Below are positions 1-64,000 of a stretch of 64,000 bases of DNA, one piece after another. Under the pieces are notes generated by a model. That model saw only the letters and a program-made list of their open reading frames with translations, was not told where the DNA came from and did not search any database. The DNA is taken from positions 352,001 through 416,000 of the forward strand of contig CBDCCI010000002.1 of the NCBI GenBank assembly GCA_965214705.1, given 5' to 3'. Both the position numbers and the translations under genes were made by a program. The DNA comes from Alphaproteobacteria bacterium (GTDB lineage: Bacteria > Pseudomonadota > Alphaproteobacteria > UBA828). Position 1 is the first letter of the stretch. The number at the start of each line of letters is the position of its first letter.

Positions 1-191
1 ATCAGCACCGCCGCCGTCGTCCACCACGCCGGCACGAACAGCCAGACCGTCAGCAGCACAAGCAGCCGCGCGTCGATGACGTAGAAGCGCACCGGCCGCA
101 TCGTGTCCCGCCACGGGACAACACCCCGGTCCAGGGGAACTCCCTGGCGCGGCGTCTCCATCGAGACGGCGTCCATCGAGATGGCCATCAT
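1..191 (-). CDS. icmT: IcmT/TraK family type IVB secretion protein (partial, runs off window start)
   Basis: Manual translation from ATG 191 (GGAG RBS): MMAISMDAVSMETPRQGVPLDRGVVPWRDTMRPVRFYVIDARLLVLLTVWLFVPAWW. WRxTxRPVRF..DAR is the IcmT/TraK signature; follows dotB. Confidence 0.8.
   Translation of the reverse strand, partial: MMAISMDAVSMETPRQGVPLDRGVVPWRDTMRPVRFYVIDARLLVLLTVWLFVPAWWTTAAVL
113..148 (+). repeat. 18-bp motif A, 2 copies, inside icmT
   Basis: 131-148 ccaggggaactccctggc preceded by degenerate acgggacaacaccccggt; read as QGVPLDRGVV. Confidence 0.85.
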
Positions 192-203
192 TCATCTCCC
201 CGG

Positions 204-1481
204 TCAAAGCCACATCCTCCCTGTCGTGCCGGGACTACAGGCGGTTGGCGGACCCTCCGCGGTAGCCGTCACGCGCCGCCAATCCGCCTCCCCGATCCGC
301 CCCTCCTGAAAGGCTCTGTCGGCGCTCGCCGCGAGATCGTTGCCGGTGCGCCGCAGCGCATCCGCGATCAGCGCCGGCCAGCGCTCTTGCGGCGCCTCCA
401 TCAGCGTCCCCTTGAGGGCGCCGTCGAAGCGCAGCCACTCCCTGATGGCGGTGCGTCCACGCGAAGAGGTGCGACCACCCGAAGGGGTGCGGCCACCCGA
501 AGGGGTGCTGCCACCCGAAGGGGTGTGTCCGCCTTGCGGGTTCGGCAGCAGCATCTGGGTCACGACGAGGGTCATCACGTCGATCAGCGCCGCGCCCCGC
601 TCGTGGCGCTCGCTCGCCGGGAACTCCGCCAGAAGACGCCGGATCGCGGCGGCCACGCCCACCGTGTGCGCGGTGGCGAACACGGCGATCCCGAAGTCCG
701 CCGCCCGGATCACGGCCTCGGCCGTCTCCCGGTCCCGCGCCTCGCCGACCACGACCGCCGCGGGGCGGCGCCTGAGGCTTGCCCTCAGTCCCTCGGCGAA
801 GCTCGGGAAGTGGCGCGGCACCTCCGAGGACGACATCAGCGCCCCGTCGCCGCCGATGCCGTCGAACACGAACTCGATCGGCGCCTCATAGGACTGCACC
901 CGGCCCGCGCCGCTCTCCAGCAGCCTCCGCGTGCCCGCCGCCAGCAGCGTGGATTTGCCCGACCCCGGCACACCGGTGACCAGCGTCAGGCCCTTGCAGA
1001 GGTCCCAGGCCTCGGCGATCTCGGGTTCGATGCCGAGTGCCTCCAGGGTGGGCGGGCTGCCGGGCAGCACGCGCATGGTGATGTTGATGCCGAAGCGCTG
1101 GCCGGCGAGCACCGGCGAGAGGTTGCAGCGGAAGCGGCGGAAGCACCGGGGGCCGGAGGCGACCGCATAGGAGCAATCGATGGCCCTGCCGGAGCGCAGG
1201 ATGCCGTCTGCGGTGCCGCCACCCGGAGGGGTGCTTCCGCCCGGAGGGTTGCCTTCACCCGCAGGGATGCGGTCGAAGACGCGGGAGCAGATGCGCTCCA
1301 TGACGAGGCCGTCGAGGACGGCGCCGGTGGCCCGGCGGAGCCTCCCGTCGATCTCGACGAAGGCCGGTGCGCCGGTCTGGAAGGAAACGTCGGAGGCGCC
1401 AAGGTCGGCCGCCCAGAGCAGGAAGCCGTCGAGGCCCGCGGCCGGGAAGGCGTGGTCGGCGTCCGCCCAGCGGGGGCTCAT
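204..1481 (-). CDS. dotB: DotB/TraJ PilT-like traffic ATPase
   Basis: ASDVSFQTG, Walker A GVPGSGKST, EAPIEF, LRRRP..VGEARD, His box TAHT. ATG 1481 overlaps the upstream stop (ATGA). Confidence 0.85.
   Translation of the reverse strand: MSPRWADADHAFPAAGLDGFLLWAADLGASDVSFQTGAPAFVEIDGRLRRATGAVLDGLVMERICSRVFDRIPAGEGNPPGGSTPPGGGTADGILRSGRAIDCSYAVASGPRCFRRFRCNLSPVLAGQRFGINITMRVLPGSPPTLEALGIEPEIAEAWDLCKGLTLVTGVPGSGKSTLLAAGTRRLLESGAGRVQSYEAPIEFVFDGIGGDGALMSSSEVPRHFPSFAEGLRASLRRRPAAVVVGEARDRETAEAVIRAADFGIAVFATAHTVGVAAAIRRLLAEFPASERHERGAALIDVMTLVVTQMLLPNPQGGHTPSGGSTPSGGRTPSGGRTSSRGRTAIREWLRFDGALKGTLMEAPQERWPALIADALRRTGNDLAASADRAFQEGRIGEADWRRVTATAEGPPTACSPGTTGRMWL
457..528 (+). repeat. 18-bp motif B, 4 tandem copies, inside dotB
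   Basis: ccacgcgaagaggtgcga / ccacccgaaggggtgcgg / ccacccgaaggggtgctg / ccacccgaaggggtgtgt. Confidence 0.9.
1219..1272 (+). repeat. 18-bp motif B, 3 copies, inside dotB
   Basis: ccacccggaggggtgctt / ccgcccggagggttgcct / tcacccgcagggatgcgg. Confidence 0.8.
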
Positions 1482-2350
1482 GGGGTGTCTCCACCCGCAG
1501 GGGTGCGCCCACCCGCAGGGGTGTGCCCGCCCGCAGGGGCGTCTCCTTCGGGGAGGGGCTTCCACTCTTCGGGGCGGAGCTCGAAGCGGGCCGGCTCGCC
1601 GAGGGCAGCGCGGGTCTCGTCGATCCGCACGAGCCGTCCGTGGCCGCTTGCGGCGATATGCTCCGTCTCCAGCGCCGGCGCCGAGACCATCCCCGCCAGG
1701 TTGGACCGGCGCCACTGCACCAGCCCCTCGAACACCCGGTTGAGGCGCTCCAGGTCGGAGGCGAAGATATCGTCGGCGAGCGCGGTTCCGTGCTCCCAGC
1801 CCTCGCGCATCCACTGCCGCCAGAGCGCGCCTTCCGCATCGTCGCGGGGAAACAGAATCGCCGCCGGGATCTGCGCATGTGCCCAGTCGCGCACCAGGTA
1901 ATCCCGCCAGTGGGGCACGGCGCTCACGATCCTCTCCGGCTCCACGATCCTCAGGATGCGCCTTGCCCCCGCCGCCTGCCTGCCGGACCGTTCCAGCCGG
2001 AAGGCGCGGTCGGTGCCGGCGAGCACCGGCGGCATCACGGTGAAGCCGTCCTTCTCCAGCATCAGCTCGCGGAAGCGGTAGATCGCGGAGAGTTTCCCGG
2101 CGTGCCGCTCAAGCATCGCGGCGATCTCCCAGCTCCGGCGGGCGAGTCCGGCACGTGCGCCGAAGCCGAGCGCGGCCGATCGCATCGCAGGCCGGCGTGC
2201 TTCTCCGGAGAGCGCGCCGCCGTCCGACGCCGCCTCGGGCGCCTCGGACATCAGCAGCGTCTCCAGCGTCGGCGGCAGCTCCGTGCCGCCAAAGGCGATA
2301 TCGGCGCCGAGGCAGAGGAGGGCCAGCATCAGCAAGCAGAAGCGGGTCAT
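1478..2350 (-). CDS. dotC: DotC/TraI family T4BSS core protein
   Basis: AALGFGARAGLA, IYRF..LM, PPVL, P.WRDYL, W..GW..G...A..IF...L.RL motifs; start MTRFCLL coupled to the dotD stop. Confidence 0.85.
   Translation of the reverse strand: MTRFCLLMLALLCLGADIAFGGTELPPTLETLLMSEAPEAASDGGALSGEARRPAMRSAALGFGARAGLARRSWEIAAMLERHAGKLSAIYRFRELMLEKDGFTVMPPVLAGTDRAFRLERSGRQAAGARRILRIVEPERIVSAVPHWRDYLVRDWAHAQIPAAILFPRDDAEGALWRQWMREGWEHGTALADDIFASDLERLNRVFEGLVQWRRSNLAGMVSAPALETEHIAASGHGRLVRIDETRAALGEPARFELRPEEWKPLPEGDAPAGGHTPAGGRTPAGGDTP
1482..1562 (+). repeat. 18-bp motif B, 3-4 copies, at the dotC 3' end
   Basis: ccacccgcaggggtgcgc / ccacccgcaggggtgtgc / ccgcccgcaggggcgtct plus flanking partial units. 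Confidence 0.9.
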
Positions 2351-2976
2351 GAGCCCTCCTTCCCCGGCGCCGAACCGGTGCGTTCTCCCGTACCCGGGAC
2401 TTGCCCTCTCCAGTCGAGGCGAACCGCGCGGTTGCCCGCGTCCAGCACGAGCGTCGCAGCAGCCCCGGCCTGGAGGCCGGCGTCGCGCAGAACCTCGATG
2501 AGGGGGGTGCCGGCGGCCCTTACGCTGACCATCACCGGCCGTACCGGCATCGGGCCTGCCGCCAAGAAGCGGTAGCCCGCGCGTTGCGCGAGAATCTCGG
2601 CAAGGGCCTCGACAGGGCCGATCCAGTCGAGCGTGACCGCACGCCTCAGGGCGGCCGGCACGTCCTCCAGCGCGGGGGAACTCCCCGGTACAGGGGAACT
2701 CCCTGGCACAGGGGAACTCCCTGATACAGGGGAACGCACCGACGCCCCGGCAACGGCCGGCGGAGTCCGCGCGGCGTCGATCCTGGCCAGCGCGGTCAGC
2801 GCCGCCTCCGCCCGAGCCGCCGCCTCTGCAAGCCGCATCTCCGCAGGGTCCGGCCGCACGGCCGCAGGAGGCGCCGGTTCCGCCTCCGGCGTCCCGGTCC
2901 AGAAGGGCGCGCAGCCGGCTGCAATCGGAGCGATGCAGCAGACCGCGAGGAGGCGACGGGCGCGTGAACGGATCAT
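2347..2976 (-). CDS. dotD: DotD/TraH family lipoprotein
   Basis: Lipobox IAAGC; VTLDWIGPVE..LA..AGY.F and L.D.GLQAG motifs. Confidence 0.8.
   Translation of the reverse strand: MIRSRARRLLAVCCIAPIAAGCAPFWTGTPEAEPAPPAAVRPDPAEMRLAEAAARAEAALTALARIDAARTPPAVAGASVRSPVSGSSPVPGSSPVPGSSPALEDVPAALRRAVTLDWIGPVEALAEILAQRAGYRFLAAGPMPVRPVMVSVRAAGTPLIEVLRDAGLQAGAAATLVLDAGNRAVRLDWRGQVPGTGERTGSAPGKEGS
2672..2743 (+). repeat. 18-bp motif A, 4 tandem copies, inside dotD
   Basis: gcgggggaactccccggt / acaggggaactccctggc / acaggggaactccctgat / acaggggaacgcaccgac; read as GSSPVP. Confidence 0.95.
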
Positions 2977-4292
2977 CGCACAGCCCCCGCGTCCTCGATG
3001 ACGAGGTGCCGGTTGGGCTCGTGCGCGAACGCCACCAGGGACCGTCGCGTCGCGGGGCCCCCCATGAGCAGATCGGCGGCGTCCAGGAACCCGCCCCGGA
3101 GCGTGGCGCGGGCGCCCACGGCATAGTGCCGCGCAGCCTTCCACACCACCGACCAGCCCGCCTGTGCGCCCCAGTCCTCGAGCACGTCCAGCAGGGTCCC
3201 GTGGCGTGCCGGGTCCACGACCCACAGCCGATCGCCCCGGTCCGGACCCGGCGTATCGGGGACTTGCCCGGTCCCGGGGAGTTCCCCTGCACCAGGGAGT
3301 TCCCCGGAGCCCGTATTCCGATCGGCAGCCGCTGCCGTCCCCTGCGGCGTGCGCTGCTCGATATCGCGATACCGGTAGAAGACCACGGCGCCGCCTGCCC
3401 AGGTCCAGCTGTAGCCGGTGCGCGCCGTCACGAGGTTCAGCAGCCCTGGCAGGCGCCCCTCGAACTTGAGCGTCGTATCGGGCGGATCGGGCAGCCGTAC
3501 GGCGCCGCCGGCGACACGCGCGGGCCGCTCCTCGATCTCGACGGCAACGCCCGCGGCGATGGCGATGCGCTCCGCCACTGCGGCGAAGGGGAGCGGCACT
3601 GCCTCGTCCACGGCGACATCGCGCATCGCCAGCGACGGGGGCAAGGCCGTCCGCACCGGCGCCAGCTCCGTCGCCGCGAGCATGGCGGACCGGTCCGCCG
3701 CTGACGTCGAGCCCGGACGGGGCGGCGGGGGCGCAGGCATGACGATCCGGGAAGCCGCTGCGTCCTGCATGCCCGGATGAACCGGCGGCAGCGGTATCTC
3801 CGGCGTGTCCGCCGCGAGCGCGCTGCCGGCGTTGACGAACACGAACACCGCCATGGCGCTGGCAACCATGCCGGGCCCGAGCGGGCAGTAGCCTTTCAGG
3901 AAGGAGCGGCCGCGGCGGCGCTGGAGCCAGACGCGGTACAGCAGGGAACAGAGCGAGCCCGCCAGCAGTGCCCAGCCCAGCCCGAGGGGACCGAGCACGA
4001 AGCCGAGGCCGCCAAGGAGCATCGCGTCGCCGGGAAAGAGCGGCCAGCGCCGGCGGCACAGCTGCGCCACCGCGATCGGCACGGCGACGACCGCCACACC
4101 GAGTGCTGCACCGAGTCCCGCACTCCACAGCGGCCCCGTCTCGACTGGTCCAAACAACCGCCAGAGCAGGCCGGACCCCACCAGCGCCAGTACCAGGCGC
4201 GCGTCCACGATCGCGCGACGGGCGTCCACCGCGGCGACTGCCGCCATGGCCGTCAGCACGAGGGCGATCAGAACGAGGTCAGTCGCGGTCAT
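2973..4292 (-). CDS. Prepilin peptidase (A24, PilU-like) fused to STN-like and TcpQ/PilL-like periplasmic domains
   Basis: N-terminal TM region with two Asp (AVDARR, PGDAML) and PLGPGM; C-terminal TLLDVLEDW..AGWSVVW..Y...A...GGFLDA TcpQ-like pattern. Confidence 0.7.
   Translation of the reverse strand: MTATDLVLIALVLTAMAAVAAVDARRAIVDARLVLALVGSGLLWRLFGPVETGPLWSAGLGAALGVAVVAVPIAVAQLCRRRWPLFPGDAMLLGGLGFVLGPLGLGWALLAGSLCSLLYRVWLQRRRGRSFLKGYCPLGPGMVASAMAVFVFVNAGSALAADTPEIPLPPVHPGMQDAAASRIVMPAPPPPRPGSTSAADRSAMLAATELAPVRTALPPSLAMRDVAVDEAVPLPFAAVAERIAIAAGVAVEIEERPARVAGGAVRLPDPPDTTLKFEGRLPGLLNLVTARTGYSWTWAGGAVVFYRYRDIEQRTPQGTAAAADRNTGSGELPGAGELPGTGQVPDTPGPDRGDRLWVVDPARHGTLLDVLEDWGAQAGWSVVWKAARHYAVGARATLRGGFLDAADLLMGGPATRRSLVAFAHEPNRHLVIEDAGAVR
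3254..3308 (-). repeat. 18-bp motif A, 3 copies in reverse orientation, inside the peptidase-TcpQ gene
   Basis: Minus strand tccggggaactccctggtgcaggggaactccccgggaccgggcaagtccccgata; read as GELPGA/GELPGT/GQVPDT. Confidence 0.9.
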
Positions 4293-4767
4293 GGCCGTCC
4301 TCCCTGGTTGAGGTGCCGAAGGTGGCGGGGAGCAGGGGGCACCACGCGCCGAGCGCCGGATCGGCGCAGAGCGCGGCGGCGAGGGTTGCGGGCGCCTCGC
4401 CCGCCTCCGAACCCGCCCGGTTCAGGGCAAGCAGCGCCGCCTGCGCGTTCTTCAGCGCGGAAAGCGTCGCGATCTCCTCGCGCAGCATTTCCATCGCCGC
4501 CAGCGCCCGCTGCCTGAGCGCCGCAGCGGAACCGGACGCGGTGTTGTCCGCGGACTGCGCCGCAGCACGGCGATCCCCTTCACCGGAGCGTTCCCCTGTG
4601 CCGGGAAGCTCCCCCGTGCCGTGGGCGCCGATGGCGTCCGGCATTACTCGGGGACTTTCCTGGCTGGCGCCCGCAGGCATCGTCCCGGCCTGCGCCATGG
4701 CGCTCGACGTCCAGAGACAGGCAGCCAGAGCAGCAGCGATCGGCAGCAGGGTGAGGCTCGTCTTCAT
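4279..4767 (-). CDS. Hypothetical exported protein of the pilus operon
   Basis: Signal peptide (AMA-Q), GGAG RBS, coiled segment, C-terminal Cys pair; operonic position. Confidence 0.6.
   Translation of the reverse strand: MKTSLTLLPIAAALAACLWTSSAMAQAGTMPAGASQESPRVMPDAIGAHGTGELPGTGERSGEGDRRAAAQSADNTASGSAAALRQRALAAMEMLREEIATLSALKNAQAALLALNRAGSEAGEAPATLAAALCADPALGAWCPLLPATFGTSTREDGHDRD
4575..4622 (-). repeat. 18-bp motif A, 2-3 degenerate copies in reverse orientation
   Basis: Minus strand acgggggagcttcccggcacaggggaacgctccggtgaagggga; read as TGELPGTGERSGEG. Confidence 0.75.
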
Positions 4768-4779
4768 CTCTCCGTCTCC

Positions 4780-6096
4780 TCAGCACCCCGTGCAGCGTCC
4801 GACGGTGAGGCGGCTGAAACCGGCCTCCGCCGCGTCGACGCGCCCCGTGGCCCGCACCGCCCGTGCCGTCGCGCCAGCAGCGGAGACCTCCGTTGCCGTC
4901 ACGGTCCGGGCCGTCACGCTGCCGCTCTGCAGGCTCGCGAGCGAAGCGCTGCCGGCCGCCACCGTGCCGCGCACGCCGGCCGAGCCCGCCCTCACGGCGC
5001 CCTGCGCCGTCAGGCTCGCCGCCCTCAGATCGTGTGTGACCGCAAGCGAGCCCGCCGATGCCGCGCCTGCCACCCGCGCGGTCTGCGCCGTGACCCTGGC
5101 CGCCACCTCAGCCGAACCCGAGACGTTCAGCGCGCGGCCCACCATCAGGTCCGCCGTCACCGTGAGCCCGCCGCCCACCGTGAGATCGCTCTCCAGTGCA
5201 AGCGTGTCCGCCTCCATGGCGTTCGCGCCCGTCAGGTCGTTGCCGCCGAGGTCGAGATCGGTCTCCATGCGGTTGGCGTCGGCAAAGCCCGGCACCGGGA
5301 CGCGGTAGAGCTGGTCGCCGTAGACGGCCCGGTGGTCGAGACGCCTGAGCGTCGCCAGCGCGCCCGCTTCGGGCGCGCCGCCGAAGGCGGTCCGGAAGGC
5401 GCTCATGTCGGCGTCCACGGCCGGGCCCGTCAGGCGGTCGGGGATGTCCGGCAGCACCACCCCCATCCTGGCGTTGCCGCCGGCTCCGAACAGCGCCGAT
5501 GCGGGAACCTCGGTGGATCCGGGCGTTCCCCCGCCCGCCGGCACTGTCTGGGTCACCAGCAGGTCGATGGTGTCCGCGCCTGCCGCGAGCATGAGCACCC
5601 GGTAGCCGCGGCCCATGGCGCCCACCTCGGCGAAGCCGGCAGGCAGCGCACCGGCGCCGCGAAGTGTTGCCAGCGTGAGTTCGAAGGAGCCGCCGCCGAG
5701 GGCGGCCAGCATCGCGGGGAAGCGGCCGCTGACGTGGCTTGCGGCGGCGTCGGAGAGCACGGTGAGCTGCCGTGCGGCGAGACGGGCGCGCTCGTCCATG
5801 GCCCTGTTCTCGAAGAAGAGCGCCACGGCCAGCACCATCGCGCCCAGCAGCCCCAGAGCCAGCAGCGACCCAAAGAGGCTCAGTCCCCGGCTCAGCCCCC
5901 GACTGAGCCGCAGGCTCCGTCCCAGGCAATGACGCCGATTCAGCGCAGGGCTCCGTCCCCGGCGGAGGCCTCGACCGGCACCGTGGTTCTGTCCGTGAGT
6001 ACCGCCCAGACCCGGGCATCGGCCCGGTGCTCCATCCAACGCCGGGATCGCCCTCGCGCTCTCGAGACGCCGATGACTTGCGCACACGGTCAGCAT
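4780..6096 (-). CDS. PilV-like minor pilin/adhesin 1 (start uncertain)
   Basis: Pilin-like G|LSLFGSLLALGLL helix; LYR...PG....NRMETDLDLGGN motif typical of the PilV N-terminal region; beta-repeat tail ending CTGC. Confidence 0.7.
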   Translation of the reverse strand: MLTVCASHRRLESARAIPALDGAPGRCPGLGGTHGQNHGAGRGLRRGRSPALNRRHCLGRSLRLSRGLSRGLSLFGSLLALGLLGAMVLAVALFFENRAMDERARLAARQLTVLSDAAASHVSGRFPAMLAALGGGSFELTLATLRGAGALPAGFAEVGAMGRGYRVLMLAAGADTIDLLVTQTVPAGGGTPGSTEVPASALFGAGGNARMGVVLPDIPDRLTGPAVDADMSAFRTAFGGAPEAGALATLRRLDHRAVYGDQLYRVPVPGFADANRMETDLDLGGNDLTGANAMEADTLALESDLTVGGGLTVTADLMVGRALNVSGSAEVAARVTAQTARVAGAASAGSLAVTHDLRAASLTAQGAVRAGSAGVRGTVAAGSASLASLQSGSVTARTVTATEVSAAGATARAVRATGRVDAAEAGFSRLTVGRCTGC

Positions 6097-7214
6097 CCGC
6101 CGCAGCTCCCGACGCTGAGAGAGCCGATGGAGGCATCGGGACCGTGCAGCCCGGTGGACGAGATTCGATCCGCTCGCACGGTCCCGCTTGCCGTCAGCAT
6201 CTCGCCGGCCAGTACCTGCGCAGAGGAGGGGCCGGAAACGGAGGCTGTGCCTGCCACGGCGAGGGTACCTGCGGTGAGCGCGCCGCCGATGGCAACGGAC
6301 GTCCCTTCGAGACGGCCGTTGACCTCCGCCGAGCCCGCCGACACCGGCCCCGCCACCGCGCGCCCCATCAGGAGATCGGCCGAGACGGTGAGCGAGGCCG
6401 CCCCCAGGGCGCCCGTCTCGAGCGATACCGCCTTGAGGCCCCCCGCGCCCGCATCGCCGGTCACGCTGCCGCTGCCGCCGGCTTCGGCATCACCCAAGAC
6501 CGACGCCGTGAATCCCTCGGCATCCGCGATGCCGGTGACGTCGTGACCGCCGGCATCGAGGGCCGTCTCCATCCGGTTCAGGCCGGGGCGGCCCGGTTGT
6601 GCGCGACGGTAGAGAGTCCGGTCGTCGTAGCGCAGCCCTGCGTCCGCCGTGACGTAGAGGCCGTCCGCTGCAAGCGGCCGCCCCAGCGCGGCCTCGATGG
6701 CGGGTACGTGAGCCGCCATCGCCGTCTCCGCGCTGCCGGCCTCGGCGAGCGCCGCCAGACCGGCGGCGACGGCGCCGCTCCGCAAGGCCGGAGCCGCCTC
6801 CGGGCGTGCCGGCTCCAGCACACCGAAGGCCATCGCCACTGGTGGGTTGCCCGGAACACCCCGGCCGTCGTCCACGATGCCGACCGTGAAGGTGGCGTCG
6901 CGGCCCGCCCGCTCGGGCAACCCCGGCGGCACGGCGCCAAGCGCACGCAATGCCGCCGGCGTCAGAACGAAGGCCGGCTCGGTCTGCAGGCGCAGGGCGA
7001 AGCCGTGCTCCTGGCTCGCACGGTGCGCCGCCAGCACCCATTCGCCGAACACCCGTCCCGCCTCGAAGGACGACGCCACCTGCCGCGCCGCATGCTGCGC
7101 CGCGTAGTGGACCGCAAGCCCGACGCCCGCCAGCGCAGCCAGAAGCAGCACCGCCACAAGCGCGCCCGCACCGCAGCGGTATCGCCGGAGCGGTATCATG
7201 CTTCGCATGCTCAT
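6090..7214 (-). CDS. PilV-like minor pilin/adhesin 2
   Basis: Hydrophobic N-terminal helix; LYRRAQPGRPGLNRMETALDAGG motif paralogous to the neighbour; ends CGGC. Confidence 0.65.
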   Translation of the reverse strand: MSMRSMIPLRRYRCGAGALVAVLLLAALAGVGLAVHYAAQHAARQVASSFEAGRVFGEWVLAAHRASQEHGFALRLQTEPAFVLTPAALRALGAVPPGLPERAGRDATFTVGIVDDGRGVPGNPPVAMAFGVLEPARPEAAPALRSGAVAAGLAALAEAGSAETAMAAHVPAIEAALGRPLAADGLYVTADAGLRYDDRTLYRRAQPGRPGLNRMETALDAGGHDVTGIADAEGFTASVLGDAEAGGSGSVTGDAGAGGLKAVSLETGALGAASLTVSADLLMGRAVAGPVSAGSAEVNGRLEGTSVAIGGALTAGTLAVAGTASVSGPSSAQVLAGEMLTASGTVRADRISSTGLHGPDASIGSLSVGSCGGC

Positions 7215-7849
7215 CCGAAGGTGAACCCGATATCGTTGGCGCCGGCGCCGTCGTCGCAGTTGGCCGTCACCTGCGCCACCGTCACCGGCGAGGCCAGGGT
7301 GGTGCCGTTCACGATCATCGAGACGATCCCCGCCCTGGCTCGGGTGCGCCCCGCATAGGCGTCGCCCATCGCCGCGCAGACCTCGTCGTCCACGTCGTTG
7401 AAGGCGATGCGGAACTGGTTGGTGGCCCCGCCCGGCCCGCCGGTCACCGTCACCAGGCCGCCGAAGGGGTGGCGGATCTGCACCGCGCTCCCGCTTACCG
7501 TGCGCGCGCTGTCGGGGATGCCGCCCCTGCGGTCGATGGTGGCGATCAGGTTCGTGTTGTTGCCGTAGGACGGCGCGCCTGCGAAGACGCTCTCCACGTT
7601 GGCGCGCAGCCGGTTGAGCAGGGTCAGTGCCTCGGAGCGGTTGGCGGACTCGCGCGCGGCGTTGTAGAGGCTCACGGCCCCCACGATGGCCACCGCCGCC
7701 AGCGTCAGCCCCAGCAGCACCCCGAAAAGGCTGAAGCCTCGGCGCCAGCGCTTCTGGCGCAGACGCCCCAGGCGCCGCGCGGCGAGCGCCCCCAGGCGTT
7801 CACGGCGCCCCCGGCACGTGCCGCTTCCAGTCTCGATCGTCCCGTCCAT
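7211..7849 (-). CDS. pilS: Type IVb major prepilin, PilS-like
   Basis: Long basic leader ending RRG|FSLFGVLLGL, HPFGG.VTV motif, two Cys; directly downstream of pilR. Confidence 0.8.
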   Translation of the reverse strand: MDGTIETGSGTCRGRRERLGALAARRLGRLRQKRWRRGFSLFGVLLGLTLAAVAIVGAVSLYNAARESANRSEALTLLNRLRANVESVFAGAPSYGNNTNLIATIDRRGGIPDSARTVSGSAVQIRHPFGGLVTVTGGPGGATNQFRIAFNDVDDEVCAAMGDAYAGRTRARAGIVSMIVNGTTLASPVTVAQVTANCDDGAGANDIGFTFG

Positions 7850-7863
7850 GTCTCTGTCCTCCG

Positions 7864-8913
7864 TCAGTACCGGGCGGCCTGTTCCAGGATCGAGAACATC
7901 GCGTCGATGCCCGAGCCCATGACCAGTGCCGCAACAATCAGAAGCGTGCCGTTGAGAAGAGCCGCGCGGGCGCGCAGCAGCTCGTCCGAGCGTCCCACCC
8001 AGCGCTCCACGAAGCGCGCGAGCTTCCTCTCCCACCCCGGCGCTCCGTCGAGCGCCGCCACCACCGGAACCAGGGAGGGGTCCGGGAAGCCGTGGCCTGC
8101 GAGCACCATGCTGCGCCCGAGGCCCACGCCCCGCGCCATGTGCCCCTGGATCGCCGCGATGCGGTGGCGGGCGTAAGGGGAGGCGGCGCGCTTCAGCGCC
8201 TCGAAGGTGCGGTCGTTGACGTCGATGCCCGCCGCGAGGAACTCCATGGTCACGAACAGGAAGGCGGAGCCGGTGAGCGTGCGGTAGAGCGAGAAGGGGG
8301 CGATCCTGTCGAGAACGGTGCGGCCCGGCCCGGTCCAGGCCACCATCGCGGCCGTGACGGCTGCGACGAGACCCAGGAGCGTGGCGCCGAACGCCAGGGT
8401 GTTGGCGTTGAGCCAGACGGAGACGCTGCGGAAGAGGCGTGCGCCGGAGCCCCACTGCTCGGGCGGGCTCACGCTCTCGATGACGGGGATGAAGTGGCCG
8501 CCGGCGGCCCAGAGCATCAGCACCAGGCCCAGTGCCAGCACCAGGGGCATGGCCAGCGCCTTCCACACCGCCGCGACCTGGCGCTCGCGCATCTCCGCGA
8601 CGCGCGCGGCGGCAGCGAACAGCATCGCCGCATCGACGCGCCCGTAGGCGTGGAAGATCATCGCCTCGGAGGCCGGCAGGCTTCCTGCAACGGCATCCGC
8701 GAAGCGGTCCTCCAGCAGCGCCTTGCGCCAGGCCCCGAGGAGCTGCGCCCTGCCGCGCTGACCCTGATCCTTGGCCGCCTGAGCGGCGATCTCCAGCGCA
8801 CGCTCCAGCGAGAACCCCGCGTCCAGCAGGTCGGCCACCATGCGGAAGACGTCCACACGGGCCTTGCGCCCGAGCAGGACCGTGCCCGCGAGTTTCTGTG
8901 CGAGCCGGCTCAT
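7864..8913 (-). CDS. pilR: PilR-like inner-membrane platform protein (GspF family)
   Basis: Three TM segments, PFSLYR...GS.FL, ASPY.R.RI, G.GLG..M...GHGFPD motifs. Confidence 0.8.
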   Translation of the reverse strand: MSRLAQKLAGTVLLGRKARVDVFRMVADLLDAGFSLERALEIAAQAAKDQGQRGRAQLLGAWRKALLEDRFADAVAGSLPASEAMIFHAYGRVDAAMLFAAAARVAEMRERQVAAVWKALAMPLVLALGLVLMLWAAGGHFIPVIESVSPPEQWGSGARLFRSVSVWLNANTLAFGATLLGLVAAVTAAMVAWTGPGRTVLDRIAPFSLYRTLTGSAFLFVTMEFLAAGIDVNDRTFEALKRAASPYARHRIAAIQGHMARGVGLGRSMVLAGHGFPDPSLVPVVAALDGAPGWERKLARFVERWVGRSDELLRARAALLNGTLLIVAALVMGSGIDAMFSILEQAARY

Positions 8914-10532
8914 GCGGCGTCTTCCCCCGGGGCCGGAAGCGGCGAGGCATCCACAGCCTCCGCCTGGTTCACCCGTGCGCGCTTGCGCAGCGCATCGAAG
9001 GGATCCGCACGGCCGGCCGCCACCAGCGCCCAGATGCGCTCGCCCATGGGCTTGCCGCCCATATGGGTCACCCAGTGCTCCCAGGCGCCCGCCGGGTCGC
9101 GCTGGCGCACGAAGGCCAAGTAAGCCGCATCGGGGCGGATCGCCTCGGCGATCGCGGTCTGGCGCGCATACGCGTTCCACGCCTGCCCCGCGACGGCGGA
9201 TCGCTCCTCCCGGTTGCACGCGGTGCACCCCTGCGGGTTGCGGAAACGCAACCGGGGCCAGTTGCGGAGGTGCCGCCCCAGCCAGTCAGGGACTGCCTTG
9301 CCTCCCGCCGGCTCTTCGAGCGCGCACGCGTCGCAGAGCCTGGGAAGCAGGGTCTGCTTCATCAGCAGCTCGATGTTGCCGGGCTTGCACACCTCGGCGG
9401 TGCCCACGCCCATGTCGAGCAGGCGGAACAGGATGGCATTGGCGGAGTGCACGTGGATGGTGGTCCACACCTGATGGCCGGTGTCGATGAACTGCAGCAC
9501 CTGCCTCGCCGCGTCGGCGTCCCTGATCTCGGAGACCATTCCCGACGCCGGATGAACCCGGCAGAAGTGCATCAGCGCGTCCCGGAAGTGTTTGCCGCGC
9601 TCCTCGCCGGAGCCGGTGGTGGGCACCGCGATCTGCACCGCGCCCGGAATCGGGTATTCCACCGGGTCCTCGATGGTGACCACGTTGAGCTGGCCTTGCG
9701 CCTCCTCCATCTGGAGCGCGAGGTTGGTAGCCAAAGTGGTGGACTTGCCGTCACCGGCCGTGCCGCCGAGGAAGATGCCGCCCCTGAGCGACATGCGGAT
9801 CTCCGAGAACACGGCCGCCTCCTCGGCGGAGAAGCCGAGGCTCTCAAGCGTGGTGCCCTTGGCGATGCGGTCCCGGTAGAAGAGGCGGGCGAAGAGGTGA
9901 TCGCCGTCGGGCTCGTGCGGGCCGCGCTGGCAACGCAGCGCCGAGACGGTAGCGGGCAAGGGCACCTGGCCCCCGGCGCGGACGGAAAAACCTTGGAAGG
10001 CGCTTCTCTGGTAGGAGGTCTGGGCCGAGCCCTCGTCCTTGCAGTGGAAGATGAAGCCCATGACCTCGCGGCCCTCGTCGGCGGGCATGGGGTCTGCGAG
10101 CCGGAGCTTGCGGTCGTTCACGATGCCGTGGACGCAGCAGAGCCCGCCGTCGTTCTCGAAGACGACGTCGCTGGCCTTGGCTGCTGCGGCCTCCTCGAAG
10201 AGGGTGCGCACCTTGTGCGCCGCAGGCGCCTCGCCGCCCGCCGCCTCATGCGCTGCCCGGCGCCAGCACGCGGCGATCTCGTCGAGACTGGCGGTGCGCT
10301 CGATCAGCCGGCTGGGGACACTGCCGTTGCGGCGGAGTTCCATGAGAGCTGCGCGCAGCCTGCGGTCGCTCTCGTAGCCTTCGGCGATCAGGCAGCGGCC
10401 GTCGGCGTACACGGCGCAGACGCGCCTGACCCACTCGTCCATGGCGGGGTGGCGGACGAGGCAGGCGGCTCCCGCCTGCGCCTGCCCGCGCGCCCTGCGG
10501 CCGCCGAGCCACTCTGCGGCGGTGCGCTTCAC
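8910..10532 (-). CDS. pilQ: PilQ-like pilus assembly ATPase (GspE family)
   Basis: Walker A GTAGDGKSTT, TIEDPVEY, SEIRD, TGHQVWTTIH, two CxxC zinc motifs. Confidence 0.9.
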   Translation of the reverse strand: MKRTAAEWLGGRRARGQAQAGAACLVRHPAMDEWVRRVCAVYADGRCLIAEGYESDRRLRAALMELRRNGSVPSRLIERTASLDEIAACWRRAAHEAAGGEAPAAHKVRTLFEEAAAAKASDVVFENDGGLCCVHGIVNDRKLRLADPMPADEGREVMGFIFHCKDEGSAQTSYQRSAFQGFSVRAGGQVPLPATVSALRCQRGPHEPDGDHLFARLFYRDRIAKGTTLESLGFSAEEAAVFSEIRMSLRGGIFLGGTAGDGKSTTLATNLALQMEEAQGQLNVVTIEDPVEYPIPGAVQIAVPTTGSGEERGKHFRDALMHFCRVHPASGMVSEIRDADAARQVLQFIDTGHQVWTTIHVHSANAILFRLLDMGVGTAEVCKPGNIELLMKQTLLPRLCDACALEEPAGGKAVPDWLGRHLRNWPRLRFRNPQGCTACNREERSAVAGQAWNAYARQTAIAEAIRPDAAYLAFVRQRDPAGAWEHWVTHMGGKPMGERIWALVAAGRADPFDALRKRARVNQAEAVDASPLPAPGEDAA

Positions 10533-11437
10533 GAGCCGTCTCCCTTGCCATCCCGGCGCGGACCGGTAACGGCGAAAGGACGGGGCCTGTACGGAAGGGC
10601 GCCCTCGACGGCGCCCTCCACGTGCACGCCCGGCGGGCGGGCAACGATGCGCGCCACCGTCACGCCGCCGGGGAGGCTGTCTCCCTCGCGCACGAACCAG
10701 ACCCTCGCGCCACCGTGCCCGGTGCCGTCGCCGATGCCGGCGCGCAGGTCGCCGGCCGTGCCGATGATCGAGAACCAGGCATAGTCTGGCGGCGCGGGGT
10801 CTGCCGGCGCCTCATCCTTGTCCGGCGCCTCTTCGGCCGCCTCGTCCGCGGGCGGCAGCGAGATCACGCGGACCGGCACCGACTCCTTAACTGTAGGGGT
10901 GTCCGCAATCGTGGAGCCGACTTGGCCCCCGGTAGGCCTCGCAGCGCTGCCCCGCGCCTCTGCCAACAATTCCCCGAGCTCGCCTTCAAGGGCGACGATG
11001 CCGTTGACGATCTCCTGGCGCTCGCGGCAGAGCGCCAGGGTCTCGCGCTCGATCGCCAGCGCCGAGACCGCATCCGCCGTCTCGGTCGCCTCCGCCAGAA
11101 GCGCTGCCAACAGCGCGCGCGGACAGCCCTGCAAGACGGCCGCAGGTGCTGCTCCGCCGCTCGCCGGCAAGCCGGCCCCAACCGGATCGGGTTCGCCGAC
11201 AAGTGCCTCCGGCGCCGCCGGCTCCGGAGCCGGCGGCGCCGCCCCCTCGCTCAGCATCCGCAGCAGGCGGCTGTCCGGCATGGCGCCCGCCCCGGCATCC
11301 GCCTCGGCAGCCGCGTGGGCAATCCCGATCGCCGTTGGCGGCAGCGCTGCGGGTTCGCTCGCCGCGGCAGCGCCCGCCGTCAGAGGCGCAGCCAGAAGGC
11401 CGGCGAAGAGAGCCGCACAGCGGACCGGAGCAGTCAT
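10529..11437 (-). CDS. PilP-like periplasmic pilus protein
   Basis: Signal peptide, coiled coil, C-terminal I.G....L.A...VREGDSLPGG.TV..I beta domain; upstream of pilQ. Confidence 0.55.
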   Translation of the reverse strand: MTAPVRCAALFAGLLAAPLTAGAAAASEPAALPPTAIGIAHAAAEADAGAGAMPDSRLLRMLSEGAAPPAPEPAAPEALVGEPDPVGAGLPASGGAAPAAVLQGCPRALLAALLAEATETADAVSALAIERETLALCRERQEIVNGIVALEGELGELLAEARGSAARPTGGQVGSTIADTPTVKESVPVRVISLPPADEAAEEAPDKDEAPADPAPPDYAWFSIIGTAGDLRAGIGDGTGHGGARVWFVREGDSLPGGVTVARIVARPPGVHVEGAVEGALPYRPRPFAVTGPRRDGKGDGS

Positions 11438-11444
11438 CGTCCGG

Positions 11445-12683
11445 TCACTCCCCGCCGCCACCGGCGCCAGGGGCGACCGGATCGATGCCGGGAAGCGCCT
11501 GCTGCCCGGCGGCCAGGCCGCGCCAGGGCCAGGCATAGGTCTCGGCGACCCCGTCGAGCGAGACGTGGAGATGGCCGCGCGACCACCGCCAGCGCCCGCC
11601 GATCTTGCCTCCGTCTGCGGCCTCCACTGTCGCCGTGCCGCCGTCGCCGAAACGCACGGCCACGCCGCCACGATCTCCCAGAGGCAGCGTCACCGGCCGA
11701 TCGGCGGCCAGGAGCCGGTCCGTCAGCACGAAAGCCCCGTAGCGCTCACCCGTCGGCTGCAGCGGGAAGGGGTCGCCCAGGCGGTACTCCAGACGGCGCG
11801 GCAGGCGCTCCCACTGCGCCACGATCCCGGCGCCATCGGCCGCAGGCAGCAGTACCGCCGTGTCGGCTACGTCCCCACGCTCATCCAGCCGCCAGAGCTC
11901 GTCACGCTCGGCTCCCAGCACCAGCACCACGCGCACAGGGGAACTCCTTGGTGCCCCCGCCGGGCTCTCCAGCACGTAGCCGTCGTTGGCGGCCAGGAAG
12001 CGGCCGAGCTCTGCCGCAGTCACCGTCGAACTGCCGCCCGACATCGCCAGCCCGGTCGAGCCGGGCGCGCGCAGCTCCGAGCCGGGGTGCGCACGCACGG
12101 CGGCGTCCGCATCCTGCGCAACCGCCTCCTCCATGAGCGCGGAGACCTGCTTGGCGTTGACCGGAAGGCCGGCGGGAAGATCGAGGTCCGGACAGGCCTG
12201 CTTCAGCGCCTGCGGCCAGCTCTCCTGCACCCAGCCGAGCGAGAGCACGAACCAGGCGCTCCCCCCGACGCTCTCGCTGTGGAGCCGGCCCGTCCCCGGG
12301 TCGTAGAAGATCGGCACGTGGCCCTTCACGTGGCCCGGATCGGGCTCGGTGCCGGCGTCGCGGTAGTTGTAGAGGGCCCGGAAGCGGGGCGAGGACACCA
12401 CGCGCCAGCGGTCGACACGCGCCTGCCAGACGCCGTCGAGGTGGATGCACGCCCGCGCGGTGCCGTCGGCCGCGTGGTGGATGCCCCAGACCAGGCCCCG
12501 GTCGCCCGCATGCGCCGAGTTGGGACGCTCGAGAACCCAGACCCGGTCCGTCAGCAGCTCCGAGAACAACGCCGCATCGTGGGAGCTGTAGTTGGGAGGC
12601 CCGGACTGGGCACTTGCCTCTGCCGCGCCTGCCGCCATGAGAGCGGCCGCCGCCAGGCCCACCATGCTCCGACGCGCCTTCAT
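11445..12683 (-). CDS. Hypothetical exported protein
   Basis: Signal peptide ASA-Q, Trp-rich; translationally coupled (ATGA) within the operon. Confidence 0.6.
   Translation of the reverse strand: MKARRSMVGLAAAALMAAGAAEASAQSGPPNYSSHDAALFSELLTDRVWVLERPNSAHAGDRGLVWGIHHAADGTARACIHLDGVWQARVDRWRVVSSPRFRALYNYRDAGTEPDPGHVKGHVPIFYDPGTGRLHSESVGGSAWFVLSLGWVQESWPQALKQACPDLDLPAGLPVNAKQVSALMEEAVAQDADAAVRAHPGSELRAPGSTGLAMSGGSSTVTAAELGRFLAANDGYVLESPAGAPRSSPVRVVLVLGAERDELWRLDERGDVADTAVLLPAADGAGIVAQWERLPRRLEYRLGDPFPLQPTGERYGAFVLTDRLLAADRPVTLPLGDRGGVAVRFGDGGTATVEAADGGKIGGRWRWSRGHLHVSLDGVAETYAWPWRGLAAGQQALPGIDPVAPGAGGGGE
11935..11952 (+). repeat. 18-bp motif A, single copy
   Basis: acaggggaactccttggt (17/18 to consensus); read as PRSSPV. 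Confidence 0.85.
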
Positions 12684-14359
12684 GACCGAACCGCCCGGAC
12701 CGGCGCGAGCCAGCGCGCCTCGAGGCGGCGCACCATGGCGACGTAGATGGCGAAGGCACGATCCTTCTCACCGGCGCGGATCGCCGCCACCGCCTCGTCG
12801 ACCCGGTCGCCGATCCAGGTCCAATCCGCGTGAGCGCGGGGGATCGCCGCGACGATGCGGGGCGCGATCTCGTAATACCTGGCCACCAGGGCGCGCCGCT
12901 CCGGCGTCTGCTGCATGTAGCCGTCGCGGAAGGACCTGAGCGCCGTCAGCGTCGGGCCGTCGTCGGCCTCGATGCCCCGCGCGCCTGCCACCGCCTCGGT
13001 GAGGAAGCAGCCGCCATCGCCGCCGCCGCTGCCCGCGCCGGGACCCACGCCCGGCCCCGAGCAGGTGCCGTCGCCGGGGCCGTCCGAGCCGCCGCCATCT
13101 CCGGGTGCAGGCCCGCAACTGCCGTCGCCGGGACCGCCCGTTCCGGGACCGACCCCTCCGGGGCCGCTGCCTCCGGGGCCCGTCCCGCCCGGAGGGCTGA
13201 CCGTCGGCGGCGCTACCGCCACGCAGCCCGTGTCGTCCGCGATCCAGTTGCCCGGGATATCCTGCACCGTCGGCGACGCGTCCCATGGCCACCGGGTCGA
13301 GCGCTCCGTCACCGTCCGGGTCAGCAACACCGTGCCCGTGTACCCCGCAGGGCAGGACTGTTGCGCCGTCTCTGTCCTCAGCGTCTCCGACACCGCGGCC
13401 TGCGGCAAAGCGGGCACATGCCCCTCCCAGCAGCTCGTGGACACGAACTCCGGCGTGCCCCAGGAAACGCCCTCCGCCGTCACCGTCTTCTCGCGCCGCC
13501 AGATCTCCTGTCCGGTCATCTCCCGGTTGTGCGGGGGGCCGGCGAACCAGGTGCACTCCAGCGTGTAGTGCTCCCACTCGCTGTAGTCGGCGCGGCAGTC
13601 GTCGATGAGCACCTGCCAGGAACCGGTGACGGGGGCGCCCGTGGGATCGCCCCGACCGTCGTGGGCCTGGCGGACCTCCCGGGTCATGGTGCGGCCGCCG
13701 CCGTGGCTGCCCGCAGGGCAGTCCTCGACGGTGCGCTCGTGGGAGATACGCTCGCGGCTCTCAAGGTGCGGATCGCGCACCGTGCCGGCGAGCGCCACGC
13801 GGCCGGAGGGCAAGGGGCCGCCGAACGAGGCGTCCGACAGGCATGCGGGCAACGCCACGTCGGCGCGGCCCGCCGTCCCGGTGGCTGAATCCCCTTCCAG
13901 CCAGTGCAGGGCCGGGAGGCCGCCCACCAGGGAGTTTCCCTCTTCGGCATAGAGGTGCGGCGCAACCTGCACCGAGCGGTGATCGCGCCCCACGCCCTTC
14001 AGGGACGCCGGCTCCAAGTAGACGAGAAGAGTGTTCCCGCAGTAGCGCGCACGCACCCCGCGCTCGGTCCAGGCATCGAGCCAGCCCATGGCGGCAGGGG
14101 GCACCGAGCCGGTCCAGCTCACCGCCGCCGCCGAGCGGCGGAGAATGTGGTCCTCCAGGCTCCGCCAGGCCTCGGCGATGGCCGTCGCATGGGCCAACGC
14201 CTCCTGGCGGTAGGCCCGCTCGGCCTCGTACCCCTGCGCCGCCGCAGGCGTCGTGAACGCCGCAACCCCGGCGAGCACCGCCGTGCCCGTCGCGATCGCG
14301 ACCGCGAGCGTGCTGGCTCCGGCCAGAACGCGGGCGCGCAAACGTCGTCTCCTACTCAT
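12680..14359 (-). CDS. Exported Cys-rich protein with Gly-rich linker and CFI-box-CTERM-like C-terminal domain
   Basis: Signal peptide; CPAG..G repeats; GPGG repeats; C-terminal GGCFLTEAV...LR.FRD.Y......LV..YY..AP pattern. Confidence 0.65.
   Translation of the reverse strand: MSRRRRLRARVLAGASTLAVAIATGTAVLAGVAAFTTPAAAQGYEAERAYRQEALAHATAIAEAWRSLEDHILRRSAAAVSWTGSVPPAAMGWLDAWTERGVRARYCGNTLLVYLEPASLKGVGRDHRSVQVAPHLYAEEGNSLVGGLPALHWLEGDSATGTAGRADVALPACLSDASFGGPLPSGRVALAGTVRDPHLESRERISHERTVEDCPAGSHGGGRTMTREVRQAHDGRGDPTGAPVTGSWQVLIDDCRADYSEWEHYTLECTWFAGPPHNREMTGQEIWRREKTVTAEGVSWGTPEFVSTSCWEGHVPALPQAAVSETLRTETAQQSCPAGYTGTVLLTRTVTERSTRWPWDASPTVQDIPGNWIADDTGCVAVAPPTVSPPGGTGPGGSGPGGVGPGTGGPGDGSCGPAPGDGGGSDGPGDGTCSGPGVGPGAGSGGGDGGCFLTEAVAGARGIEADDGPTLTALRSFRDGYMQQTPERRALVARYYEIAPRIVAAIPRAHADWTWIGDRVDEAVAAIRAGEKDRAFAIYVAMVRRLEARWLAPVRAVRS
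13926..13943 (-). repeat. 18-bp motif A, single copy
   Basis: Minus strand agagggaaactccctggt (16/18); read as EGNSLV. Confidence 0.75.
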
Positions 14360-15698
14360 GATCCGGACTCCCCGTCGTTGGCTGTGCCGGCGCTTGCGTC
14401 GCCGGCCGCTCCGGTGGTTCACCCGCTGGCCGAGCCGCTCGCTGCGCCACTCGCTGCGCCACTCGCTGCGCCAGCCGCTCGAACTCCGAGCCGGGAATGG
14501 ACGCCGGCGCCACGCGCCGTCCTTCCAGGGTCCATTCGCCGGCCGCGTCTTGCGCGAGGCGCACGAGCTCCAGCCCCGGCACGCTCGCGACGGCATCGGC
14601 GAGCCGCTCCGGTGGCCGCCGCGTCGCGATGCGAACCTCGATCCCGTCCGCGCCCTGCTGCGGGTATTCGATGCGGGTTCCGCGGGCGCCGAAGCGGCGG
14701 TCCACCGCGTCCCGGAACTCAAGAAGGGAAGGCGGCACGGCATTCGACAGACGCAGCACGGGTTCCAGAGGAACCACCGCCCAGGCCGCAGCGCCGCTGA
14801 CCTGCGCCGCGTACCAGCCCGAGAGATGCGCCTCTGCGATGCGCCGGTGCAGAGGCTCCGGCCGGCCTGAATCGAGGCGCCAGCGCACCGCCAGCACCGC
14901 CCGGCCTTCGAACTCGGGACGGGCCGCGGTCAGCGCGGCGTACCAGGGCGTTCCCCTGTCGGCGAAGCGGCCCTCGCAGGAGACCCGCTCCGTCCGCCAT
15001 GCCGGCAACCAGGGCGGATGCTCCATGAGCGCCCGGCGGCAGCCCGCGATCAACGCGCCCGAATCCAGCGCGGCCGTCACCGGCGGATCGGCCGGCGCCT
15101 GTTCGACCTCCGCCGCCCGCTCGGGGCCGGCAATCAGACGCCACAGGCTCTCGTGCTCGGACCAGAGAACGACGGAAGCGGCCATGAGAGCGGCCACGCT
15201 CAGAGCGCCCGCCGCCGTGCGCAGCCCAAGCCGTGCCAGAGGCGCAGCGGCAAGGCGCATGGCGGGATCGTCCGCCAGCGCCGCCGGATCGATCCCGGCT
15301 GCCTCGCCGTCCGCGAGCCCCGGCGTCGCATGCAATGCCCAGCCGACGTCGCGGGAGCGTTCGAAGGCTTCCAGGGCCGATGCCCGGTCGGAGAACACCT
15401 CGTCCCCGTCCGCGAGGATCGCCCCGTCCCGCGCCTTCACCAGCGCGAAGCGCCCGTCGTCCGCCTCCACCAGCGCCATCCAGAAGGGCGCTCCGATATG
15501 CGCCTGCAGCGATGCCGCGAGGCTGGGGCAGCCGGCGGGATCGTCCTCGTCGGCCGCATACCCGGTCTGCCCGCCCCAATGGACGTACCAGGGACGGCCG
15601 AAGGCGCGCGCATTCCGCGCCACCGAGGCCGCACCGCCGCGCTCCATCCAGTAGAGCCCCGCGGCGAAGCGCCGGCCGCTGACCGTGAGCACGCTCAC
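14352..15698 (-). CDS. pilO: PilO-like type IVb pilus accessory protein
   Basis: N-terminal FAAGLYW, SLAA, DG.IL..GD motifs; single TM; follows the secretin. Confidence 0.75.
   Translation of the reverse strand: MSVLTVSGRRFAAGLYWMERGGAASVARNARAFGRPWYVHWGGQTGYAADEDDPAGCPSLAASLQAHIGAPFWMALVEADDGRFALVKARDGAILADGDEVFSDRASALEAFERSRDVGWALHATPGLADGEAAGIDPAALADDPAMRLAAAPLARLGLRTAAGALSVAALMAASVVLWSEHESLWRLIAGPERAAEVEQAPADPPVTAALDSGALIAGCRRALMEHPPWLPAWRTERVSCEGRFADRGTPWYAALTAARPEFEGRAVLAVRWRLDSGRPEPLHRRIAEAHLSGWYAAQVSGAAAWAVVPLEPVLRLSNAVPPSLLEFRDAVDRRFGARGTRIEYPQQGADGIEVRIATRRPPERLADAVASVPGLELVRLAQDAAGEWTLEGRRVAPASIPGSEFERLAQRVAQRVAQRAARPAGEPPERPATQAPAQPTTGSPDHE
14942..14959 (-). repeat. 18-bp motif A, single copy, inside pilO
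   Basis: Minus strand acaggggaacgccctggt (17/18); read as RGTPWY. Confidence 0.85.
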
Positions 15699-17296
15699 GA
15701 GGGATCACCCCGGTACAGGGGAACTCCCTGGTACAGAGCAGCTCCCCGGTCCAGCTCGACTCCCTGCACCTCGGAAATGCCCAGAGGCGCGCCGATATCT
15801 GCCGCGATCAGAAGCACGCGCTCCTCCCGCACCAGCCGCGCGCTGCGGCCGCCGAGCGGCACCGGCAGGTCCGCGTCGATGCTGCCCTCACGGCTCGACA
15901 CCGCGCCCCGGTCGCTGAACCCCGTCACCATCAGGGTCTCGCCGCGGCCGATCTTCCTGGTCACCTGCACCGCGCGCCCGCCGTAGGCCGGAAGCTGGAT
16001 GGTGTGACCGTCCGTGGTGAAGGTGGTGAAGCGCGGCCGGTCCCTGAGACTCGCGCTCAGGCGCACCAGGACCTCGTCGGGGCCGGTGATGCGCGCTAGG
16101 TAGGAGAGCGCGAACCCCGAGGACACGGTGCCGGGCACCAGCTCTGTCTGCGCGACACCCTCGCCGGCCGTGGTCCTGAGCTCCTTGAGATAGGCCTCGT
16201 TGGTGAGCTCCAGGAACTGCGCGGGCTTGCCGTTGAGAGAGGGGATGTCCGCGCTCAGAACCCTGGACACCGTGCCCGCCCGGCTCAGCGCGCGCACAGC
16301 CGCCGCCAATGCGTCCTCGGCCCCGGTGGGCCGGATCAGCGACACCGTGTCGCCGGCCACCGCGACGCCCACCGACGAGTCCAGAAGCTCCGAGAGCGAG
16401 AGAGCCACGCCATGGTCGGTCTCGCGCTCGAAGCGCACCGCATAGAGGTGCACCGACAGCGTCACCGGGCGCAGCACCTCGCGGTTGAGCCAGCCGAGGT
16501 AGCCGCGCACCCTGCGCACGTCACGAGGCGCGCCGCTCACCGTCACCGACGCGCTCGCCGGCGAGACCGTGACCACGGTCTCCTCAGCCACGAGCCCCGC
16601 GAGCTGGTCTTCGATCTCGGGCCAGGGGTCGTAGACGGTCTCGCTCTCGATGGACTGCGCGGAAAGGCTGGCGGAGCCGTCCTCGCCCGTCTGGTCCTGC
16701 GTGGACGACGAGGCGCCGTGGCGCTCGCTGCCGGCGAGCGCGTTGACTTGGAACACCGCGGTGAGCGAGCGCACGATCTCGATGCGTTCCGTGCGCGAGT
16801 CATACCGCCACTCGTGGCCGGCGGCCTCCACCCAGGCGTCCAGCAGCCGGTCGATCGGTCCGGTCCAGACGGCGCCGTTCGGCACGAGCAGGTCGGTAGC
16901 GGCGAACGAGGCGCCGACATCGCCACGAGCGGCACCGACGAAGCGCACCGGCAATCCGGTAGCGGCCTCGATGCGCGCCGCCAGCACCGCATCTTCATCG
17001 GCGCCCGTCAGCGGCAAGGTCACCGCGTCATCGGCAAGCAAGCGCTGGGGCAGAGTGCCGCGCCGGTCCTCCTCGATCGGTTCAAGCCCCACGTAGGGCC
17101 GCGCGACAGGGCGCACCGTGACGTAGCCGGACCCGGCCGGGGCCGTGCGCGCCGCTGCGGCGTCCCGGGCCACCGCACGCGCCTCTTCGCGCGCATCTTC
17201 AATTGTGCTCAGGCCGCAGCCGGTCAAAGCGAGCAAGGTGGATAGTGCCAGCGCCGAAGGCCGCACGATCCGCAAGTGAGTCCGCGCGCCCATCAC
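15695..17296 (-). CDS. pilN: PilN-like lipoprotein secretin
   Basis: Lipobox LTGC; LNGKPA, Y.......T, PGTVSSGF, IQLP, GETLMVTGF secretin motifs. Confidence 0.85.
   Translation of the reverse strand: MMGARTHLRIVRPSALALSTLLALTGCGLSTIEDAREEARAVARDAAAARTAPAGSGYVTVRPVARPYVGLEPIEEDRRGTLPQRLLADDAVTLPLTGADEDAVLAARIEAATGLPVRFVGAARGDVGASFAATDLLVPNGAVWTGPIDRLLDAWVEAAGHEWRYDSRTERIEIVRSLTAVFQVNALAGSERHGASSSTQDQTGEDGSASLSAQSIESETVYDPWPEIEDQLAGLVAEETVVTVSPASASVTVSGAPRDVRRVRGYLGWLNREVLRPVTLSVHLYAVRFERETDHGVALSLSELLDSSVGVAVAGDTVSLIRPTGAEDALAAAVRALSRAGTVSRVLSADIPSLNGKPAQFLELTNEAYLKELRTTAGEGVAQTELVPGTVSSGFALSYLARITGPDEVLVRLSASLRDRPRFTTFTTDGHTIQLPAYGGRAVQVTRKIGRGETLMVTGFSDRGAVSSREGSIDADLPVPLGGRSARLVREERVLLIAADIGAPLGISEVQGVELDRGAALYQGVPLYRGDPS
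15697..15750 (+). repeat. 18-bp motif A, 3 copies, at the pilN 3' end
   Basis: acgagggatcaccccggt / acaggggaactccctggt / acagagcagctccccggt; read as DRGAALYQGVPLYRGDPS. Confidence 0.9.
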
Positions 17297-18030
17297 TCGC
17301 TCTTCGGAGAGCAGGGGGACTCATCGGTGTCGGGTTCGGGTGGCGGCTTGCCCGGGTCCGAGGTCGAGGAACGCTCCCGGGACGCCAGCCAGGCATTCAC
17401 CTTCGCGCGGGCGTAGAGAACCCGGCCCTTCAGCTTCAGGTATGGGGGACCGCCGCCCTCCAGCCTCCAGCGGCAGAGGGTGCTTTGGCTCCGGCGCAAG
17501 ATCGGCGCAAGCTCGCGCGTGCTCCAATAGAGAGGCTTGGCTCCCGCAGCCGGCGGCGGCTCCTCTGCCGCTGCGGACGAAGCCGCGTCCTCGCCGGAAA
17601 GCTCCTCCGCCCCCGGCCCTTCGCCGGCGGCGGCCTCGATCATGCGCCATTCCTCGGCGGTCGCATTCTTCCTCATCCAGGCGCGCATCCGGTCCACGGT
17701 CTTGAGGCGAGGAGAGGAGCCGTTCTGCAGGCGTTTCACGAAGGAGCGGTTCTGCACCGCCCCCTGGCCCACCGCGCTTGGCTTCGCGCCGGTCACGTTC
17801 AGATAGGCTTCCACCTCTTTCCTGAAGCGCGGCCCGATCAGCTCCATGCCCATGAAGTGGAGAATGCGGTCTGCGGTATCGAGGCGGGGCGTACATTTGC
17901 CCCCCAGCAGGACGCGGACAAAGGAGGGGTTGCCGAAGAGCATGCGTCCCATTCCGGACGGACTGAGCTTGCTCCGGCGTTCGATGAAGGCCTTGACGGC
18001 GTCCTTGAGGTATTGAGCACTATCGGTCAT
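17293..18030 (-). CDS. DNA-binding regulator: two tandem Cro-like HTH domains plus a C-terminal AlpA/excisionase-like HTH
   Basis: Duplicated PS..G.....N.SFV..L..G..PRL.T.DR...M units; C-terminal STRELA..L..S.STL.RWR..GGGPPY.K..GRVLY. First gene of the operon. Confidence 0.75.
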   Translation of the reverse strand: MTDSAQYLKDAVKAFIERRSKLSPSGMGRMLFGNPSFVRVLLGGKCTPRLDTADRILHFMGMELIGPRFRKEVEAYLNVTGAKPSAVGQGAVQNRSFVKRLQNGSSPRLKTVDRMRAWMRKNATAEEWRMIEAAAGEGPGAEELSGEDAASSAAAEEPPPAAGAKPLYWSTRELAPILRRSQSTLCRWRLEGGGPPYLKLKGRVLYARAKVNAWLASRERSSTSDPGKPPPEPDTDESPCSPKSE

Positions 18031-18342
18031 GGACCGGAACGTGGCAGGAACGCGTAGAGGAATCAATATGTTTCGGTAGCGGATTGCATACACTCTAACC
18101 ATTCGTGCGCAATCGTGCGCAAATCCGTGAGAAATCGCGCCTTTCCTACAGCCCTTGCGCCCTCCCGAGCGCAAAATTCTGCGCCTCGACCGGCGTGTTC
18201 AGGCGGTTTTGTCGGAAGACAGCGTCAATTCTTGCCTCCCCGTCCGCTATCGGGCCGGCGCACGACGGCCGGCAAGTCGGCCGTCGTCTTGCGGCGCGTT
18301 CGCCGGAATCGGGCCCGCGCCCATCGAGGTCGCGGAGAACAT

Positions 18343-18385
18343 ATAAGGAATATCTACTTGACAGAATGTTATTTTCCCTTATGAC
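18343..18385. promoter_or_regulatory. Candidate promoter/operator of the divergent switch
   Basis: AT-rich island with TTGACA (18358-18363) flanked by the imperfect inverted repeat ATAAGGAATAT / ATTTTCCCTTAT. Confidence 0.45.
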
Positions 18386-18418
18386 ATATACAGTCGCCCG
18401 TGCACTTGAGGACACACT

Positions 18419-19162
18419 ATGACCGACGAACCTAAGGCCCCGGCGCAGTCCGATGCCAGCCGGCTTCTGCAGGACGACCCTGTCAGGAACAGGATCCGCC
18501 ACCTGCTGCGTGAGCGCGACGCGACGATGCGCGAGGCATCCCTCGCCATCGGACGAGGCTCCTCCTACGTGCACCAGTTCCTCGAACGCGGCGTCCCCAA
18601 GGCGCTGAGGTCGCATGACCGCCGTGCGCTCGCCGAATGGCTGCGCTGCGATCCCGAAGAACTGCGCCACGACCATGTGCCCAGGCGCAGGCCCTCCAAG
18701 CCGCGCGCGCCCCGCTTCAAGCCGCCCCAACTTCCCAACGCGCCGGTCTCGGCCGTCCGCGAGATGGCCGTCGACGCCTCCGCCGGCGCCGGCGCGCTCA
18801 ACGAGGACAATGCGGCGGAAGCCGCGCGCTGGTACATGCCCGACGCCATGATCCGCCACGAAGGCCGCGCCGCGCCCGAGAACCTGCGCATCCTCGGCGC
18901 ACGCGGCGATTCCATGGAGCCCCTGTTCGGCGAAGGCGACAGGATCGTGGTCGACGTCTCCCGCCGCGCGCCCGTGACCGGCGAGATGCTCGTGCTCTGG
19001 GACGGCGGCGGCCTCGTGGTCAAGCGGGTCGAGACGCTGCTGCGCTCCCAGCCGCCGTCGCTCCGCCTGCACTCCGCCAATCCCGCCTACGAGCCCTACA
19101 CCTGTCTCGCCGACGAAGCTCACATCGTAGGCAAGGTCCTCTGGGCGATCAGGAAGGTCTGA
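18419..19162 (+). CDS. CI/LexA-like repressor with S24 autopeptidase domain
   Basis: N-terminal HTH (ASLAIGR..SYVHQFL.RG.P); AGAG cleavage region, GDSMEP (Ser), VVKRV (Lys), SANPAY. Confidence 0.9.
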   Translation: MTDEPKAPAQSDASRLLQDDPVRNRIRHLLRERDATMREASLAIGRGSSYVHQFLERGVPKALRSHDRRALAEWLRCDPEELRHDHVPRRRPSKPRAPRFKPPQLPNAPVSAVREMAVDASAGAGALNEDNAAEAARWYMPDAMIRHEGRAAPENLRILGARGDSMEPLFGEGDRIVVDVSRRAPVTGEMLVLWDGGGLVVKRVETLLRSQPPSLRLHSANPAYEPYTCLADEAHIVGKVLWAIRKV

Positions 19163-19265
19163 ACGGAACGACGCGCCGGCACGCGCGATCCTGCGCGGCC
19201 CTCTTCAGGCAGCGCGGGATGCCGAGGCTCACGTCCCGGGTGAGGCGTCCGAGTAGGTCCGTAGT

Positions 19266-21289
19266 GTGTGCTGGGCAGCGCCCAGATCAGGTGGGTTCAA
19301 GTCCCACTGGCGCTCGGGTAAGGGGCGCCATATCCAAAAGTGGGGGTAATTCCTCACTGGCCGGAGTGAGCCGATAAGCGAAACTCTAAACGGGCACGAA
19401 GCCGGAAACGGCGGAGACAGCCAAGGGAGGAGCTAAGTTGGTCCACTGTCGAAAGACAACCGGAAGGCAGGGTGTCCACCGCGAGGTGGAATCTGAAGGG
19501 CTTGCGGAGAAGTACCGGGCCGTAATCGAGGGGGCCACCCCATGATGAATCGGTCGGCCAAAGACGGGGCAAGGTCGAGCCGGCACTATGGCGGCGAAGG
19601 CGTTCTTACCCACCCGTCGCACCAAGGTGTTTGCGAGCGGCACGGTACGGAAGATCTGGACGTGACCCCAGGAGGGCTCGCCGCGTTCCCGGGTGGCACC
19701 GGGATAACGGACCCTATAAGCCGAAAGGCGAAATGGGAAAGGATGCGCGGCGAGCAATCGGACAACCGAATAGTACCTGAAGCCCGGCGAAAGCCGGGTG
19801 ACCGCGCGAGCGGCGGCCGTGTGGGCCGGGGAAGGCGGTTGGCAGAGGTGGTCGGCGAGAGACAGCGATGAGTGAGTAAGGACCATGACGCGGACAAGTT
19901 CCTTGAGCGAAAGACCCGGACATCATGGCCCGAGGAGACTCATCGACTGGATCAACCCGGCGGGTGACAGGAAGGTCCACTCACTGGTGGACAAGGTGTA
20001 CAAGCGGAAGAACCTTGAGGTGGCCTGGGAAAAGGTGAAGCGCAACCGGGGTGCCGGTGGCGTGGACGGAGAGGATTTAGCGGCGTTCGAGGCATCGCTG
20101 GATGCAAATCTCGATCGCCTGCACCGGGAGTTGCGGGACGGTGAGTATCACCCGCAGCCGGTTCTCCAATGCCTGATCCCCAAGGCGGGCCAGCCGGGGA
20201 AGTTCCGCCCGCTCGGCATCCCGACAATCTACGACCGGGTGTGCCAGCAGGCGCTGCTGAACCGGCTGGAACCGATCTTCGAGCCGGTGTTCGACGATGC
20301 CAACTACGGGTACCGGCAAGGAAGGTCTGCCCATGGAGCGTTACGCAAGATATGGAGGGAACTGGACGAGGGCAACGAGTGGGTTCTCGATGCGGATTTG
20401 AAAGACTTTTTCGGGTCCGTGGACCACGAAAAGCTCCTCGAACTCGTCAACCAGCGAGTCTCGGATGGCCGGGTATTAGGTCTGCTCAGGCAGATGCTCA
20501 CGGCCGGGGTGGTGGCCGACGGTAAGAGGCTGCCGACCGAACAGGGCACTCCGCAGGGCGGCATCGTTTCACCGCTGCTCAGCAATATCTTGCTGACCCC
20601 GTTCGATTGGGAAATGCGTCGTCGCGGCTATCGACTAACGCGATACGCCGATGATTGGCTGATCACGTGCCGCACACGCGGGGAAGCCCGCGCAGCACTG
20701 GAGACGGCCAGGCGGATTCTGGCAAAGCTGGGTGTGTCCCTCAACGCCGGGAAGACCCGCATTGTCCATGTCAGGCACGGGTTTGAGTTCCTCGGCTACA
20801 AGATCAAGCAGGGCGAGCGGCCTCTCCGGCTGTCGTCCTCCAAGATCAAGAGCGGGGTTCGCGGGGGAGCGCGCTACGCGGTTCCGCGTGAGAAATCCAT
20901 CCGGCACTTCAAGGACCAGATTCGCCAGCGTACCCGGCGCAAGGCTCCTGTCAGCACGCAGGAGCTGATTGACGAGATCAACCCGATCATTCGGGGATGG
21001 GGCCAATACTATTGCAAGGCCCACGTCCGCGGGCTCTTCCACCAGCTTGACGGCTGGATCGTGCGGCGGCTCTGGTCGCATCGTCGCAAGCGCTGGCGCA
21101 ACGCTGGCTGGAAACAGTTGCCGGAGCGCAAGCTGATCGACGAATACGGGCTTGTTCGCCTGATCTCACTGGTTCCGTCCTTGAACCTTCGTTGAGACAC
21201 CTTTGTGAAAGCGGCTTACGGGAAAACCGTACGGGCCGTTTGAGCGGCGGACGGAGGCTAGCCTCGCGGGGCGCCTCCTCCGACCCGAC
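19266..21289 (+). mobile_element. Group II intron, apparently complete
   Basis: GTGTG 5' end (19264 or 19266); domain V gaaagcggcttacgggaaaaccgtacgggccgttt; domain VI ending cgacccgac; encloses the RT ORF. Confidence 0.85.
19885..21195 (+). CDS. ltrA: Group II intron reverse transcriptase/maturase (no endonuclease domain)
   Basis: GAGGVDG, RPLGIPT..DR, GTPQGGIVSPLLSNI, RYADD, FLGY, maturase X (INPIIRGW..YY). Confidence 0.95.
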   Translation: MTRTSSLSERPGHHGPRRLIDWINPAGDRKVHSLVDKVYKRKNLEVAWEKVKRNRGAGGVDGEDLAAFEASLDANLDRLHRELRDGEYHPQPVLQCLIPKAGQPGKFRPLGIPTIYDRVCQQALLNRLEPIFEPVFDDANYGYRQGRSAHGALRKIWRELDEGNEWVLDADLKDFFGSVDHEKLLELVNQRVSDGRVLGLLRQMLTAGVVADGKRLPTEQGTPQGGIVSPLLSNILLTPFDWEMRRRGYRLTRYADDWLITCRTRGEARAALETARRILAKLGVSLNAGKTRIVHVRHGFEFLGYKIKQGERPLRLSSSKIKSGVRGGARYAVPREKSIRHFKDQIRQRTRRKAPVSTQELIDEINPIIRGWGQYYCKAHVRGLFHQLDGWIVRRLWSHRRKRWRNAGWKQLPERKLIDEYGLVRLISLVPSLNLR

Positions 21290-21417
21290 ACCCGCCACCT
21301 CGGCCTTTACCGCAAGATTGAGCGTGCGCCCGGTAATTGATGCCGCGGTTTGCGGATTATTCGATGCTCGAGATGCTGCGCTCGGTTAATGCACCGGAGC
21401 CGTGAGAGGCTGGGCTT

Positions 21418-22461
21418 TCATCGAGCACGCATCAGCATCTCATTCCAGTCCTTGGCGCCGCAGGGTCGCATCCTGATCACTCTCGGATCGTTGACGGCGA
21501 GCCGATGGGCGGCGCCGTCACCGGCCTTGTCGGCGTCGTAGGCACAGATGATGCGGCGGGGCTTCCACGCCTCGATCCAGGGCGGGACCGTTCTGGCGAT
21601 ACCGGCGGCTGAGGCGACGACGGCGCCGTGCTCGCCGGTCCCCTCGATGCGCAGGCTTCGAGCGGAGATGGCGTCGACGGCGCTCTCGGTGGGCATGACC
21701 AGTGCGGGCTAGTGTCATGTCACACATGGTATGTCGCATAGAATGTGGTAGCTTTCTCGTCGTGCGAGAACGACGAGGGCGCCGGCATGAAGCGATACGT
21801 GGTGACGTTGCAGCAGCGGGAGCGGGAAGAGCTTGCGGGAATCACGCGCAAGGGGTCCCACCGGTCGCAGAAGGTGCTCAACGCCTTGATCCTGCTCAAC
21901 TGCGACGAGGGCGAGTTCAACGAGCGCCGAGCGCACGGGGAGGCCATAGCCGAGATCTTACGCATCAGCGTGCGCAAGGTGGACCGGGTCAAGAAGCGCT
22001 TCGTGGAGGAAGGGCTGGAGGCGGCCCTCGGCGGCCGACAAGGACGCCGGCCATCGTATGTCCGCAAGGCGGACGGCGAGTTCGAGGCGCGCCTGGTGGC
22101 CTTGAGTTGCGCCGAGCCGCCGGAGGGCCACGCGCAGTGGTCGTTGCGGCTGCTGGCCGACCGGGCGGTGGAGCTCGGCCACATCGACAGCGTGTCGCAC
22201 GAGACCGTGCGCCGTGTTCTAAAAAAAACGAGATCAAGCTGTGGAAGCGGGTCGGGTGGGTGATCCCACCGCAACGCAACGCGGATTTCGCGGCCGCGAT
22301 GGAGAAGGTGCTCGATGTTTATGCCGTCCCTTCAACCCGGCCTTTCCGGTGGTGTCTTGAAGCGCGCTCGGTCGGCAGGGTCTTTTCGATAGCCGAGGGA
22401 AGCGGCGACCCGGTCGAGGGGGGGTGTTGCGGCAGGTGGCGAGGGGATCGCCGCCGCTCAT
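21418..22461 (-). pseudogene. DUF3991/Toprim primase-like gene broken by IS630 and a deletion
   Basis: N-terminus at 22461 (frameshifted PLDRVAASLGYRKDPADRARF) and C-terminus 21418-21700 (ESAVDAIS, CAYDAD..GD.AA, DWNEML) both match the 37640..38551 protein. Confidence 0.7.
21710..22350 (+). mobile_element. IS630-family element, 3'-truncated
   Basis: Starts at TA; HTH ORF (KRFVEEGLE..L, WSLRLLA, SHETVRRVLKK) with an A8 slippery site into KNEIKLWK..WVIPP..A.FAA.ME.VL.VY; ends abruptly. Confidence 0.85.
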
Positions 22462-22498
22462 TGTCCCGGCGAAGGTCTACTTGGAAGGGAGGCTCGCG

Positions 22499-22552
22499 GC
22501 GTTCCCGTTCCCGTACCCATCAACGCTTAAGGGTGCCGGGGAACGGGAACGC
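22499..22552. repeat. Inverted repeat with GTTCCC/GGGAAC iterons
   Basis: gcgttcccgttcccgtaccc-atcaacgcttaa-gggtgccggggaacgggaacgc. Confidence 0.7.
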
Positions 22553-22553
22553 T

Positions 22554-22870
22554 TCATCCTGCGCTTCCGTTGGTGGCGGCAGGGGACTGCGGCTCCCGGT
22601 TCGCCTCGGCGGCTGCGAGGCGGTAGCGGCCCTTGGCCGCCCGCTCGATGCGCCCCTCCTGGGCGAGCTTCTCGATGGCGGCAACGACGCTTGCGTTGCG
22701 GGCAGCGGCGCGTGAGCGGATCTGGGCTTTCGAGAGGGGCTTTTCGGCCTGTGCGATCGCCTTGACGATGCGCTGCTCGACGGAGACGCGTTCCGGCCTG
22801 TCTTCGTCAGCCGCTTTCCGGTGCAGCCGGAACGCCGGTCCATATCCATCATCGTCGAGCTCCAGCTCGA
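22554..22870 (-). pseudogene. C-terminal winged-helix fragment of an AAA/helicase-like protein
   Basis: Manual translation VEQRIVKAIAQAEKPLSKAQIRSRAAARNASVVAAIEKLAQEGRIERAAKGRYRL; no N-terminus. Confidence 0.45.
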
Positions 22871-23167
22871 TGTCGTTGAGGCCCCAGGCGTGGGATCGAG
22901 ACGGGACTCGCGGCGACGCACTCCGAAGTCATCCGGCGGCCCCGCCATGCCGATCCGATTCTCGAGGACTTCCGCACGCAAACGGCCGGGCCGAGGTTCG
23001 GCTTGAAGACGGTTCTTGTGGGCCTGATCGTCCTGGTCTTCGGCATGCTGCTCGAGAGCCACATACATCTGCTCTACCGATGGCAGTGAGCCCGTCGAGC
23101 CTGCGGCGTTCAGCCTCCCTGCCCCTTGCGCGCACCGGCGCGGCCATAGTAATCGGGGTCTGAGCCG

Positions 23168-24320
23168 ATGGTAGCCACGGTTGTAGAGCTTCGCTCGTCC
23201 GCCATGGCGGTGACCTACTACGAGCGAGACGGCTACTACGCAAAGAACGATCCCGAGCACCGCCAGGCGAGTTTTTGGTACGGGGACGCGGCGAAGGCGC
23301 TGGGGCTCAAGGCCCATGTGCGCCCCTCGCGCTTCGAATCGGTGCTGTCTCATCCTGTTTGTCGCGCCGCACCTGCGTCTCGGCCGGATGCGCGAGGGGG
23401 AGCACGATCACCGGCCCGGCTGGGACATAACCCTGTCCGCGCCGAAGTCGGTATCGTTGGAGGCGCTGGTGATGGGCGACCGCCGGGTGATCCGGGCTCA
23501 CGACGAGGCAGTGCGGGCGACGCTGAAGTTCGTGGAGGCAGAGCTTCTGCAGACCCGGGGCTGGGACCCCACGACCAAGCGCCGTCCCCGGGTGAAGGCG
23601 GAGGGCGTGGTGGTGGCGGGTGGGGTTCCGGCATCTGGCGAGCCGCGACCAGGACCCGCAGCTGCACACCCACTGCGTGCTGGCCAACATGACGCGCAAT
23701 GCGTCCGGGGAATGGCGGAGCGCGGAGCCGACGAAGATCCGGCGCAGCGAGAAGCTGATCGGGGCGTATTACCGGAACGAACTCGCGCTGCGTCTTCAGG
23801 CGCTCGGCATGGCCGTCTCGCCGACCTTGGTGGGACGGGTGCCGGGGTTCGAGCTTGCGGGCTACGACCGCGCCTTCCTGGACGCGTTCTCGGGCAGGCG
23901 CCGCGAGATTCTTGCGTACCTGGAGCAAAAGGACCTGTCATACACGGCGAAGCACACGCAGATGGCGGCGCTGCACACGCGCCGGCGCAGGGAAGACAAG
24001 GGCCTCGCGGACCTGGTGCCGAAATGGCGCGCGCGGGCGCGGGCACTGGGGTTGGTCCGGGAGAAGACGGCCCTCGCGCCGTCCCGGCCGCTCGATCCGG
24101 TGACCGGCGAGCGGGTGACAATGCCGCGCGTGCCCGCGCCGGACCTGCCGCCCCACGAAATCCGCAGCCTGAAGCGCGCGCCGGCGCTGCCGGCGCTGCC
24201 GAGGCGGTCCCGCGACGGCGTTGCCGCGTCGGCGGGGTGAATCCCACGCCCCCTCCCGCTATCCGGCGCCGACGGAGCTGTCGCAGGAGCCCGAGCGGGG
24301 CGTCCTGGAGGCGGTGCAGT
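23168..24320 (+). pseudogene. trwC: MOB_F (TrwC/TraI) relaxase N-terminal domain, frameshifted and truncated
   Basis: YYERDGYY catalytic Tyr pairs, PGWDITLSAPKSVS, AHDEAV, FRH..SR.QDPQLHTH, FSGRR..I; frameshifts near 23350, 23620 and 24240. Confidence 0.9.
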
Positions 24321-25369
24321 GCACGCTGCAGGGCGATGCCGTCAAGGCGGGGCGCCGTTCCCAGGCAAGAACCTGCCCGTGGTGGGGAAGCTTCTCGGAC
24401 AGCCCAGGTACGAGGCAGATGTAACATCACCAGGGGAAGGCAGCGTTCACGCGCCGATGCAGCACAGGGAAGACTTATTTCAGTTACTGTGCTGTATCAG
24501 AGCCTTCGGCGTCCTCATATCTCCTCCTTCAGTACAGTACGCTGGTACGCTATAGCAGTTCTGAATGTGGTCCGTTTGCCGCCCATTCGCTATGCTCTTT
24601 CAAATCAGCTTTGGAGAGAGATCGTGGGAAACACCGTTGAACCACTGCTCAATGGCGAATTGGCGACGATCCTTCGCGAACGGGGTTTCGACACGTCCGC
24701 GGCTGAACAGAGCTTGAGGGACGCCACAGGACGCCGACACCAAATCGACGTCCTAGTAGATCTTGACGACCGCATTGTCGCTATAGAAGCTGAGTTCTCT
24801 CCTGCCCACACTCTGCGAAAGGACTCCACAAAGCGACTCCCGTCAACACCACTTCGCTGGCGAGGCATCCCTATTGAGTCCGTGTTCGAAGTAATCTACC
24901 CAAACATATTGCAGCGAATGAGCGAGCCAGAGGCCCGCAAGGCACTACGAAAATGCAAGGTCACCTTTCAAGAAGTCGCAAGGAACGCCGACGGCAAGCT
25001 ACTTTTGGGAATCAAACAAGAAGGAACTGTGGCCGCCCTTGCAGAAACACTTCACGCTTATTGGATCCAGCATGCGAGTGTATCATCTGTGGAAGACGCA
25101 GTAAATCAAGCTTCACTCGCTATTGAAGAAGCGGTTCAGTCCTTAGAGCGCGTTCCGACAATCCAGTCGCCGGAGGGAGAGCAAACGTTAGCAGCAATGG
25201 CTTTGGTCTGGCTCAACGCACTGCTGTTCCACGAACTACTTGCGGCGAATCTAAACCAAGACGCTCTCCCGGCCGTGCACCGACATCGCACAATCACATC
25301 GCCGGGTTATGACGATTCGCCTGACACGCTGCAACGACAATGGGGAGAAATACTCGAGATCAATTGGTG

Positions 25370-26869
25370 GAGCCGCTTGCAAAACTCTGATCGACTCGGA
25401 GCGGCGCAAGAACACCCAAGCTAGCAGCGACGTCGGCGCACGGCAATTGGCGCGATTTTGGTCGCGACCATGGTCGGATCAGCGTTGGCGCTGCCTCCGA
25501 TTCGGTATTTTCGCCGAACTCCAGGCGCGTTTGGCCGCTCCGCCTCTCAGGAAGTGCGGCTGCGGTGATGGCGAAGGAGAGGAGCCGGACTAGATCGGCG
25601 GAACGATAAGGCGCATCAGCTGGCTGGCCGTCAGCACGGTCATGCCGAACATGAGGTGGGCGAGAACCTTGTCGTACCCGCGCACGCGGACATGGCGGCC
25701 GCCGAACTCATCCTTGAGCCGCCCATTGATCCGCTCGGACCCCGAGCGCACGACGTAACGACGCTCCTCGGGAAAGACGAGACCGAGCGTGCGCCGCGCC
25801 TTCTTCTCCTGCTTCAACGCCTCTTGCATTTCGACCGAGCGGCGGGGGTTCACGTCGATGATCGGCTTGTGGCCCAGCAAGATGCTGTGCGCCCAGATCT
25901 CGATGGAATCATAGGCCGCGTCCATAAGGTCGTAGAGGTTCTCGACCCGCCCGGCCGTCAGGGTTCCCAACGGAATCGCCACCTGGGAGTCATGCGTCGA
26001 CGCAGACGTCATGATGCAGCTAATGGGGATCCCGCCATCGGCGGTATCGACGTGCAGCTTGTACCCGATCCAGGAGGTGGTATGGCCCTTGGCGTTGCGC
26101 TTGCTGCCGACATCGCAGGCCCTCGGCAGGTCTGCCAGCATCTGCGGAAGGCTCATCGTCAGTTGCCGTTCCAGCCGGCTCGGCTCCTTCGCTCGCGCCT
26201 CTCCCTTGCGTGGCCGCCCCCGCTTGCGCCGCTTCGGCTTCGCTGCCTTCGGCTTCGGCGCCGGCTTCTCCCGCGCCTCGATCGCCGTCGCATCCCGCGA
26301 GATGTGCTCGACAAGATGGCCATCCATCGTCCGCGCAATCAACGTCTCATGCAGACGGTTCGCAAGACGGCTCTCGGCAAACTCGGAAAAGGCCCGCGAA
26401 AACGTCGCCTCGCTCGGAAGCCGCCCGGCACCGCTCCAGCCGCACAGCCGCCATAGCCTGCCGTCAACCTCAAGACGCTCGATCAGGCCGCGCGTCGTCG
26501 GAACGTCGAACACGGCCTTGGCGATGAAGGCGCGCGCCAGCGCCGCGCGGTCCTCCTCCGGCCGCCCTACCTGGCCGCGGAAGTAGGGCAGAAGAGCCTC
26601 GACCCGCACCAGTTCCAGAACCGCGACGAACAGCTCGTAGCGCTCGCCCATCGGGCCAAGCTCGCTCTCGAGCCTCGGGAATAACTCTTGTTGAAAGGCG
26701 TACCAGTAATCCGATAGCATCTCGCGCAGGGACACGGCTCCACTCCTCCGTGGTCATCATGCGGTGTTTTGCGGCAGCACATGATACTCACGAGGGTGGG
26801 CCGGTCCCACCGCAAAGGCCTTCACTCAGGCAGAAAAGCAACTCGCTTCAGCTATTTTGCAAGAGGCTC
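25370..26869 (-). mobile_element. IS5/IS1182-like insertion sequence, complete
   Basis: TIRs GAGCCGCTTGCAAAA / TTTTGCAAGAGGCTC; 4-bp TSD GGTG. Confidence 0.85.
25590..26735 (-). CDS. DDE transposase
   Basis: PSEATFSR, SRDATAI, WIGYKLH, HDSQ, MDAAYD, ERINGRLKD. Confidence 0.9.
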   Translation of the reverse strand: MSLREMLSDYWYAFQQELFPRLESELGPMGERYELFVAVLELVRVEALLPYFRGQVGRPEEDRAALARAFIAKAVFDVPTTRGLIERLEVDGRLWRLCGWSGAGRLPSEATFSRAFSEFAESRLANRLHETLIARTMDGHLVEHISRDATAIEAREKPAPKPKAAKPKRRKRGRPRKGEARAKEPSRLERQLTMSLPQMLADLPRACDVGSKRNAKGHTTSWIGYKLHVDTADGGIPISCIMTSASTHDSQVAIPLGTLTAGRVENLYDLMDAAYDSIEIWAHSILLGHKPIIDVNPRRSVEMQEALKQEKKARRTLGLVFPEERRYVVRSGSERINGRLKDEFGGRHVRVRGYDKVLAHLMFGMTVLTASQLMRLIVPPI

Positions 26870-26951
26870 GGTGGCCAATATTTTCAATCGCGCGCGATAC
26901 ACTGAGAGACATGCCTCCGCAATGGTCGTCTCTCGCACTCATCCCTTTAAG

Positions 26952-29043
26952 CCGAACTTCCGTTAGCATCTGATTGCCGATCTGGCCGGATTTTGCCTGT
27001 TTCCGCCCTTTCTGCGCAGTTTAGCGCCCGGTTTGGCGCGAAATTCCCGAAATGATCGCCGAAACCGCCGCGATTCGGCGCTCCAGCGCTGGATCACGCC
27101 GTCCCGGCGCATCCACCAAAACCTGAATACTAGTCAGTAGATAGTTTTCTCGTTACGATAATTGCTCCGCATTCCCAAGCCTTTCCGATATGATTGCCGC
27201 GATTCGCTAGGCAGATCGATATGCACATCGAAACCACCCGGTCCGGAAACTCCCGCTGCCACCTCCTCAGACAGTCCTACTGGCAGGACGGAAAACCCAA
27301 GAAGCGCACCCTGTGCAACCTCTCCGCCCTCCCGGAACACGCCATCGAAGCCCTCAAACGCGCCCTCAAGCGCGGACCCGCCCTCAATCCCGACAGCGCC
27401 GACGTCGAACTGCGCGCCAGCCGGGCGCACGGCGCCGTCAGCGCCGTTCTCGGCACCCTTCGCGACATCGGCCTCGACCGCGTCATCTTCCACCGGCCCG
27501 ATCGCCGCAGGGCCCTCGTCATCGCCATGATCGTCGCCCGCCTGATCCGGCCCGGCGCCAAGCTGCGCGTCGAGCGCGAACTGGGAGCGGCCGGCACAAC
27601 CACCCTCGCCGCCCTGCTCGGCGTCGAAGGCGTCAGCGTCGACGAACTCTACGCCGCCATGGACTGGCTGGGCGCGCGACAGGGCGCGATCGAGCGCAAG
27701 CTCGCCCGGCGCCATCTCGGAGAGGACGATCTCGTCCTCTACGACGTGTCCTCGAGCTACATGGAGGGCAACGCCTGCCCCATGGCGAAGCGCGGCTATT
27801 CGAGGGATCGCCGGGGCGACCGCCCGCAGATCGTCTACGGCCTCCTCTGCACCCGCGATGGCTGTCCGGTCTCGATCGAGGCCTTCGCCGGCAACACCGG
27901 CGACCCGATGACTCTGGCCAGCCAGGTGCGCAAGGTCCGCGACAGCTTCGGCATCCGGCGGGTGGTGTTGGTGGGGGACCGCGGCATGATCGCGCAGACC
28001 CGCATCGACCGCGACCTCGCGCCCAACGGCATCGACTGGATCACGGCGCTGCGCGCATCCTCGATCCGCAAGCTCGTCGACCGGGGGCATGTCACGCCCG
28101 GCCTGTTCGACACCTGGGGCCTCGCGCGGGTGACCACGCCGGACTATCCCGGCGAGAGGCTGATCGTCTGCTACAACCCGGTTCTGGCGGCCGAGCGCAA
28201 GCGCAACCGCGACGGGCTGCTCAATGCGACCGAGACGGACGCGCGCGATTTCGCCGCGCGCCACGCCGCCGGCGACATCGACCGCGACGAGTTGAACCGT
28301 CGGCTGGGAACCTTGCGCCGCCGCAAGATGGCCAAGCACTTCCGCTTCGAATTCGACGAGGGCAGCGGCACCTTCAGTTGCGAACGCGACCGGGCGTCGA
28401 TCGACGCCGAGGCCGCCCTCGACGGTCTCTACGTCATACGCACCAACGTGGACGAGGACGAGATCGAGGACGTCGAGGCGGTCCGCGTCTACAAGAGCCT
28501 GTCACGCGTCGAGCGCGCCTTCCGCTCGCTCAAGACGGTGTCGTTGCGGATCCGCCCGATCTTCCACTGGCGCGACGACCGAGTACGGGCGCATCTTCTG
28601 ATCTGCATGCTGGCTTGGTATGTCGAGTGGCACATGCGCCGCAGGCTGGCGCCGCTGCTGTTCGCCGAGGAGGACGGAGCGCCGCTGTCCGCGAACCCGG
28701 TGGCGCCGCCGGAACGCTCGGAAAAGGCCCGGCGCAAGGACAAGCGCCGAAAGACGGATGATGGACTTGCGGTGTGCGACTTCCGCGATCTCCTCGGCCA
28801 TCTCGGCACGCTTGCTGCCACTGAGATCGCCACCGGAACCGACTTCGCCGTGCCCGCCCTGACCAAGCCGACCGAACTGCAGGAAAGGGCGTTCGCATTG
28901 CTCGGGCTGCGGCCCCATCCTGCGCCCGCGCTCACCGAAAAGGGGATGACCACCGCCAAACCTGTCCAGTAATCGTCGCTTCGAAACTCGCCGAAACCCC
29001 TGCCGCACAACGGTTCTTTGACTATCCCACACTGGAAGTTCGG
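26952..29043 (+). mobile_element. IS1634-family insertion sequence
   Basis: TIRs CCGAACTTCC / GGAAGTTCGG, both flanked by TTTAA. Confidence 0.85.
27221..28972 (+). CDS. IS1634-family transposase
   Basis: LYDVSSSYMEG, GYSRD.R, VGDRGM, VERAFRSLK, IRPIFHW..RVRAH. Confidence 0.9.
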   Translation: MHIETTRSGNSRCHLLRQSYWQDGKPKKRTLCNLSALPEHAIEALKRALKRGPALNPDSADVELRASRAHGAVSAVLGTLRDIGLDRVIFHRPDRRRALVIAMIVARLIRPGAKLRVERELGAAGTTTLAALLGVEGVSVDELYAAMDWLGARQGAIERKLARRHLGEDDLVLYDVSSSYMEGNACPMAKRGYSRDRRGDRPQIVYGLLCTRDGCPVSIEAFAGNTGDPMTLASQVRKVRDSFGIRRVVLVGDRGMIAQTRIDRDLAPNGIDWITALRASSIRKLVDRGHVTPGLFDTWGLARVTTPDYPGERLIVCYNPVLAAERKRNRDGLLNATETDARDFAARHAAGDIDRDELNRRLGTLRRRKMAKHFRFEFDEGSGTFSCERDRASIDAEAALDGLYVIRTNVDEDEIEDVEAVRVYKSLSRVERAFRSLKTVSLRIRPIFHWRDDRVRAHLLICMLAWYVEWHMRRRLAPLLFAEEDGAPLSANPVAPPERSEKARRKDKRRKTDDGLAVCDFRDLLGHLGTLAATEIATGTDFAVPALTKPTELQERAFALLGLRPHPAPALTEKGMTTAKPVQ

Positions 29044-29322
29044 TTTAAAAACCGACGCGCTCGTCCGAAAGCTGCTGTTGGATCAATGCAGTACCCGGAT
29101 GCGGCTTCGATCTCAGCACTGAGAACGAATTTGCCGTGCCACATTTTACTTGCGCTATCCCACAACCATCTGTAGCATAATACATAACGGAGAGACAAAG
29201 CGACCCACCCAAACGACTGAATCACTCCAACAAAATCAGTTAAGGACTCACGCCTTAACTCAGCCGCTAGGCTGTCCGACGAACCGAGGCCACCTCACTT
29301 CACATGAATCGAGGCGCCGGGG

Positions 29323-30501
29323 ATGCCGCGTTTCCTCACGTTCACCCTTTTCCTGTTCGCGGTTTTCCTGCAGGCTGGCGCCTACGGGCTGACATTCATG
29401 CTGCCTCGCCTGTTCGAGGCCTTCGGGGCCAACGAGAAGGCGGTTGGTGCGATGCTCGTGATTGCCGCACTGTCGACACTGGTTGCGGTCTACTACGCGG
29501 GGCATCTCTCGGACTGGTTCGGCCGGGTGAAGACGCTCGGCCTGGCCTGCCTTGCGATCGCGGCGGCTCTTGCTCTCTACGGCATGGCCGAGACGGTGGG
29601 AGCGACCCCCGTGCTCGCGAGCCTCCTCCTGGGGGCAGGCTGGGGGCTGACTTACGCCCTGGCGCCGGTGGTCCTGACCCGGCTGGTTACGGCCGATGAG
29701 AGGGTTCGCTACTTTGCCATGAATTCGGTCGTGGTGATGGCGGGCTTCGGTCTTGCGCCGGTCATGGCCTCCGAGATCGAGAAGGCGGGCGGCACGGTTG
29801 CGGATGCCTTTCTGATCACGGCCGGACTCTGCGCGCTGAGCGCGCTTGTATTCTTTGCTCTCATCGGCCCGGTGCGCGCACATACCATCAACCCGGGACC
29901 CGAAGCGAGTTCCCGCCTCGATCTGGCCGGTGTTCGTGCGATACTGCGCACCCGTGCCTTCCTCCCGGTGATCATGGTCTGCATCGGTGCGAGCGTCTTT
30001 GCCGGAATGAACAACTTCCAAACCGTGTTCGCCGACGCGAGAGGCTTGGACTACGCGAACTTCTTCCTGGCCTACACGATCACGGTGGTCGTCTGCCGGA
30101 TCGCACTCGCCAAGTTCAAAGGCGGTCGCCGGCCCTATCTGATGATAGCGGGACTGCTGTATGTCATGGCCGGAAGCGTCTTTCTGTTCATGTTCACAGT
30201 GAGCAATGTGCCGGCCTATATCGCGGTCGCTGTCCTGTTCGGCATCGGCTATGGCGCCTCTTATCCGATCCTTGCGGCAATGGCTGCACACGATGCCGAC
30301 GAGCATCTCGTGCCACAAACGCTGCAGCTCTTCGCGCTCACATATTTCATAGGCGTCTTCGGGTTCCCTCTGATCGCTGGCTGGATGATCGTGGAAGTCG
30401 GGATTCCATCACTTCTGCTCCTGTTGTTCGTCTTGGCGACGGTCGAGGCGACCATGGCCATTTGGCGTGTTCATCGGGACCGAATTGCCGGCACGGCGTA
30501 G
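29323..30501 (+). CDS. MFS transporter
   Basis: About 12 TM helices; motif A GHLSDWFGRVK. Confidence 0.9.
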   Translation: MPRFLTFTLFLFAVFLQAGAYGLTFMLPRLFEAFGANEKAVGAMLVIAALSTLVAVYYAGHLSDWFGRVKTLGLACLAIAAALALYGMAETVGATPVLASLLLGAGWGLTYALAPVVLTRLVTADERVRYFAMNSVVVMAGFGLAPVMASEIEKAGGTVADAFLITAGLCALSALVFFALIGPVRAHTINPGPEASSRLDLAGVRAILRTRAFLPVIMVCIGASVFAGMNNFQTVFADARGLDYANFFLAYTITVVVCRIALAKFKGGRRPYLMIAGLLYVMAGSVFLFMFTVSNVPAYIAVAVLFGIGYGASYPILAAMAAHDADEHLVPQTLQLFALTYFIGVFGFPLIAGWMIVEVGIPSLLLLLFVLATVEATMAIWRVHRDRIAGTA

Positions 30502-30544
30502 ACTTGAAGGGATCGCAGGTCATCATCGGCCTGTTTCCGGATCG

Positions 30545-30829
30545 CATCACACCCGGAAGCTCTCCTCCCACCCCCGAGCGATGGGCTCGCGAAGCTGCGC
30601 ATCGCGACGGACACGTGCCGGCAACCGGCGCCGGTCCGCTTGCCGGGGCTTGGCCCTCGTAGTACGTCGATGGGGCGAGCGACCGCTCCCTGCAGAGCGG
30701 CCCGACCGGTTGTACCGGCCGCGTCGGCGAAATCATTCGTCATGGTCCCGGTTCTTTCCCTGTTTCAAGGACTTACCCGCCGAATGGCGGGCGACCCGGT
30801 GCCCCACATATTGAGAAGCCGTGCTCAAC
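30545..30829 (-). mobile_element. Fused IS remnants (IS3-like orfB fragment plus another IS end)
   Basis: VGPLCRE..LAPSTYY...RRDAQLRE.IAR.WEENFRV resembles the IS3 orfB start. Confidence 0.5.
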
Positions 30830-31363
30830 GGGATAAGCCTTCTCGGGGTTACAGGCTTAGCCACTCCCTGGCCCTTCTCCCTTCAAGGCACCCCTCCACA
30901 CCTGAGGCCCCTTTCCTCGGCCGGCATTACCCGGCGTCCTCAGTCTTACGGGCCTCTCCGCCACCCTGACGGCCCGGCCTGTCCCTCGCGGGCTTCCGGT
31001 TGATGTGCGCGCACCACCGTCAGGGCTTCCCGTGTTGCTGCTCTCTTCCTCTTCCGTGCGTGCCGGCGCCACTACCCCGGCGAGCCGCGATCGGTGCGCA
31101 TGTCGCTCTCTTCCCGATCGGCGACGGTCTTCCCCTTTTGGCAGGAGGGTCGACACTCGCATTACCCGTTTCGAGGCCTGCTCAGCGTTCACTCACGTTC
31201 CGGCCCGCACGGTCGCTGAGCCACCCAACGGTGGCCCTTTTCCACCAAGGTGCTTCAGCCCATGTCGTCACCTCCATGAACCGCCCTGGCTGCTACCAAC
31301 CGGAGCGACAGTTGTTGGGCGGGATTCGCACCCGCTGAAAGAGAGCGCCTTTCCACGGCGCAC
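30830..31363 (-). mobile_element. 5' fragment (domains I-III) of a second group II intron, ORF lost
   Basis: Minus strand begins GTGCGCCGTGGAAAGGCGC...GGGTGCGAATCCCGC and contains GAACGCTGAGCAGGCCTCGAAA and CCGGGTAATGCCGGCCGAGGAAAGGGGCCTCAG. Confidence 0.8.
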
Positions 31364-31383
31364 TGCCAACTTGGGTAAAGGCG

Positions 31384-32232
31384 TTACGAGTGAATCCCGC
31401 GCAGCCGCTCGCTCCGCCGCCGCAGGAGCTCGACCATCGTCAACAGGATGATCGACACGACCACCAGGAGCGTGGCGACCGCCAGAATGGTCGGTCTGAT
31501 CTCCTCGCGAATCCCTGAGAACATCTTCCAGGGGATCGTTCGCTGCTCGACCGAGCCCACGAACAGCACGACCACCACCTCGTCGAAAGAGGTGATGAAC
31601 GCCAGCAGTGCGCCCGATATGACGCCCGGCAGAATGAGCGGCACGATCACCACGAAGAAGGTGCGGGTCGGGCTCGACCCCAGGCTCGCAGCCGCCCGGG
31701 TGAGCGAATGGTCGAAGCCCACCAGGGTCGCTGTCACCGTGATGATGACAAACGGGATTCCCAGCGCTGCGTGAGCGAGGATGACGCCGATGTGCGTCGA
31801 CGCAAGTCCGATGCGCGCATAAAAGAAATACATGCCAGCGGCCGAGATAATGAGCGGCACGATCATCGGCGATATCAACAGCGCCATGATCGTCTTCCTG
31901 AAGGGCATTTCTGGCCTGCTTAGACCGAGCGCCGCCAAGGTCCCGAGAGATGTGGAAATTAGGGTAGCGAATACCGCAATCAAGAAGCTGTTCTGTACTG
32001 CCCTTTGCCACGAGTCCTCGGTAAAGAATTCTTGATACCACTTCGTACTGTAGCCTGCAGAGTCAAACGAAAGCATCTCGGGCGTGAAGGTAAAGTAGGG
32101 AAGCTCGTTGAAGCTCAGCGGGATAATAACGAAAATGGGACCGACCAAGAAAATGAAAATCAGCACGCACAGTGTCCGAAACGTGTAGTACCAGGCCCGT
32201 TCCGAGTGCGTTGCGTGCAGCGGCGGCGGCAT
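31384..32232 (-). CDS. potC: Polyamine ABC transporter permease
   Basis: ISPMIVP, AAASLGS, SFDEVV motifs. Confidence 0.9.
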   Translation of the reverse strand: MPPPLHATHSERAWYYTFRTLCVLIFIFLVGPIFVIIPLSFNELPYFTFTPEMLSFDSAGYSTKWYQEFFTEDSWQRAVQNSFLIAVFATLISTSLGTLAALGLSRPEMPFRKTIMALLISPMIVPLIISAAGMYFFYARIGLASTHIGVILAHAALGIPFVIITVTATLVGFDHSLTRAAASLGSSPTRTFFVVIVPLILPGVISGALLAFITSFDEVVVVLFVGSVEQRTIPWKMFSGIREEIRPTILAVATLLVVVSIILLTMVELLRRRSERLRGIHS

Positions 32233-32237
32233 GCGCG

Positions 32238-33500
32238 TTATCCGAGCTTCATGTTGGCGACGCCGACGATCCTGTCATAAAGGAAATAAAGCAACAGGAC
32301 GAGCGCCAACAGAATCACACCCAAGGCCGCAGCCAGTCCCCAGTTCAACGTCTCGCTGATATGAAGGGCGATGATGTTCGAGATGAACGTGCCGGTTCGG
32401 CCTCCAACAAGCGCCGGCGTGATGTAGTAACCGATCGACGAAATAAAGACCAGAATGCAACCGGCACCGATCCCCGGCACGGTATTGGGCATATAGACCT
32501 TGATAAAGCCAGTGAAGGGCGATGCACCCAGCGAGCGTGCCGCGCGCATGTACGAAGAGGGAATAGTTTTCATCACGGAATAGAGGGGCAGAATCATGAA
32601 AGGCAAGAGAATGTGCGTCATCGCGACGAACGTACCGATCTGGTTGTGGATCATTTGCAATCGGCCGTCTTCGGAAATAATTCCTATGAATACCATCAGG
32701 TCGTTCAACACACCCTCGGACTGAAGCAACGCGATCCACGCGGTCGTCCTGACCAGCAGAGAGGTCCAGAACGGCAGCAGGACAAGAATGAGCAAGAGAT
32801 TGCTTTGGCGTGGCGGTAATGTCCCGAGTAGGAAGGCAATCGGATAGCCAAGGAGTAAGCAAAATATTGTAATGAGTGCGCTCATCCATAACGTACGATA
32901 AAATAAGAACAAGTATATTCGTCGCTCTTCTGCCTTCCAGGATATCTCGCCCTTATAGTCAACCCGAAGGTCCACAGCAGACAAGAGGTAGCTTTCGGTT
33001 ACCTTGCTCGATTCTTGATGAATTAGCTGCCAGGTTGCCAAGTCTGCCCATCGTTGATCAATCGCTAGGACTTGGTCTTTGAAGGGGGCCTCGGTGATGC
33101 GTTTTGCTCGCCGTCCCGATTTCCGGAACAAGCTCATCACTCCGGACTTTTCGTAATTCAAGCGACGCCCGGCACGGCCCAGCGTCTTTTCCTTAAATGA
33201 CTCTTGAATATCCAGCACCAGGGCTTCGTACACGAATTCCGGCGGCAACTCCTCGCTCGCCGGATCCCAACTTTGAATAGCCAGCGTTGTACGGGGAAGA
33301 ACGGACGAAACGATCTGGTTGTCGACGCTTCTGAACAGCATGTCGATGACGGGAAAAACAAATGTGATCAACAAGAACGCCAGAATAGGAACGACCAAAA
33401 GAAATGCGCGAACGCGCCTGCGGGAGGTTGCTCGCCGCAGGCTGCGCTTCAACGGCACGCCGTCGGCGGTTCGCAGGAGGTTATCGGCGGCCGTCGACAT
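32238..33500 (-). CDS. potB: Polyamine ABC transporter permease
   Basis: LPFWTSLLVRT, LPFMILPLY, AARSLGA, GYYITPALVGG. Confidence 0.9.
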   Translation of the reverse strand: MSTAADNLLRTADGVPLKRSLRRATSRRRVRAFLLVVPILAFLLITFVFPVIDMLFRSVDNQIVSSVLPRTTLAIQSWDPASEELPPEFVYEALVLDIQESFKEKTLGRAGRRLNYEKSGVMSLFRKSGRRAKRITEAPFKDQVLAIDQRWADLATWQLIHQESSKVTESYLLSAVDLRVDYKGEISWKAEERRIYLFLFYRTLWMSALITIFCLLLGYPIAFLLGTLPPRQSNLLLILVLLPFWTSLLVRTTAWIALLQSEGVLNDLMVFIGIISEDGRLQMIHNQIGTFVAMTHILLPFMILPLYSVMKTIPSSYMRAARSLGASPFTGFIKVYMPNTVPGIGAGCILVFISSIGYYITPALVGGRTGTFISNIIALHISETLNWGLAAALGVILLALVLLLYFLYDRIVGVANMKLG

Positions 33501-33583
33501 GCGCGCAGGCCTAGGTCTGGCTCAGGGGCCTCGAAGGAATGGAGGTGGGACGCATGTCTGCGCCCCGCCCCATTGAGGCTTTG

Positions 33584-34687
33584 CTATTTCGCGAGCCAGG
33601 TGTTGAACACCTCGTCGAGCTCCGCCCGGTGGTCGGCCCACCAGACGTAGTCGAAATCGAAAATAGTCGCGGCGTTGTTTGGATCCGTCGGCATGTGGGG
33701 CTTCATGTCGATGCCGAGATCGGCATGGTTGCCCACGAGCGGCGCCGACGAGTAGCGCGCCGGACCGTAGGAAATGAACTTCGCCTGGTCCGCCAGACGC
33801 TGCGTATCGGTGGCAAAGTGGAGATACGCCTTCACCGCATCGAGATCCTTGACGCCAACCGGCACGACCCAGCCGTCGAGATCGAAAATCTGCCGATCCC
33901 ACATCATGGCGATGGGCTGGTTCTTCTCCGCGATGGCCGAGAAGAGGCGGCCGTTGTAGGCCGAGGCAATGACGACCTCGCCGTCCGCCAGAAGCTGCGG
34001 CGGCTGGGCTCCCTTGGTCCACCAGACCACCTGATCCTTGATGGTATCGAGCTTTGCCAAGGCACGGCTCACGCCCTCGGACGTGCTGAGCATGCCGTAG
34101 ACATCTGCAGGTGCCACACCATCGGCGAGCAGCGCCCATTCGAGATTGTTGATGGGCCGCCTCTCCAGCGAGCGCTTGCCGGGGAACTTCTCCAGGTCGA
34201 ACACGTCGGCAATGGTCGACGGCTGATCACCCTCGAAGACATCCGTGCGATAGCCGAAGGTCGTGGAATAGACGATCTGCGGGATGAAGCAGTTGGTCCC
34301 GCCCGGTGACAGCGTGCCGGCGAAGAAGTCTTCCGACGCAGGGGTCCCGTCCGGCGCGGGAGCCAGCCACGTGTCGGGATCGATTTCCATGATCAGGCCT
34401 TCGTCGCACGCGGTGATCGCGTCGGCTGCGACCATGTCGACGATGTCCCAGGTGACGTTACCGGACTCGACCTGGGCCCTTACTTTGGCCAGCCCTTCGG
34501 CGGCGTTGTCGTCGTTGACGATGTTGATGTCGGGGTTCGCGGCCATGTAGGGGTCGTGATAGGCCTTCTGCTGGCTCGCCGTATAGGCGCCGCCCCACGA
34601 CACGATCGTGAGGTCAAGTGCCTGGGCACTGCCAGCCGCCAACGCGACGCCGGCGGCAACGACAGTCGTACTCAATAGCCATCTCAT
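33584..34687 (-). CDS. potD: Polyamine ABC transporter substrate-binding protein
   Basis: Signal peptide, SWGGAY, WDIVD, FDLEKFPGKR, AYNGR. Confidence 0.85.
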   Translation of the reverse strand: MRWLLSTTVVAAGVALAAGSAQALDLTIVSWGGAYTASQQKAYHDPYMAANPDINIVNDDNAAEGLAKVRAQVESGNVTWDIVDMVAADAITACDEGLIMEIDPDTWLAPAPDGTPASEDFFAGTLSPGGTNCFIPQIVYSTTFGYRTDVFEGDQPSTIADVFDLEKFPGKRSLERRPINNLEWALLADGVAPADVYGMLSTSEGVSRALAKLDTIKDQVVWWTKGAQPPQLLADGEVVIASAYNGRLFSAIAEKNQPIAMMWDRQIFDLDGWVVPVGVKDLDAVKAYLHFATDTQRLADQAKFISYGPARYSSAPLVGNHADLGIDMKPHMPTDPNNAATIFDFDYVWWADHRAELDEVFNTWLAK

Positions 34688-34771
34688 CTCGCTTACTCCC
34701 CTCTCGTTTGCCGGACACACCGGCGGGTTCTCAAGCCTCGCATCGGCAACACCGACACGTCTTGATCTGCT

Positions 34772-35887
34772 CTAACCGGGCTCGGCTGCGTCAACCGGAG
34801 CGTCCAGCGCCCGGCAATCTTCTGCAGCCCAGCCCAGGTTGACGTCCATTCCCTCCCGCAACGCTGCATGCCGATCTGTGTTGGGAATCTTCACAACGAA
34901 CTCGTCAGTTCCCGCGACCGACAGGCGCGCACGGATATGATCTCCCAGATAGATCAACTCCTCGACGCGACCGACAATCGAGTTATCCGCCTCCCCGTCT
35001 TCACACGCGACGATAACGCGCTCGGGACGAAGAGACAGGGTCGTGCGTGCGCCTGCCCCCTCGACCTTTACATTGAGGGCTCGAATGGTGCCACCACCAT
35101 CCAAATTCACTTGGCAATGGTTCCCTTCAACGGAATTAACCTTGCCGCACAAACGATTGTTCTCGCCGATAAACTGCGCAACGAAGGCGTTCTCCGGTTG
35201 CTCGTACAGCGCGCTAGGACTTGCCAATTGCTGAATTACACCATCATTAAAGACCGCAATACGATTGGACATGGTCAATGCTTCGGACTGATCGTGCGTG
35301 ACGTAGACGATCGTGACGCCGAGCTCTTCGTGAAGATGCTTGATTTCGTACTGCATCTCCTCTCGCAGATTCTTGTCCAAGGCGCCGAGAGGCTCATCCA
35401 TAAGCACCAAGTCAGGCTCGAATACCAATGCCCGTGCCACCGCCACGCGTTGCTGCTGGCCGCCCGAGAGTTGGCCGGGCCGGCGGCCACCGAAGTCCGG
35501 CAGGCGAACCATGTCCAGCGCGCGCTTGACTTTCGCCTCGACCTCCGATTTCGGAATCCTTCGGACTTTCAAAGGAAACGCCAGGTTCTCCGTGACTGTC
35601 ATGTGCGGAAACAGCGCGTAATCCTGGAAGACCATACCGATATTTCGTCGATGAGGGGCAACCTTATTGATCGGCCGCTCGTTCAAGTATATTTCGCCAT
35701 GGGTTGCCGGCTCAAATCCAGCCAGCATCATCAGGCACGTGGTCTTTCCGGACCCCGAGGGGCCCAGCATCGTCAAGAATTCGCCAGTCTTGATACTCAA
35801 ATTGAGATCTTTGACGACCAGAGTCTCGCCATCGTAGCTCTTTTGCACGCGGTCAAAGACCACGATATCCCGGGCATCCTGGGTCAT
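34772..35887 (-). CDS. potA: Polyamine ABC transporter ATPase
   Basis: [30 protein letters not shown] tail. Confidence 0.9.
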
Positions 35888-36494
35888 TCAAACACCAATC
35901 TTCACAAAGAAAGCTCCGCGTTCGACAGTCTGCATACACGATGCATTCCCCGCTCCTGTCGCAAACATTCGGTCTGCGACAATGGAGACTCCACACCTTC
36001 ACCGGCTAGCGGTCTCAGAAAACATTCTCCTATCATTGTGACTGGAGAGTGCAGCTTAGAGGGGTCATGGTCGATTTACGTAATGCGTATTGCACGAATG
36101 TGTGGTCGCCAGTTGCAGGAAACCTGTCCATCGCCCAGCGCCGCATCGTCCCCGCCGAAACAGTTACTGTTCAGTTGTACAACAGCAAGATATGGCGTGG
36201 CTGCCATGCTTCACCGATCCACTCTTTGGCTACGACTGCAGCTGCTACCGCGGGCCGGATAAATTGGTTCGGAGGCGGCGCGGCGGCGCACACTTGCGAT
36301 TGTTAACTGCTCGGTTAACTGGGACACGCTATCGGCAACCCGATGCCGCTTTAGCCTCACGAAACCTCCCACCTTCTTATCAAGCACCACGCTGATGTGC
36401 TTGCTGGCTCTTGAACCGGCCGAACCAAGGTCAATCCTGTGGTCACGGAATTGGCTTGTCAACGGCATTTTCGATGTTGGGCTCGTCCATGTTT

Positions 36495-36830
36495 GAGGCT
36501 GCGCCCAACAGCGAACAACTTCTCGACGAGGCCGCCAAAGGCGGCGGCCATCTCGGCTCCATCGTCGCCGCCCTCCTGCGCCTGCTCGACGAGTACGGCG
36601 CCGCCGAGCTCGAGGCCGGCATCGACGAGGCGCTCAAGCGCGGCGTCCCCCATCCCAACGCCGTGCGCCTCAGCCTTACCCGGCGCCGCGAACAGCAGGA
36701 CAAGCCGCCGCCCATCCCGGTCGAGTTGCCCGACGACCCGAAGGTGCGCGACATCGCCGTCCGCGACCACGACCTGACGCAATACGACGGGCTGGCCGAC
36801 GAAGACGAGGAGGAGGACAGCCAAGAATGA
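36495..36830 (+). pseudogene. istA: IstA transposase C-terminal fragment
   Basis: LLRLLDEYG..ELEA.IDEAL..G, VR.HDL..YD.L; coupled to istB. Confidence 0.75.
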
Positions 36831-37627
36831 GCGATACCCTCAAGGACCGTGCCCGGTCGCTCGGCCTGCACGGCCTCATCGCCCACTGGGACGAGGTCGG
36901 CGAGTGTGACTGGCTGACCACGCTCATCGCCTGGGAAGAAGACGAGAGACGCGCCCGCAGCCTCAAGCGCCGCCTCGCCGATGCCCGGCTCGGTGACTTC
37001 AAGCCGCTCGCCGACTTCAACTGGGACTGGCCCCGCCGCTGCGACCGCATGGCCGTCGAGGACCTCATGGGCCTCGACTTCCTCAAGGAGGCCGCCAACG
37101 TCGTCCTGGTCGGACCCAACGGCGTCGGCAAATCGACGATCGCCGCCAATATCGCCCACCGCGCCGTCCTCGAGGGCCATACCGTGCGCTTCGCCACCGC
37201 TGCCAGCATGCTCGGCGAGCTCGCCGCCATCGACTCCGACACCATGCTCCAGCGAAAGCTGCGCTTCTACGCCCGCCAGCACCTGCTGGTGATCGACGAG
37301 GTGGGGTACCTGTCCTACAGCAACCGCCACGCCGACCTGCTGTTCAACATCGTCTCAAGCCGCACCCACCGGAACACCACGATCATCACCACCAACCGGC
37401 CGTTCGCCGAGTGGGACAAGGCCTTCCCCAACGCCACCTGCGTCGTGGCGCTGGTCGACCGCCTCGTCCACAACGCCGAGATCGTCGCCATCGACGGCGA
37501 TTCCTACCGCCGCAAGGAGGCCGAGGAGCGCCAGAAGCAACGCAGCGCAGAGCGCCGCCGCCGGCGCGAGGCAAAAGCGCGCCGCAGATCCGCCAAGGGC
37601 GGCCCGCAGGACACCGGGGGCGCCTGA
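36827..37627 (+). CDS. istB: IstB AAA+ helper ATPase
   Basis: GPNGVGKS, LLVIDEVGY, TTNRPF.EW, VDRLVH, GDSYR. Confidence 0.92.
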   Translation: MSDTLKDRARSLGLHGLIAHWDEVGECDWLTTLIAWEEDERRARSLKRRLADARLGDFKPLADFNWDWPRRCDRMAVEDLMGLDFLKEAANVVLVGPNGVGKSTIAANIAHRAVLEGHTVRFATAASMLGELAAIDSDTMLQRKLRFYARQHLLVIDEVGYLSYSNRHADLLFNIVSSRTHRNTTIITTNRPFAEWDKAFPNATCVVALVDRLVHNAEIVAIDGDSYRRKEAEERQKQRSAERRRRREAKARRRSAKGGPQDTGGA

Positions 37628-37639
37628 GGCGGCGCAGCC

Positions 37640-38551
37640 GTGGAGTACCTCCACCCATGGGATCGCCGCGTGCGGGCGGAGGTCCTGCGAAGCCGTCCCC
37701 TCGAAGACGTCCTCCGCGCCCTCGGCTACTGCCGCGATCCCGGCGACGACACACGGTGGAGGCGTCTCGGATCGGTCGTCACCATCAACGGCTTCATGTT
37801 CTACGACCATCTGTGCGGGGAGGGCGGCGCCGGAGCCATCGACCTGGTGCTCCATGCAAACCGATGCACCGTGCCCGACGCCCTGGCCTTCCTCTCGGAA
37901 CTGCCGGACCGCCCCCGGCGTCCCTCCAAGTGCCTCCGCCCACGGCCGCCGCAGCGGCACTGGCCCGCAGTGGAACGCTACCTCGTCAACCAGCGCGGCC
38001 TCTCACCCTCACTCCTCGCCTTGTGCCGTGACCTCGGGCTGGTCCACGCCGACCGCAACGGCAATGCCGTGTTCGTCCGTCGAGACGCCGCCGGGAACGC
38101 GACCGGCACCGAGGTCGTCCCCACCGGCGCCCGGTGCAAAGCAGCGGCCGGCGCCAGCGAAGCCGCCACAGCCCCGATCATGCACGGCGGCTTCTGGGTG
38201 TCCTGGGAACTCGACTGGCCGCTCTCCGTGCTCATCGCAAAGAGCGCCATCGACGCCCTGTCAGCGCTCTCCCTCCGTCTCATGCCGGCCGAGCGCAGGG
38301 AATGCGCCGTGATCTCCACCGCCGCCGTCACTGCAAACTTCCCAGCGTGGATCGAGGACTGGAACCCCCGACGTATCTTCTGTGCCTACGACGCTACCCC
38401 CGGCGGCGATGACGCCGCCCAGCGCCTGTTCCGAAGCGACAACAGGGTCGTCCGCGTGCGCCCGGCCCTGGACGGTGACGACTGGAACGACATGCTCAGG
38501 CGCGACCTCGAAGGCAATGTGCTCGAGATCGACGATCGGCTCATCGGTTGA
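37640..38551 (+). CDS. DUF3991/Toprim primase-like protein
   Basis: GGAGAIDLV, YL...RGL, D..GNAVF, SAIDALS, AYDA..GGD.AA, DWND.L. Confidence 0.75.
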   Translation: MEYLHPWDRRVRAEVLRSRPLEDVLRALGYCRDPGDDTRWRRLGSVVTINGFMFYDHLCGEGGAGAIDLVLHANRCTVPDALAFLSELPDRPRRPSKCLRPRPPQRHWPAVERYLVNQRGLSPSLLALCRDLGLVHADRNGNAVFVRRDAAGNATGTEVVPTGARCKAAAGASEAATAPIMHGGFWVSWELDWPLSVLIAKSAIDALSALSLRLMPAERRECAVISTAAVTANFPAWIEDWNPRRIFCAYDATPGGDDAAQRLFRSDNRVVRVRPALDGDDWNDMLRRDLEGNVLEIDDRLIG

Positions 38552-38850
38552 AAACAGCAGGGTCCCTCAGCCAAACCTGCAAGGCCGCTCTCGCACCACC
38601 GCGATCACCACCACCCACATCACCAGCCTGACCGCGCTCAGCACTGTGGATCGGCGCTACGCCGATCGACGCTCCAACACGCCAAGATGTCCAAATGAGC
38701 GAAACCGCTTATGCACAATGCTCCGGTGAAACGCACATGTAGCGTCTGACGGGCCTGGAATAGTCGACATTGGTGGCAATATCATGTGCCACCGGAGCCA
38801 AGTGCATAAGCGGTTGAGCGAATACCCGCGCTTTTGCGCGCTCGCCAACA

Positions 38851-41005
38851 CATCGTCGCGCAGGCGCGTCCGCTCGAGCGCCTCGACCGCGCCGGCAAGC
38901 GCGGCCGATCCACCCGGCATGGCGTGGAGATGGCGCCCGGCGTCGCCGTCCGCTGCGAGCCTCGTCCGTGCCTCTTCCAGAAGTGCCGCTCCTTCCTCGC
39001 GCCAGGCGGCGTACCGGGGAAGCTCTTCCACCGGCAGTCCCCGCGCGGAGGCCGCCCAGCCGAGCTCCGGCCAGCGCCGCCAGTTCTCCTGGATCCGCCC
39101 GGTCAGGTTCCTCACCTCCCGGTCGCGCGCCAGATGCCCCTCGTGCTCCGCCAGCATGGTGTCGGTGAGGCGGCGCATGTCGGCCGGCAGGTCCTCGATC
39201 GTGGACAGCGCCGCCGCCCGCGCCATCACGCCCTCGTAGCCGGGAAGGAAGAAGGGTGCCGTCGCCGTCTCTTCGGCCTGTCGCCGAATAGCTTTCCAGT
39301 CTTCGGCCAGGGCTGCGAACACTTCCAGGTCCACGGCCGGTATCGCCGCGGGATCGACGCCCAGCGCCTCCAGCGCACCGTCCTCCATCACGGCTCGCGC
39401 CTCGAGAAGCTCGACCAGCGCCTCGCGGTCGTCGGTCAGCAGCAGGAAGTTGTCGCTCACCCGGCTGAGCTCGACGTGGAACAGCTGCCGATCCGCCGCG
39501 CCGCCGGCATCGAGAACCGCGATCGCCGCGCGCGCCGTCCGCCCCTGCGCCGCGTGCACGGTCGAGCACCAGGCATGATCGAGATGACGGAGCTGTGGGT
39601 GCGTCAGCCCGAGATTGAACTCGCGGCCTTCCCCGTCGCGGAAGCGCACCCGCCTGTAGTCGATCTCCACGATCTCCGCTTCGCCGCCGTTGACCAGGTC
39701 GGGCGCGCCGGTCTGGGCGAAGCTCCTGGGCGGCACCTTGTGGTTGCGGGTCCAGCGGATGCGGTCGCCGGCGCGCACCTCGATCCGCTCCGTGTCGCAG
39801 ATGCGCAGATACCACGCCGCGTTGCCCGAGGGCCGGAAGCGGCGCTCCTCGCCGTCGGGGTGGGCAAGGATCACCATGCCCTCCTCGGTGCCGGCGACGG
39901 TGCAGATATCGTCCTTGCGGCATCCGTAGTGGTCGCGGTGGAACACGGCGATGTCGCCAGGCTCGTAGCTGCGGATGTCAGAGGCCTGCGCCCGGGTGAG
40001 GCGGCGATCGACCAGCCGGTCTATCTCCAGCGTCCGCCCATGCACAATGCCCTCCCGTTCCAGTCCCACGCGCACCGCCTCGTTGACCTGACGGCGGATC
40101 GTGTGGGTGGGCGCGAGCAGCAGGGTATCGTCCCGCTCCTCCGGCGGCAGCGCGAGCCAGTACATCGCCGCCTCGCGGCCGAGCTCTTCCCGAGGCGCTT
40201 CACGCACCCGATCCCCGAGGCCCTCGATCGCCGCACCCGGCTCGCCCTCCCGTGTCAGGAAGACGGCCCTGAGCAGATCGCGGTCGCGCTGCCGCACCAC
40301 CTCGTCCATGGTGGCGGTCGCCATGCCCGCCTTCTGCAGCAGCCGGAAGGGCTGGCCCGCATCGACCGCCCACAGCTGCGCCGTGTCTCCCACCAGGGCC
40401 ACGCGCGCCACACCAAGCTCGCGCGCGATGCGCAGCAGTTCTTCCATGCGCACGGTGTCGATCATCGAGGCCTCGTCGACGGCCAGCACCCCGCGCCCAT
40501 ACGCCGCCCGGCCCCGCGCCAGCCCCTCCGGATCAGAGAGGTCCCCGAAGCGGGCGAGGAAGTACTGCAGGGTGCGGGACGGAATCCCAGCTTCCCGTTC
40601 CAGCACCCGCGCAGCGGCGGCAGACGGCGCGAGGCCGTGGATCTTCCTCTCGCCGAGGAGCTCACTCACCTCGCGCAGCATCGTCGTCTTGCCGCTGCCG
40701 GCATGGCCCTGGACGCCGATGACGAGGTCGTCCGAGAGCAGCACCGCCCGGACCGCCTCCTTCTGGCCCCTGGTCAGGCGGCTCGCGTCGAGCCGCTTCT
40801 CCACCGTCTCCCCGTTCGCCAGCGCCATGCCCTTTCCGCGCCCCGCCCGCATCGCGGCCAGCACGCGGCGTTCGGCCTTCACCGCCCGGTCGGTGACGAA
40901 GGCCCGGTCCATGCCCCGGCGCTCGACCTCGATCAGATCGCCGTCCCTGACCAGGCGCCCGATCGCCGCGTCGATCCCCGACAGCGTGTAGCGCCCCGGC
41001 GCTTG
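38851..41005 (-). pseudogene. trwC: TrwC-type relaxase helicase domain (RecD-like), cut at both ends
   Basis: VQGHAGSGKTT, GLAPS..AA, VDEASM, LVGD..QL, GDRIRWTRN, TVHAAQGRT. Confidence 0.88.
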
Positions 41006-41216
41006 CCCACCGCCTGACCACACTCGCCGATCTCGCGCCCACCGCTCCACAGCTTCAACAGCAATGAGGATATTGCTGAGGATCAAAAGAAGAGCCGCGG
41101 ACAGCGCCCTTTCCGCATTCAGCCAACATCCCCGGAAATCCGTCGTCGGATCAGTGTGACCAAAAAGCCCGGCCTTCTATCGACTTAAACTGCGAAACAA
41201 CACCGGCCTCGACCAT

Positions 41217-41963
41217 GTGGTGTCCTCGGGCGGTCATGTCACGGTGCGGGTGAACACCGGATCCCTGCCGTTCCGAACGGCCGACGGCGCGCCGTTCGAC
41301 CTGTTGGCGCAAGTCACGACGCTCAAGCGCGCCGGCGCCGTGCGAGCGTGGCCTGCGGTGGCAGTCGGGGACGGCATCGCGGTGCCGGGGCGCGTGTGCG
41401 CGATCAGAAAGACGCAGGAAGCCATCCGGATCGCGCACCGGAAAGTGCGCAAGGAGGCCACGCGCAGAGGCAAGCAGCCTCAACCGCAGACCCTCGAGTT
41501 CGCACGGTACGTCATCGTGTTCACCACCTTCCCCGAGGCGACCTTCACCGCCGCCCAGGCTCTCGAGTGGTATCGCATCCGCTGGCAGGTCGAACTGGTG
41601 TTCAAGCGCTTCAAGTCCCTGGCACAGCTGGGACATCTGCCCAAATACGACGACGAAAGCGCCAAGGCGTGGCTCTACGGCAAACTCCTGGTGGCGCTGC
41701 TGGTGGAAAAGCTGATCCACCACGCCACCGCGGTTTCCCCCTGGGGGTACCGCGTGGAGGCGATCCCGCCCGCACAGCCCATGGCGTGACTTCAAATTCA
41801 TGCTCAACCAACTGGCGCGAGCCATCGAGCCCCAACTACCTCTTAATCAGGTGATCGCCGAATGGAACCAAATCTCCAGATCACTGGCCGAACCGCCCCG
41901 ACGACGCCTGACCCAAATCGCGGAACATTTCATCGAAGCGCCCCAAACAAGTTAGCGCATATG
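41217..41963 (+). mobile_element. IS4-family element, 5'-truncated
   Basis: YRIRWQVELVFKRFKS signature; right end AACAAGTTAGCGCATATG at 41946-41963. Confidence 0.8.
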
Positions 41964-41969
41964 CCCCCC

Positions 41970-42153
41970 CATAAGCGCTAACTTGTTCGCCCGCACCGTG
42001 TCCCCGCGCATTTCGACAACCGGAATTGGCAGCGATGAAGCGATTCGGCGGACGAATTCGGAGATTTCGGCCCTCTCGCCGGGCGCTCGGGGCGGCTCCA
42101 AGGGGGATTCGACGGTGCGCGACACCAGTCCACCAAACAAGTTAGCGCCTATG
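41970..42153. mobile_element. 184-bp MITE with the TIRs of the adjacent IS4
   Basis: CATAAGCGCTAACTTGTT ... AACAAGTTAGCGCCTATG, flanked by C-runs. Confidence 0.75.
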
Positions 42154-42186
42154 CCCCCCCCCCGCGCGGGGGGCGCGGATTGAAAC
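42154..42186 (+). CRISPR. Single orphan type I-C-like CRISPR repeat (5' end disrupted)
   Basis: CCCCCCGCGCGGGGGGCGCGGATTGAAAC matches the I-C repeat form GTCGC..CCC.CGCGGGGGCG[CT]GGATTGAAAC; no second repeat or cas gene in the window. Confidence 0.55.
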
Positions 42187-42211
42187 CGACGCAGGCCGGT
42201 GAATTGCCGGG

Positions 42212-42410
42212 CTTGCCGGTCCTCCATTTCGTGATCGACCGGGACGGGCGCCTTCGCGATTATGGTATCCAGAAGAGCGGCGGCCACTATCTTCTGGATC
42301 GCGCCGTCATCGACATGATCGAGCGTTCTCGACCGCTTCCGCCGATCCCGGATCATCTGGGGCAGAGGCGACTCGCGCTGACCGTGCCGGTTCAGTTTGT
42401 ACTGCGTTAG
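42212..42410 (+). pseudogene. TonB C-terminal domain fragment
   Basis: FVIDRDG.L....IQKSGG..LLDRAV...I....PLPP.P...VPVQF. Confidence 0.7.
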
Positions 42411-42413
42411 GGC

Positions 42414-43643
42414 ATGTCTGCCATTGGGAGGGACGAAGCAATCATGAGCACAGACATATCCAACGAGACACGGCTCGAATGGCGCCGCCGCTATTCCGGT
42501 CCGCAGTTTCTGCGCGAAGGATTTCGGCCCCTGTTCTTCATGGCCGGGCTCTGGGCAGCGCTCGCCACACCGCTATGGATCGCGGTGTGGACGGGCGCGA
42601 TTTCGTACCCTGGTCGGCTCGGTCCCGTAACATGGCACGCCCACGAAATGATGTTCGGCTATGTCGGTGCCGTGCTCGGCGGCTTCGTGCTGACCGCAGT
42701 GCCGAACTGGACCGGGCGCCTGCCCGTGCGCGGCTTGCCGCTTGCCGTGCTCGCGCTCGCCTGGCTCGCCGGCCGGGCCGCCATATGGTGGAGCAACGCA
42801 ATCGGCCCGGTTCCGACGGCTCTCCTCGATCTCGTCTTTCTGGCCGGACTCGCGGTCTTCGTCGCCAACGAGATCGTCGCAGGCCGCAATTGGCGCAACC
42901 TGCCGGTCCTCGCCGGGCTCGGGCTGATGGTCGCCGCCAACGTGCTGTTCCACCTCTCCGCGATGGACGCGGCGAACCTCGAGGAGGTTGCCGTTCGGCT
43001 TTCAATCGCCGTGGTGTCGCTGCTGCTGGCGTTGGTCGGCGGGCGCATCGTGCCGAGCTTCACGCGCAACTGGTTCGCGAAGCGGGACGGCCCGAAGATC
43101 GCGACGCCCATGGGCAGGTTCGATAAAGTCACGCTCGCCGTGACGGGGGTGGGACTGGCGACCTGGGTGGCATCGGCGCCGGCGCCGGTTGCGGGCGGTC
43201 TCCTGACCGCAGCGGGTCTGCTCCACCTCGCGCGGCTCGCGCGCTGGCGCGGCTGGAGGACGCTGGCCGAGCCGCTTCTGACCATATTGCATGTCGGCTA
43301 TCTGTGGCTCGCCATCGGCCTCGGCCTGCTTGGGGTCTCTCTGCTCGGGGAGTGGGTGTCCGAGGCAATGGCACTGCACGTGCTGACCATCGGCGCGATG
43401 GCAAGCATGACGCTCGCGGTCATGACGCGTGCGATCCGCGGCCACACCGGACGCGATCTCCACGCCGGGCCCTGGGTCGTGGCGATCTACGTTTTGGCCA
43501 CGGTGCCGGTGTTCACGCGCGCAGCCTTCGAAATCGCTTACGAGGTCAGTCTCCTGTGGGCAACCGCCGGCGCCTGGTCTCTCGCTTTCGCGCTGTTTGC
43601 GGCTGTCCATGCGCCGATGGTGTTCGGGCCGCCCAAATCTTGA
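42414..43643 (+). CDS. nnrS: NnrS family haem-copper membrane protein
   Basis: GFRPLFF, WHAHEMMFG, GFVLTAVPNWT, GGRIVPSFT, LHVGYLW, GHTGR. Confidence 0.92.
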   Translation: MSAIGRDEAIMSTDISNETRLEWRRRYSGPQFLREGFRPLFFMAGLWAALATPLWIAVWTGAISYPGRLGPVTWHAHEMMFGYVGAVLGGFVLTAVPNWTGRLPVRGLPLAVLALAWLAGRAAIWWSNAIGPVPTALLDLVFLAGLAVFVANEIVAGRNWRNLPVLAGLGLMVAANVLFHLSAMDAANLEEVAVRLSIAVVSLLLALVGGRIVPSFTRNWFAKRDGPKIATPMGRFDKVTLAVTGVGLATWVASAPAPVAGGLLTAAGLLHLARLARWRGWRTLAEPLLTILHVGYLWLAIGLGLLGVSLLGEWVSEAMALHVLTIGAMASMTLAVMTRAIRGHTGRDLHAGPWVVAIYVLATVPVFTRAAFEIAYEVSLLWATAGAWSLAFALFAAVHAPMVFGPPKS

Positions 43644-44725
43644 GCCCGGATGGGGTCGGTTTGCCGGGCTCAACCCAAGGGGGGCAGTTGTGCGTCCAGT
43701 CCCATTCTCCTGGCGATTGCCTGGCCGATCCTCTCGGCTGCTGCCTCAATGTCGCGATCTGCGAGGTGAGCGTAGCGCAAGGTCATTCGCACATTGGAGT
43801 GTCCGAGCAGCCGCGAAACCACCGGCACCGGAACGCCGTTCATCACCGCGTGGCTGGCCACGGTGTGCCGGAGGTCGTGGAGGCGCACATCCTCAATGCC
43901 GGCTTCCTTCCGGACCCGGTACCAAAGGTTGAGGTCGGGGTGGCGCGGCCGGGACGGATCGCGCGGCGACGGAAACACGAACGGACTCTCTCCCCGAGGC
44001 TGCCGTTCGAGAATGCGCCGGGCCTGCGAGTTGAGAGGGACCTTCCGGGGCCCGGTCTTGCTGTCGGCCAACATGAGCGTGTCGCCCTGGACCTCGGACC
44101 AGCGCAGGCGCACGATCTCGCCCCTGCGGCACCCGGTCAGCAGCAGGAGCCGGATCACGTCGGCCTGCTGGCGGTTGCCCCGCCCGGCTTGCCCGTCGAG
44201 CGCCCTGTGGAGGCGGGCGATCTCCTCGCGGGAGAGGAAGCGAGTGAGTTCCGGCCGGCGGTTGGGCTGGATGCCTGCGGCCGGGTTGGCGTCGGCATGG
44301 CCGCGCGCGATGGCGAAGTTCATGATCTGGCGGAGGACGTCGAGGCTGTGATTGGCATTGCCGGGAGCGGTCCGGCTATACGCGTCGAACCACCGCCTGA
44401 CCCGCGTGGAGGCAATGCGGTCGAGCGGGATCGACCCGAACTTCGGCAACAGCTGCCTCGCAAGGAGCGAGCGGTGCCCCTTTTTCGTGGAGGGCTTGTA
44501 GCGCTGGAAATGCGCGTCCTTCCACTCACCCTCGACGAACTGCCGGAACGAGGGGGCGCGGCGTCTGGGTACGCTCTCCTTCTCAGGCTCGTGGGCGAGC
44601 TGCCGCGCGAGGCAATCCCGGCGCGCCTCCGCGACGGTCCTGAGCGACACCGGACCCAGCGAGATGCGTTTCGAGCGCCCGCCGGATCGCTGCAACCACA
44701 CGTAGCTCTTCCCACCGCCGGGCCT

Positions 44726-47071
44726 CTCAACTACCCACTGTTGAGTCAGTTCCATGTTTGATCATGTCCAGGTCCTTCAAGGCACGGTAGGTGAGGGTGG
44801 CGTGTCGCAGGTAGACGTAGCCCTTCCAGAGCAGTTGGGTTCCCGGCAGGGGCTGCCGTTTTCGTGGATCGAAGCCGGCGAACCTGGCGACATCGATGAC
44901 GAAGGTGCGGATGTCCGGGGGCTTGTCGGGCGGCGGACGGGCGCGAACCATGCCGTAGGCCATCAGCCTGATGTAGAGGATGGCGATTTCGTCGTCCGAG
45001 ACGACGTGGTTGGCCGGGGTGTCCGGCTTGTCGCGCGCGATGCGTTCGAGATCGAAGACGTGGCAGGCGGTGATGGCATCGAAGGCGACACACTTTCGCA
45101 GGTCGTCGGCGTGGTCGAGCTTTCGGTCCTCGACGCGGGTGCCGGTCTTCAGAACCTTGAAGTACTCCTCGATGGTCCATCGGCGCTCGTACCAGGTGAC
45201 GACGGTCTGGGCGGTCTCGGCGTCGGCGCTGCCCTCGGTGCTCAGCAGCAGCCAGTTGAGCGGGTCCTTGCCGGCGGGCGGGTCGGGTTCGGTCGCGGAC
45301 ACGACGAGCATGTCGACCGGCTCCCGGCTCTCGGCGTCGCGCGGTGGCGCCAGACTGACCCTGGCGGCGCGCAGCTCCAGCGTTGCCGTGCGCCTGGACC
45401 GCGCCCGCTTGCCGCCGCAGGCGCCGATCTCCACGGTCTTGCCGGCAAGGCGCGGGAGAGCGGCGACATGCTCCCACACGCTCTCCTCCTCGCCGCTCTC
45501 AAGGATCACCCGCCGCTGTGCCGACCGGCGCGCGCGCACCAGCAGCGCCGCGCCTTGCGATGCGGCCCTGGTGAGCAACGCCCAGATGTCGCCCTCCCGG
45601 TCGCAGACCGTGACCACCCGCGTCGCAGGGCAGGCGCGGGCCAACTCCTGCGCCCGCTCGTGCCCGCGCAGCCAGCGTTCACTCTCGATTTCCCTGTCGT
45701 CGCCGTCGCGGAAGCTCGCATCAAGGGCGAACACGCCGAGCGGCCGCCCGGCCGCGTTGAGCGCCAGACCCACATGCGCCACCAGTCCGCACGTGCCCTT
45801 GCCGCCGCCGCCCACCCCGACGAGGCCTTCGGTCGCTTTGAGCCCGTCGTAGTTCAGCGTGGTGGTGTCCTGGATCGCGAGAACGATGTCCTCAAGCTGG
45901 CAGCGCTCCACCATCGTTGCCCGGTGCGGCTCCAGGATGTGCTCCATGCTCACCTTCCCGCTCGACAGCAGCCGGTAGGCCGCCTTGCGCTCCGGCCGGG
46001 CCGGAAAGATCGCCGGGATCGCGGCCCCCGGGCGCTCCAGCCACGCCCGTCCCATGCGCTCGATCCGATCGCGGACCCGGCCGTCAGGATGCGTGCTGCG
46101 CGCATATTCCCGCCCCGCCCAGTCCGTGTCCTCGTCCATGTGCAACGCCGGCGCCGCACGGATGTCCCGGGCCGGCTCGGCGCACAAGATGGCCTGCCAA
46201 TCCGCCGCCAGCGGCTTCATCCACACCGTCCGCGCCGCCCCGGCGGCGGACCCCGGCGGCTGGCCCGAGGTGTGCTGGGAACAGCACCGCCAGCCCGCCG
46301 CCCGGTAGCAGGTGCCGGCATGCTCGGGGCCGACATAGCTGTAGGCCAGGACCGGCCGCGCCCTGTAGGCCGTCTCCCAGTCCGCCGCCACGCGCCCGGC
46401 CGCCAGCTCCAGCACCCGCGAGGCCAGACCGTGGACGCGCACGCCGGGCAGAAGCAGGAAGCGATGGTTGTTGATCAGGAGCGGCAGGTTCAAAGCCCGC
46501 GCGTCCGCCGACCAGCCGATAAAGTCGTCGCGCGCCTTCTGGTGCCAGCTCGCGGCGCAAAACCCGATGCCGCCGAGGCGGCCGTGAAGCGAGGAACGCA
46601 CCCAGTAGCGCAGCTGCCCGCCCGGAGCCCGCGCCCAGCCTTGCGGGTGGTGCGTCGCAATCATCGCTTGCCACAGTTGCCGCTCGGCATCGCCGTCGAC
46701 CGGCTCCAGTGTCACCGAGCCCAGATCCGCAAGCCGGCAGCGAAGCGAAAGGTCGGGGTAGGCTTCGATGGGCGCACTCTCGCGACGCCCCCGGCCGAAC
46801 GCCGCCCGCGCCGCCGGCAGCGCGAGCCCGAGCTTGTCCGCCAGAACCGGCAGAGCCTTGCGCGCGGACGCAAGACAGTGCTCGCCCCGATCGCCGGTCC
46901 AGTCCTCAAGCGCGCAGAGATCGCGGGCAAGAGAACTGCGAGTGCGGCCCTCCTCCAGGACCGCCTTGCTCAACCACTCGATCGTGTCGGCGTGAAACTG
47001 GTGAAGGCCAACTTGCATGGCACGACATGTAGCCCACACCACTCATTGAGTCAACTGTGGACCGGTGTGAG
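44726..47071 (-). mobile_element. IS4-family (IS50-like) element with DUF4338-fused transposase
   Basis: Imperfect TIRs CTCAACTACCCACTGTTGAGTCA / TGAGTCAACTGTGGACCGGTGTGAG; TSD CCGCCGGGCC. Confidence 0.8.
44727..47042 (-). CDS. DUF4338 + IS4/Tn5-like transposase
   Basis: RD.FIGW, NNHRFLLLP, GTCYRAAGW; then IQDTT, DREGD, YERRWTIEEYFKVLKTG. Confidence 0.9.
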   Translation of the reverse strand: MVWATCRAMQVGLHQFHADTIEWLSKAVLEEGRTRSSLARDLCALEDWTGDRGEHCLASARKALPVLADKLGLALPAARAAFGRGRRESAPIEAYPDLSLRCRLADLGSVTLEPVDGDAERQLWQAMIATHHPQGWARAPGGQLRYWVRSSLHGRLGGIGFCAASWHQKARDDFIGWSADARALNLPLLINNHRFLLLPGVRVHGLASRVLELAAGRVAADWETAYRARPVLAYSYVGPEHAGTCYRAAGWRCCSQHTSGQPPGSAAGAARTVWMKPLAADWQAILCAEPARDIRAAPALHMDEDTDWAGREYARSTHPDGRVRDRIERMGRAWLERPGAAIPAIFPARPERKAAYRLLSSGKVSMEHILEPHRATMVERCQLEDIVLAIQDTTTLNYDGLKATEGLVGVGGGGKGTCGLVAHVGLALNAAGRPLGVFALDASFRDGDDREIESERWLRGHERAQELARACPATRVVTVCDREGDIWALLTRAASQGAALLVRARRSAQRRVILESGEEESVWEHVAALPRLAGKTVEIGACGGKRARSRRTATLELRAARVSLAPPRDAESREPVDMLVVSATEPDPPAGKDPLNWLLLSTEGSADAETAQTVVTWYERRWTIEEYFKVLKTGTRVEDRKLDHADDLRKCVAFDAITACHVFDLERIARDKPDTPANHVVSDDEIAILYIRLMAYGMVRARPPPDKPPDIRTFVIDVARFAGFDPRKRQPLPGTQLLWKGYVYLRHATLTYRALKDLDMIKHGTDSTVGS

Positions 47072-47199
47072 CCGCCGGGCCGGACCCGGACCCCGAGGCC
47101 GCAGGTGCGGTCGTCCCAGACGGTGAACTCCCGTTCTCGCGGACGGAGACGTTCGACGGCGGCGTCGGTCAGCCGCATGCGTTCCCTGCCGGCCATCGA

Positions 47200-48324
47200 T
47201 CAGTTTCCTTCCAGCACGGCGCCGACGATTTCGGCGGCTTCCATCGTCATGGCGTCGCTGAGGTGCGTGTACTTGAGGGTCGTCTCCGGGCTGGCATGGC
47301 CGAGCAGCCGACCGATGGCGAGCACGGTCTCTCCCTCGCGCAGGGCGATGCTGGCATGGGTATGGCGGAGGTCGTGGAGACGAACGTCGTCCAGTTCCGC
47401 CTCGGCGCGCAGCTTCCACCAGAACCGGTCCAGCCAGTTGTTGCCCTGCGGGCCTGCCGTCCGGCACGAGGGGAACACCCAGCGGCCCTTTCGCTCCAGG
47501 GCGTCGAGAATGTTTCTGGCGGGCTCGGAGAGCCAGACGGTTCGGGGACCCGTCTTCGAGTCGCGGAGGAACAGGCGCCCCTCGCGGTAGTCGGACCAGC
47601 GCAGCGTCAGGATCTCGCCCTTCCGGCATCCGGTCAGCAGGAGGAGGCGCACGACCGCCACCTGCTCCGGATGCCGCCCCTCATGGGCCGCGAGTGTCGC
47701 CGACAAGCGGCGGATCTCATCGTCCGACAGGAAGCGCTCGCGCCCCTCGCGGCGGTAGCGCCGGATGCCCTTGCACGGGTTCGAGCCCTCGGGACGGAAG
47801 CCCATCGCCTCGGCCTCGCGCATGATGACGGAGAGCACCGGCATCGACCGGTCGGCGGCGACCGGGGTGGCGCGCAGCGAAGCGAACCAGTTGGCGATGT
47901 CCCGGCTGTCGATGTCGTCGACCTGCCGTCCCGCGAAGTGCGGCAGGATCTGGTTTCGCAGGTAGCCCCGGTTCACTGCCAGCGTTCCCGCCTTCCAGAT
48001 GCGGCTGCGGCGCTCGAACGCGGCCTCGGCAACGACCTCGAAGAGGGTCTCGGTGGGATCGCGTGGCGGGTTCTCCCCCAGACGGATCGCGGCGAGCATG
48101 GTCACGGCGCGCGATCGCGCCTCGCTGACATCCATGGTGGCGGTGTCACCTATGATTTTCCATACGCGCTCGCCGCGATGCTGGCAGTGGACGAAGAGGC
48201 GCTTGGCGCCCGAGGGCAGCACGCGGAGGCCGAACCCCCTTAGCTTGCCGTCGCGAATGTCGTATGCGGTCTTGCGGGGCTTGAGCGCGCGGATGCGGGC
48301 GTCGGTAAGGTCGGTTCTGGGCAT
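47200..48324 (-). CDS. Tyrosine integrase with Arm-binding domain
   Basis: LTDARI, GFGLRV.PSG.K, TGCRKGE, DSKTG, HDLRHT, LLGH, KYTH. Confidence 0.92.
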   Translation of the reverse strand: MPRTDLTDARIRALKPRKTAYDIRDGKLRGFGLRVLPSGAKRLFVHCQHRGERVWKIIGDTATMDVSEARSRAVTMLAAIRLGENPPRDPTETLFEVVAEAAFERRSRIWKAGTLAVNRGYLRNQILPHFAGRQVDDIDSRDIANWFASLRATPVAADRSMPVLSVIMREAEAMGFRPEGSNPCKGIRRYRREGRERFLSDDEIRRLSATLAAHEGRHPEQVAVVRLLLLTGCRKGEILTLRWSDYREGRLFLRDSKTGPRTVWLSEPARNILDALERKGRWVFPSCRTAGPQGNNWLDRFWWKLRAEAELDDVRLHDLRHTHASIALREGETVLAIGRLLGHASPETTLKYTHLSDAMTMEAAEIVGAVLEGN

Positions 48325-48442
48325 TTCCCCTCTTCCGGTTTCGGTTGCAGCCAGGGAACCGGGAGTTGACGGATCCGTCCGGATGCAACAATGTGGAGGA
48401 GAGAAAACGACCCTTTGTCAGATATTTAGCACCGCAGGTGCG

Positions 48443-49228
48443 TGACGTGGTGTGGCCCTTGGCGTTTCGCTTGGTGCCGACATCGCAGGCTTTGGGCAGA
48501 TCGTCGAGCATCTGCGGCAGGGTCATGTCGAGCTGGCGCTCCACGCGGCGCTGCTCCTTGGGCCGCTCCTCACCCTTGCGCGGGCGACCGCGCTTGCGCT
48601 TCGGCTTCTCCTTCTTGCGTTTGCGCTGAGGCTTCTCGCGCGCCTCGACCGCCGTCGAATCGCGCGAGACATGCCCCACCAAGTGGTCGCCGAGGGTCTG
48701 CTTGATCAGCGCCTCGTGCAGGCGTGCGGGCAGGGCACTCTCGGAGAACTCGGCGAAGGCCCGTGAAAAGGTCGCCTCGCTCGGCACTTCTCCGGCATAG
48801 TTCCAGCCGCACAATCGGCGCAACGTCTTGTCGACCTCAAGGCGCTCGATCAGCGCGCGTGTCGTGGGTACGTCGAACACCGCCTTGGCGATGAAGGCGC
48901 GCGCCAGCGCCGCACGGTCCTCGACCGGCCGACCGGGCAGGCCATGAAAATGGGGAAGGAAGCTCTCGACCCGCGCAAACTCAAGCACAGTGACGAAGCG
49001 CCGATACCTCTCGCCGAGTGGCCCGAGCTCCTCCTCAAGCCACGGGAAGAGATCGCCTTGAAGGGAGTTCAAGAATCTGGTTAGTGTCTGTCCCAGCGAC
49101 ATGGGACCGCTCTCCCTGTCGATGTCTTCGGAAGCCCGACAGGAACAGAGAGCGGTCCCGATTCCCAGAACAATCTGCATCACATGGCGGCAAAATCCCG
49201 CTCAACGGCGGAATTCTGCAAGTGGCTC
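48443..49228 (-). mobile_element. Truncated copy of the 50041-51561 IS
   Basis: Near-identical sequence sharing the end GAATTCTGCAAGTGGCTC; transposase cut after KGHTTS. Confidence 0.88.
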
Positions 49229-49441
49229 CGGCGTGGCGGAAAAACCGGACAGGTCGATGTAGGCGGGCAAGGTTTCCGCGTCCAGGACGCGGATCGTCCA
49301 ACCGGGATTGTGGTATTCCCAGGAGCGCAGGCAACGTTTCACCAGTTCCGGCGCGTTCTCCCGGCCCTGGAGCCAGAGTATCCAGATGGTCCGGGGGACA
49401 ACCGGCAGTGGCGCGGCGCATGTCGGCGTATGGTCAGCCAT
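49229..49441 (-). pseudogene. Capsular polysaccharide synthesis (DXD glycosyltransferase) N-terminal fragment
   Basis: PRTIWILWLQGRENAPELVKRCLRSW...NPGW; cut by the IS. Confidence 0.75.
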
Positions 49442-50040
49442 GCGCCTGCACGACGGCCTCGACCGGCGCGCCGCTCACTGCCTGTCGCTCGGCCGCCGCC
49501 AGACCTCGGCCGCCGGCCGAGTCAGCGATGGGCCCTTGCCGCCGACGGATGCCGGTGACGCATTCGGGACGACCAAGGGCAAAATGCTTGTGGTCCTGCA
49601 TGCGAGAAATCATGGATCAAAGCGTGACCGCTGGGCAGCCACCGCGGCTCTCGATGAAACGCCGCGTTCCGTGCCGTTGGGCGTGCATGAAGCTCAGCCA
49701 CATTCGAGAACCGTCAGCCGCGCAACGCGGCAGAAACAGGAGGCTGTCTCGATGTTCCGGGAACAGACACCCCGGCCGGATCGTCAGGGCCGTCTTGAAG
49801 CCGGCTCTCCTGGCCAGAAAGGCTTCCCGCACTCCGCCGACGCCGTGGGGATAGGCGAAGTGGTCGACCGGACGCCCGCAGAGGTTCTCAAGGAAAGCTT
49901 TGTTAGAGTACATCTCTCGGTACGCTTCTTCTTCGCCGAGCCCCGTCAGTTCGGGGTGGCTGGTCGTGTGTCCGCCGATGGTCGCCAGGGGATGATCGGC
50001 GAGGGTGCACAATTGCTCCCGCGACAATCCGGTATCCTTC

Positions 50041-51561
50041 GAGCCACTTGCAAAACTCTCGGGCACGGTGCGTTCATCCCGGGAGTTCGATATGAGGGCA
50101 GCGGTTGGTCGAACGTAACGCGAACGATCGGTCGAATCGACGGTTCGACATGCCGCATGGCCACCGTCGGGGAGCCGATTTGTCGCGAGCGAGGGCCGTT
50201 GCGGTCACATTCGTGGCCCGGCGCCGGGATGCGGGCGCGGCTCTCCGTGCCCCCATCGAGGGAGGCGTATTCCGGCATGACAGGGACAGAACCGAAAGTG
50301 AGGTTCAAGTCAGAAGGCGCGCCAATTGGTCTACCGTCAGCGCCAGGATGCCGAACATCGCGTGGCAGTAGACTTTGGCATGGCCGCGCACGCGGACATG
50401 GCGTCCACCGCAGTTGTCCTTCAGCCCGCCATTGATGCGCTCGACGTTCGAGCGTTCGCTGTAACGGTCGTCCGCCGGGTGGCTGTGGCCGATACGGCGC
50501 CGCGCCTTGGCCTCCCGCGCCAAGTCCTCTTTGAAGCCCCTGTCCCGGGGATTGATGTCGATGATTGGAACGTGGCCCAACAGATAGCTGTGCCAGCCGA
50601 TCTCAGGCGCGTCGTAGGCTGAGTCCATGAGATCGTACAGATTGGTCACGCGTTCGGCGCTCATGGTCGCCAGCGGGATCGCGACCTGACTGTCGTGCAG
50701 CGAGGCAGACGTCAGGATGCAACTGACCGGGATGCCGCCATCGGCGGCATCGATGTGCAGCTTGTAGCCGATCCACGACGTGGTGTGGCCCTTGGCGTTT
50801 CGCTTGGTGCCGACATCGCAGGCTTTGGGCAGATCGTCGAGCATCTGCGGCAGGGTCATGTCGAGCTGGCGCTCCACGCGGCGCTGCTCCTTGGGCCGCT
50901 CCTCACCCTTGCGCGGGCGACCGCGCTTGCGCTTCGGCTTCTCCTTCTTGCGTTTGCGCTGAGGCTTCTCGCGCGCCTCGACCGCCGTCGAATCGCGCGA
51001 GACATGCCCCACCAAGTGGTCGCCGAGGGTCTGCTTGATCAGCGCCTCGTGCAGGCGTGCGGGCAGGGCACTCTCGGAGAACTCGGCGAAGGCCCGTGAA
51101 AAGGTCGCCTCGCTCGGCACTTCTCCGGCATAGTTCCAGCCGCACAATCGGCGCAACGTCTTGTCGACCTCAAGGCGCTCGATCAGCGCGCGTGTCGTGG
51201 GTACGTCGAACACCGCCTTGGCGATGAAGGCGCGCGCCAGCGCCGCACGGTCCTCGACCGGCCGACCGGGCAGGCCATGAAAATGGGGAAGGAAGCTCTC
51301 GACCCGCGCAAACTCAAGCACAGTGACGAAGCGCCGATACCTCTCGCCGAGTGGCCCGAGCTCCCCCTCAAGCCACGGGAAGAGATCGCCTTGAAGGGAG
51401 TTCAAGAATCTGGTTAGTGTCTGTCCCAGCGACATGGGACCGCTCTCCCTGTCGATGTCTTCGGAAGCCCGACAGGAACAGAGAGCGGTCCCGATTCCCA
51501 GAACAATCTGCATCACATGGCGGCAAAATCCCGCTCAACGGCGGAATTCTGCAAGTGGCTC
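50041..51561 (-). mobile_element. IS5/IS1182-like insertion sequence, complete
   Basis: TIRs GAGCCACTTGCAAAA / TTCTGCAAGTGGCTC; TSD CTTC. Confidence 0.9.
50305..51435 (-). CDS. DDE transposase, paralogue of 25590..26735
   Basis: Same motifs: SRDSTA, WIGYKLH, MDSAYD, ERING.LKD. Confidence 0.9.
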   Translation of the reverse strand: MSLGQTLTRFLNSLQGDLFPWLEGELGPLGERYRRFVTVLEFARVESFLPHFHGLPGRPVEDRAALARAFIAKAVFDVPTTRALIERLEVDKTLRRLCGWNYAGEVPSEATFSRAFAEFSESALPARLHEALIKQTLGDHLVGHVSRDSTAVEAREKPQRKRKKEKPKRKRGRPRKGEERPKEQRRVERQLDMTLPQMLDDLPKACDVGTKRNAKGHTTSWIGYKLHIDAADGGIPVSCILTSASLHDSQVAIPLATMSAERVTNLYDLMDSAYDAPEIGWHSYLLGHVPIIDINPRDRGFKEDLAREAKARRRIGHSHPADDRYSERSNVERINGGLKDNCGGRHVRVRGHAKVYCHAMFGILALTVDQLARLLT

Positions 51562-52314
51562 CTTCGTCACTGCGCCCAGCGATACGCCGTAACGCTCGAA
51601 TACGTCGCGCAAGAGCGGAGCGTGTTGCCCGATGTCCGTTCCCACCCAAGCCGTCACGGCCGCGAGGGCAGCAGCCTTCTCTTTGGGCGATGCGGCGGTG
51701 AACCGTTTGTTCATGGGCGGCACATCCAACACGTCGTTCATCCGGAACAAATGCTCCAGGCCAAGCCACCACAGGTAGCCGCTGCCCTCGACCATATCCG
51801 TTGTGACGTACAACGAAAACGGTGCTTCGAACCGCTCCAGTACCGGCAAGCCATAGATGACGTTGTCGGCGTATCCGTCATCGAAGGTGATGACGACGAA
51901 GCGCCCCCGGGCGGAATCACGGCCCGCCTCCCCGATGCGCTCGACGGCGTCGTCCATGGAGACCACCGCGACGCCGGCCTTGCGCATCGACGTCAGCCAA
52001 GCCTGGAGAAATCCGGGTGTGACGCATAGCTCTCCATCCAGATGGGCCGAGACGCAGGGTACGACGCGGTGGAACATGAAGATCGAACCGATGCCGGCGT
52101 AACGGCAACCGATAGCGGCGGAGAGGCCGCTGCGATAGAGAATCTCCCAGGTAAGTCGAACGTTCAGGACGCCCATGCGGATCATGGCCATCAAGAGTAG
52201 TTGTGCGGCCTGGTCACCACGGCCGTCTCACCAGTCTGCAAACCGACATCTTGAGTCCCCGCCTGGTCGAGTAATCTGGCGAGATCTTCACCAGGCCGTC
52301 GACTCCTAGCGTCG

Positions 52315-52427
52315 TAACACCGTTTCACCAGTTCGGGTGCGTTCTCCCGGCCTTGGAGCCAGCGCATCCAGATCGTCCGGGGGACAACCGGCAGTGGCTC
52401 GGCACGCGTCGGCGTGCGGTCAGCCAT
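52315..52427 (-). pseudogene. Second short fragment of the capsular synthesis gene
   Basis: MADRTPT..PLPVVPRTIW..WLQGRENAPELVKRC, duplicating 49335-49441. Confidence 0.6.
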
Positions 52428-55305
52428 GCGCCGGATGCGGCAGGTCGAGATCCCCGAGGTCGGCCAGCGCCGGGTTCCAACCCGGGCAGCTACCGTCAGC
52501 CTTCTTGATAAACCAGTCATCGGACGCGTCCCAGGTATGGCGGTCGCCGTGTCGGACCTGAATGAAGCCGGCGCCGTGGGTCCGATACACGCACCCGCGC
52601 GCCTGGACGACGGCCTTGATCAGCGCCTGATCGACGCCTTTCCGCGTCCGCGGCCACCCGCCCATGCGAGCAAGCTCGTCGCGCGCAATCAACAGAGCGC
52701 CCCCGGCCAGGGTCGACGTCTGATAGCTCTCGCCGCTCCCGCGGTGCAAGTGAACGGTCCGATCCGACGCGGCCAGATAGACGAACTCGATCCCCTTGCC
52801 CACGAGCTGCGCGCCCGAGTATTCCCGCGCCAGCACCAGGTCCCACACATGGTCGGCGCCATAGACGTCGTCGTCGTCCATCTTGGTCAGCAGCTCCCCG
52901 CTCGATGCCTCCGTGGCGGCGTTGAGCACGATGCCCAGCGGCTCGCTTGAGGATGCCCGCAACACTTTTGCCGGACTCGGCAATTCGGTGACGCGCCGAT
53001 CGACCTCCGGAAAGGGTTCGCCGTGCAGCGCCAGCACCAGCTCGAGGCGGGGATAGGTCTGTCTCGCCACCGCGGCGAGCGCCTGCGGCAGCCGTTCGGG
53101 GCGCCGGGTCGCCAGCAGGATCGACACCAGGGGCGGCGGCGCGTCGCCGAGTTGCCGGGCGCGCGCCTGCAACGAATGGTTCCGCAGTGCCGCGCGGCGC
53201 ATCCTGATGCTGAGCAACTCGCGCCCGCCGGCGTCGACGCCGCTCACGCCGGTGGCCATCAGGTCATGGAGGTCGGCGCCGAGCAGCGGCCGAAGCCCCG
53301 GACAGCCATCGGCCAGATGCACCACCGCGCCGGTGGCGGCCGCGCGAGCCAAGTCGCTGGCCCGCGTGACCGCGTCGGCGTGGAACGCCTGCACGTCCTC
53401 CACGTGATGACACCGGCGGAGCCGGAGCAGATCGTCCTGGCGTACAACGCGGTGCGCCTCGACGCCGGGCGGCAGCCGTGCGATCGGCCCCAGCGCCGCC
53501 ACCTCGTCCCCGGCGGCGCGCGGCCAACCGAACGGGTTGTATCTCGACGGATCGAAGGCGGGCACGACAGTCCGGCACGGCGCCTCCGGCGGTTTCGATG
53601 CACCCGCCATCGGCGTGTTCCGAGCCGATCGGCCCCGTAGCGGTTTGCCCGGTTTCCAGACGAGCCGCCGCCACCGGTTCCGTATCCAATGCCGGAAATA
53701 CGCCCGGGCCGCCTGCCGCTTTCTGGCTGTTCGCCACCGAACCGCATATTTCAGGAACGACGATCTCCTGTTCCCCGTATTCGGTGCCGGACGCACCAGG
53801 AAGCCGCGTGCCCGACTTCCCGCCGCACCGGCCAGCCACTTCAGGAACGACCATGCCTCCCGATAGCCGTGCACGTTCCTCGCCCGTCCCCGCAAGCGCT
53901 CCCACTCCGCGGGAAGTTCCACCGGCCTGGTCGATGCGGCGCGGTCCACGCTGCCCGGCGGCGCGCCGACCCGGATCTTCAAGGAGCGTGAGGATAGCGT
54001 TCGCGCGTCGCCGAAATCGCTCGGGTCGCCTCCCGCACGACGCGCCCGATGAAGCGCCCACGCCCGGGTGATCGACACCCGGGATCCGTCGGGGAGGACC
54101 GCAGCCGCGCTGACCGCGCCTCTCAGCCCGGCGCGCAGGCGACGCAGCAGGTTCGGGCCGAACGCGACGGCGGCGGGAAGCGCGACATGGAACGGCGATG
54201 CGGGAAACTCTTCCAGGGCTGCACGGGCGGGCGCGACGCGCACGCGCGGGTCGGGACCGAACACATCACGGAGCCAAGCCAGTCGCTCGTCATCGTCATC
54301 CGCTGGCGTTTCGATTCGCACCACCAAGTCATGCACGCGGCCCGCCAGGATGTTCGCGGCGGTCTCGATGATCCGCTCGGCCGGGTGATGTGCCGCAGCG
54401 ATGGTCACCACGTACTGGGGCACCGCATAGATGCGGCCGGTTCTGGCGCGGCGGAGCCCGTGATGGGCGATCAGGTTGGCCGCTTTCCCGTGCTGGATCC
54501 GATAACTTCGCGCCTTGGCGTTCCGGTCCTCCGCCCAGCTCCCCTGGTGCCAGGCGAAGGCGTCCCGGACCGGCACCAGCAGCCCGCCGCGAGTGTAGGC
54601 CCGGTAGGCGAGCTCGGTGTCCTCCGCTCCCCAGCGTGCGAACGATTCGTCGCTCCCGCCCACCAGCCGGTAGAAGCTCTTGCCGATGCCGAAGTTGCCC
54701 CCCGCCATCGCGTGAAAAATGTCGTCCGCCCTCGTCGTCAGATCGTCGGTTCTGCGCATCAGGCCTTCAATCGGGTGGGGATCCGCCGGCCGGTCCGAAA
54801 ACAGATCCTGTAGTGATCCCGCCCGGCACCGGATTGTCTCCGCGTCGAGATCGTCCACCGCCACATGGCTGAAGGATCCCAACGTCAGGACGTCGGAGAC
54901 GACATGGTGCCAGCGGGCGTGCACCGCGATCCAGTCCGCCTCCACAAGCATGTCGCTGTCGAGAAAGAGCAGGATGTCGTGAGCGGCCGCCCGGGCGCCG
55001 GTGTTTCGCGCCCTGGCGATCCCGAAGCCGCGGCGCTCCTGTCGCATTACCCTGAGGTTCAACGGCGTCGCCCGGGGCCGTTCCAACGGCGGCTCGGACC
55101 CGTCGTCGACGATCACCACCTCGAACAGATTCCGCGGCCAGGTCTGGCCTTCCAGCGCCGCCAGCGTCCTCGCCAGCGTTTCGGCGGATGTTTGGTAGTA
55201 CGGCATGATCACACTCACCGGCATGACAGGCATGAACGTCTCCAGCGGCTCCACCGCCACTTGGCGCCAGTCGTTGTACCGGACGGAATTAGGGTGCGGG
55301 TTCAT
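52420..55305 (-). CDS. Large two-domain GT2 glycosyltransferase
   Basis: VSVIMP, VDDGS, ARNTG, FLDSD, WGAEDTE; second GT-A domain with KMDDDD.Y. Confidence 0.85.
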   Translation of the reverse strand: MNPHPNSVRYNDWRQVAVEPLETFMPVMPVSVIMPYYQTSAETLARTLAALEGQTWPRNLFEVVIVDDGSEPPLERPRATPLNLRVMRQERRGFGIARARNTGARAAAHDILLFLDSDMLVEADWIAVHARWHHVVSDVLTLGSFSHVAVDDLDAETIRCRAGSLQDLFSDRPADPHPIEGLMRRTDDLTTRADDIFHAMAGGNFGIGKSFYRLVGGSDESFARWGAEDTELAYRAYTRGGLLVPVRDAFAWHQGSWAEDRNAKARSYRIQHGKAANLIAHHGLRRARTGRIYAVPQYVVTIAAAHHPAERIIETAANILAGRVHDLVVRIETPADDDDERLAWLRDVFGPDPRVRVAPARAALEEFPASPFHVALPAAVAFGPNLLRRLRAGLRGAVSAAAVLPDGSRVSITRAWALHRARRAGGDPSDFGDARTLSSRSLKIRVGAPPGSVDRAASTRPVELPAEWERLRGRARNVHGYREAWSFLKWLAGAAGSRARGFLVRPAPNTGNRRSSFLKYAVRWRTARKRQAARAYFRHWIRNRWRRLVWKPGKPLRGRSARNTPMAGASKPPEAPCRTVVPAFDPSRYNPFGWPRAAGDEVAALGPIARLPPGVEAHRVVRQDDLLRLRRCHHVEDVQAFHADAVTRASDLARAAATGAVVHLADGCPGLRPLLGADLHDLMATGVSGVDAGGRELLSIRMRRAALRNHSLQARARQLGDAPPPLVSILLATRRPERLPQALAAVARQTYPRLELVLALHGEPFPEVDRRVTELPSPAKVLRASSSEPLGIVLNAATEASSGELLTKMDDDDVYGADHVWDLVLAREYSGAQLVGKGIEFVYLAASDRTVHLHRGSGESYQTSTLAGGALLIARDELARMGGWPRTRKGVDQALIKAVVQARGCVYRTHGAGFIQVRHGDRHTWDASDDWFIKKADGSCPGWNPALADLGDLDLPHPAHG

Positions 55306-55374
55306 TGTTCTTGATCAAGGTGCGGACTTGCTTCGGACGTTCGTCATTGTGCGCCCGAGATCCTGATCGACCGA

Positions 55375-57024
55375 CTACCGCTTGATGCGCGCCCGCCACC
55401 GAAGCATTGTGGCCACCGCCCTCAATAAGGACCAAGCCTCTCCGGGGTTGCGGACGTCCTGGATCCAGCCTAACAGGAGAGCCCACCGCGCAGGGTAGAC
55501 TGCCATATCTGTCGCACCGGTGTGGACCGCGTCTACCGCCGGAGCGGTGTTAGCGGTGTTCCTGAACTTGAGCGACGCGGCGGAAATCGTTCGCGCTTCT
55601 CCGAAGTCGGCGGGGCTGGCCGCTTGGCGGCGCGCCCGGTGGAGCGCCCACGTCCGTGTGATCGACACCCGGGATCCGTCGGGGAGGATGGCGGTCGCGG
55701 CGACCGCGCTTCCCAGCCTTGCCCGCAGACGATGCACCAGGTTGTTCGCGAACGTCGCGCCGGCGGGCAGCGTGACGTGGAACGACGACACGGGAAACTC
55801 GTCGAGGGCGGAGCGGGCCGGTGCAACGCGCACCCGCGGCTCTGGGCCGAAGAGATCCCGGAGCAGCGCCAGCCGCTCATCGCCGTCTCGCGACGGCGTT
55901 TCGATTCTCACCACCAAGTCGTACACGCGATCGGCCAAGAGGGTCGCAACCATCGCGATGACCTGTTCCGTGGGGCAATGTCCCGCCTCGACGGTCACGA
56001 CGTACTGAGGCACAGCGAAAACTCGGTTAATCCCGCTTCTGCGAAAACCGCGATGGGCGATCAGGTGGGCCGCCTTCGACCGCATGATGCGCTGATCTCG
56101 ATCCTTGGCGTCTCTACCGTCGCACCAGCGGCCCTGATGCCAGGCAAAGGCGTCCCAGACCGGGACCAGCAATCCGCCGCGAGTATAGGCCCGATATCCG
56201 AGCTCGGTGTCCTCCAGCCCGTACCGCATAAACGATTCGTCGAACCCGCCCACCGACTCGTAGAATTGTTTGCGGATCCCGAAATTGCCCGACGAGACCA
56301 CTCTGAACAGGTCGTCGGCCCTCGACGTGAGATCGTCGGTCCGGAGCATGTGGCCCTCGAACCAGGGCGGGTCAGCCGGCCGGCCCGAAAACAACTCCTT
56401 CAGTGACCCCCGTCGGCGCCGGACCGTTTCCAGGTCGAGGCCATCTACCGCCACGAAGGCGTAGAATCCCAATGTCATGGCGTCGGAGACGGCGTAGTGC
56501 CACCGGGCGTGCGCCGCGATCCAGCCGGCCTCGGCCAGCATGTCGCTGTCGAGAAAAAGGAGGATGTCGTGGGCGGCCGCCCGCGCGCCGTTGTTTCGCG
56601 CCCGGGCGGCGCCGAACCCGCGGCGTTCCTGACGCACCACCTTGACGTCAAGCGGGGTCGAACGGGGCGCTTCCACAGGCGGTTCGGACCCATCGTCAAC
56701 GATCACCACCTCGAAGAGATCACGCGGCCAAGTCTGGCCTTCGAGCGCCGCCAGGGTCCTCTCCAGCATACCGGCCGGAGGCTGCCAAGTCGGCAGGATC
56801 ACGCTGACCGGCAGGGTGGGTGTGAACACCTCGGACGCCAGCATGTCCACCTGCCGCCAGTCGTTGTACCGGACGGACGCCGGTTTGGGGAGCATCCTTC
56901 GCTGGTCCCGACCCGTCACGTTCCTGGGGCAGGCGCAAACTTGTTGGCTCAATTCGTGATCCATAGGCATGGGTTGCCAGTGCTCGCGGCCACGCGCCTC
57001 TCGGGGTGCAAAATTCCTACGCAC
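55375..57024 (-). CDS. GT2 glycosyltransferase, paralogue of the neighbour's N-terminal half (start uncertain)
   Basis: SVRYNDWRQV, VDDGS, FLDSD, GGFDE.F..YG.ED. Confidence 0.85.
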   Translation of the reverse strand: MRRNFAPREARGREHWQPMPMDHELSQQVCACPRNVTGRDQRRMLPKPASVRYNDWRQVDMLASEVFTPTLPVSVILPTWQPPAGMLERTLAALEGQTWPRDLFEVVIVDDGSEPPVEAPRSTPLDVKVVRQERRGFGAARARNNGARAAAHDILLFLDSDMLAEAGWIAAHARWHYAVSDAMTLGFYAFVAVDGLDLETVRRRRGSLKELFSGRPADPPWFEGHMLRTDDLTSRADDLFRVVSSGNFGIRKQFYESVGGFDESFMRYGLEDTELGYRAYTRGGLLVPVWDAFAWHQGRWCDGRDAKDRDQRIMRSKAAHLIAHRGFRRSGINRVFAVPQYVVTVEAGHCPTEQVIAMVATLLADRVYDLVVRIETPSRDGDERLALLRDLFGPEPRVRVAPARSALDEFPVSSFHVTLPAGATFANNLVHRLRARLGSAVAATAILPDGSRVSITRTWALHRARRQAASPADFGEARTISAASLKFRNTANTAPAVDAVHTGATDMAVYPARWALLLGWIQDVRNPGEAWSLLRAVATMLRWRARIKR

Positions 57025-57413
57025 TTGACGGCGGATTCCTATTTTACTTGACCGCGAATCCTGGCCATTTGACCGCCAAGGCGATGCCGTTTGTCAGTCT
57101 CTCCCGGGTCTTGCGGTAGGCGTTCTCCGTTGTTGGTTTCAGGGGGCTGGCCGCAGGCCAGCCCGACGCGTGCGCAAGCGAGCCCTGGTCGCCATTCAAA
57201 GGCCTGTCGGGCGCGGCGGCAAGCCCCCACACCGGGCATGCCGCCGCGCGATGTTTGGGCCATGCCTATGGTTCACGAATATGAGCCATCTTGTTTAGGG
57301 GGTTCATTCGGTGTGTCCTGCAATCGGGAGGTCGTCGAGCGTCATCTGGTCCTGGAGGTGTCCCTCGCTGCCGCGGCCCCGGTCGCCGTCGTGCTGGCAA
57401 GCCGCTTCGCAAC

Positions 57414-58034
57414 CTAGAATTTTCGCTCAGCGACGCGCGCGTCGGTCATCTTCGCTTGACGCAGATATTGCGAGAGCATGTGCATGATCGACTGGTGGGT
57501 GTCCTCAATCACGCCGTAGTTGTCGCCGTCGACGTGCAGGTTGACGGTGGCCAGCGGTGCCGAGCGGCCGCCGTCGAAGCCGCTCAGCGCGACGCCGTCC
57601 AGTCCGTTCGCGACCGCCCATTCGAGCGCGCGGACGATGTTTTCCGAATCGCCCGAGGCCGAAATGGTCATCAGCAGATCGCCGGGTCGTGCTGCGGTCC
57701 TGAGCTGATAGACGAAGCAATCTTCGAATGCGATGTCATTGGCGATCGCGGTAACGATCTCCATGTTCGCGCTCAGGCTCATCACCCGCGGCAGAACGCC
57801 GGTGTCGGTCTGCACCCCCTTGGCGACATCGCAGAGCAGGTGGTTGGCGATCGCCGCCGAGCCGCCATTGCCGCAGACGAAGAGCCACGCGCCGCGCGCG
57901 AATGCCGCATCAAGCAGGTTGGCGGCATGGGTAAGCCGTGCCCGGTCGATGGAGGCACCCGCCTGTGCAAGCTGGGTCAGGTAGTCGTCGCAGTAGCGGG
58001 CCACTGATCGGTAGCCCGTGTCCGGAAAGGTCAT
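57414..58034 (-). CDS. gmhA: Sedoheptulose-7-phosphate isomerase
   Basis: CGNGGSAA.ANH, TAIAND, ISASG.SEN, GFDGG, ED.H. Confidence 0.88.
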   Translation of the reverse strand: MTFPDTGYRSVARYCDDYLTQLAQAGASIDRARLTHAANLLDAAFARGAWLFVCGNGGSAAIANHLLCDVAKGVQTDTGVLPRVMSLSANMEIVTAIANDIAFEDCFVYQLRTAARPGDLLMTISASGDSENIVRALEWAVANGLDGVALSGFDGGRSAPLATVNLHVDGDNYGVIEDTHQSIMHMLSQYLRQAKMTDARVAERKF

Positions 58035-58675
58035 GAAGCGTCCTGCGCGGGTCGGGGATTGTCGGCGGAAAGCGCCGTACCGAGCGCGACGATCGGCCGC
58101 CCGATGGTGATGGGGAAGTCGCTGCGTGCCAAGCCCGCCGCGGCGGCACGGTCCCGGGCGCCGTAGCCGGTCTGCACCAGCCAGCCGCGCGCGAGCCCGG
58201 CGCGCCGCCCGGCCTCCAAATCGTCGACGCTGTCGCCAACGATCCAGCTTCGGGCGAGATCGATACCAATATCCGCAGCGGCGGCATGGAGCATACCGGG
58301 GCTGGGCTTGCGGCAAGGGGCGCTGCTCTCAGGCAGCGCCGGGCAGGCGTACACCGCGTCGACTAGGCCGCCGGCGGCGTCGGCGAGCGCGAGCACTCGC
58401 TTCTGCACGGCGGCGAACGCCTCCCACCCGTAGAAGCCGCGGCCGATCCCGGACTGATTGGTGACGATCACCACCCGGTACCCGCAACGACGGGCCGCGG
58501 CCAAGCTCTCGAAGGCGCCGGCGATGGGTACGACCCGTTCGGCAGTGCAGAGATAGTCCACCAGCTCAATAAGCGTCCCATCGCGGTCGAGGAAGAGCGC
58601 CGGGACAGGAGGTAGCGAGGGGTCGGCGCGCACTTCGCGCCACAGGCCGGACGGGTCGAGCGGAAACCCGCGCAT
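58031..58675 (-). CDS. gmhB: Heptose bisphosphate phosphatase
   Basis: FLDRDGTL, TNQSGIGRG, RKPSPGM, VGD..DD. Confidence 0.9.
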   Translation of the reverse strand: MRGFPLDPSGLWREVRADPSLPPVPALFLDRDGTLIELVDYLCTAERVVPIAGAFESLAAARRCGYRVVIVTNQSGIGRGFYGWEAFAAVQKRVLALADAAGGLVDAVYACPALPESSAPCRKPSPGMLHAAAADIGIDLARSWIVGDSVDDLEAGRRAGLARGWLVQTGYGARDRAAAAGLARSDFPITIGRPIVALGTALSADNPRPAQDAS

Positions 58676-58860
58676 CGCGGGTCTGTCGGTTGCGCGGCCC
58701 GGGCACGACGGAGCCGTTGTCGGGCCGGAGGCGCTCCCTGCAGCCTGTCGGCGGCCACTGCAAGGCGCATCCGGGACAAGTGACCGGCGGCGGCGTTGGC
58801 GTGGCTCAGCGCCGGGAGCGGAAGGGGGAGAGGGGAGGCCGAAATGGCGGCCGTGTGACG

Positions 58861-59901
58861 TCATTCCCGTGTCTCACTGCCCCTAGGCGGCCCGTTGTCG
58901 ACATTGCCGCGCTCGCGCGCCAGTTTCCTCTCCCACGAAAGCGCGGTGCGGACGATGAAATCGAGATCGTCATGGCGCGGCGACCATTGCAACGCCGCGC
59001 GAATCCGCGACGCGTCGGCCACCAGCGCCGGCGGGTCGCCGACGCGCCGCGGGCCTTCGCGAACATCGAAGGGCACCCCGGCGACCACCCGCACCGTTTC
59101 GAGCACCTCGCGGACTGAATACCCGTGGCCGTAGCCGCAGTTGAGCACGCGGCTGCCGCCGCCGTCCTCCAGGTCGCGAAGGGCGGCGACATGGGCGTCG
59201 GCGAGGTCGGACACGTGGATATAGTCGCGCACGCAGGTGCCGTCCGCCGTATCGTAATCCGTGCCGAACACGGTGACGTGGTCGTGCGAGCCGACGGCAG
59301 CCGCGCAGGCGACCTTGATCAGGTGCGCGGCATTCCGGTCGGACTGACCCGCCCGCCCGTTCGGGTCGGCGCCCGCCACGTTGAAATAGCGGAGCGCGAC
59401 GTAGCGGAAATCGTGGGCCGCCGCGGCGTCGCGAAGCGTCCATTCGGTGACCAGCTTGGAACTGCCGTAGGGGTTGATGGGAGCCGTCGGCGCGTCCTCG
59501 GATACCGGGATTTCCCTGGGAATGCCGTAGACCGCCGCCGTCGATGAAAAGATGAACCGCCTCACCCCACCGTCGACGCAGGCGCGGATCAGGGTCGTGC
59601 TCGCGCTACCATTGTTGCGGTAGTAGAGCAGCGGATCATGGACCGATTCGGGAACGCTGGCGCTGGCGGCCAGGTGCACGACGGCGGCGATTCGATGGTC
59701 GGCGATGACATTGCCGACCGCGCCGCTATCGCCAACGTCACCCTCGACGAACGGGATACCGCCGGGAACGGCCGCACGATGCCCCGTCGAAAGATCGTCG
59801 AGGACAACGACGGGATAGCCAGCCTTGCAAAACGCCGGCACGACATGGCTGCCGACGTAGCCGGCGGCGCCGGTGATCAACACGGGCTCCTTCGATCCCA
59901 T
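58861..59901 (-). CDS. galE: UDP-glucose 4-epimerase
   Basis: TGAAGYVGSH, FSSTAAVYG, YGSSK, LRYFNVAGA, DGTCVRDYIHV. Confidence 0.93.
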   Translation of the reverse strand: MGSKEPVLITGAAGYVGSHVVPAFCKAGYPVVVLDDLSTGHRAAVPGGIPFVEGDVGDSGAVGNVIADHRIAAVVHLAASASVPESVHDPLLYYRNNGSASTTLIRACVDGGVRRFIFSSTAAVYGIPREIPVSEDAPTAPINPYGSSKLVTEWTLRDAAAAHDFRYVALRYFNVAGADPNGRAGQSDRNAAHLIKVACAAAVGSHDHVTVFGTDYDTADGTCVRDYIHVSDLADAHVAALRDLEDGGGSRVLNCGYGHGYSVREVLETVRVVAGVPFDVREGPRRVGDPPALVADASRIRAALQWSPRHDDLDFIVRTALSWERKLARERGNVDNGPPRGSETRE

Positions 59902-60854
59902 GCTCTTCGCCCCTTCAATGTCTCCCGTGTGTGAAGCCCGGCCCCGTCGGACAGCTCATCCATGCCCGCCGGCCGTCCCGTCAACCTCACGGCTCTTGAT
60001 GGATATTGAACACGACACGACTGCCCGTGCTGGATATTCGGACTGGCAATTCACGATAGATTCCCAACGCTTCCCGCACCGCCGGTTGGTTCTCCGGCCG
60101 GCAGACGACCAGGACGAAGCCGCCGCCGCCGGCGCCGCACACCTTGGCGCCGTCCGCGCCGGCTTCGAGCGCCGCCGTGATCATTGTCTCAATGCGTTCC
60201 GAACCGATCCCATCGGTCAGCATGCGCTTTGCCTCCCACCCATCGCGAACAAACCGCCCCAAACTGTCGACTTTGCCGGCATCGAGGTCGTTCGCAAGGG
60301 TCTCGGCAATCTTGCGTATTGTATCGAGTTCCGCTCGCCGGGCGCCTGTCTCCTCGCGTTGCTTCTTCAGGATGGTTTCCGCCCTGCGTGCGATGCCCGT
60401 ATAGTATACCAACAGGCGTCCCTCCAGTTGGCGTCTTTGATCGGGCGACAGGCCGATTCTGCGGGTCGTCGCCGTATCGCCGCGCCCAAAACGGAACTCC
60501 CGTAGGCCGCCGTAGACTGCGATATAGGCGTCTTGCCTGCCCATTGCCTTACCCAGGCGCGTCAACTCGATCTCACAAGCTTGCTCGGCAAGTTCACTCG
60601 CTGAAAGCTGAACGCCCTGATAGCAATGAAGTGCGTTGAGCAGGCCGACAGTAACCGACGATGACGAGCCGAGACCCGATCCTTCCGATGGAATGTCGGC
60701 AAGCGTCGTGACCTCGACGGCTCGGTCGACGCCGGCAAGGCGCATGGTCTCCCGCATGAGTCCGTGCTCGACTGCATCAACTGAATCGACGGTCTCCTTT
60801 CTCGAGTAGTTGAGGCAGATAGCGTCGTCGTACCGTCGTTTCACGATGACATAG

Positions 60855-62179
60855 CACTAGTGTCCCAAGAAAATTGGCGCGACCCTTGTTAAGTCATTGG
60901 CAAGGCGCGATTAATTGGCATTTCGCGTTGTTACCGACTTGAAGTGGCCGGCGCGAGTGCCGAGGCTGGATGCTCCGATCCAGAGGGAGCCCGGTCATGT
61001 CCACGGGACAACTTGTTTTCTCGCAGCTGATGGACCATCTGCCCCTGCATTCGTTCCGCAAATGCGTCGAACAGTACGATGGCAATCGGTACGTAAAATC
61101 GTTCTCATGCCTGAGCCAGTTTTTCTGCATGGCCTTCGCACAGTTGTCCTATCGGGAAAGTCTGCGCGACATCGAGATTTGTCTGCGCGCCCAGAACAAC
61201 AAGCTTTATCACATGGGCATTCGGGGCACGGTCTCGCGCAACACTTTGGCGAACGCCAACGCGCAACGCGACTGGCGCATCTATGCCGAGTACGCCCAGG
61301 AACTGATCGCCATCGCACGCCCGCTCCATGCCGGCGAGGACCTCGGTCTTCAACTCGACAATACTGTGTACGCTCTCGACGCGTCGACCATCGATCTGTG
61401 CCTGTCGGTCTTCCCCTGGGCTCTGTTCCGCTCGACCAAGTCGGCCGTCAAGCTTCACACTCTCCTTGATCTACAAGGCAGCATCCCGGCCTTCATTCAC
61501 ATCTCCGACGGCAAGCTCGGCGATGTGAATGTTCTGGACATGATCATTCCGGAGCCCGGCACCTTCTACATCATGGATCGCGCCTACCTCGACTTCAAGC
61601 GCCTCGACACCCTGGACATGGCGGGAAGCTTCTTCATCATCCGCGCAAAGGCCAACACGCAATACCGGCGCCAATACTCCCGTACCATCGACAAAGATGC
61701 CGGACTGCGTTGCGATCAGACCATCGTCTTGACCGGCAAAATGAGCAAAATACGCTACCCGAAGCCGCTCCGTAGAGTCGGCTACAAGGATCCGGAAACC
61801 AACAAGACCTTCAACTTCATGACCAACAACTTCGCTGTTCCGCCCCTCACCGTCGCAGAGTTGTACCGCTATCGCTGGCAGGTCGAACTCTTCTTCAAAT
61901 GGATCAAGCAAAACCTTCGCATCAAGGCATTCTTCGGCACCTCCGAAAATGCCGTAAAGACACAAATCTGGATCGCTGTCTCCGTCTACGTCCTGGTCGC
62001 CATCATCAAGAAGAGGCTGAGACTCGACGCCAGCCTCTACACAATTCTCCAGACCCTGAGCCTCACCCTGTTCGAAAAAATCCCGCTAAATGCGCTACTT
62101 ACGCATGAGGCACTCCCGGTGGGCCAGAGCCAAGAAGATAAGCAACTGATTCTATTGTAGTTTTAATGGGACACTAGTG
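60855..62179 (+). mobile_element. IS4-family insertion sequence, complete
   Basis: TIRs CACTAGTGTCCCA / TGGGACACTAGTG; 9-bp TSD ATGACATAG. Confidence 0.92.
60970..62160 (+). CDS. IS4 transposase (DUF4372-type N-terminus)
   Basis: ESLRDIE, DASTI, VKLH, DRAY, YRYRWQVELFFKWIKQ. Confidence 0.92.
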   Translation: MLRSRGSPVMSTGQLVFSQLMDHLPLHSFRKCVEQYDGNRYVKSFSCLSQFFCMAFAQLSYRESLRDIEICLRAQNNKLYHMGIRGTVSRNTLANANAQRDWRIYAEYAQELIAIARPLHAGEDLGLQLDNTVYALDASTIDLCLSVFPWALFRSTKSAVKLHTLLDLQGSIPAFIHISDGKLGDVNVLDMIIPEPGTFYIMDRAYLDFKRLDTLDMAGSFFIIRAKANTQYRRQYSRTIDKDAGLRCDQTIVLTGKMSKIRYPKPLRRVGYKDPETNKTFNFMTNNFAVPPLTVAELYRYRWQVELFFKWIKQNLRIKAFFGTSENAVKTQIWIAVSVYVLVAIIKKRLRLDASLYTILQTLSLTLFEKIPLNALLTHEALPVGQSQEDKQLILL

Positions 62180-62300
62180 ATGACATAGACGTACTTGTCG
62201 ATCGCGCAACTCACGATTCGGCTGCCATGGTCGTTGTAGTACTCCGGTAGATCGGTGCCGCCGCCGGCGAAGCTGATCCGAAGCGGCGTTTCGGTGACAA

Positions 62301-63002
62301 TCATGCGCTCGCTCTCGCCGCCCATTCGCGCTCGGCGGCCAAATAGGCCTCGGGGCTGCTCCCGACGTCCCGCAAATACGCATCGATAACAAAGCCCTGC
62401 ATCTTGCCGACAAGCCGAGGCAGAAGATCGTATCCGATATCCGCTGGCGGTTTCGCAATGAATTCAATAACCGAGGGCGCGAAGGCGTAGATACCGGCAT
62501 TGGCAAGATCGCTTTTCGGTGCCTTGGGCTTCTCCTCGAAGGAGGCGACGATGCCGTCCGCGTCGAGTTCGACGATGCCTTTGGCGCGAGATTCGTCGGT
62601 ATGTATCAAGGCGAGGGTTGCAAGTCCGCCCCAGGATCGATGGCGTTCGACAAGTACGGAGAGATCGAAGTCGGTCAGGTTGTCCACATAGCACGCAAGA
62701 AAGAATTCCTCGCTGGCGACGAAGTCCCGATTTGCAGCCAGTGTTCCAGCACTGCCGAGCAGAGCGGGCTCGTAGCTCAGCCGAACCGCCGGCGGCCGAC
62801 GTCGGCGCGCCACATGCGCCTCGACCTGATCGGCGAGGTGGTGAAGGTTGACGAGAACATCGCTGACTCCGGCACGGAGCATTGCATCGAGCCAAATGTC
62901 GACCATCGCGATGCCGCCGATCGTCAGGAGACACTTGGGGGTTTGGTCGGTCAGCGGACGCATCCTGGTGCCGAGCCCCGCCGCCAGAAGAAATGCCTTC
63001 AT
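62301..63002 (-). CDS. hddC: Heptose-1-phosphate guanylyltransferase-like nucleotidyltransferase
   Basis: LAAGLGTRMRPLT...PK, LGSAG, F.EKP, NAGIY; next to hddA. Confidence 0.75.
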   Translation of the reverse strand: MKAFLLAAGLGTRMRPLTDQTPKCLLTIGGIAMVDIWLDAMLRAGVSDVLVNLHHLADQVEAHVARRRRPPAVRLSYEPALLGSAGTLAANRDFVASEEFFLACYVDNLTDFDLSVLVERHRSWGGLATLALIHTDESRAKGIVELDADGIVASFEEKPKAPKSDLANAGIYAFAPSVIEFIAKPPADIGYDLLPRLVGKMQGFVIDAYLRDVGSSPEAYLAAEREWAARASA

Positions 63003-63400
63003 GACCTAACCCTCTTGCGCAGGAAATATTGGTAGAGAATCTCACGCAACTTCTCGGCAGCGGAAAAGCCGAGCGGTGCACGGAATGCGAATGCGGTGAT
63101 CGCCGGCACGCTGCCCACGTACGCCAGCCGCCGGGCATTGAGCCTCAATATCGCGACCTCGGCCAGGAACCAGTCTCTCCCCCCGCGGCGCGCGGCCAAG
63201 GACCGGGCATCGGCTCTCAGCAGAGGCGCCCGGGAACCGAAAATACGCTTGCCGTGGATCAGCATCTTGATCCACAAGCAATAATCCTCCATCTCCGCCA
63301 TTCTCGTCGGATAGCCGCCGACAGCCAGAACGTCGTCAATTCGGAACGCGCAGCAATTGCCGTTTACAGGGTTGCGGAAAAAACTGTAGAGATTCCAGGG
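62999..63400 (-). pseudogene. C-terminal fragment of a GT2 glycosyltransferase
   Basis: RNPVN, VLAVGGY, EDYCLW, RRGG; the N-terminus is replaced by unrelated sequence. Confidence 0.65.
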
Positions 63401-63660
63401 TCCAATAGTCCCGCTAGGCACGCGCTTGAGCAACTCCAATCCGTCCTCCTGACTTCGACGGTTGAGCCGAGTTTTCGCTGGAATCCCGGTTCGGGATTCC
63501 AGTAAAGACAATGGCTTAGAAGTTGCGGTGCGGTCAAGCCGCAGGGCGGATTTGTACTTCGGCTTTTGGCTAGGCCCTCCAGCGAGTTGCCTGACATAGT
63601 GGACTTGTTCCCTGTGTCCTGATATGAGTGCCGCGAGGCAGCCGTGGGGACGGGCAGGCG

Positions 63661-64000
63661 GTGGCGGTTCTATCGGAAGTGGCGGTCGACATCGTTGGGG
63701 CGGAGGACGAGGCCCGCTTCCGCGACGTGATGCAGACACACCACTACCTCGGCGCGGTGCCGGGGATGGGCGAGACCGTGCGCTATGTCGCGCACCATCG
63801 GGGGCGATGGCTGGCGTTGGCGGTCTTCTCGGCAGCGGCGCTGAAGTGCGGTGCGCGCGATCGCTGGATTGGCTGGGACCGCGGCCTTCAGTTCGGTCGT
63901 CTTCACCTGGTCACCAACAACTCGCGCTTCCTGATCCTGCCCGGCGGTCCGCGCAATCTCGGCTCGCGGGTGCTGTCTTTGTGCACGCGCCGTCTGGTGA
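63661..64000 (+). mobile_element. Start of a DUF4338-domain transposase (runs off window end)
   Basis: Manual translation HHYLG..PGMGETVRYVA, ARDRWIGW, NNSRFLILP, NLGSRVL. Confidence 0.75.

Follow-up and report, generated by a model that had tools for sequence, protein, structure and literature searches.

An 18-bp palindromic repeat carried in frame by conjugation genes of an uncultured Rhodospirillales genus

The transfer operon at the start of the window (the whole 64-kb stretch of DNA that was analysed) raises the question of why one short, near-palindromic unit recurs, always in frame, in so many of its genes. The unit could be kept for its peptide or for its DNA, or it could spread on its own account.

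The unit and its host operons

Upstream, the host operon runs on past the window start as far as the genes of a coupling protein (TrwB-type) and a relaxase (TrwC-type). Pfam matches were obtained for T2SSE, T4SS_TraI, DotD, Peptidase_A24 with TcpQ, Shufflon_N (twice) and PilS, which confirms the gene names in the initial annotation. The PilO and Secretin_N_2 matches are weak, and the Pfam search gave no match for the ORF that had been named IcmT, which is called IcmT-like here. The operon is flanked by an HTH_17 regulator and an S24 repressor.

A scan of the window for the family A consensus, ACAGGGGAACTCCCTGGT, with up to three mismatches, identified 11 matches, all within 131-15732 (starts at 131, 2672, 2690, 2708, 3273, 3291, 4582, 11935, 13926, 14942 and 15715). 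Only 0.04 are expected, and none of 100 dinucleotide shuffles of the window reached 11. The motif family reported by the initial annotation is thus real, and larger than claimed. Taken alone, the looser CAGGG-N5-CCCTG pattern is not significant (11 against 3.62 expected, with 1 of 100 shuffles reaching 11). In the codon-shuffled null that the annotation had proposed, synonymous codons of 15 coding sequences were shuffled with the peptides kept; the mean was 1.19 matches (sd 0.89, maximum 4), and the observed number was not attained in any of 300 shuffles. As synonymous shuffling removes the excess, the DNA of the unit is conserved beyond what the peptide needs. Its peptide is not conserved, the unit being read in five frames and two orientations, as the annotation had recognized. 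The translations given there are also right: QGVPL in the IcmT-like protein and PilN, GSSPVP in DotD, GELPG in the peptidase fusion and the small ORF 4279-4767, GNSLV in ORF 12680-14350 and RGTPWY in PilO.

Weaker copies had been suspected as well. Degenerate in-phase units with four to five mismatches lie at 113-130, ~2392-2409, 3255-3272, 5515-5532, 15697-15714 and 15733-15750, but the copy at 17311 is doubtful. Two further points were corrected. The cluster had been placed at 113-17328 and actually begins outside the window, about 12 kb upstream (from G000:C3:340520), and a second 18-bp palindromic family, B, was missed at 450-525, 1212-1265 and 1484-1537. The features are listed below, where E1 is the operon in the window, E2-E4 are its paralogues, and L020 is its closest relative.

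3..17296, minus strand: host operon with Dot/Icm-like type IVB secretion and IncI-type thin-pilus genes, from Pfam and the paralogue map
113..148, plus strand: A array in the N-terminal tail of the IcmT-like protein (gene on the minus strand), with a good unit (131-148) and a degenerate one (113-130), read RQGVPL; L020 has additional unit sequence, E2 three units in the same frame, E3 another frame, E4 none
450..525, plus strand: B array, GGTGCGNCCACCCGNAGG, in the DotB-like ATPase, four to five units read P-S-G-G-x-T; a 24-residue insertion missing in E2-E4, between two aligned blocks of the solved DotB 6geb, with a copy number 36 bp apart from L020
1212..1265, plus strand: B array in the N-terminal domain of the DotB-like ATPase, three units read PAGEGN-PPGGST-PPGGGT; an 18-residue insertion missing in E2-E4 and DotB 6geb; L020 has one unit more
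1484..1537, plus strand: B array that forms the C-terminal tail of the DotC/TraI-like lipoprotein, three units, directly upstream of the DotB start codon
2392..2409, minus strand: degenerate A unit (L008:3742) near the DotD C-terminus, four mismatches; L020 has 18 + 36 bp more, in variant units
2672..2743, plus strand: A array in the DotD lipoprotein linker, three good units and a partial fourth, read GSSPVP; one unit fewer in L020, no array in E3 and E4
3255..3308, minus strand: A array in the Peptidase_A24/TcpQ fusion, two good units and one degenerate, read GELPG; an insertion missing in E2-E4, with 36 bp more in L020
4582..4617, minus strand: A array in the small ORF 4279-4767, one good unit and one degenerate, read GTGELPGTGERSG; 36 bp missing in L020
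5515..5532, minus strand: weak A-like copy in the first PilV-like (Shufflon_N) gene, ~5 mismatches, low confidence
11935..11952, plus strand: solo A unit in ORF 11445-12683, read PRSSPV; an exact 18-bp insertion relative to L020, L023 and L027
13926..13943, minus strand: solo A unit in ORF 12680-14350, read EEGNSLV; a six-residue insertion missing in E2-E4
14942..14959, minus strand: solo A unit in the PilO-like gene, read DRGTPWY; an exact 18-bp insertion relative to L020
15697..15750, plus strand: A array at the junction of the PilN C-terminus and the PilO start, a perfect unit (15715-15732) with two degenerate flanking units, read YQGVPLY; 18 bp apart from L020

The genome contains four such paralogous Dot/Icm-like and thin-pilus operons, 119 kb in all. 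The unit is not limited to one operon, as had been supposed: three paralogous operons with units sit on another contig, and a relaxase paralogue has units too. Nor are the copies spread evenly over the chromosome, which the annotation had named as the mark of a host repeat. With up to four mismatches, 52 of the 97 family A copies of the genome lie within the four operons, a density of 437 per Mb compared to 5.8 per Mb elsewhere. The unit is restricted to a single uncultured genus of the Rhodospirillales, where it is present in 15 of the 20 other genomes and marks a family of conjugation gene clusters across the whole genus. Its presence tracks the genome and not the element lineage. An element in the unit-free genome G015 (PilN 67% and PilQ 75% identical to E1) has no units, whereas elements more distant from E1, in other genomes, have two to four.

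Gain and loss of whole units

Whole units have been gained at earlier empty sites and then lost again, and arrays lengthen and shorten by 18-bp steps. When the four paralogues are aligned, the units stand out as clean insertions of 6, 12 or 18 residues whose places differ by element, which agrees with the earlier suggestion of 6n-residue insertions missing in homologues. Compared to an element that is 85-89% identical, exact unit blocks of 18 or 36 bp differ, with gains both ways, and some units were gained where the relative's site is empty. Of the annotation's proposals, an element or enzyme adding 18-bp units fits best. Across related elements, unit presence or absence is clean, by 18, 36 or 54 bp, at about 56 sites, so that 18-bp blocks are added or lost at the DNA level. 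Nearly all units (260 of 261) fall into 56 site bins of 90 bp.

The spectrum of unique gaps at 32 loci comprises 94 gaps of 18 bp, 46 of 36 bp and 9 of 54 bp; off the period, 4 gaps of 21 bp, 7 of 24 bp and 5 of 27 bp were counted. Family A, with up to four mismatches, is matched by 57/94 of the 18-bp gaps and 30/46 of the 36-bp gaps, and by 0/40 of those of 12 bp. A tandem period of 18 is found in 89 arrays, while periods of 16, 17, 21 and 24 are found in 1-5 arrays. About 12 independent solo insertions with an empty homologous site all have a constant phase, and a search for target duplications at them found none. The flanks are weakly similar to a unit junction, with a C at +2 in 66 of the 82 flank clusters and at -4 in 53. 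New copies are seeded nearby by variant subfamilies, one of which (A9 to T in the loop) occupies at least five sites, mostly within 2.4-4.7 kb. De novo clustering yielded families A (83 arrays) and B (37) only. Family B shows the same gain and loss as family A, and its frame differs by element (PxGGxT in E1, GVTTRR in E2).

Frames, peptides and the hairpin

Each unit adds exactly six codons to the genes of the conjugation machine. Insertions survive only where the frame stays open and the resulting Gly/Pro/Ser/Thr-rich peptide is tolerable, so that five of the six frames are used and the copies lie mostly in linkers, tails and loops. It could be assumed that Gly/Pro/Ser linkers are themselves needed, the DNA likeness resulting from codon bias in a 67% GC genome together with slippage. 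The linker-like peptides, the common PGSSPV frame (23 of the 43 confidently framed arrays; 39/82 were not confidently framed) and the disuse of the sixth, Cys-containing frame all point that way. Such selection on the peptide is nevertheless highly improbable, as one and the same 18-mer occurs in both orientations and in five reading frames, synonymous shuffling contradicts it (11 against 1.19), homologues do without the insertions altogether, and zero-mismatch copies are common to different species.

Positions 2, 4, 6-8, 10, 12-14 and 16 are near-invariant in every frame. Although position 11 often falls at the third place of a codon, and GC3 of the genome is near 88%, just 2 of the 261 units have a C there. 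Families A and B have the same 5-bp-stem architecture. Among 139 distinct units, paired changes occupy 31 cells compared to 12.1 ± 2.5 after shuffling (0/500 reach this) and 3-9 in slid controls, a signal to which kinship among copies or a selected function could also give rise. Several double stem changes occurred at separate sites, the GAAC loop is conserved while the stem co-varies, and five related loci have retained one compensated variant array. Each unit is predicted to fold with about -5 kcal/mol (z = -0.9 compared to shuffles), a modest stability for the hairpin. The asymmetry at pair 3-15, A·C over G·T, is identical in both orientations and is therefore not tied to the transcript strand.

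The unit may have a cis-acting function. The units would then be selected elements of transfer operons, hairpins or sites for a protein or RNA of the element or host, like an operon-coating silencer, a signal for RNA processing or translational coupling where genes join, or a priming or processing signal on the transferred strand. Insertion would be how the sites arise and selection what keeps them. The restriction to conjugation genes is in agreement with this, as are the position-specific conservation regardless of frame with C excluded at position 11, the stem compensation around a conserved loop, the compensated array in five loci, the many arrays at gene junctions (dotC/dotB, pilN/pilO, IcmT start) and the regulator and repressor genes flanking the operon. 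We consider this reading unlikely, though worth keeping in mind. The consensus is on the coding strand in 101 units and on the other strand in 160, so that a reader of single strands or mRNA loops would see only part of them, and the 3-15 asymmetry is independent of the transcript strand. Moreover, occupancy and copy number differ widely among close relatives, the complete homologous element of G015 works without any unit, and sites arise by whole-unit insertion instead of substitution. For a protein-binding array in particular, the compensatory stem changes favour base pairing over base-specific half-sites, which weighs mildly against it.

Spread of the unit and comparison with known repeats

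The reading that we favour, with some reserve, is that of a non-autonomous, hairpin-forming six-codon mini-repeat, with families A and B, which behaves as mobile inside the conjugation clusters of one genus and spreads by copy-paste. For the copying, the unit would have to fold into a hairpin while the DNA is single-stranded. Its most likely route would be that a polymerase stalls and switches template from one unit to another while the DNA processed for conjugation is single-stranded, with arrays expanding afterwards by slippage. Copying at that stage would account for insertions into conjugation genes and not into the chromosome. A dedicated enzyme may take part, and the hairpins, many of them at gene junctions, may have been co-opted. 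However, we found no enzyme and no direct trace of template switching, and generic template switching alone leaves unexplained both the exact 18 bp in two unrelated families and the insertion of whole units only. If single-stranded transfer is the arena, the cargo DNA of the elements should be hit too; the remaining 46 kb of the window, beyond the operon, have no family A copy at up to three mismatches, as the annotation had stated, which counts against a transfer-stage arena. The relaxase and coupling-protein genes adjoining E1 and E2 have no unit, the relaxase with units being a paralogue elsewhere. Stem covariation could reflect selected function or copy relatedness instead of the copying mechanism, and the compensated old copies in five related loci hint at a site-level constraint that a purely selfish repeat does not need.

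Alternatively, the conjugative HUH relaxase itself could micro-transpose the units, each being a minimal pseudo-oriT (hairpin arm and nick site). A TrwC-family enzyme would nick two neighbouring units; the 18-nt piece, attached to a tyrosine, would then be joined into another nick-like site exposed in single-stranded DNA. With TrwC of R388, 17 bp comprising a hairpin arm and nick site are described as enough for strand transfer and integration, including as a reduced integration target, and two catalytic tyrosines are used (PMC3264647). The unit is alike in size class and hairpin logic, and the relaxase encoded by the elements belongs to the TrwC family (Pfam E = 8e-84; 37 genome matches to its N-terminal domain); conjugation specificity, constant phase and the absence of target duplication fit HUH chemistry. 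Even so, we judge this route rather improbable. Relaxases of this type are present in 21/21 genomes of the genus, unit-free ones included, the search for an oriT of the elements found none and no likeness between oriT and unit, two unrelated unit sequences would require two specificities, and the orientation bias expected if only the transferred strand is processed was not seen. We know of no relaxase that spreads 18-nt pieces.

With its best reading, the 18-bp unit belongs with known in-frame palindromic repeats such as the Rickettsia palindromic elements (RPE) and intragenic REP, and it is among the smallest mobile-looking repeats seen, almost only inside mobile-element genes. The annotation's analogy with RPE is apt. 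These are described as palindromic repeats in frame within functional genes, giving tolerated peptides and lacking a known dedicated transposase (PMC10969869, PMC3733652), about 150 bp long, in ten families with a conserved peptide each, scattered in unrelated chromosomal metabolic genes (PMC10969869). The unit is likewise palindromic, in frame in functional genes and a small tolerated insertion, but it differs in its 18 bp, five frames, 18-bp-period tandem arrays and restriction to conjugation genes.

REP sequences are presented as short G+C-rich hairpin units viewed as miniature mobile DNA, some wholly inside ORFs (PMC3733652, PMC3116915), of 20-40 bp, with a GTAG or CGTC tag, mostly extragenic, genome-wide and usually with a RAYT gene (PMC3733652). 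As a short, mobile-looking, intragenic hairpin the unit resembles REP/REPIN; unlike them it is untagged, clustered and almost always intragenic. Movement by a RAYT/IS200-type transposase, or an origin from a conventional transposon, as footprints of its excision or as its collapsed terminal inverted repeats, is scarcely credible here. The unit does resemble two 9-bp inverted ends head to head, in an insertion-sequence-rich genome with 97 IS91-family matches. However, the Y1 transposase family occurs in 0/21 genomes of the genus (the same search was positive in 6/14 control genomes), IS91-family genes occur in 3/21, fewer than have units, target duplication is absent, and strict 18-bp-period arrays are unlike footprints. 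The annotation's "footprints of an element" is likewise not supported: no larger element ending in unit halves was found, nor any left-half/right-half pair 200-8000 bp apart in the genome.

PARCELs are described as intragenic tandem repeats with DNA dyad symmetry and a mobile-element link, encoding a defined 25-residue motif in repeat proteins of unknown function (PMC2996958). The unit shares the tandem intragenic arrangement, the dyad symmetry and the link; its peptide, in contrast, is not conserved and its hosts are well-known secretion and pilus proteins. The cyanobacterial small dispersed repeats (SDR; Elhai et al. 2008, Genome Res 18:1484) are reportedly very small mobile repeats of 21-27 nt, found by presence or absence against orthologous sequence. 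The unit is alike in both respects. SDR have no known enzyme, and they are not known to be of codon length, limited to one operon type or arranged in strict tandem arrays.

Short repeated recombination sites, in frame, are also present in IncI-type thin-pilus operons. These sfx sites of the IncI shufflon are known only from the pilV 3' end, where they flank invertible segments, and need the Rci recombinase. The 18-bp units, in contrast, are spread over more than 15 genes, and the ORFs scanned across window positions 1-21195 include no recombinase gene. The likeness to the IncI shufflon lies in the host operon, which is of the IncI thin-pilus type and has two PilV-like genes.

Family A repeats in the conjugation operons

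The operon of the window (E1) combines Dot/Icm-like genes with IncI-type thin-pilus genes, and every gene from 3 to 18174 lies on the minus strand. The gene calls, for which only open frames, GC3 and Pfam were used, gave the following features.

E1 operon (-): DotB-like T2SSE ATPase, T4SS_TraI (DotC-like) protein, DotD, Peptidase_A24/TcpQ fusion (Pfam)
E1 operon (-): two Shufflon_N (PilV-like) proteins, PilS pilin, PilQ-like T2SSE ATPase (Pfam)
E1 operon (-): PilO, Secretin_N_2 (Pfam, weak matches)
17293-18174 (-): HTH_17 protein (Pfam)
18419-19162: Peptidase_S24 repressor (Pfam)
Upstream of the window: DotI/IcmL, TrbI-like protein, TrwB-type coupling protein, TrwC relaxase (Pfam)

These genes carry a near-palindromic 18-bp repeat with a GAAC loop, called family A. 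The consensus of 261 copies is ACAGGGGAAC[T/G/A]CCCTGGT, and the junction of tandem units reads GTAC. At ≤3 mismatches, ACAGGGGAACTCCCTGGT has 11 matches in the window, all of them inside ORFs and within 131-15732, in agreement with the initial annotation, which had seen no copy outside the operon. Only 0.04 matches were expected, and 11 was reached in none of 100 dinucleotide shuffles. The pattern CAGGG-N5-CCCTG alone is non-significant (11 in the window, 3.62 expected; 11 reached by one shuffle in 100). When 15 coding sequences underwent synonymous codon shuffling, each within itself and with peptides and codon usage kept, 1.19 ± 0.89 matches were left (maximum 4) and none of 300 shuffles reached 11. 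The motif is thus more frequent than under a codon-shuffled null, and conservation of the DNA exceeds what the peptides need, as had been proposed.

The source genome, G000, measures 7.92 Mb in three contigs (C1-C3) with 67% GC, the window being C3:352001-416000. Its 46 family A matches at ≤3 mismatches are clustered as follows.

G000:C3:340520-367732: E1 operon, reaching ~12 kb past the window start
G000:C1:1630118-1650865: cluster from the genome scan (≤3 mismatches)
G000:C1:1291369-1306919: cluster from the genome scan (≤3 mismatches)
G000:C1:3453536-3453571: cluster from the genome scan (≤3 mismatches)

A tblastn search revealed four paralogous copies of one gene block in this genome, E1 being the copy of the window. 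The proteins of E2 are 45-82% identical to those of E1, and those of E3 and E4 46-67%. The four operon regions (119 kb, 1.5% of the genome) hold 52 of the 97 family A matches found at ≤4 mismatches, a density of 437 per Mb compared to 5.8 per Mb elsewhere. The proposed tie to the conjugation operon is therefore upheld by density, but the unit is not confined to that one operon, as the three paralogous operons carry it as well. Among the matches outside the operons, one sits within a gene paralogous to the TrwC relaxase, and an integrase-like ORF contains another. An ORF outside the four operons (G000:C2:687408-688124), homologous to an ORF upstream of E1 (C3:315617-316801), has an A-like unit inside a repetitive GEHPGPEERSGPGKHPGLEDRSGPGE stretch. 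G000 carries an unusually large load of conjugative elements: the N-terminal domain of the TrwC relaxase is matched 37 times, and the Dot/Icm-like/thin-pilus operon is present in four complete copies.

Family A (≤2 mismatches) was found in 15 of the 20 other genomes of the genus, one of which has as many as 43 copies, and in 16 of 24 genomes within the taxonomic family; outside the genus, three of 20 genomes gave a single match. Genomes G011, G015, G016 and G018 are without units. A backwards control pattern gave 0-1 matches per genome. The exact 18-mer was matched by 30 stretches in a collection of 185,579 species, for which we estimate a chance expectation of ~17; 18 of the 30 belong to Alphaproteobacteria, Rhodospirillales or Defluviicoccus MAG records, and 12 are singletons in unrelated taxa. 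The E1 DNA is matched by 20 of 21 genomes of the genus, and the relatives found are uncultured MAGs without exception. Window 1-17300 has no match in the plasmid collection. Parts of window 1-6000 are present in 20 sequencing runs from 8 studies, none of which is recorded as RNA among the matches listed.

Homologous elements with a PilN 56-59% identical (L035-L039, L046, L048, L050) contain neither units nor 18-bp arrays. The element of genome G015 is closer to E1 (PilN 67%, PilQ 75% identical), but no unit occurs in it at ≤4 mismatches or anywhere else in its genome; E3/E4-like elements from other genomes are more distant, yet contain 2-4 units. Presence therefore tracks the genome and not the element lineage, which fits units spreading in trans from one co-resident element to another.

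Gain, loss and amplification of 18-bp units

Whole units of two families are gained, lost and amplified within the conjugation genes of one genus. In protein alignments of E1-E4, the units stand out as clean insertions of 6, 12 or 18 residues at positions that differ by element, which establishes the insertions of 6n residues, missing in homologues, that the initial annotation had envisaged. Present in E1 alone are DRGTPWY in PilO and EEGNSLV in ORF 12680-14350; in E2 alone, DKGTSWH and VSGRSPV in PilQ and YRGVPRY in PilN; in E3 alone, TGELPG three times at the PilN C-terminus. One protein carries units in three different places, APRSSPV in E1, GQGSFPV in E2 and TGERPG in E3. In the N-terminal tail of IcmT, a single unit is seen in E1 and three in E2, while E3 has units in a different frame and E4 lacks them.

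In the closest relative element fetched (L020, 85-89% identical to E1), the length differences from E1 are exact 18- or 36-bp blocks of unit sequence. Blocks at 2707, 4580, 11936, 14938 and 15729 are present in E1 and missing from L020, and blocks at 3273, 6839 and 10523 show the reverse, so that copy number does vary between related elements. An all-against-all comparison of 32 loci extended this to unique gaps with well-aligned flanks, whose lengths peak at multiples of 18. Gaps of 18 bp (n=94), 36 bp (n=46) and 54 bp (n=9) were counted, along with gaps of 21 bp (n=4), 24 bp (n=7), 27 bp (n=5) and 30 bp (n=3). Gaps of 12 bp (n=40) and 15 bp (n=67) are common too, mostly unrelated to the unit. 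Unit A was matched at ≤4 mismatches by 57/94 of the 18-bp gaps and 30/46 of the 36-bp gaps, compared to 0/40 and 7/67 for the lengths of 12 and 15 bp. The tandem arrays follow the same length, with 89 arrays of 18-bp period in 23 loci and only 5, 3, 1 and 2 arrays at periods of 16, 17, 21 and 24. Half of the arrays (68 of 135) consist of one unit, 31 of two, 22 of three and 14 of four to eight.

Of 261 units (≤4 mismatches, 27 loci), 260 could be mapped onto E1, where they occupy 56 bins of 90 bp, a width that merges adjacent insertions. Many bins are filled in one locus alone, and hot spots are common to as many as 11 loci. A variant with a GATC loop (A9 to T) occupies at least five sites, most of them in the 2.4-4.7 kb interval of the E1 coordinates; this local clustering suggests that variant copies seed new ones nearby.

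Solo insertions were seen in 46 pairwise events, which reduce to 28 groups and ~12 independent sites. At sites with well-aligned flanks, the 18-mer has been inserted in fixed phase, starting with ACAGG and ending with CTGGT, and the gap position at solo sites slides by 1-2 bases at most. No target duplication was found in the ~12 pairs of filled and empty sites. The flanks, grouped in 82 distinct clusters, bear a weak likeness to the unit junction: +2 is C in 66/82, the first two bases on the right are AC in 29/82, and -4 is C in 53/82. Some "empty" sites, such as the N-terminal site of PilQ, have a half-unit-like sequence.

Additional 18-bp arrays were located by Tandem Repeats Finder at 450-525, 1214-1270 and 1482-1543 of the window. 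They define a second family, B, with the palindromic consensus GGTGCGNCCACCCGNAGG (GGGTG-4-CACCC) and 24 matches in the genome at ≤2 mismatches, 15 of them in E1 or E2. In E1, family B units are insertions missing from E2-E4 and read P-x-G-G-x-T; the unit of E2 has the opposite orientation and reads GVTTRR. Both B arrays of the DotB-like ATPase fall at an alignment gap or block break relative to solved DotB (6geb, E = 2.5e-55). The B sites of DotB and DotC are unit-like even in paralogues that have no insertion, their native peptides being PQGGRT and PAGGAR; compared by eye in the printed sequences, roughly two-thirds of the bases in the native DotB codons agree with the B unit. This resemblance suggests that units may land where the target is similar to them. 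De novo clustering of 18-bp-period arrays from 38 loci gave 83 array segments for A, 37 for B and 6 for the next cluster; the arrays of these loci comprise the two families only.

Other repeats were also noted. At the IcmT N-terminus of E3 (extracted locus L004:7369-7485, G000:C1:1291369-1291485), A-like units lie at 7369, 7402, 7435 and 7468, a period of 33 bp, and read as PVPGSSPARGS repeats; this repeat is a composite of one unit and 15 additional bases. In the window, a 12-bp repeat (x3.3, 14434-14473) encodes AQRV repeats in frame at the C-terminus of the PilO-like protein, and the first PilV-like ORF has a 36-bp repeat (x2.5, 5876-5963) either in its N-terminal part or upstream. Both are in-frame repeats unrelated to the 18-bp units.

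Apparent peptide filter and stem-loop signature

Gain and loss of units come with a stem-loop signature and an apparent filter on peptides. Translation of E1 confirmed the reported use of both orientations and at least five frames: on the coding strand the consensus reads TGELPG, QGNSLV and RGTPWY, on the opposite strand PGSSPV and QGVPL. The host ORFs stay open, as had been stated, and retain their Pfam domains. A frame could be placed confidently for 43 of 82 distinct arrays, the other 39, near gene ends or in weak-signal stretches, being left out.

Frame use of confidently placed arrays
PGSSPV-type: 23 arrays
RGTPWY-type: 8 arrays
YQGVPL-type: 4 arrays
TGELPG-type: 4 arrays
QGNSLV-type: 4 arrays
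TREFPC-type: 0 arrays

This uneven use looks like a filter on the peptides that the proteins tolerate. In the 261-unit matrix, conservation reaches 92% or more at positions C2, G4, G6, G7, A8, C10, C12, C14 and G16, and positions 1, 3, 11, 15 and 18 are variable. Since copies occupy five frames, this pattern of base conservation cannot stem from coding, and selection for the peptides is a very improbable origin of the units. At position 11, T (132 units), G (89) and A (38) are the usual bases, and C is limited to 2 units; in the RGTPWY frame this position ends a Thr codon, and C is avoided there although GC3 is ~88%.

The stem of unit A, formed by positions 2-6 pairing with 12-16, covaries. 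At pair 3-15, A-T (129 units) is the most frequent combination, followed by G-C (51), A·C (47) and G·T (7). Double changes that preserve pairing were found at separate sites (ACAAGGGAACTCCTTGGT, ACAGCGGAACTCGCTGGT, ACGGGAGAACTTCCCGGT and ACAGAGGATCACTCTGGT), and another, ACGGAGGAACTCTCCGGT, adjoins ACCGTGGAACTCACGGGT. Over 139 distinct units, 87.6% of cells pair, compared to 84.3 ± 0.4 after shuffling (reached in 0/500). Changes on both sides affect 31 cells, against 12.1 ± 2.5 in shuffles (0/500 reach) and 3-9 in slid controls; the relatedness of the copies counted limits the weight of both figures. Most stem positions are near-invariant, and where change occurs, complementary double changes are in excess, related copies included. 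The hairpin has a modest stability, about -5 kcal/mol per unit (z = -0.9 relative to shuffles).

The consensus strand is the coding strand in 101 units and the opposite strand in 160. A hairpin on the mRNA strand was considered for the excess of A·C over G·T and rejected: the asymmetry is equal in both orientations, and the signal is therefore not bound to the transcript strand.

Proposed copying of the units and comparison with known repeats

In-frame palindromic repeats are already known. Elhai et al. (2008) reportedly described very small mobile repeats in cyanobacteria. Like the Rickettsia palindromic elements (RPEs), of which ten families of ~150 bp with 44 insertions are described in Rickettsia conorii (PMC10969869), the unit is inserted in frame into functional ORFs; RPEs have ~100-150 bp and a conserved peptide (PMC10969869), whereas the unit has 18 bp and yields five different peptides. 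PARCELs have dyad symmetry in common with it, but are peptide-defined in the account of PMC2996958. REPs, palindromic units of 20-40 bp with a GTAG or CGTC end, have been described within ORFs as well (PMC3733652). The 18-bp unit has neither end, and whereas REP/REPIN sequences are genome-wide and mainly extragenic, more than half of its copies (52/97) lie in 1.5% of the genome, and those of the window are intragenic. MITEs comprise 70-300 bp, are bounded by terminal inverted repeats (15-30 bp) and duplicate their target site; here the whole unit is 18 bp, no duplication was seen in the ~12 site pairs, and no unit is split around a larger element. Array differences of 18, 36 or 54 bp between related elements resemble those of a VNTR made by slippage only, but the same 18-mer recurs in 56 site bins and many genes, and 68/135 arrays are single. 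The unit sets itself apart by its size of 18 bp, its codon-length and stop-free form in all frames, its almost wholly intragenic position, its strict tandem arrays and its tie to conjugation genes. No published 18-bp in-frame repeat in conjugation operons was found in the literature collection that was searched.

Shufflon sfx repeats flank invertible pilV 3' segments beside the rci recombinase gene. The unit, unlike these, occurs in more than 15 different genes, with only one weak copy in the PilV-like genes, and no recombinase family was matched among the ORFs scanned across window 1-21195. The two adjoining Shufflon_N (PilV-like) genes lie at 4780-7214, and their C-terminal parts are 34-35% identical over ~190 residues.

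Several enzymes were considered as the mover. The Y1 transposase of RAYT and IS200/IS605 (PF01797) is missing from all 21 genomes of the genus, although the search itself was positive in 6/14 control genomes; RAYT/IS200 was rejected on this ground, and footprints of an element or of RAYT are a barely credible source of the units. A parent transposon with unit halves as its ends was rejected too, as no pair of unit halves 200-8000 bp apart exists in the genome. IS91-family transposases insert beside a tetranucleotide resembling the unit loop and have 97 matches in G000; this candidate was rejected as the family occurs in 3/21 genomes of the genus and does not track the units. TrwC-type relaxases are found in 21/21 genomes, so that their presence is uninformative as a correlate. 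In R388, a 17-bp target made of a hairpin arm and the nick site suffices for strand transfer and integration by TrwC, which uses two catalytic tyrosines (PMC3264647), and this minimal target makes a relaxase-driven route conceivable. Inverted repeats around the relaxase and coupling-protein genes, searched for an oriT, included nothing unit-like, nor did the gap of 320 bp that precedes the coupling-protein gene. Among the regions upstream of 9 relaxase paralogues, the common 12-mers were coding matches only; these searches gave no oriT with which the unit could be compared. A short hairpin motif of a known relaxase system had 0 matches. Micro-transposition driven by a relaxase appears quite unlikely, and some other enzyme as the mover takes the small share of probability that is left by all the readings considered here.

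We lean, tentatively, towards a copying process that hinges on a hairpin in single-stranded DNA. The unit would fold as a hairpin in the single strand, the polymerase would stall and switch template between units while conjugation processes the DNA, and slippage would come afterwards. This proposal is supported by the flanks resembling unit junctions, by the local spread of variants, by one architecture shared by two unrelated sequences, and by the lack of an enzyme tracking the units. Against it stand the strict 18-bp length of both families, the insertion of whole units only, the cargo DNA of the window without units, and the persistence of old compensated copies. That the units are instead a selected cis-element is unlikely; an array of the parS, operator or iteron type needs a cognate binder, for which the HTH_17 protein and Peptidase_S24 are the predicted candidates here. 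A bolder form of copying by the conjugation machinery is doubtful: the unit would be the smallest mobile DNA yet, a codon-length 18-nt hairpin copied in trans, writing six-residue insertions into transfer proteins. The copier would then be a TrwC-type relaxase, or a polymerase or primase acting on the transferred single strand, between co-resident conjugative elements, and these may in turn have co-opted the hairpin arrays at gene junctions as cis signals.

If this picture of the units holds, repeats far smaller than any known transposon can act as mobile DNA, and a stop-free length of six codons would permit a life almost wholly inside the essential genes of mobile elements. The units also form a natural record of the tolerance of DotB, DotC, DotD, PilN, PilO, PilQ and others to six-residue insertions, and point to a mutational process linked to conjugation genes. 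For annotation, they explain why conserved conjugation proteins in these genomes contain odd stretches of low complexity, and offer a sharp marker for this family of conjugation elements.

The IS91-family Y2 transposase matches of G000 (for example at C3:531772-532332, C1:3489306-3489878 and C1:3493926-3494498) mostly have open frames of 361-418 aa. Their abundance is a recent IS burst, to which some of the 7.9-Mb genome size may be due. Between two IS91-like copies, G000:C1:3492467-3492500 holds a hairpin, CACCC-GAAG-GGGTG, of the same form as the B unit; it was dropped as an oriT marker, as it sits directly before an apparent group II intron 5' end. In the window, a group II intron reverse transcriptase/maturase ORF (RVT_1 and GIIM, 19885-21195, +) lies just downstream of the S24 repressor gene, preceded by its intron RNA from about 19270. 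A second group II intron at 31193-31337 (-) is represented by D1-D4 RNA (RF02003, 80 bits), the sole Rfam match in the window.
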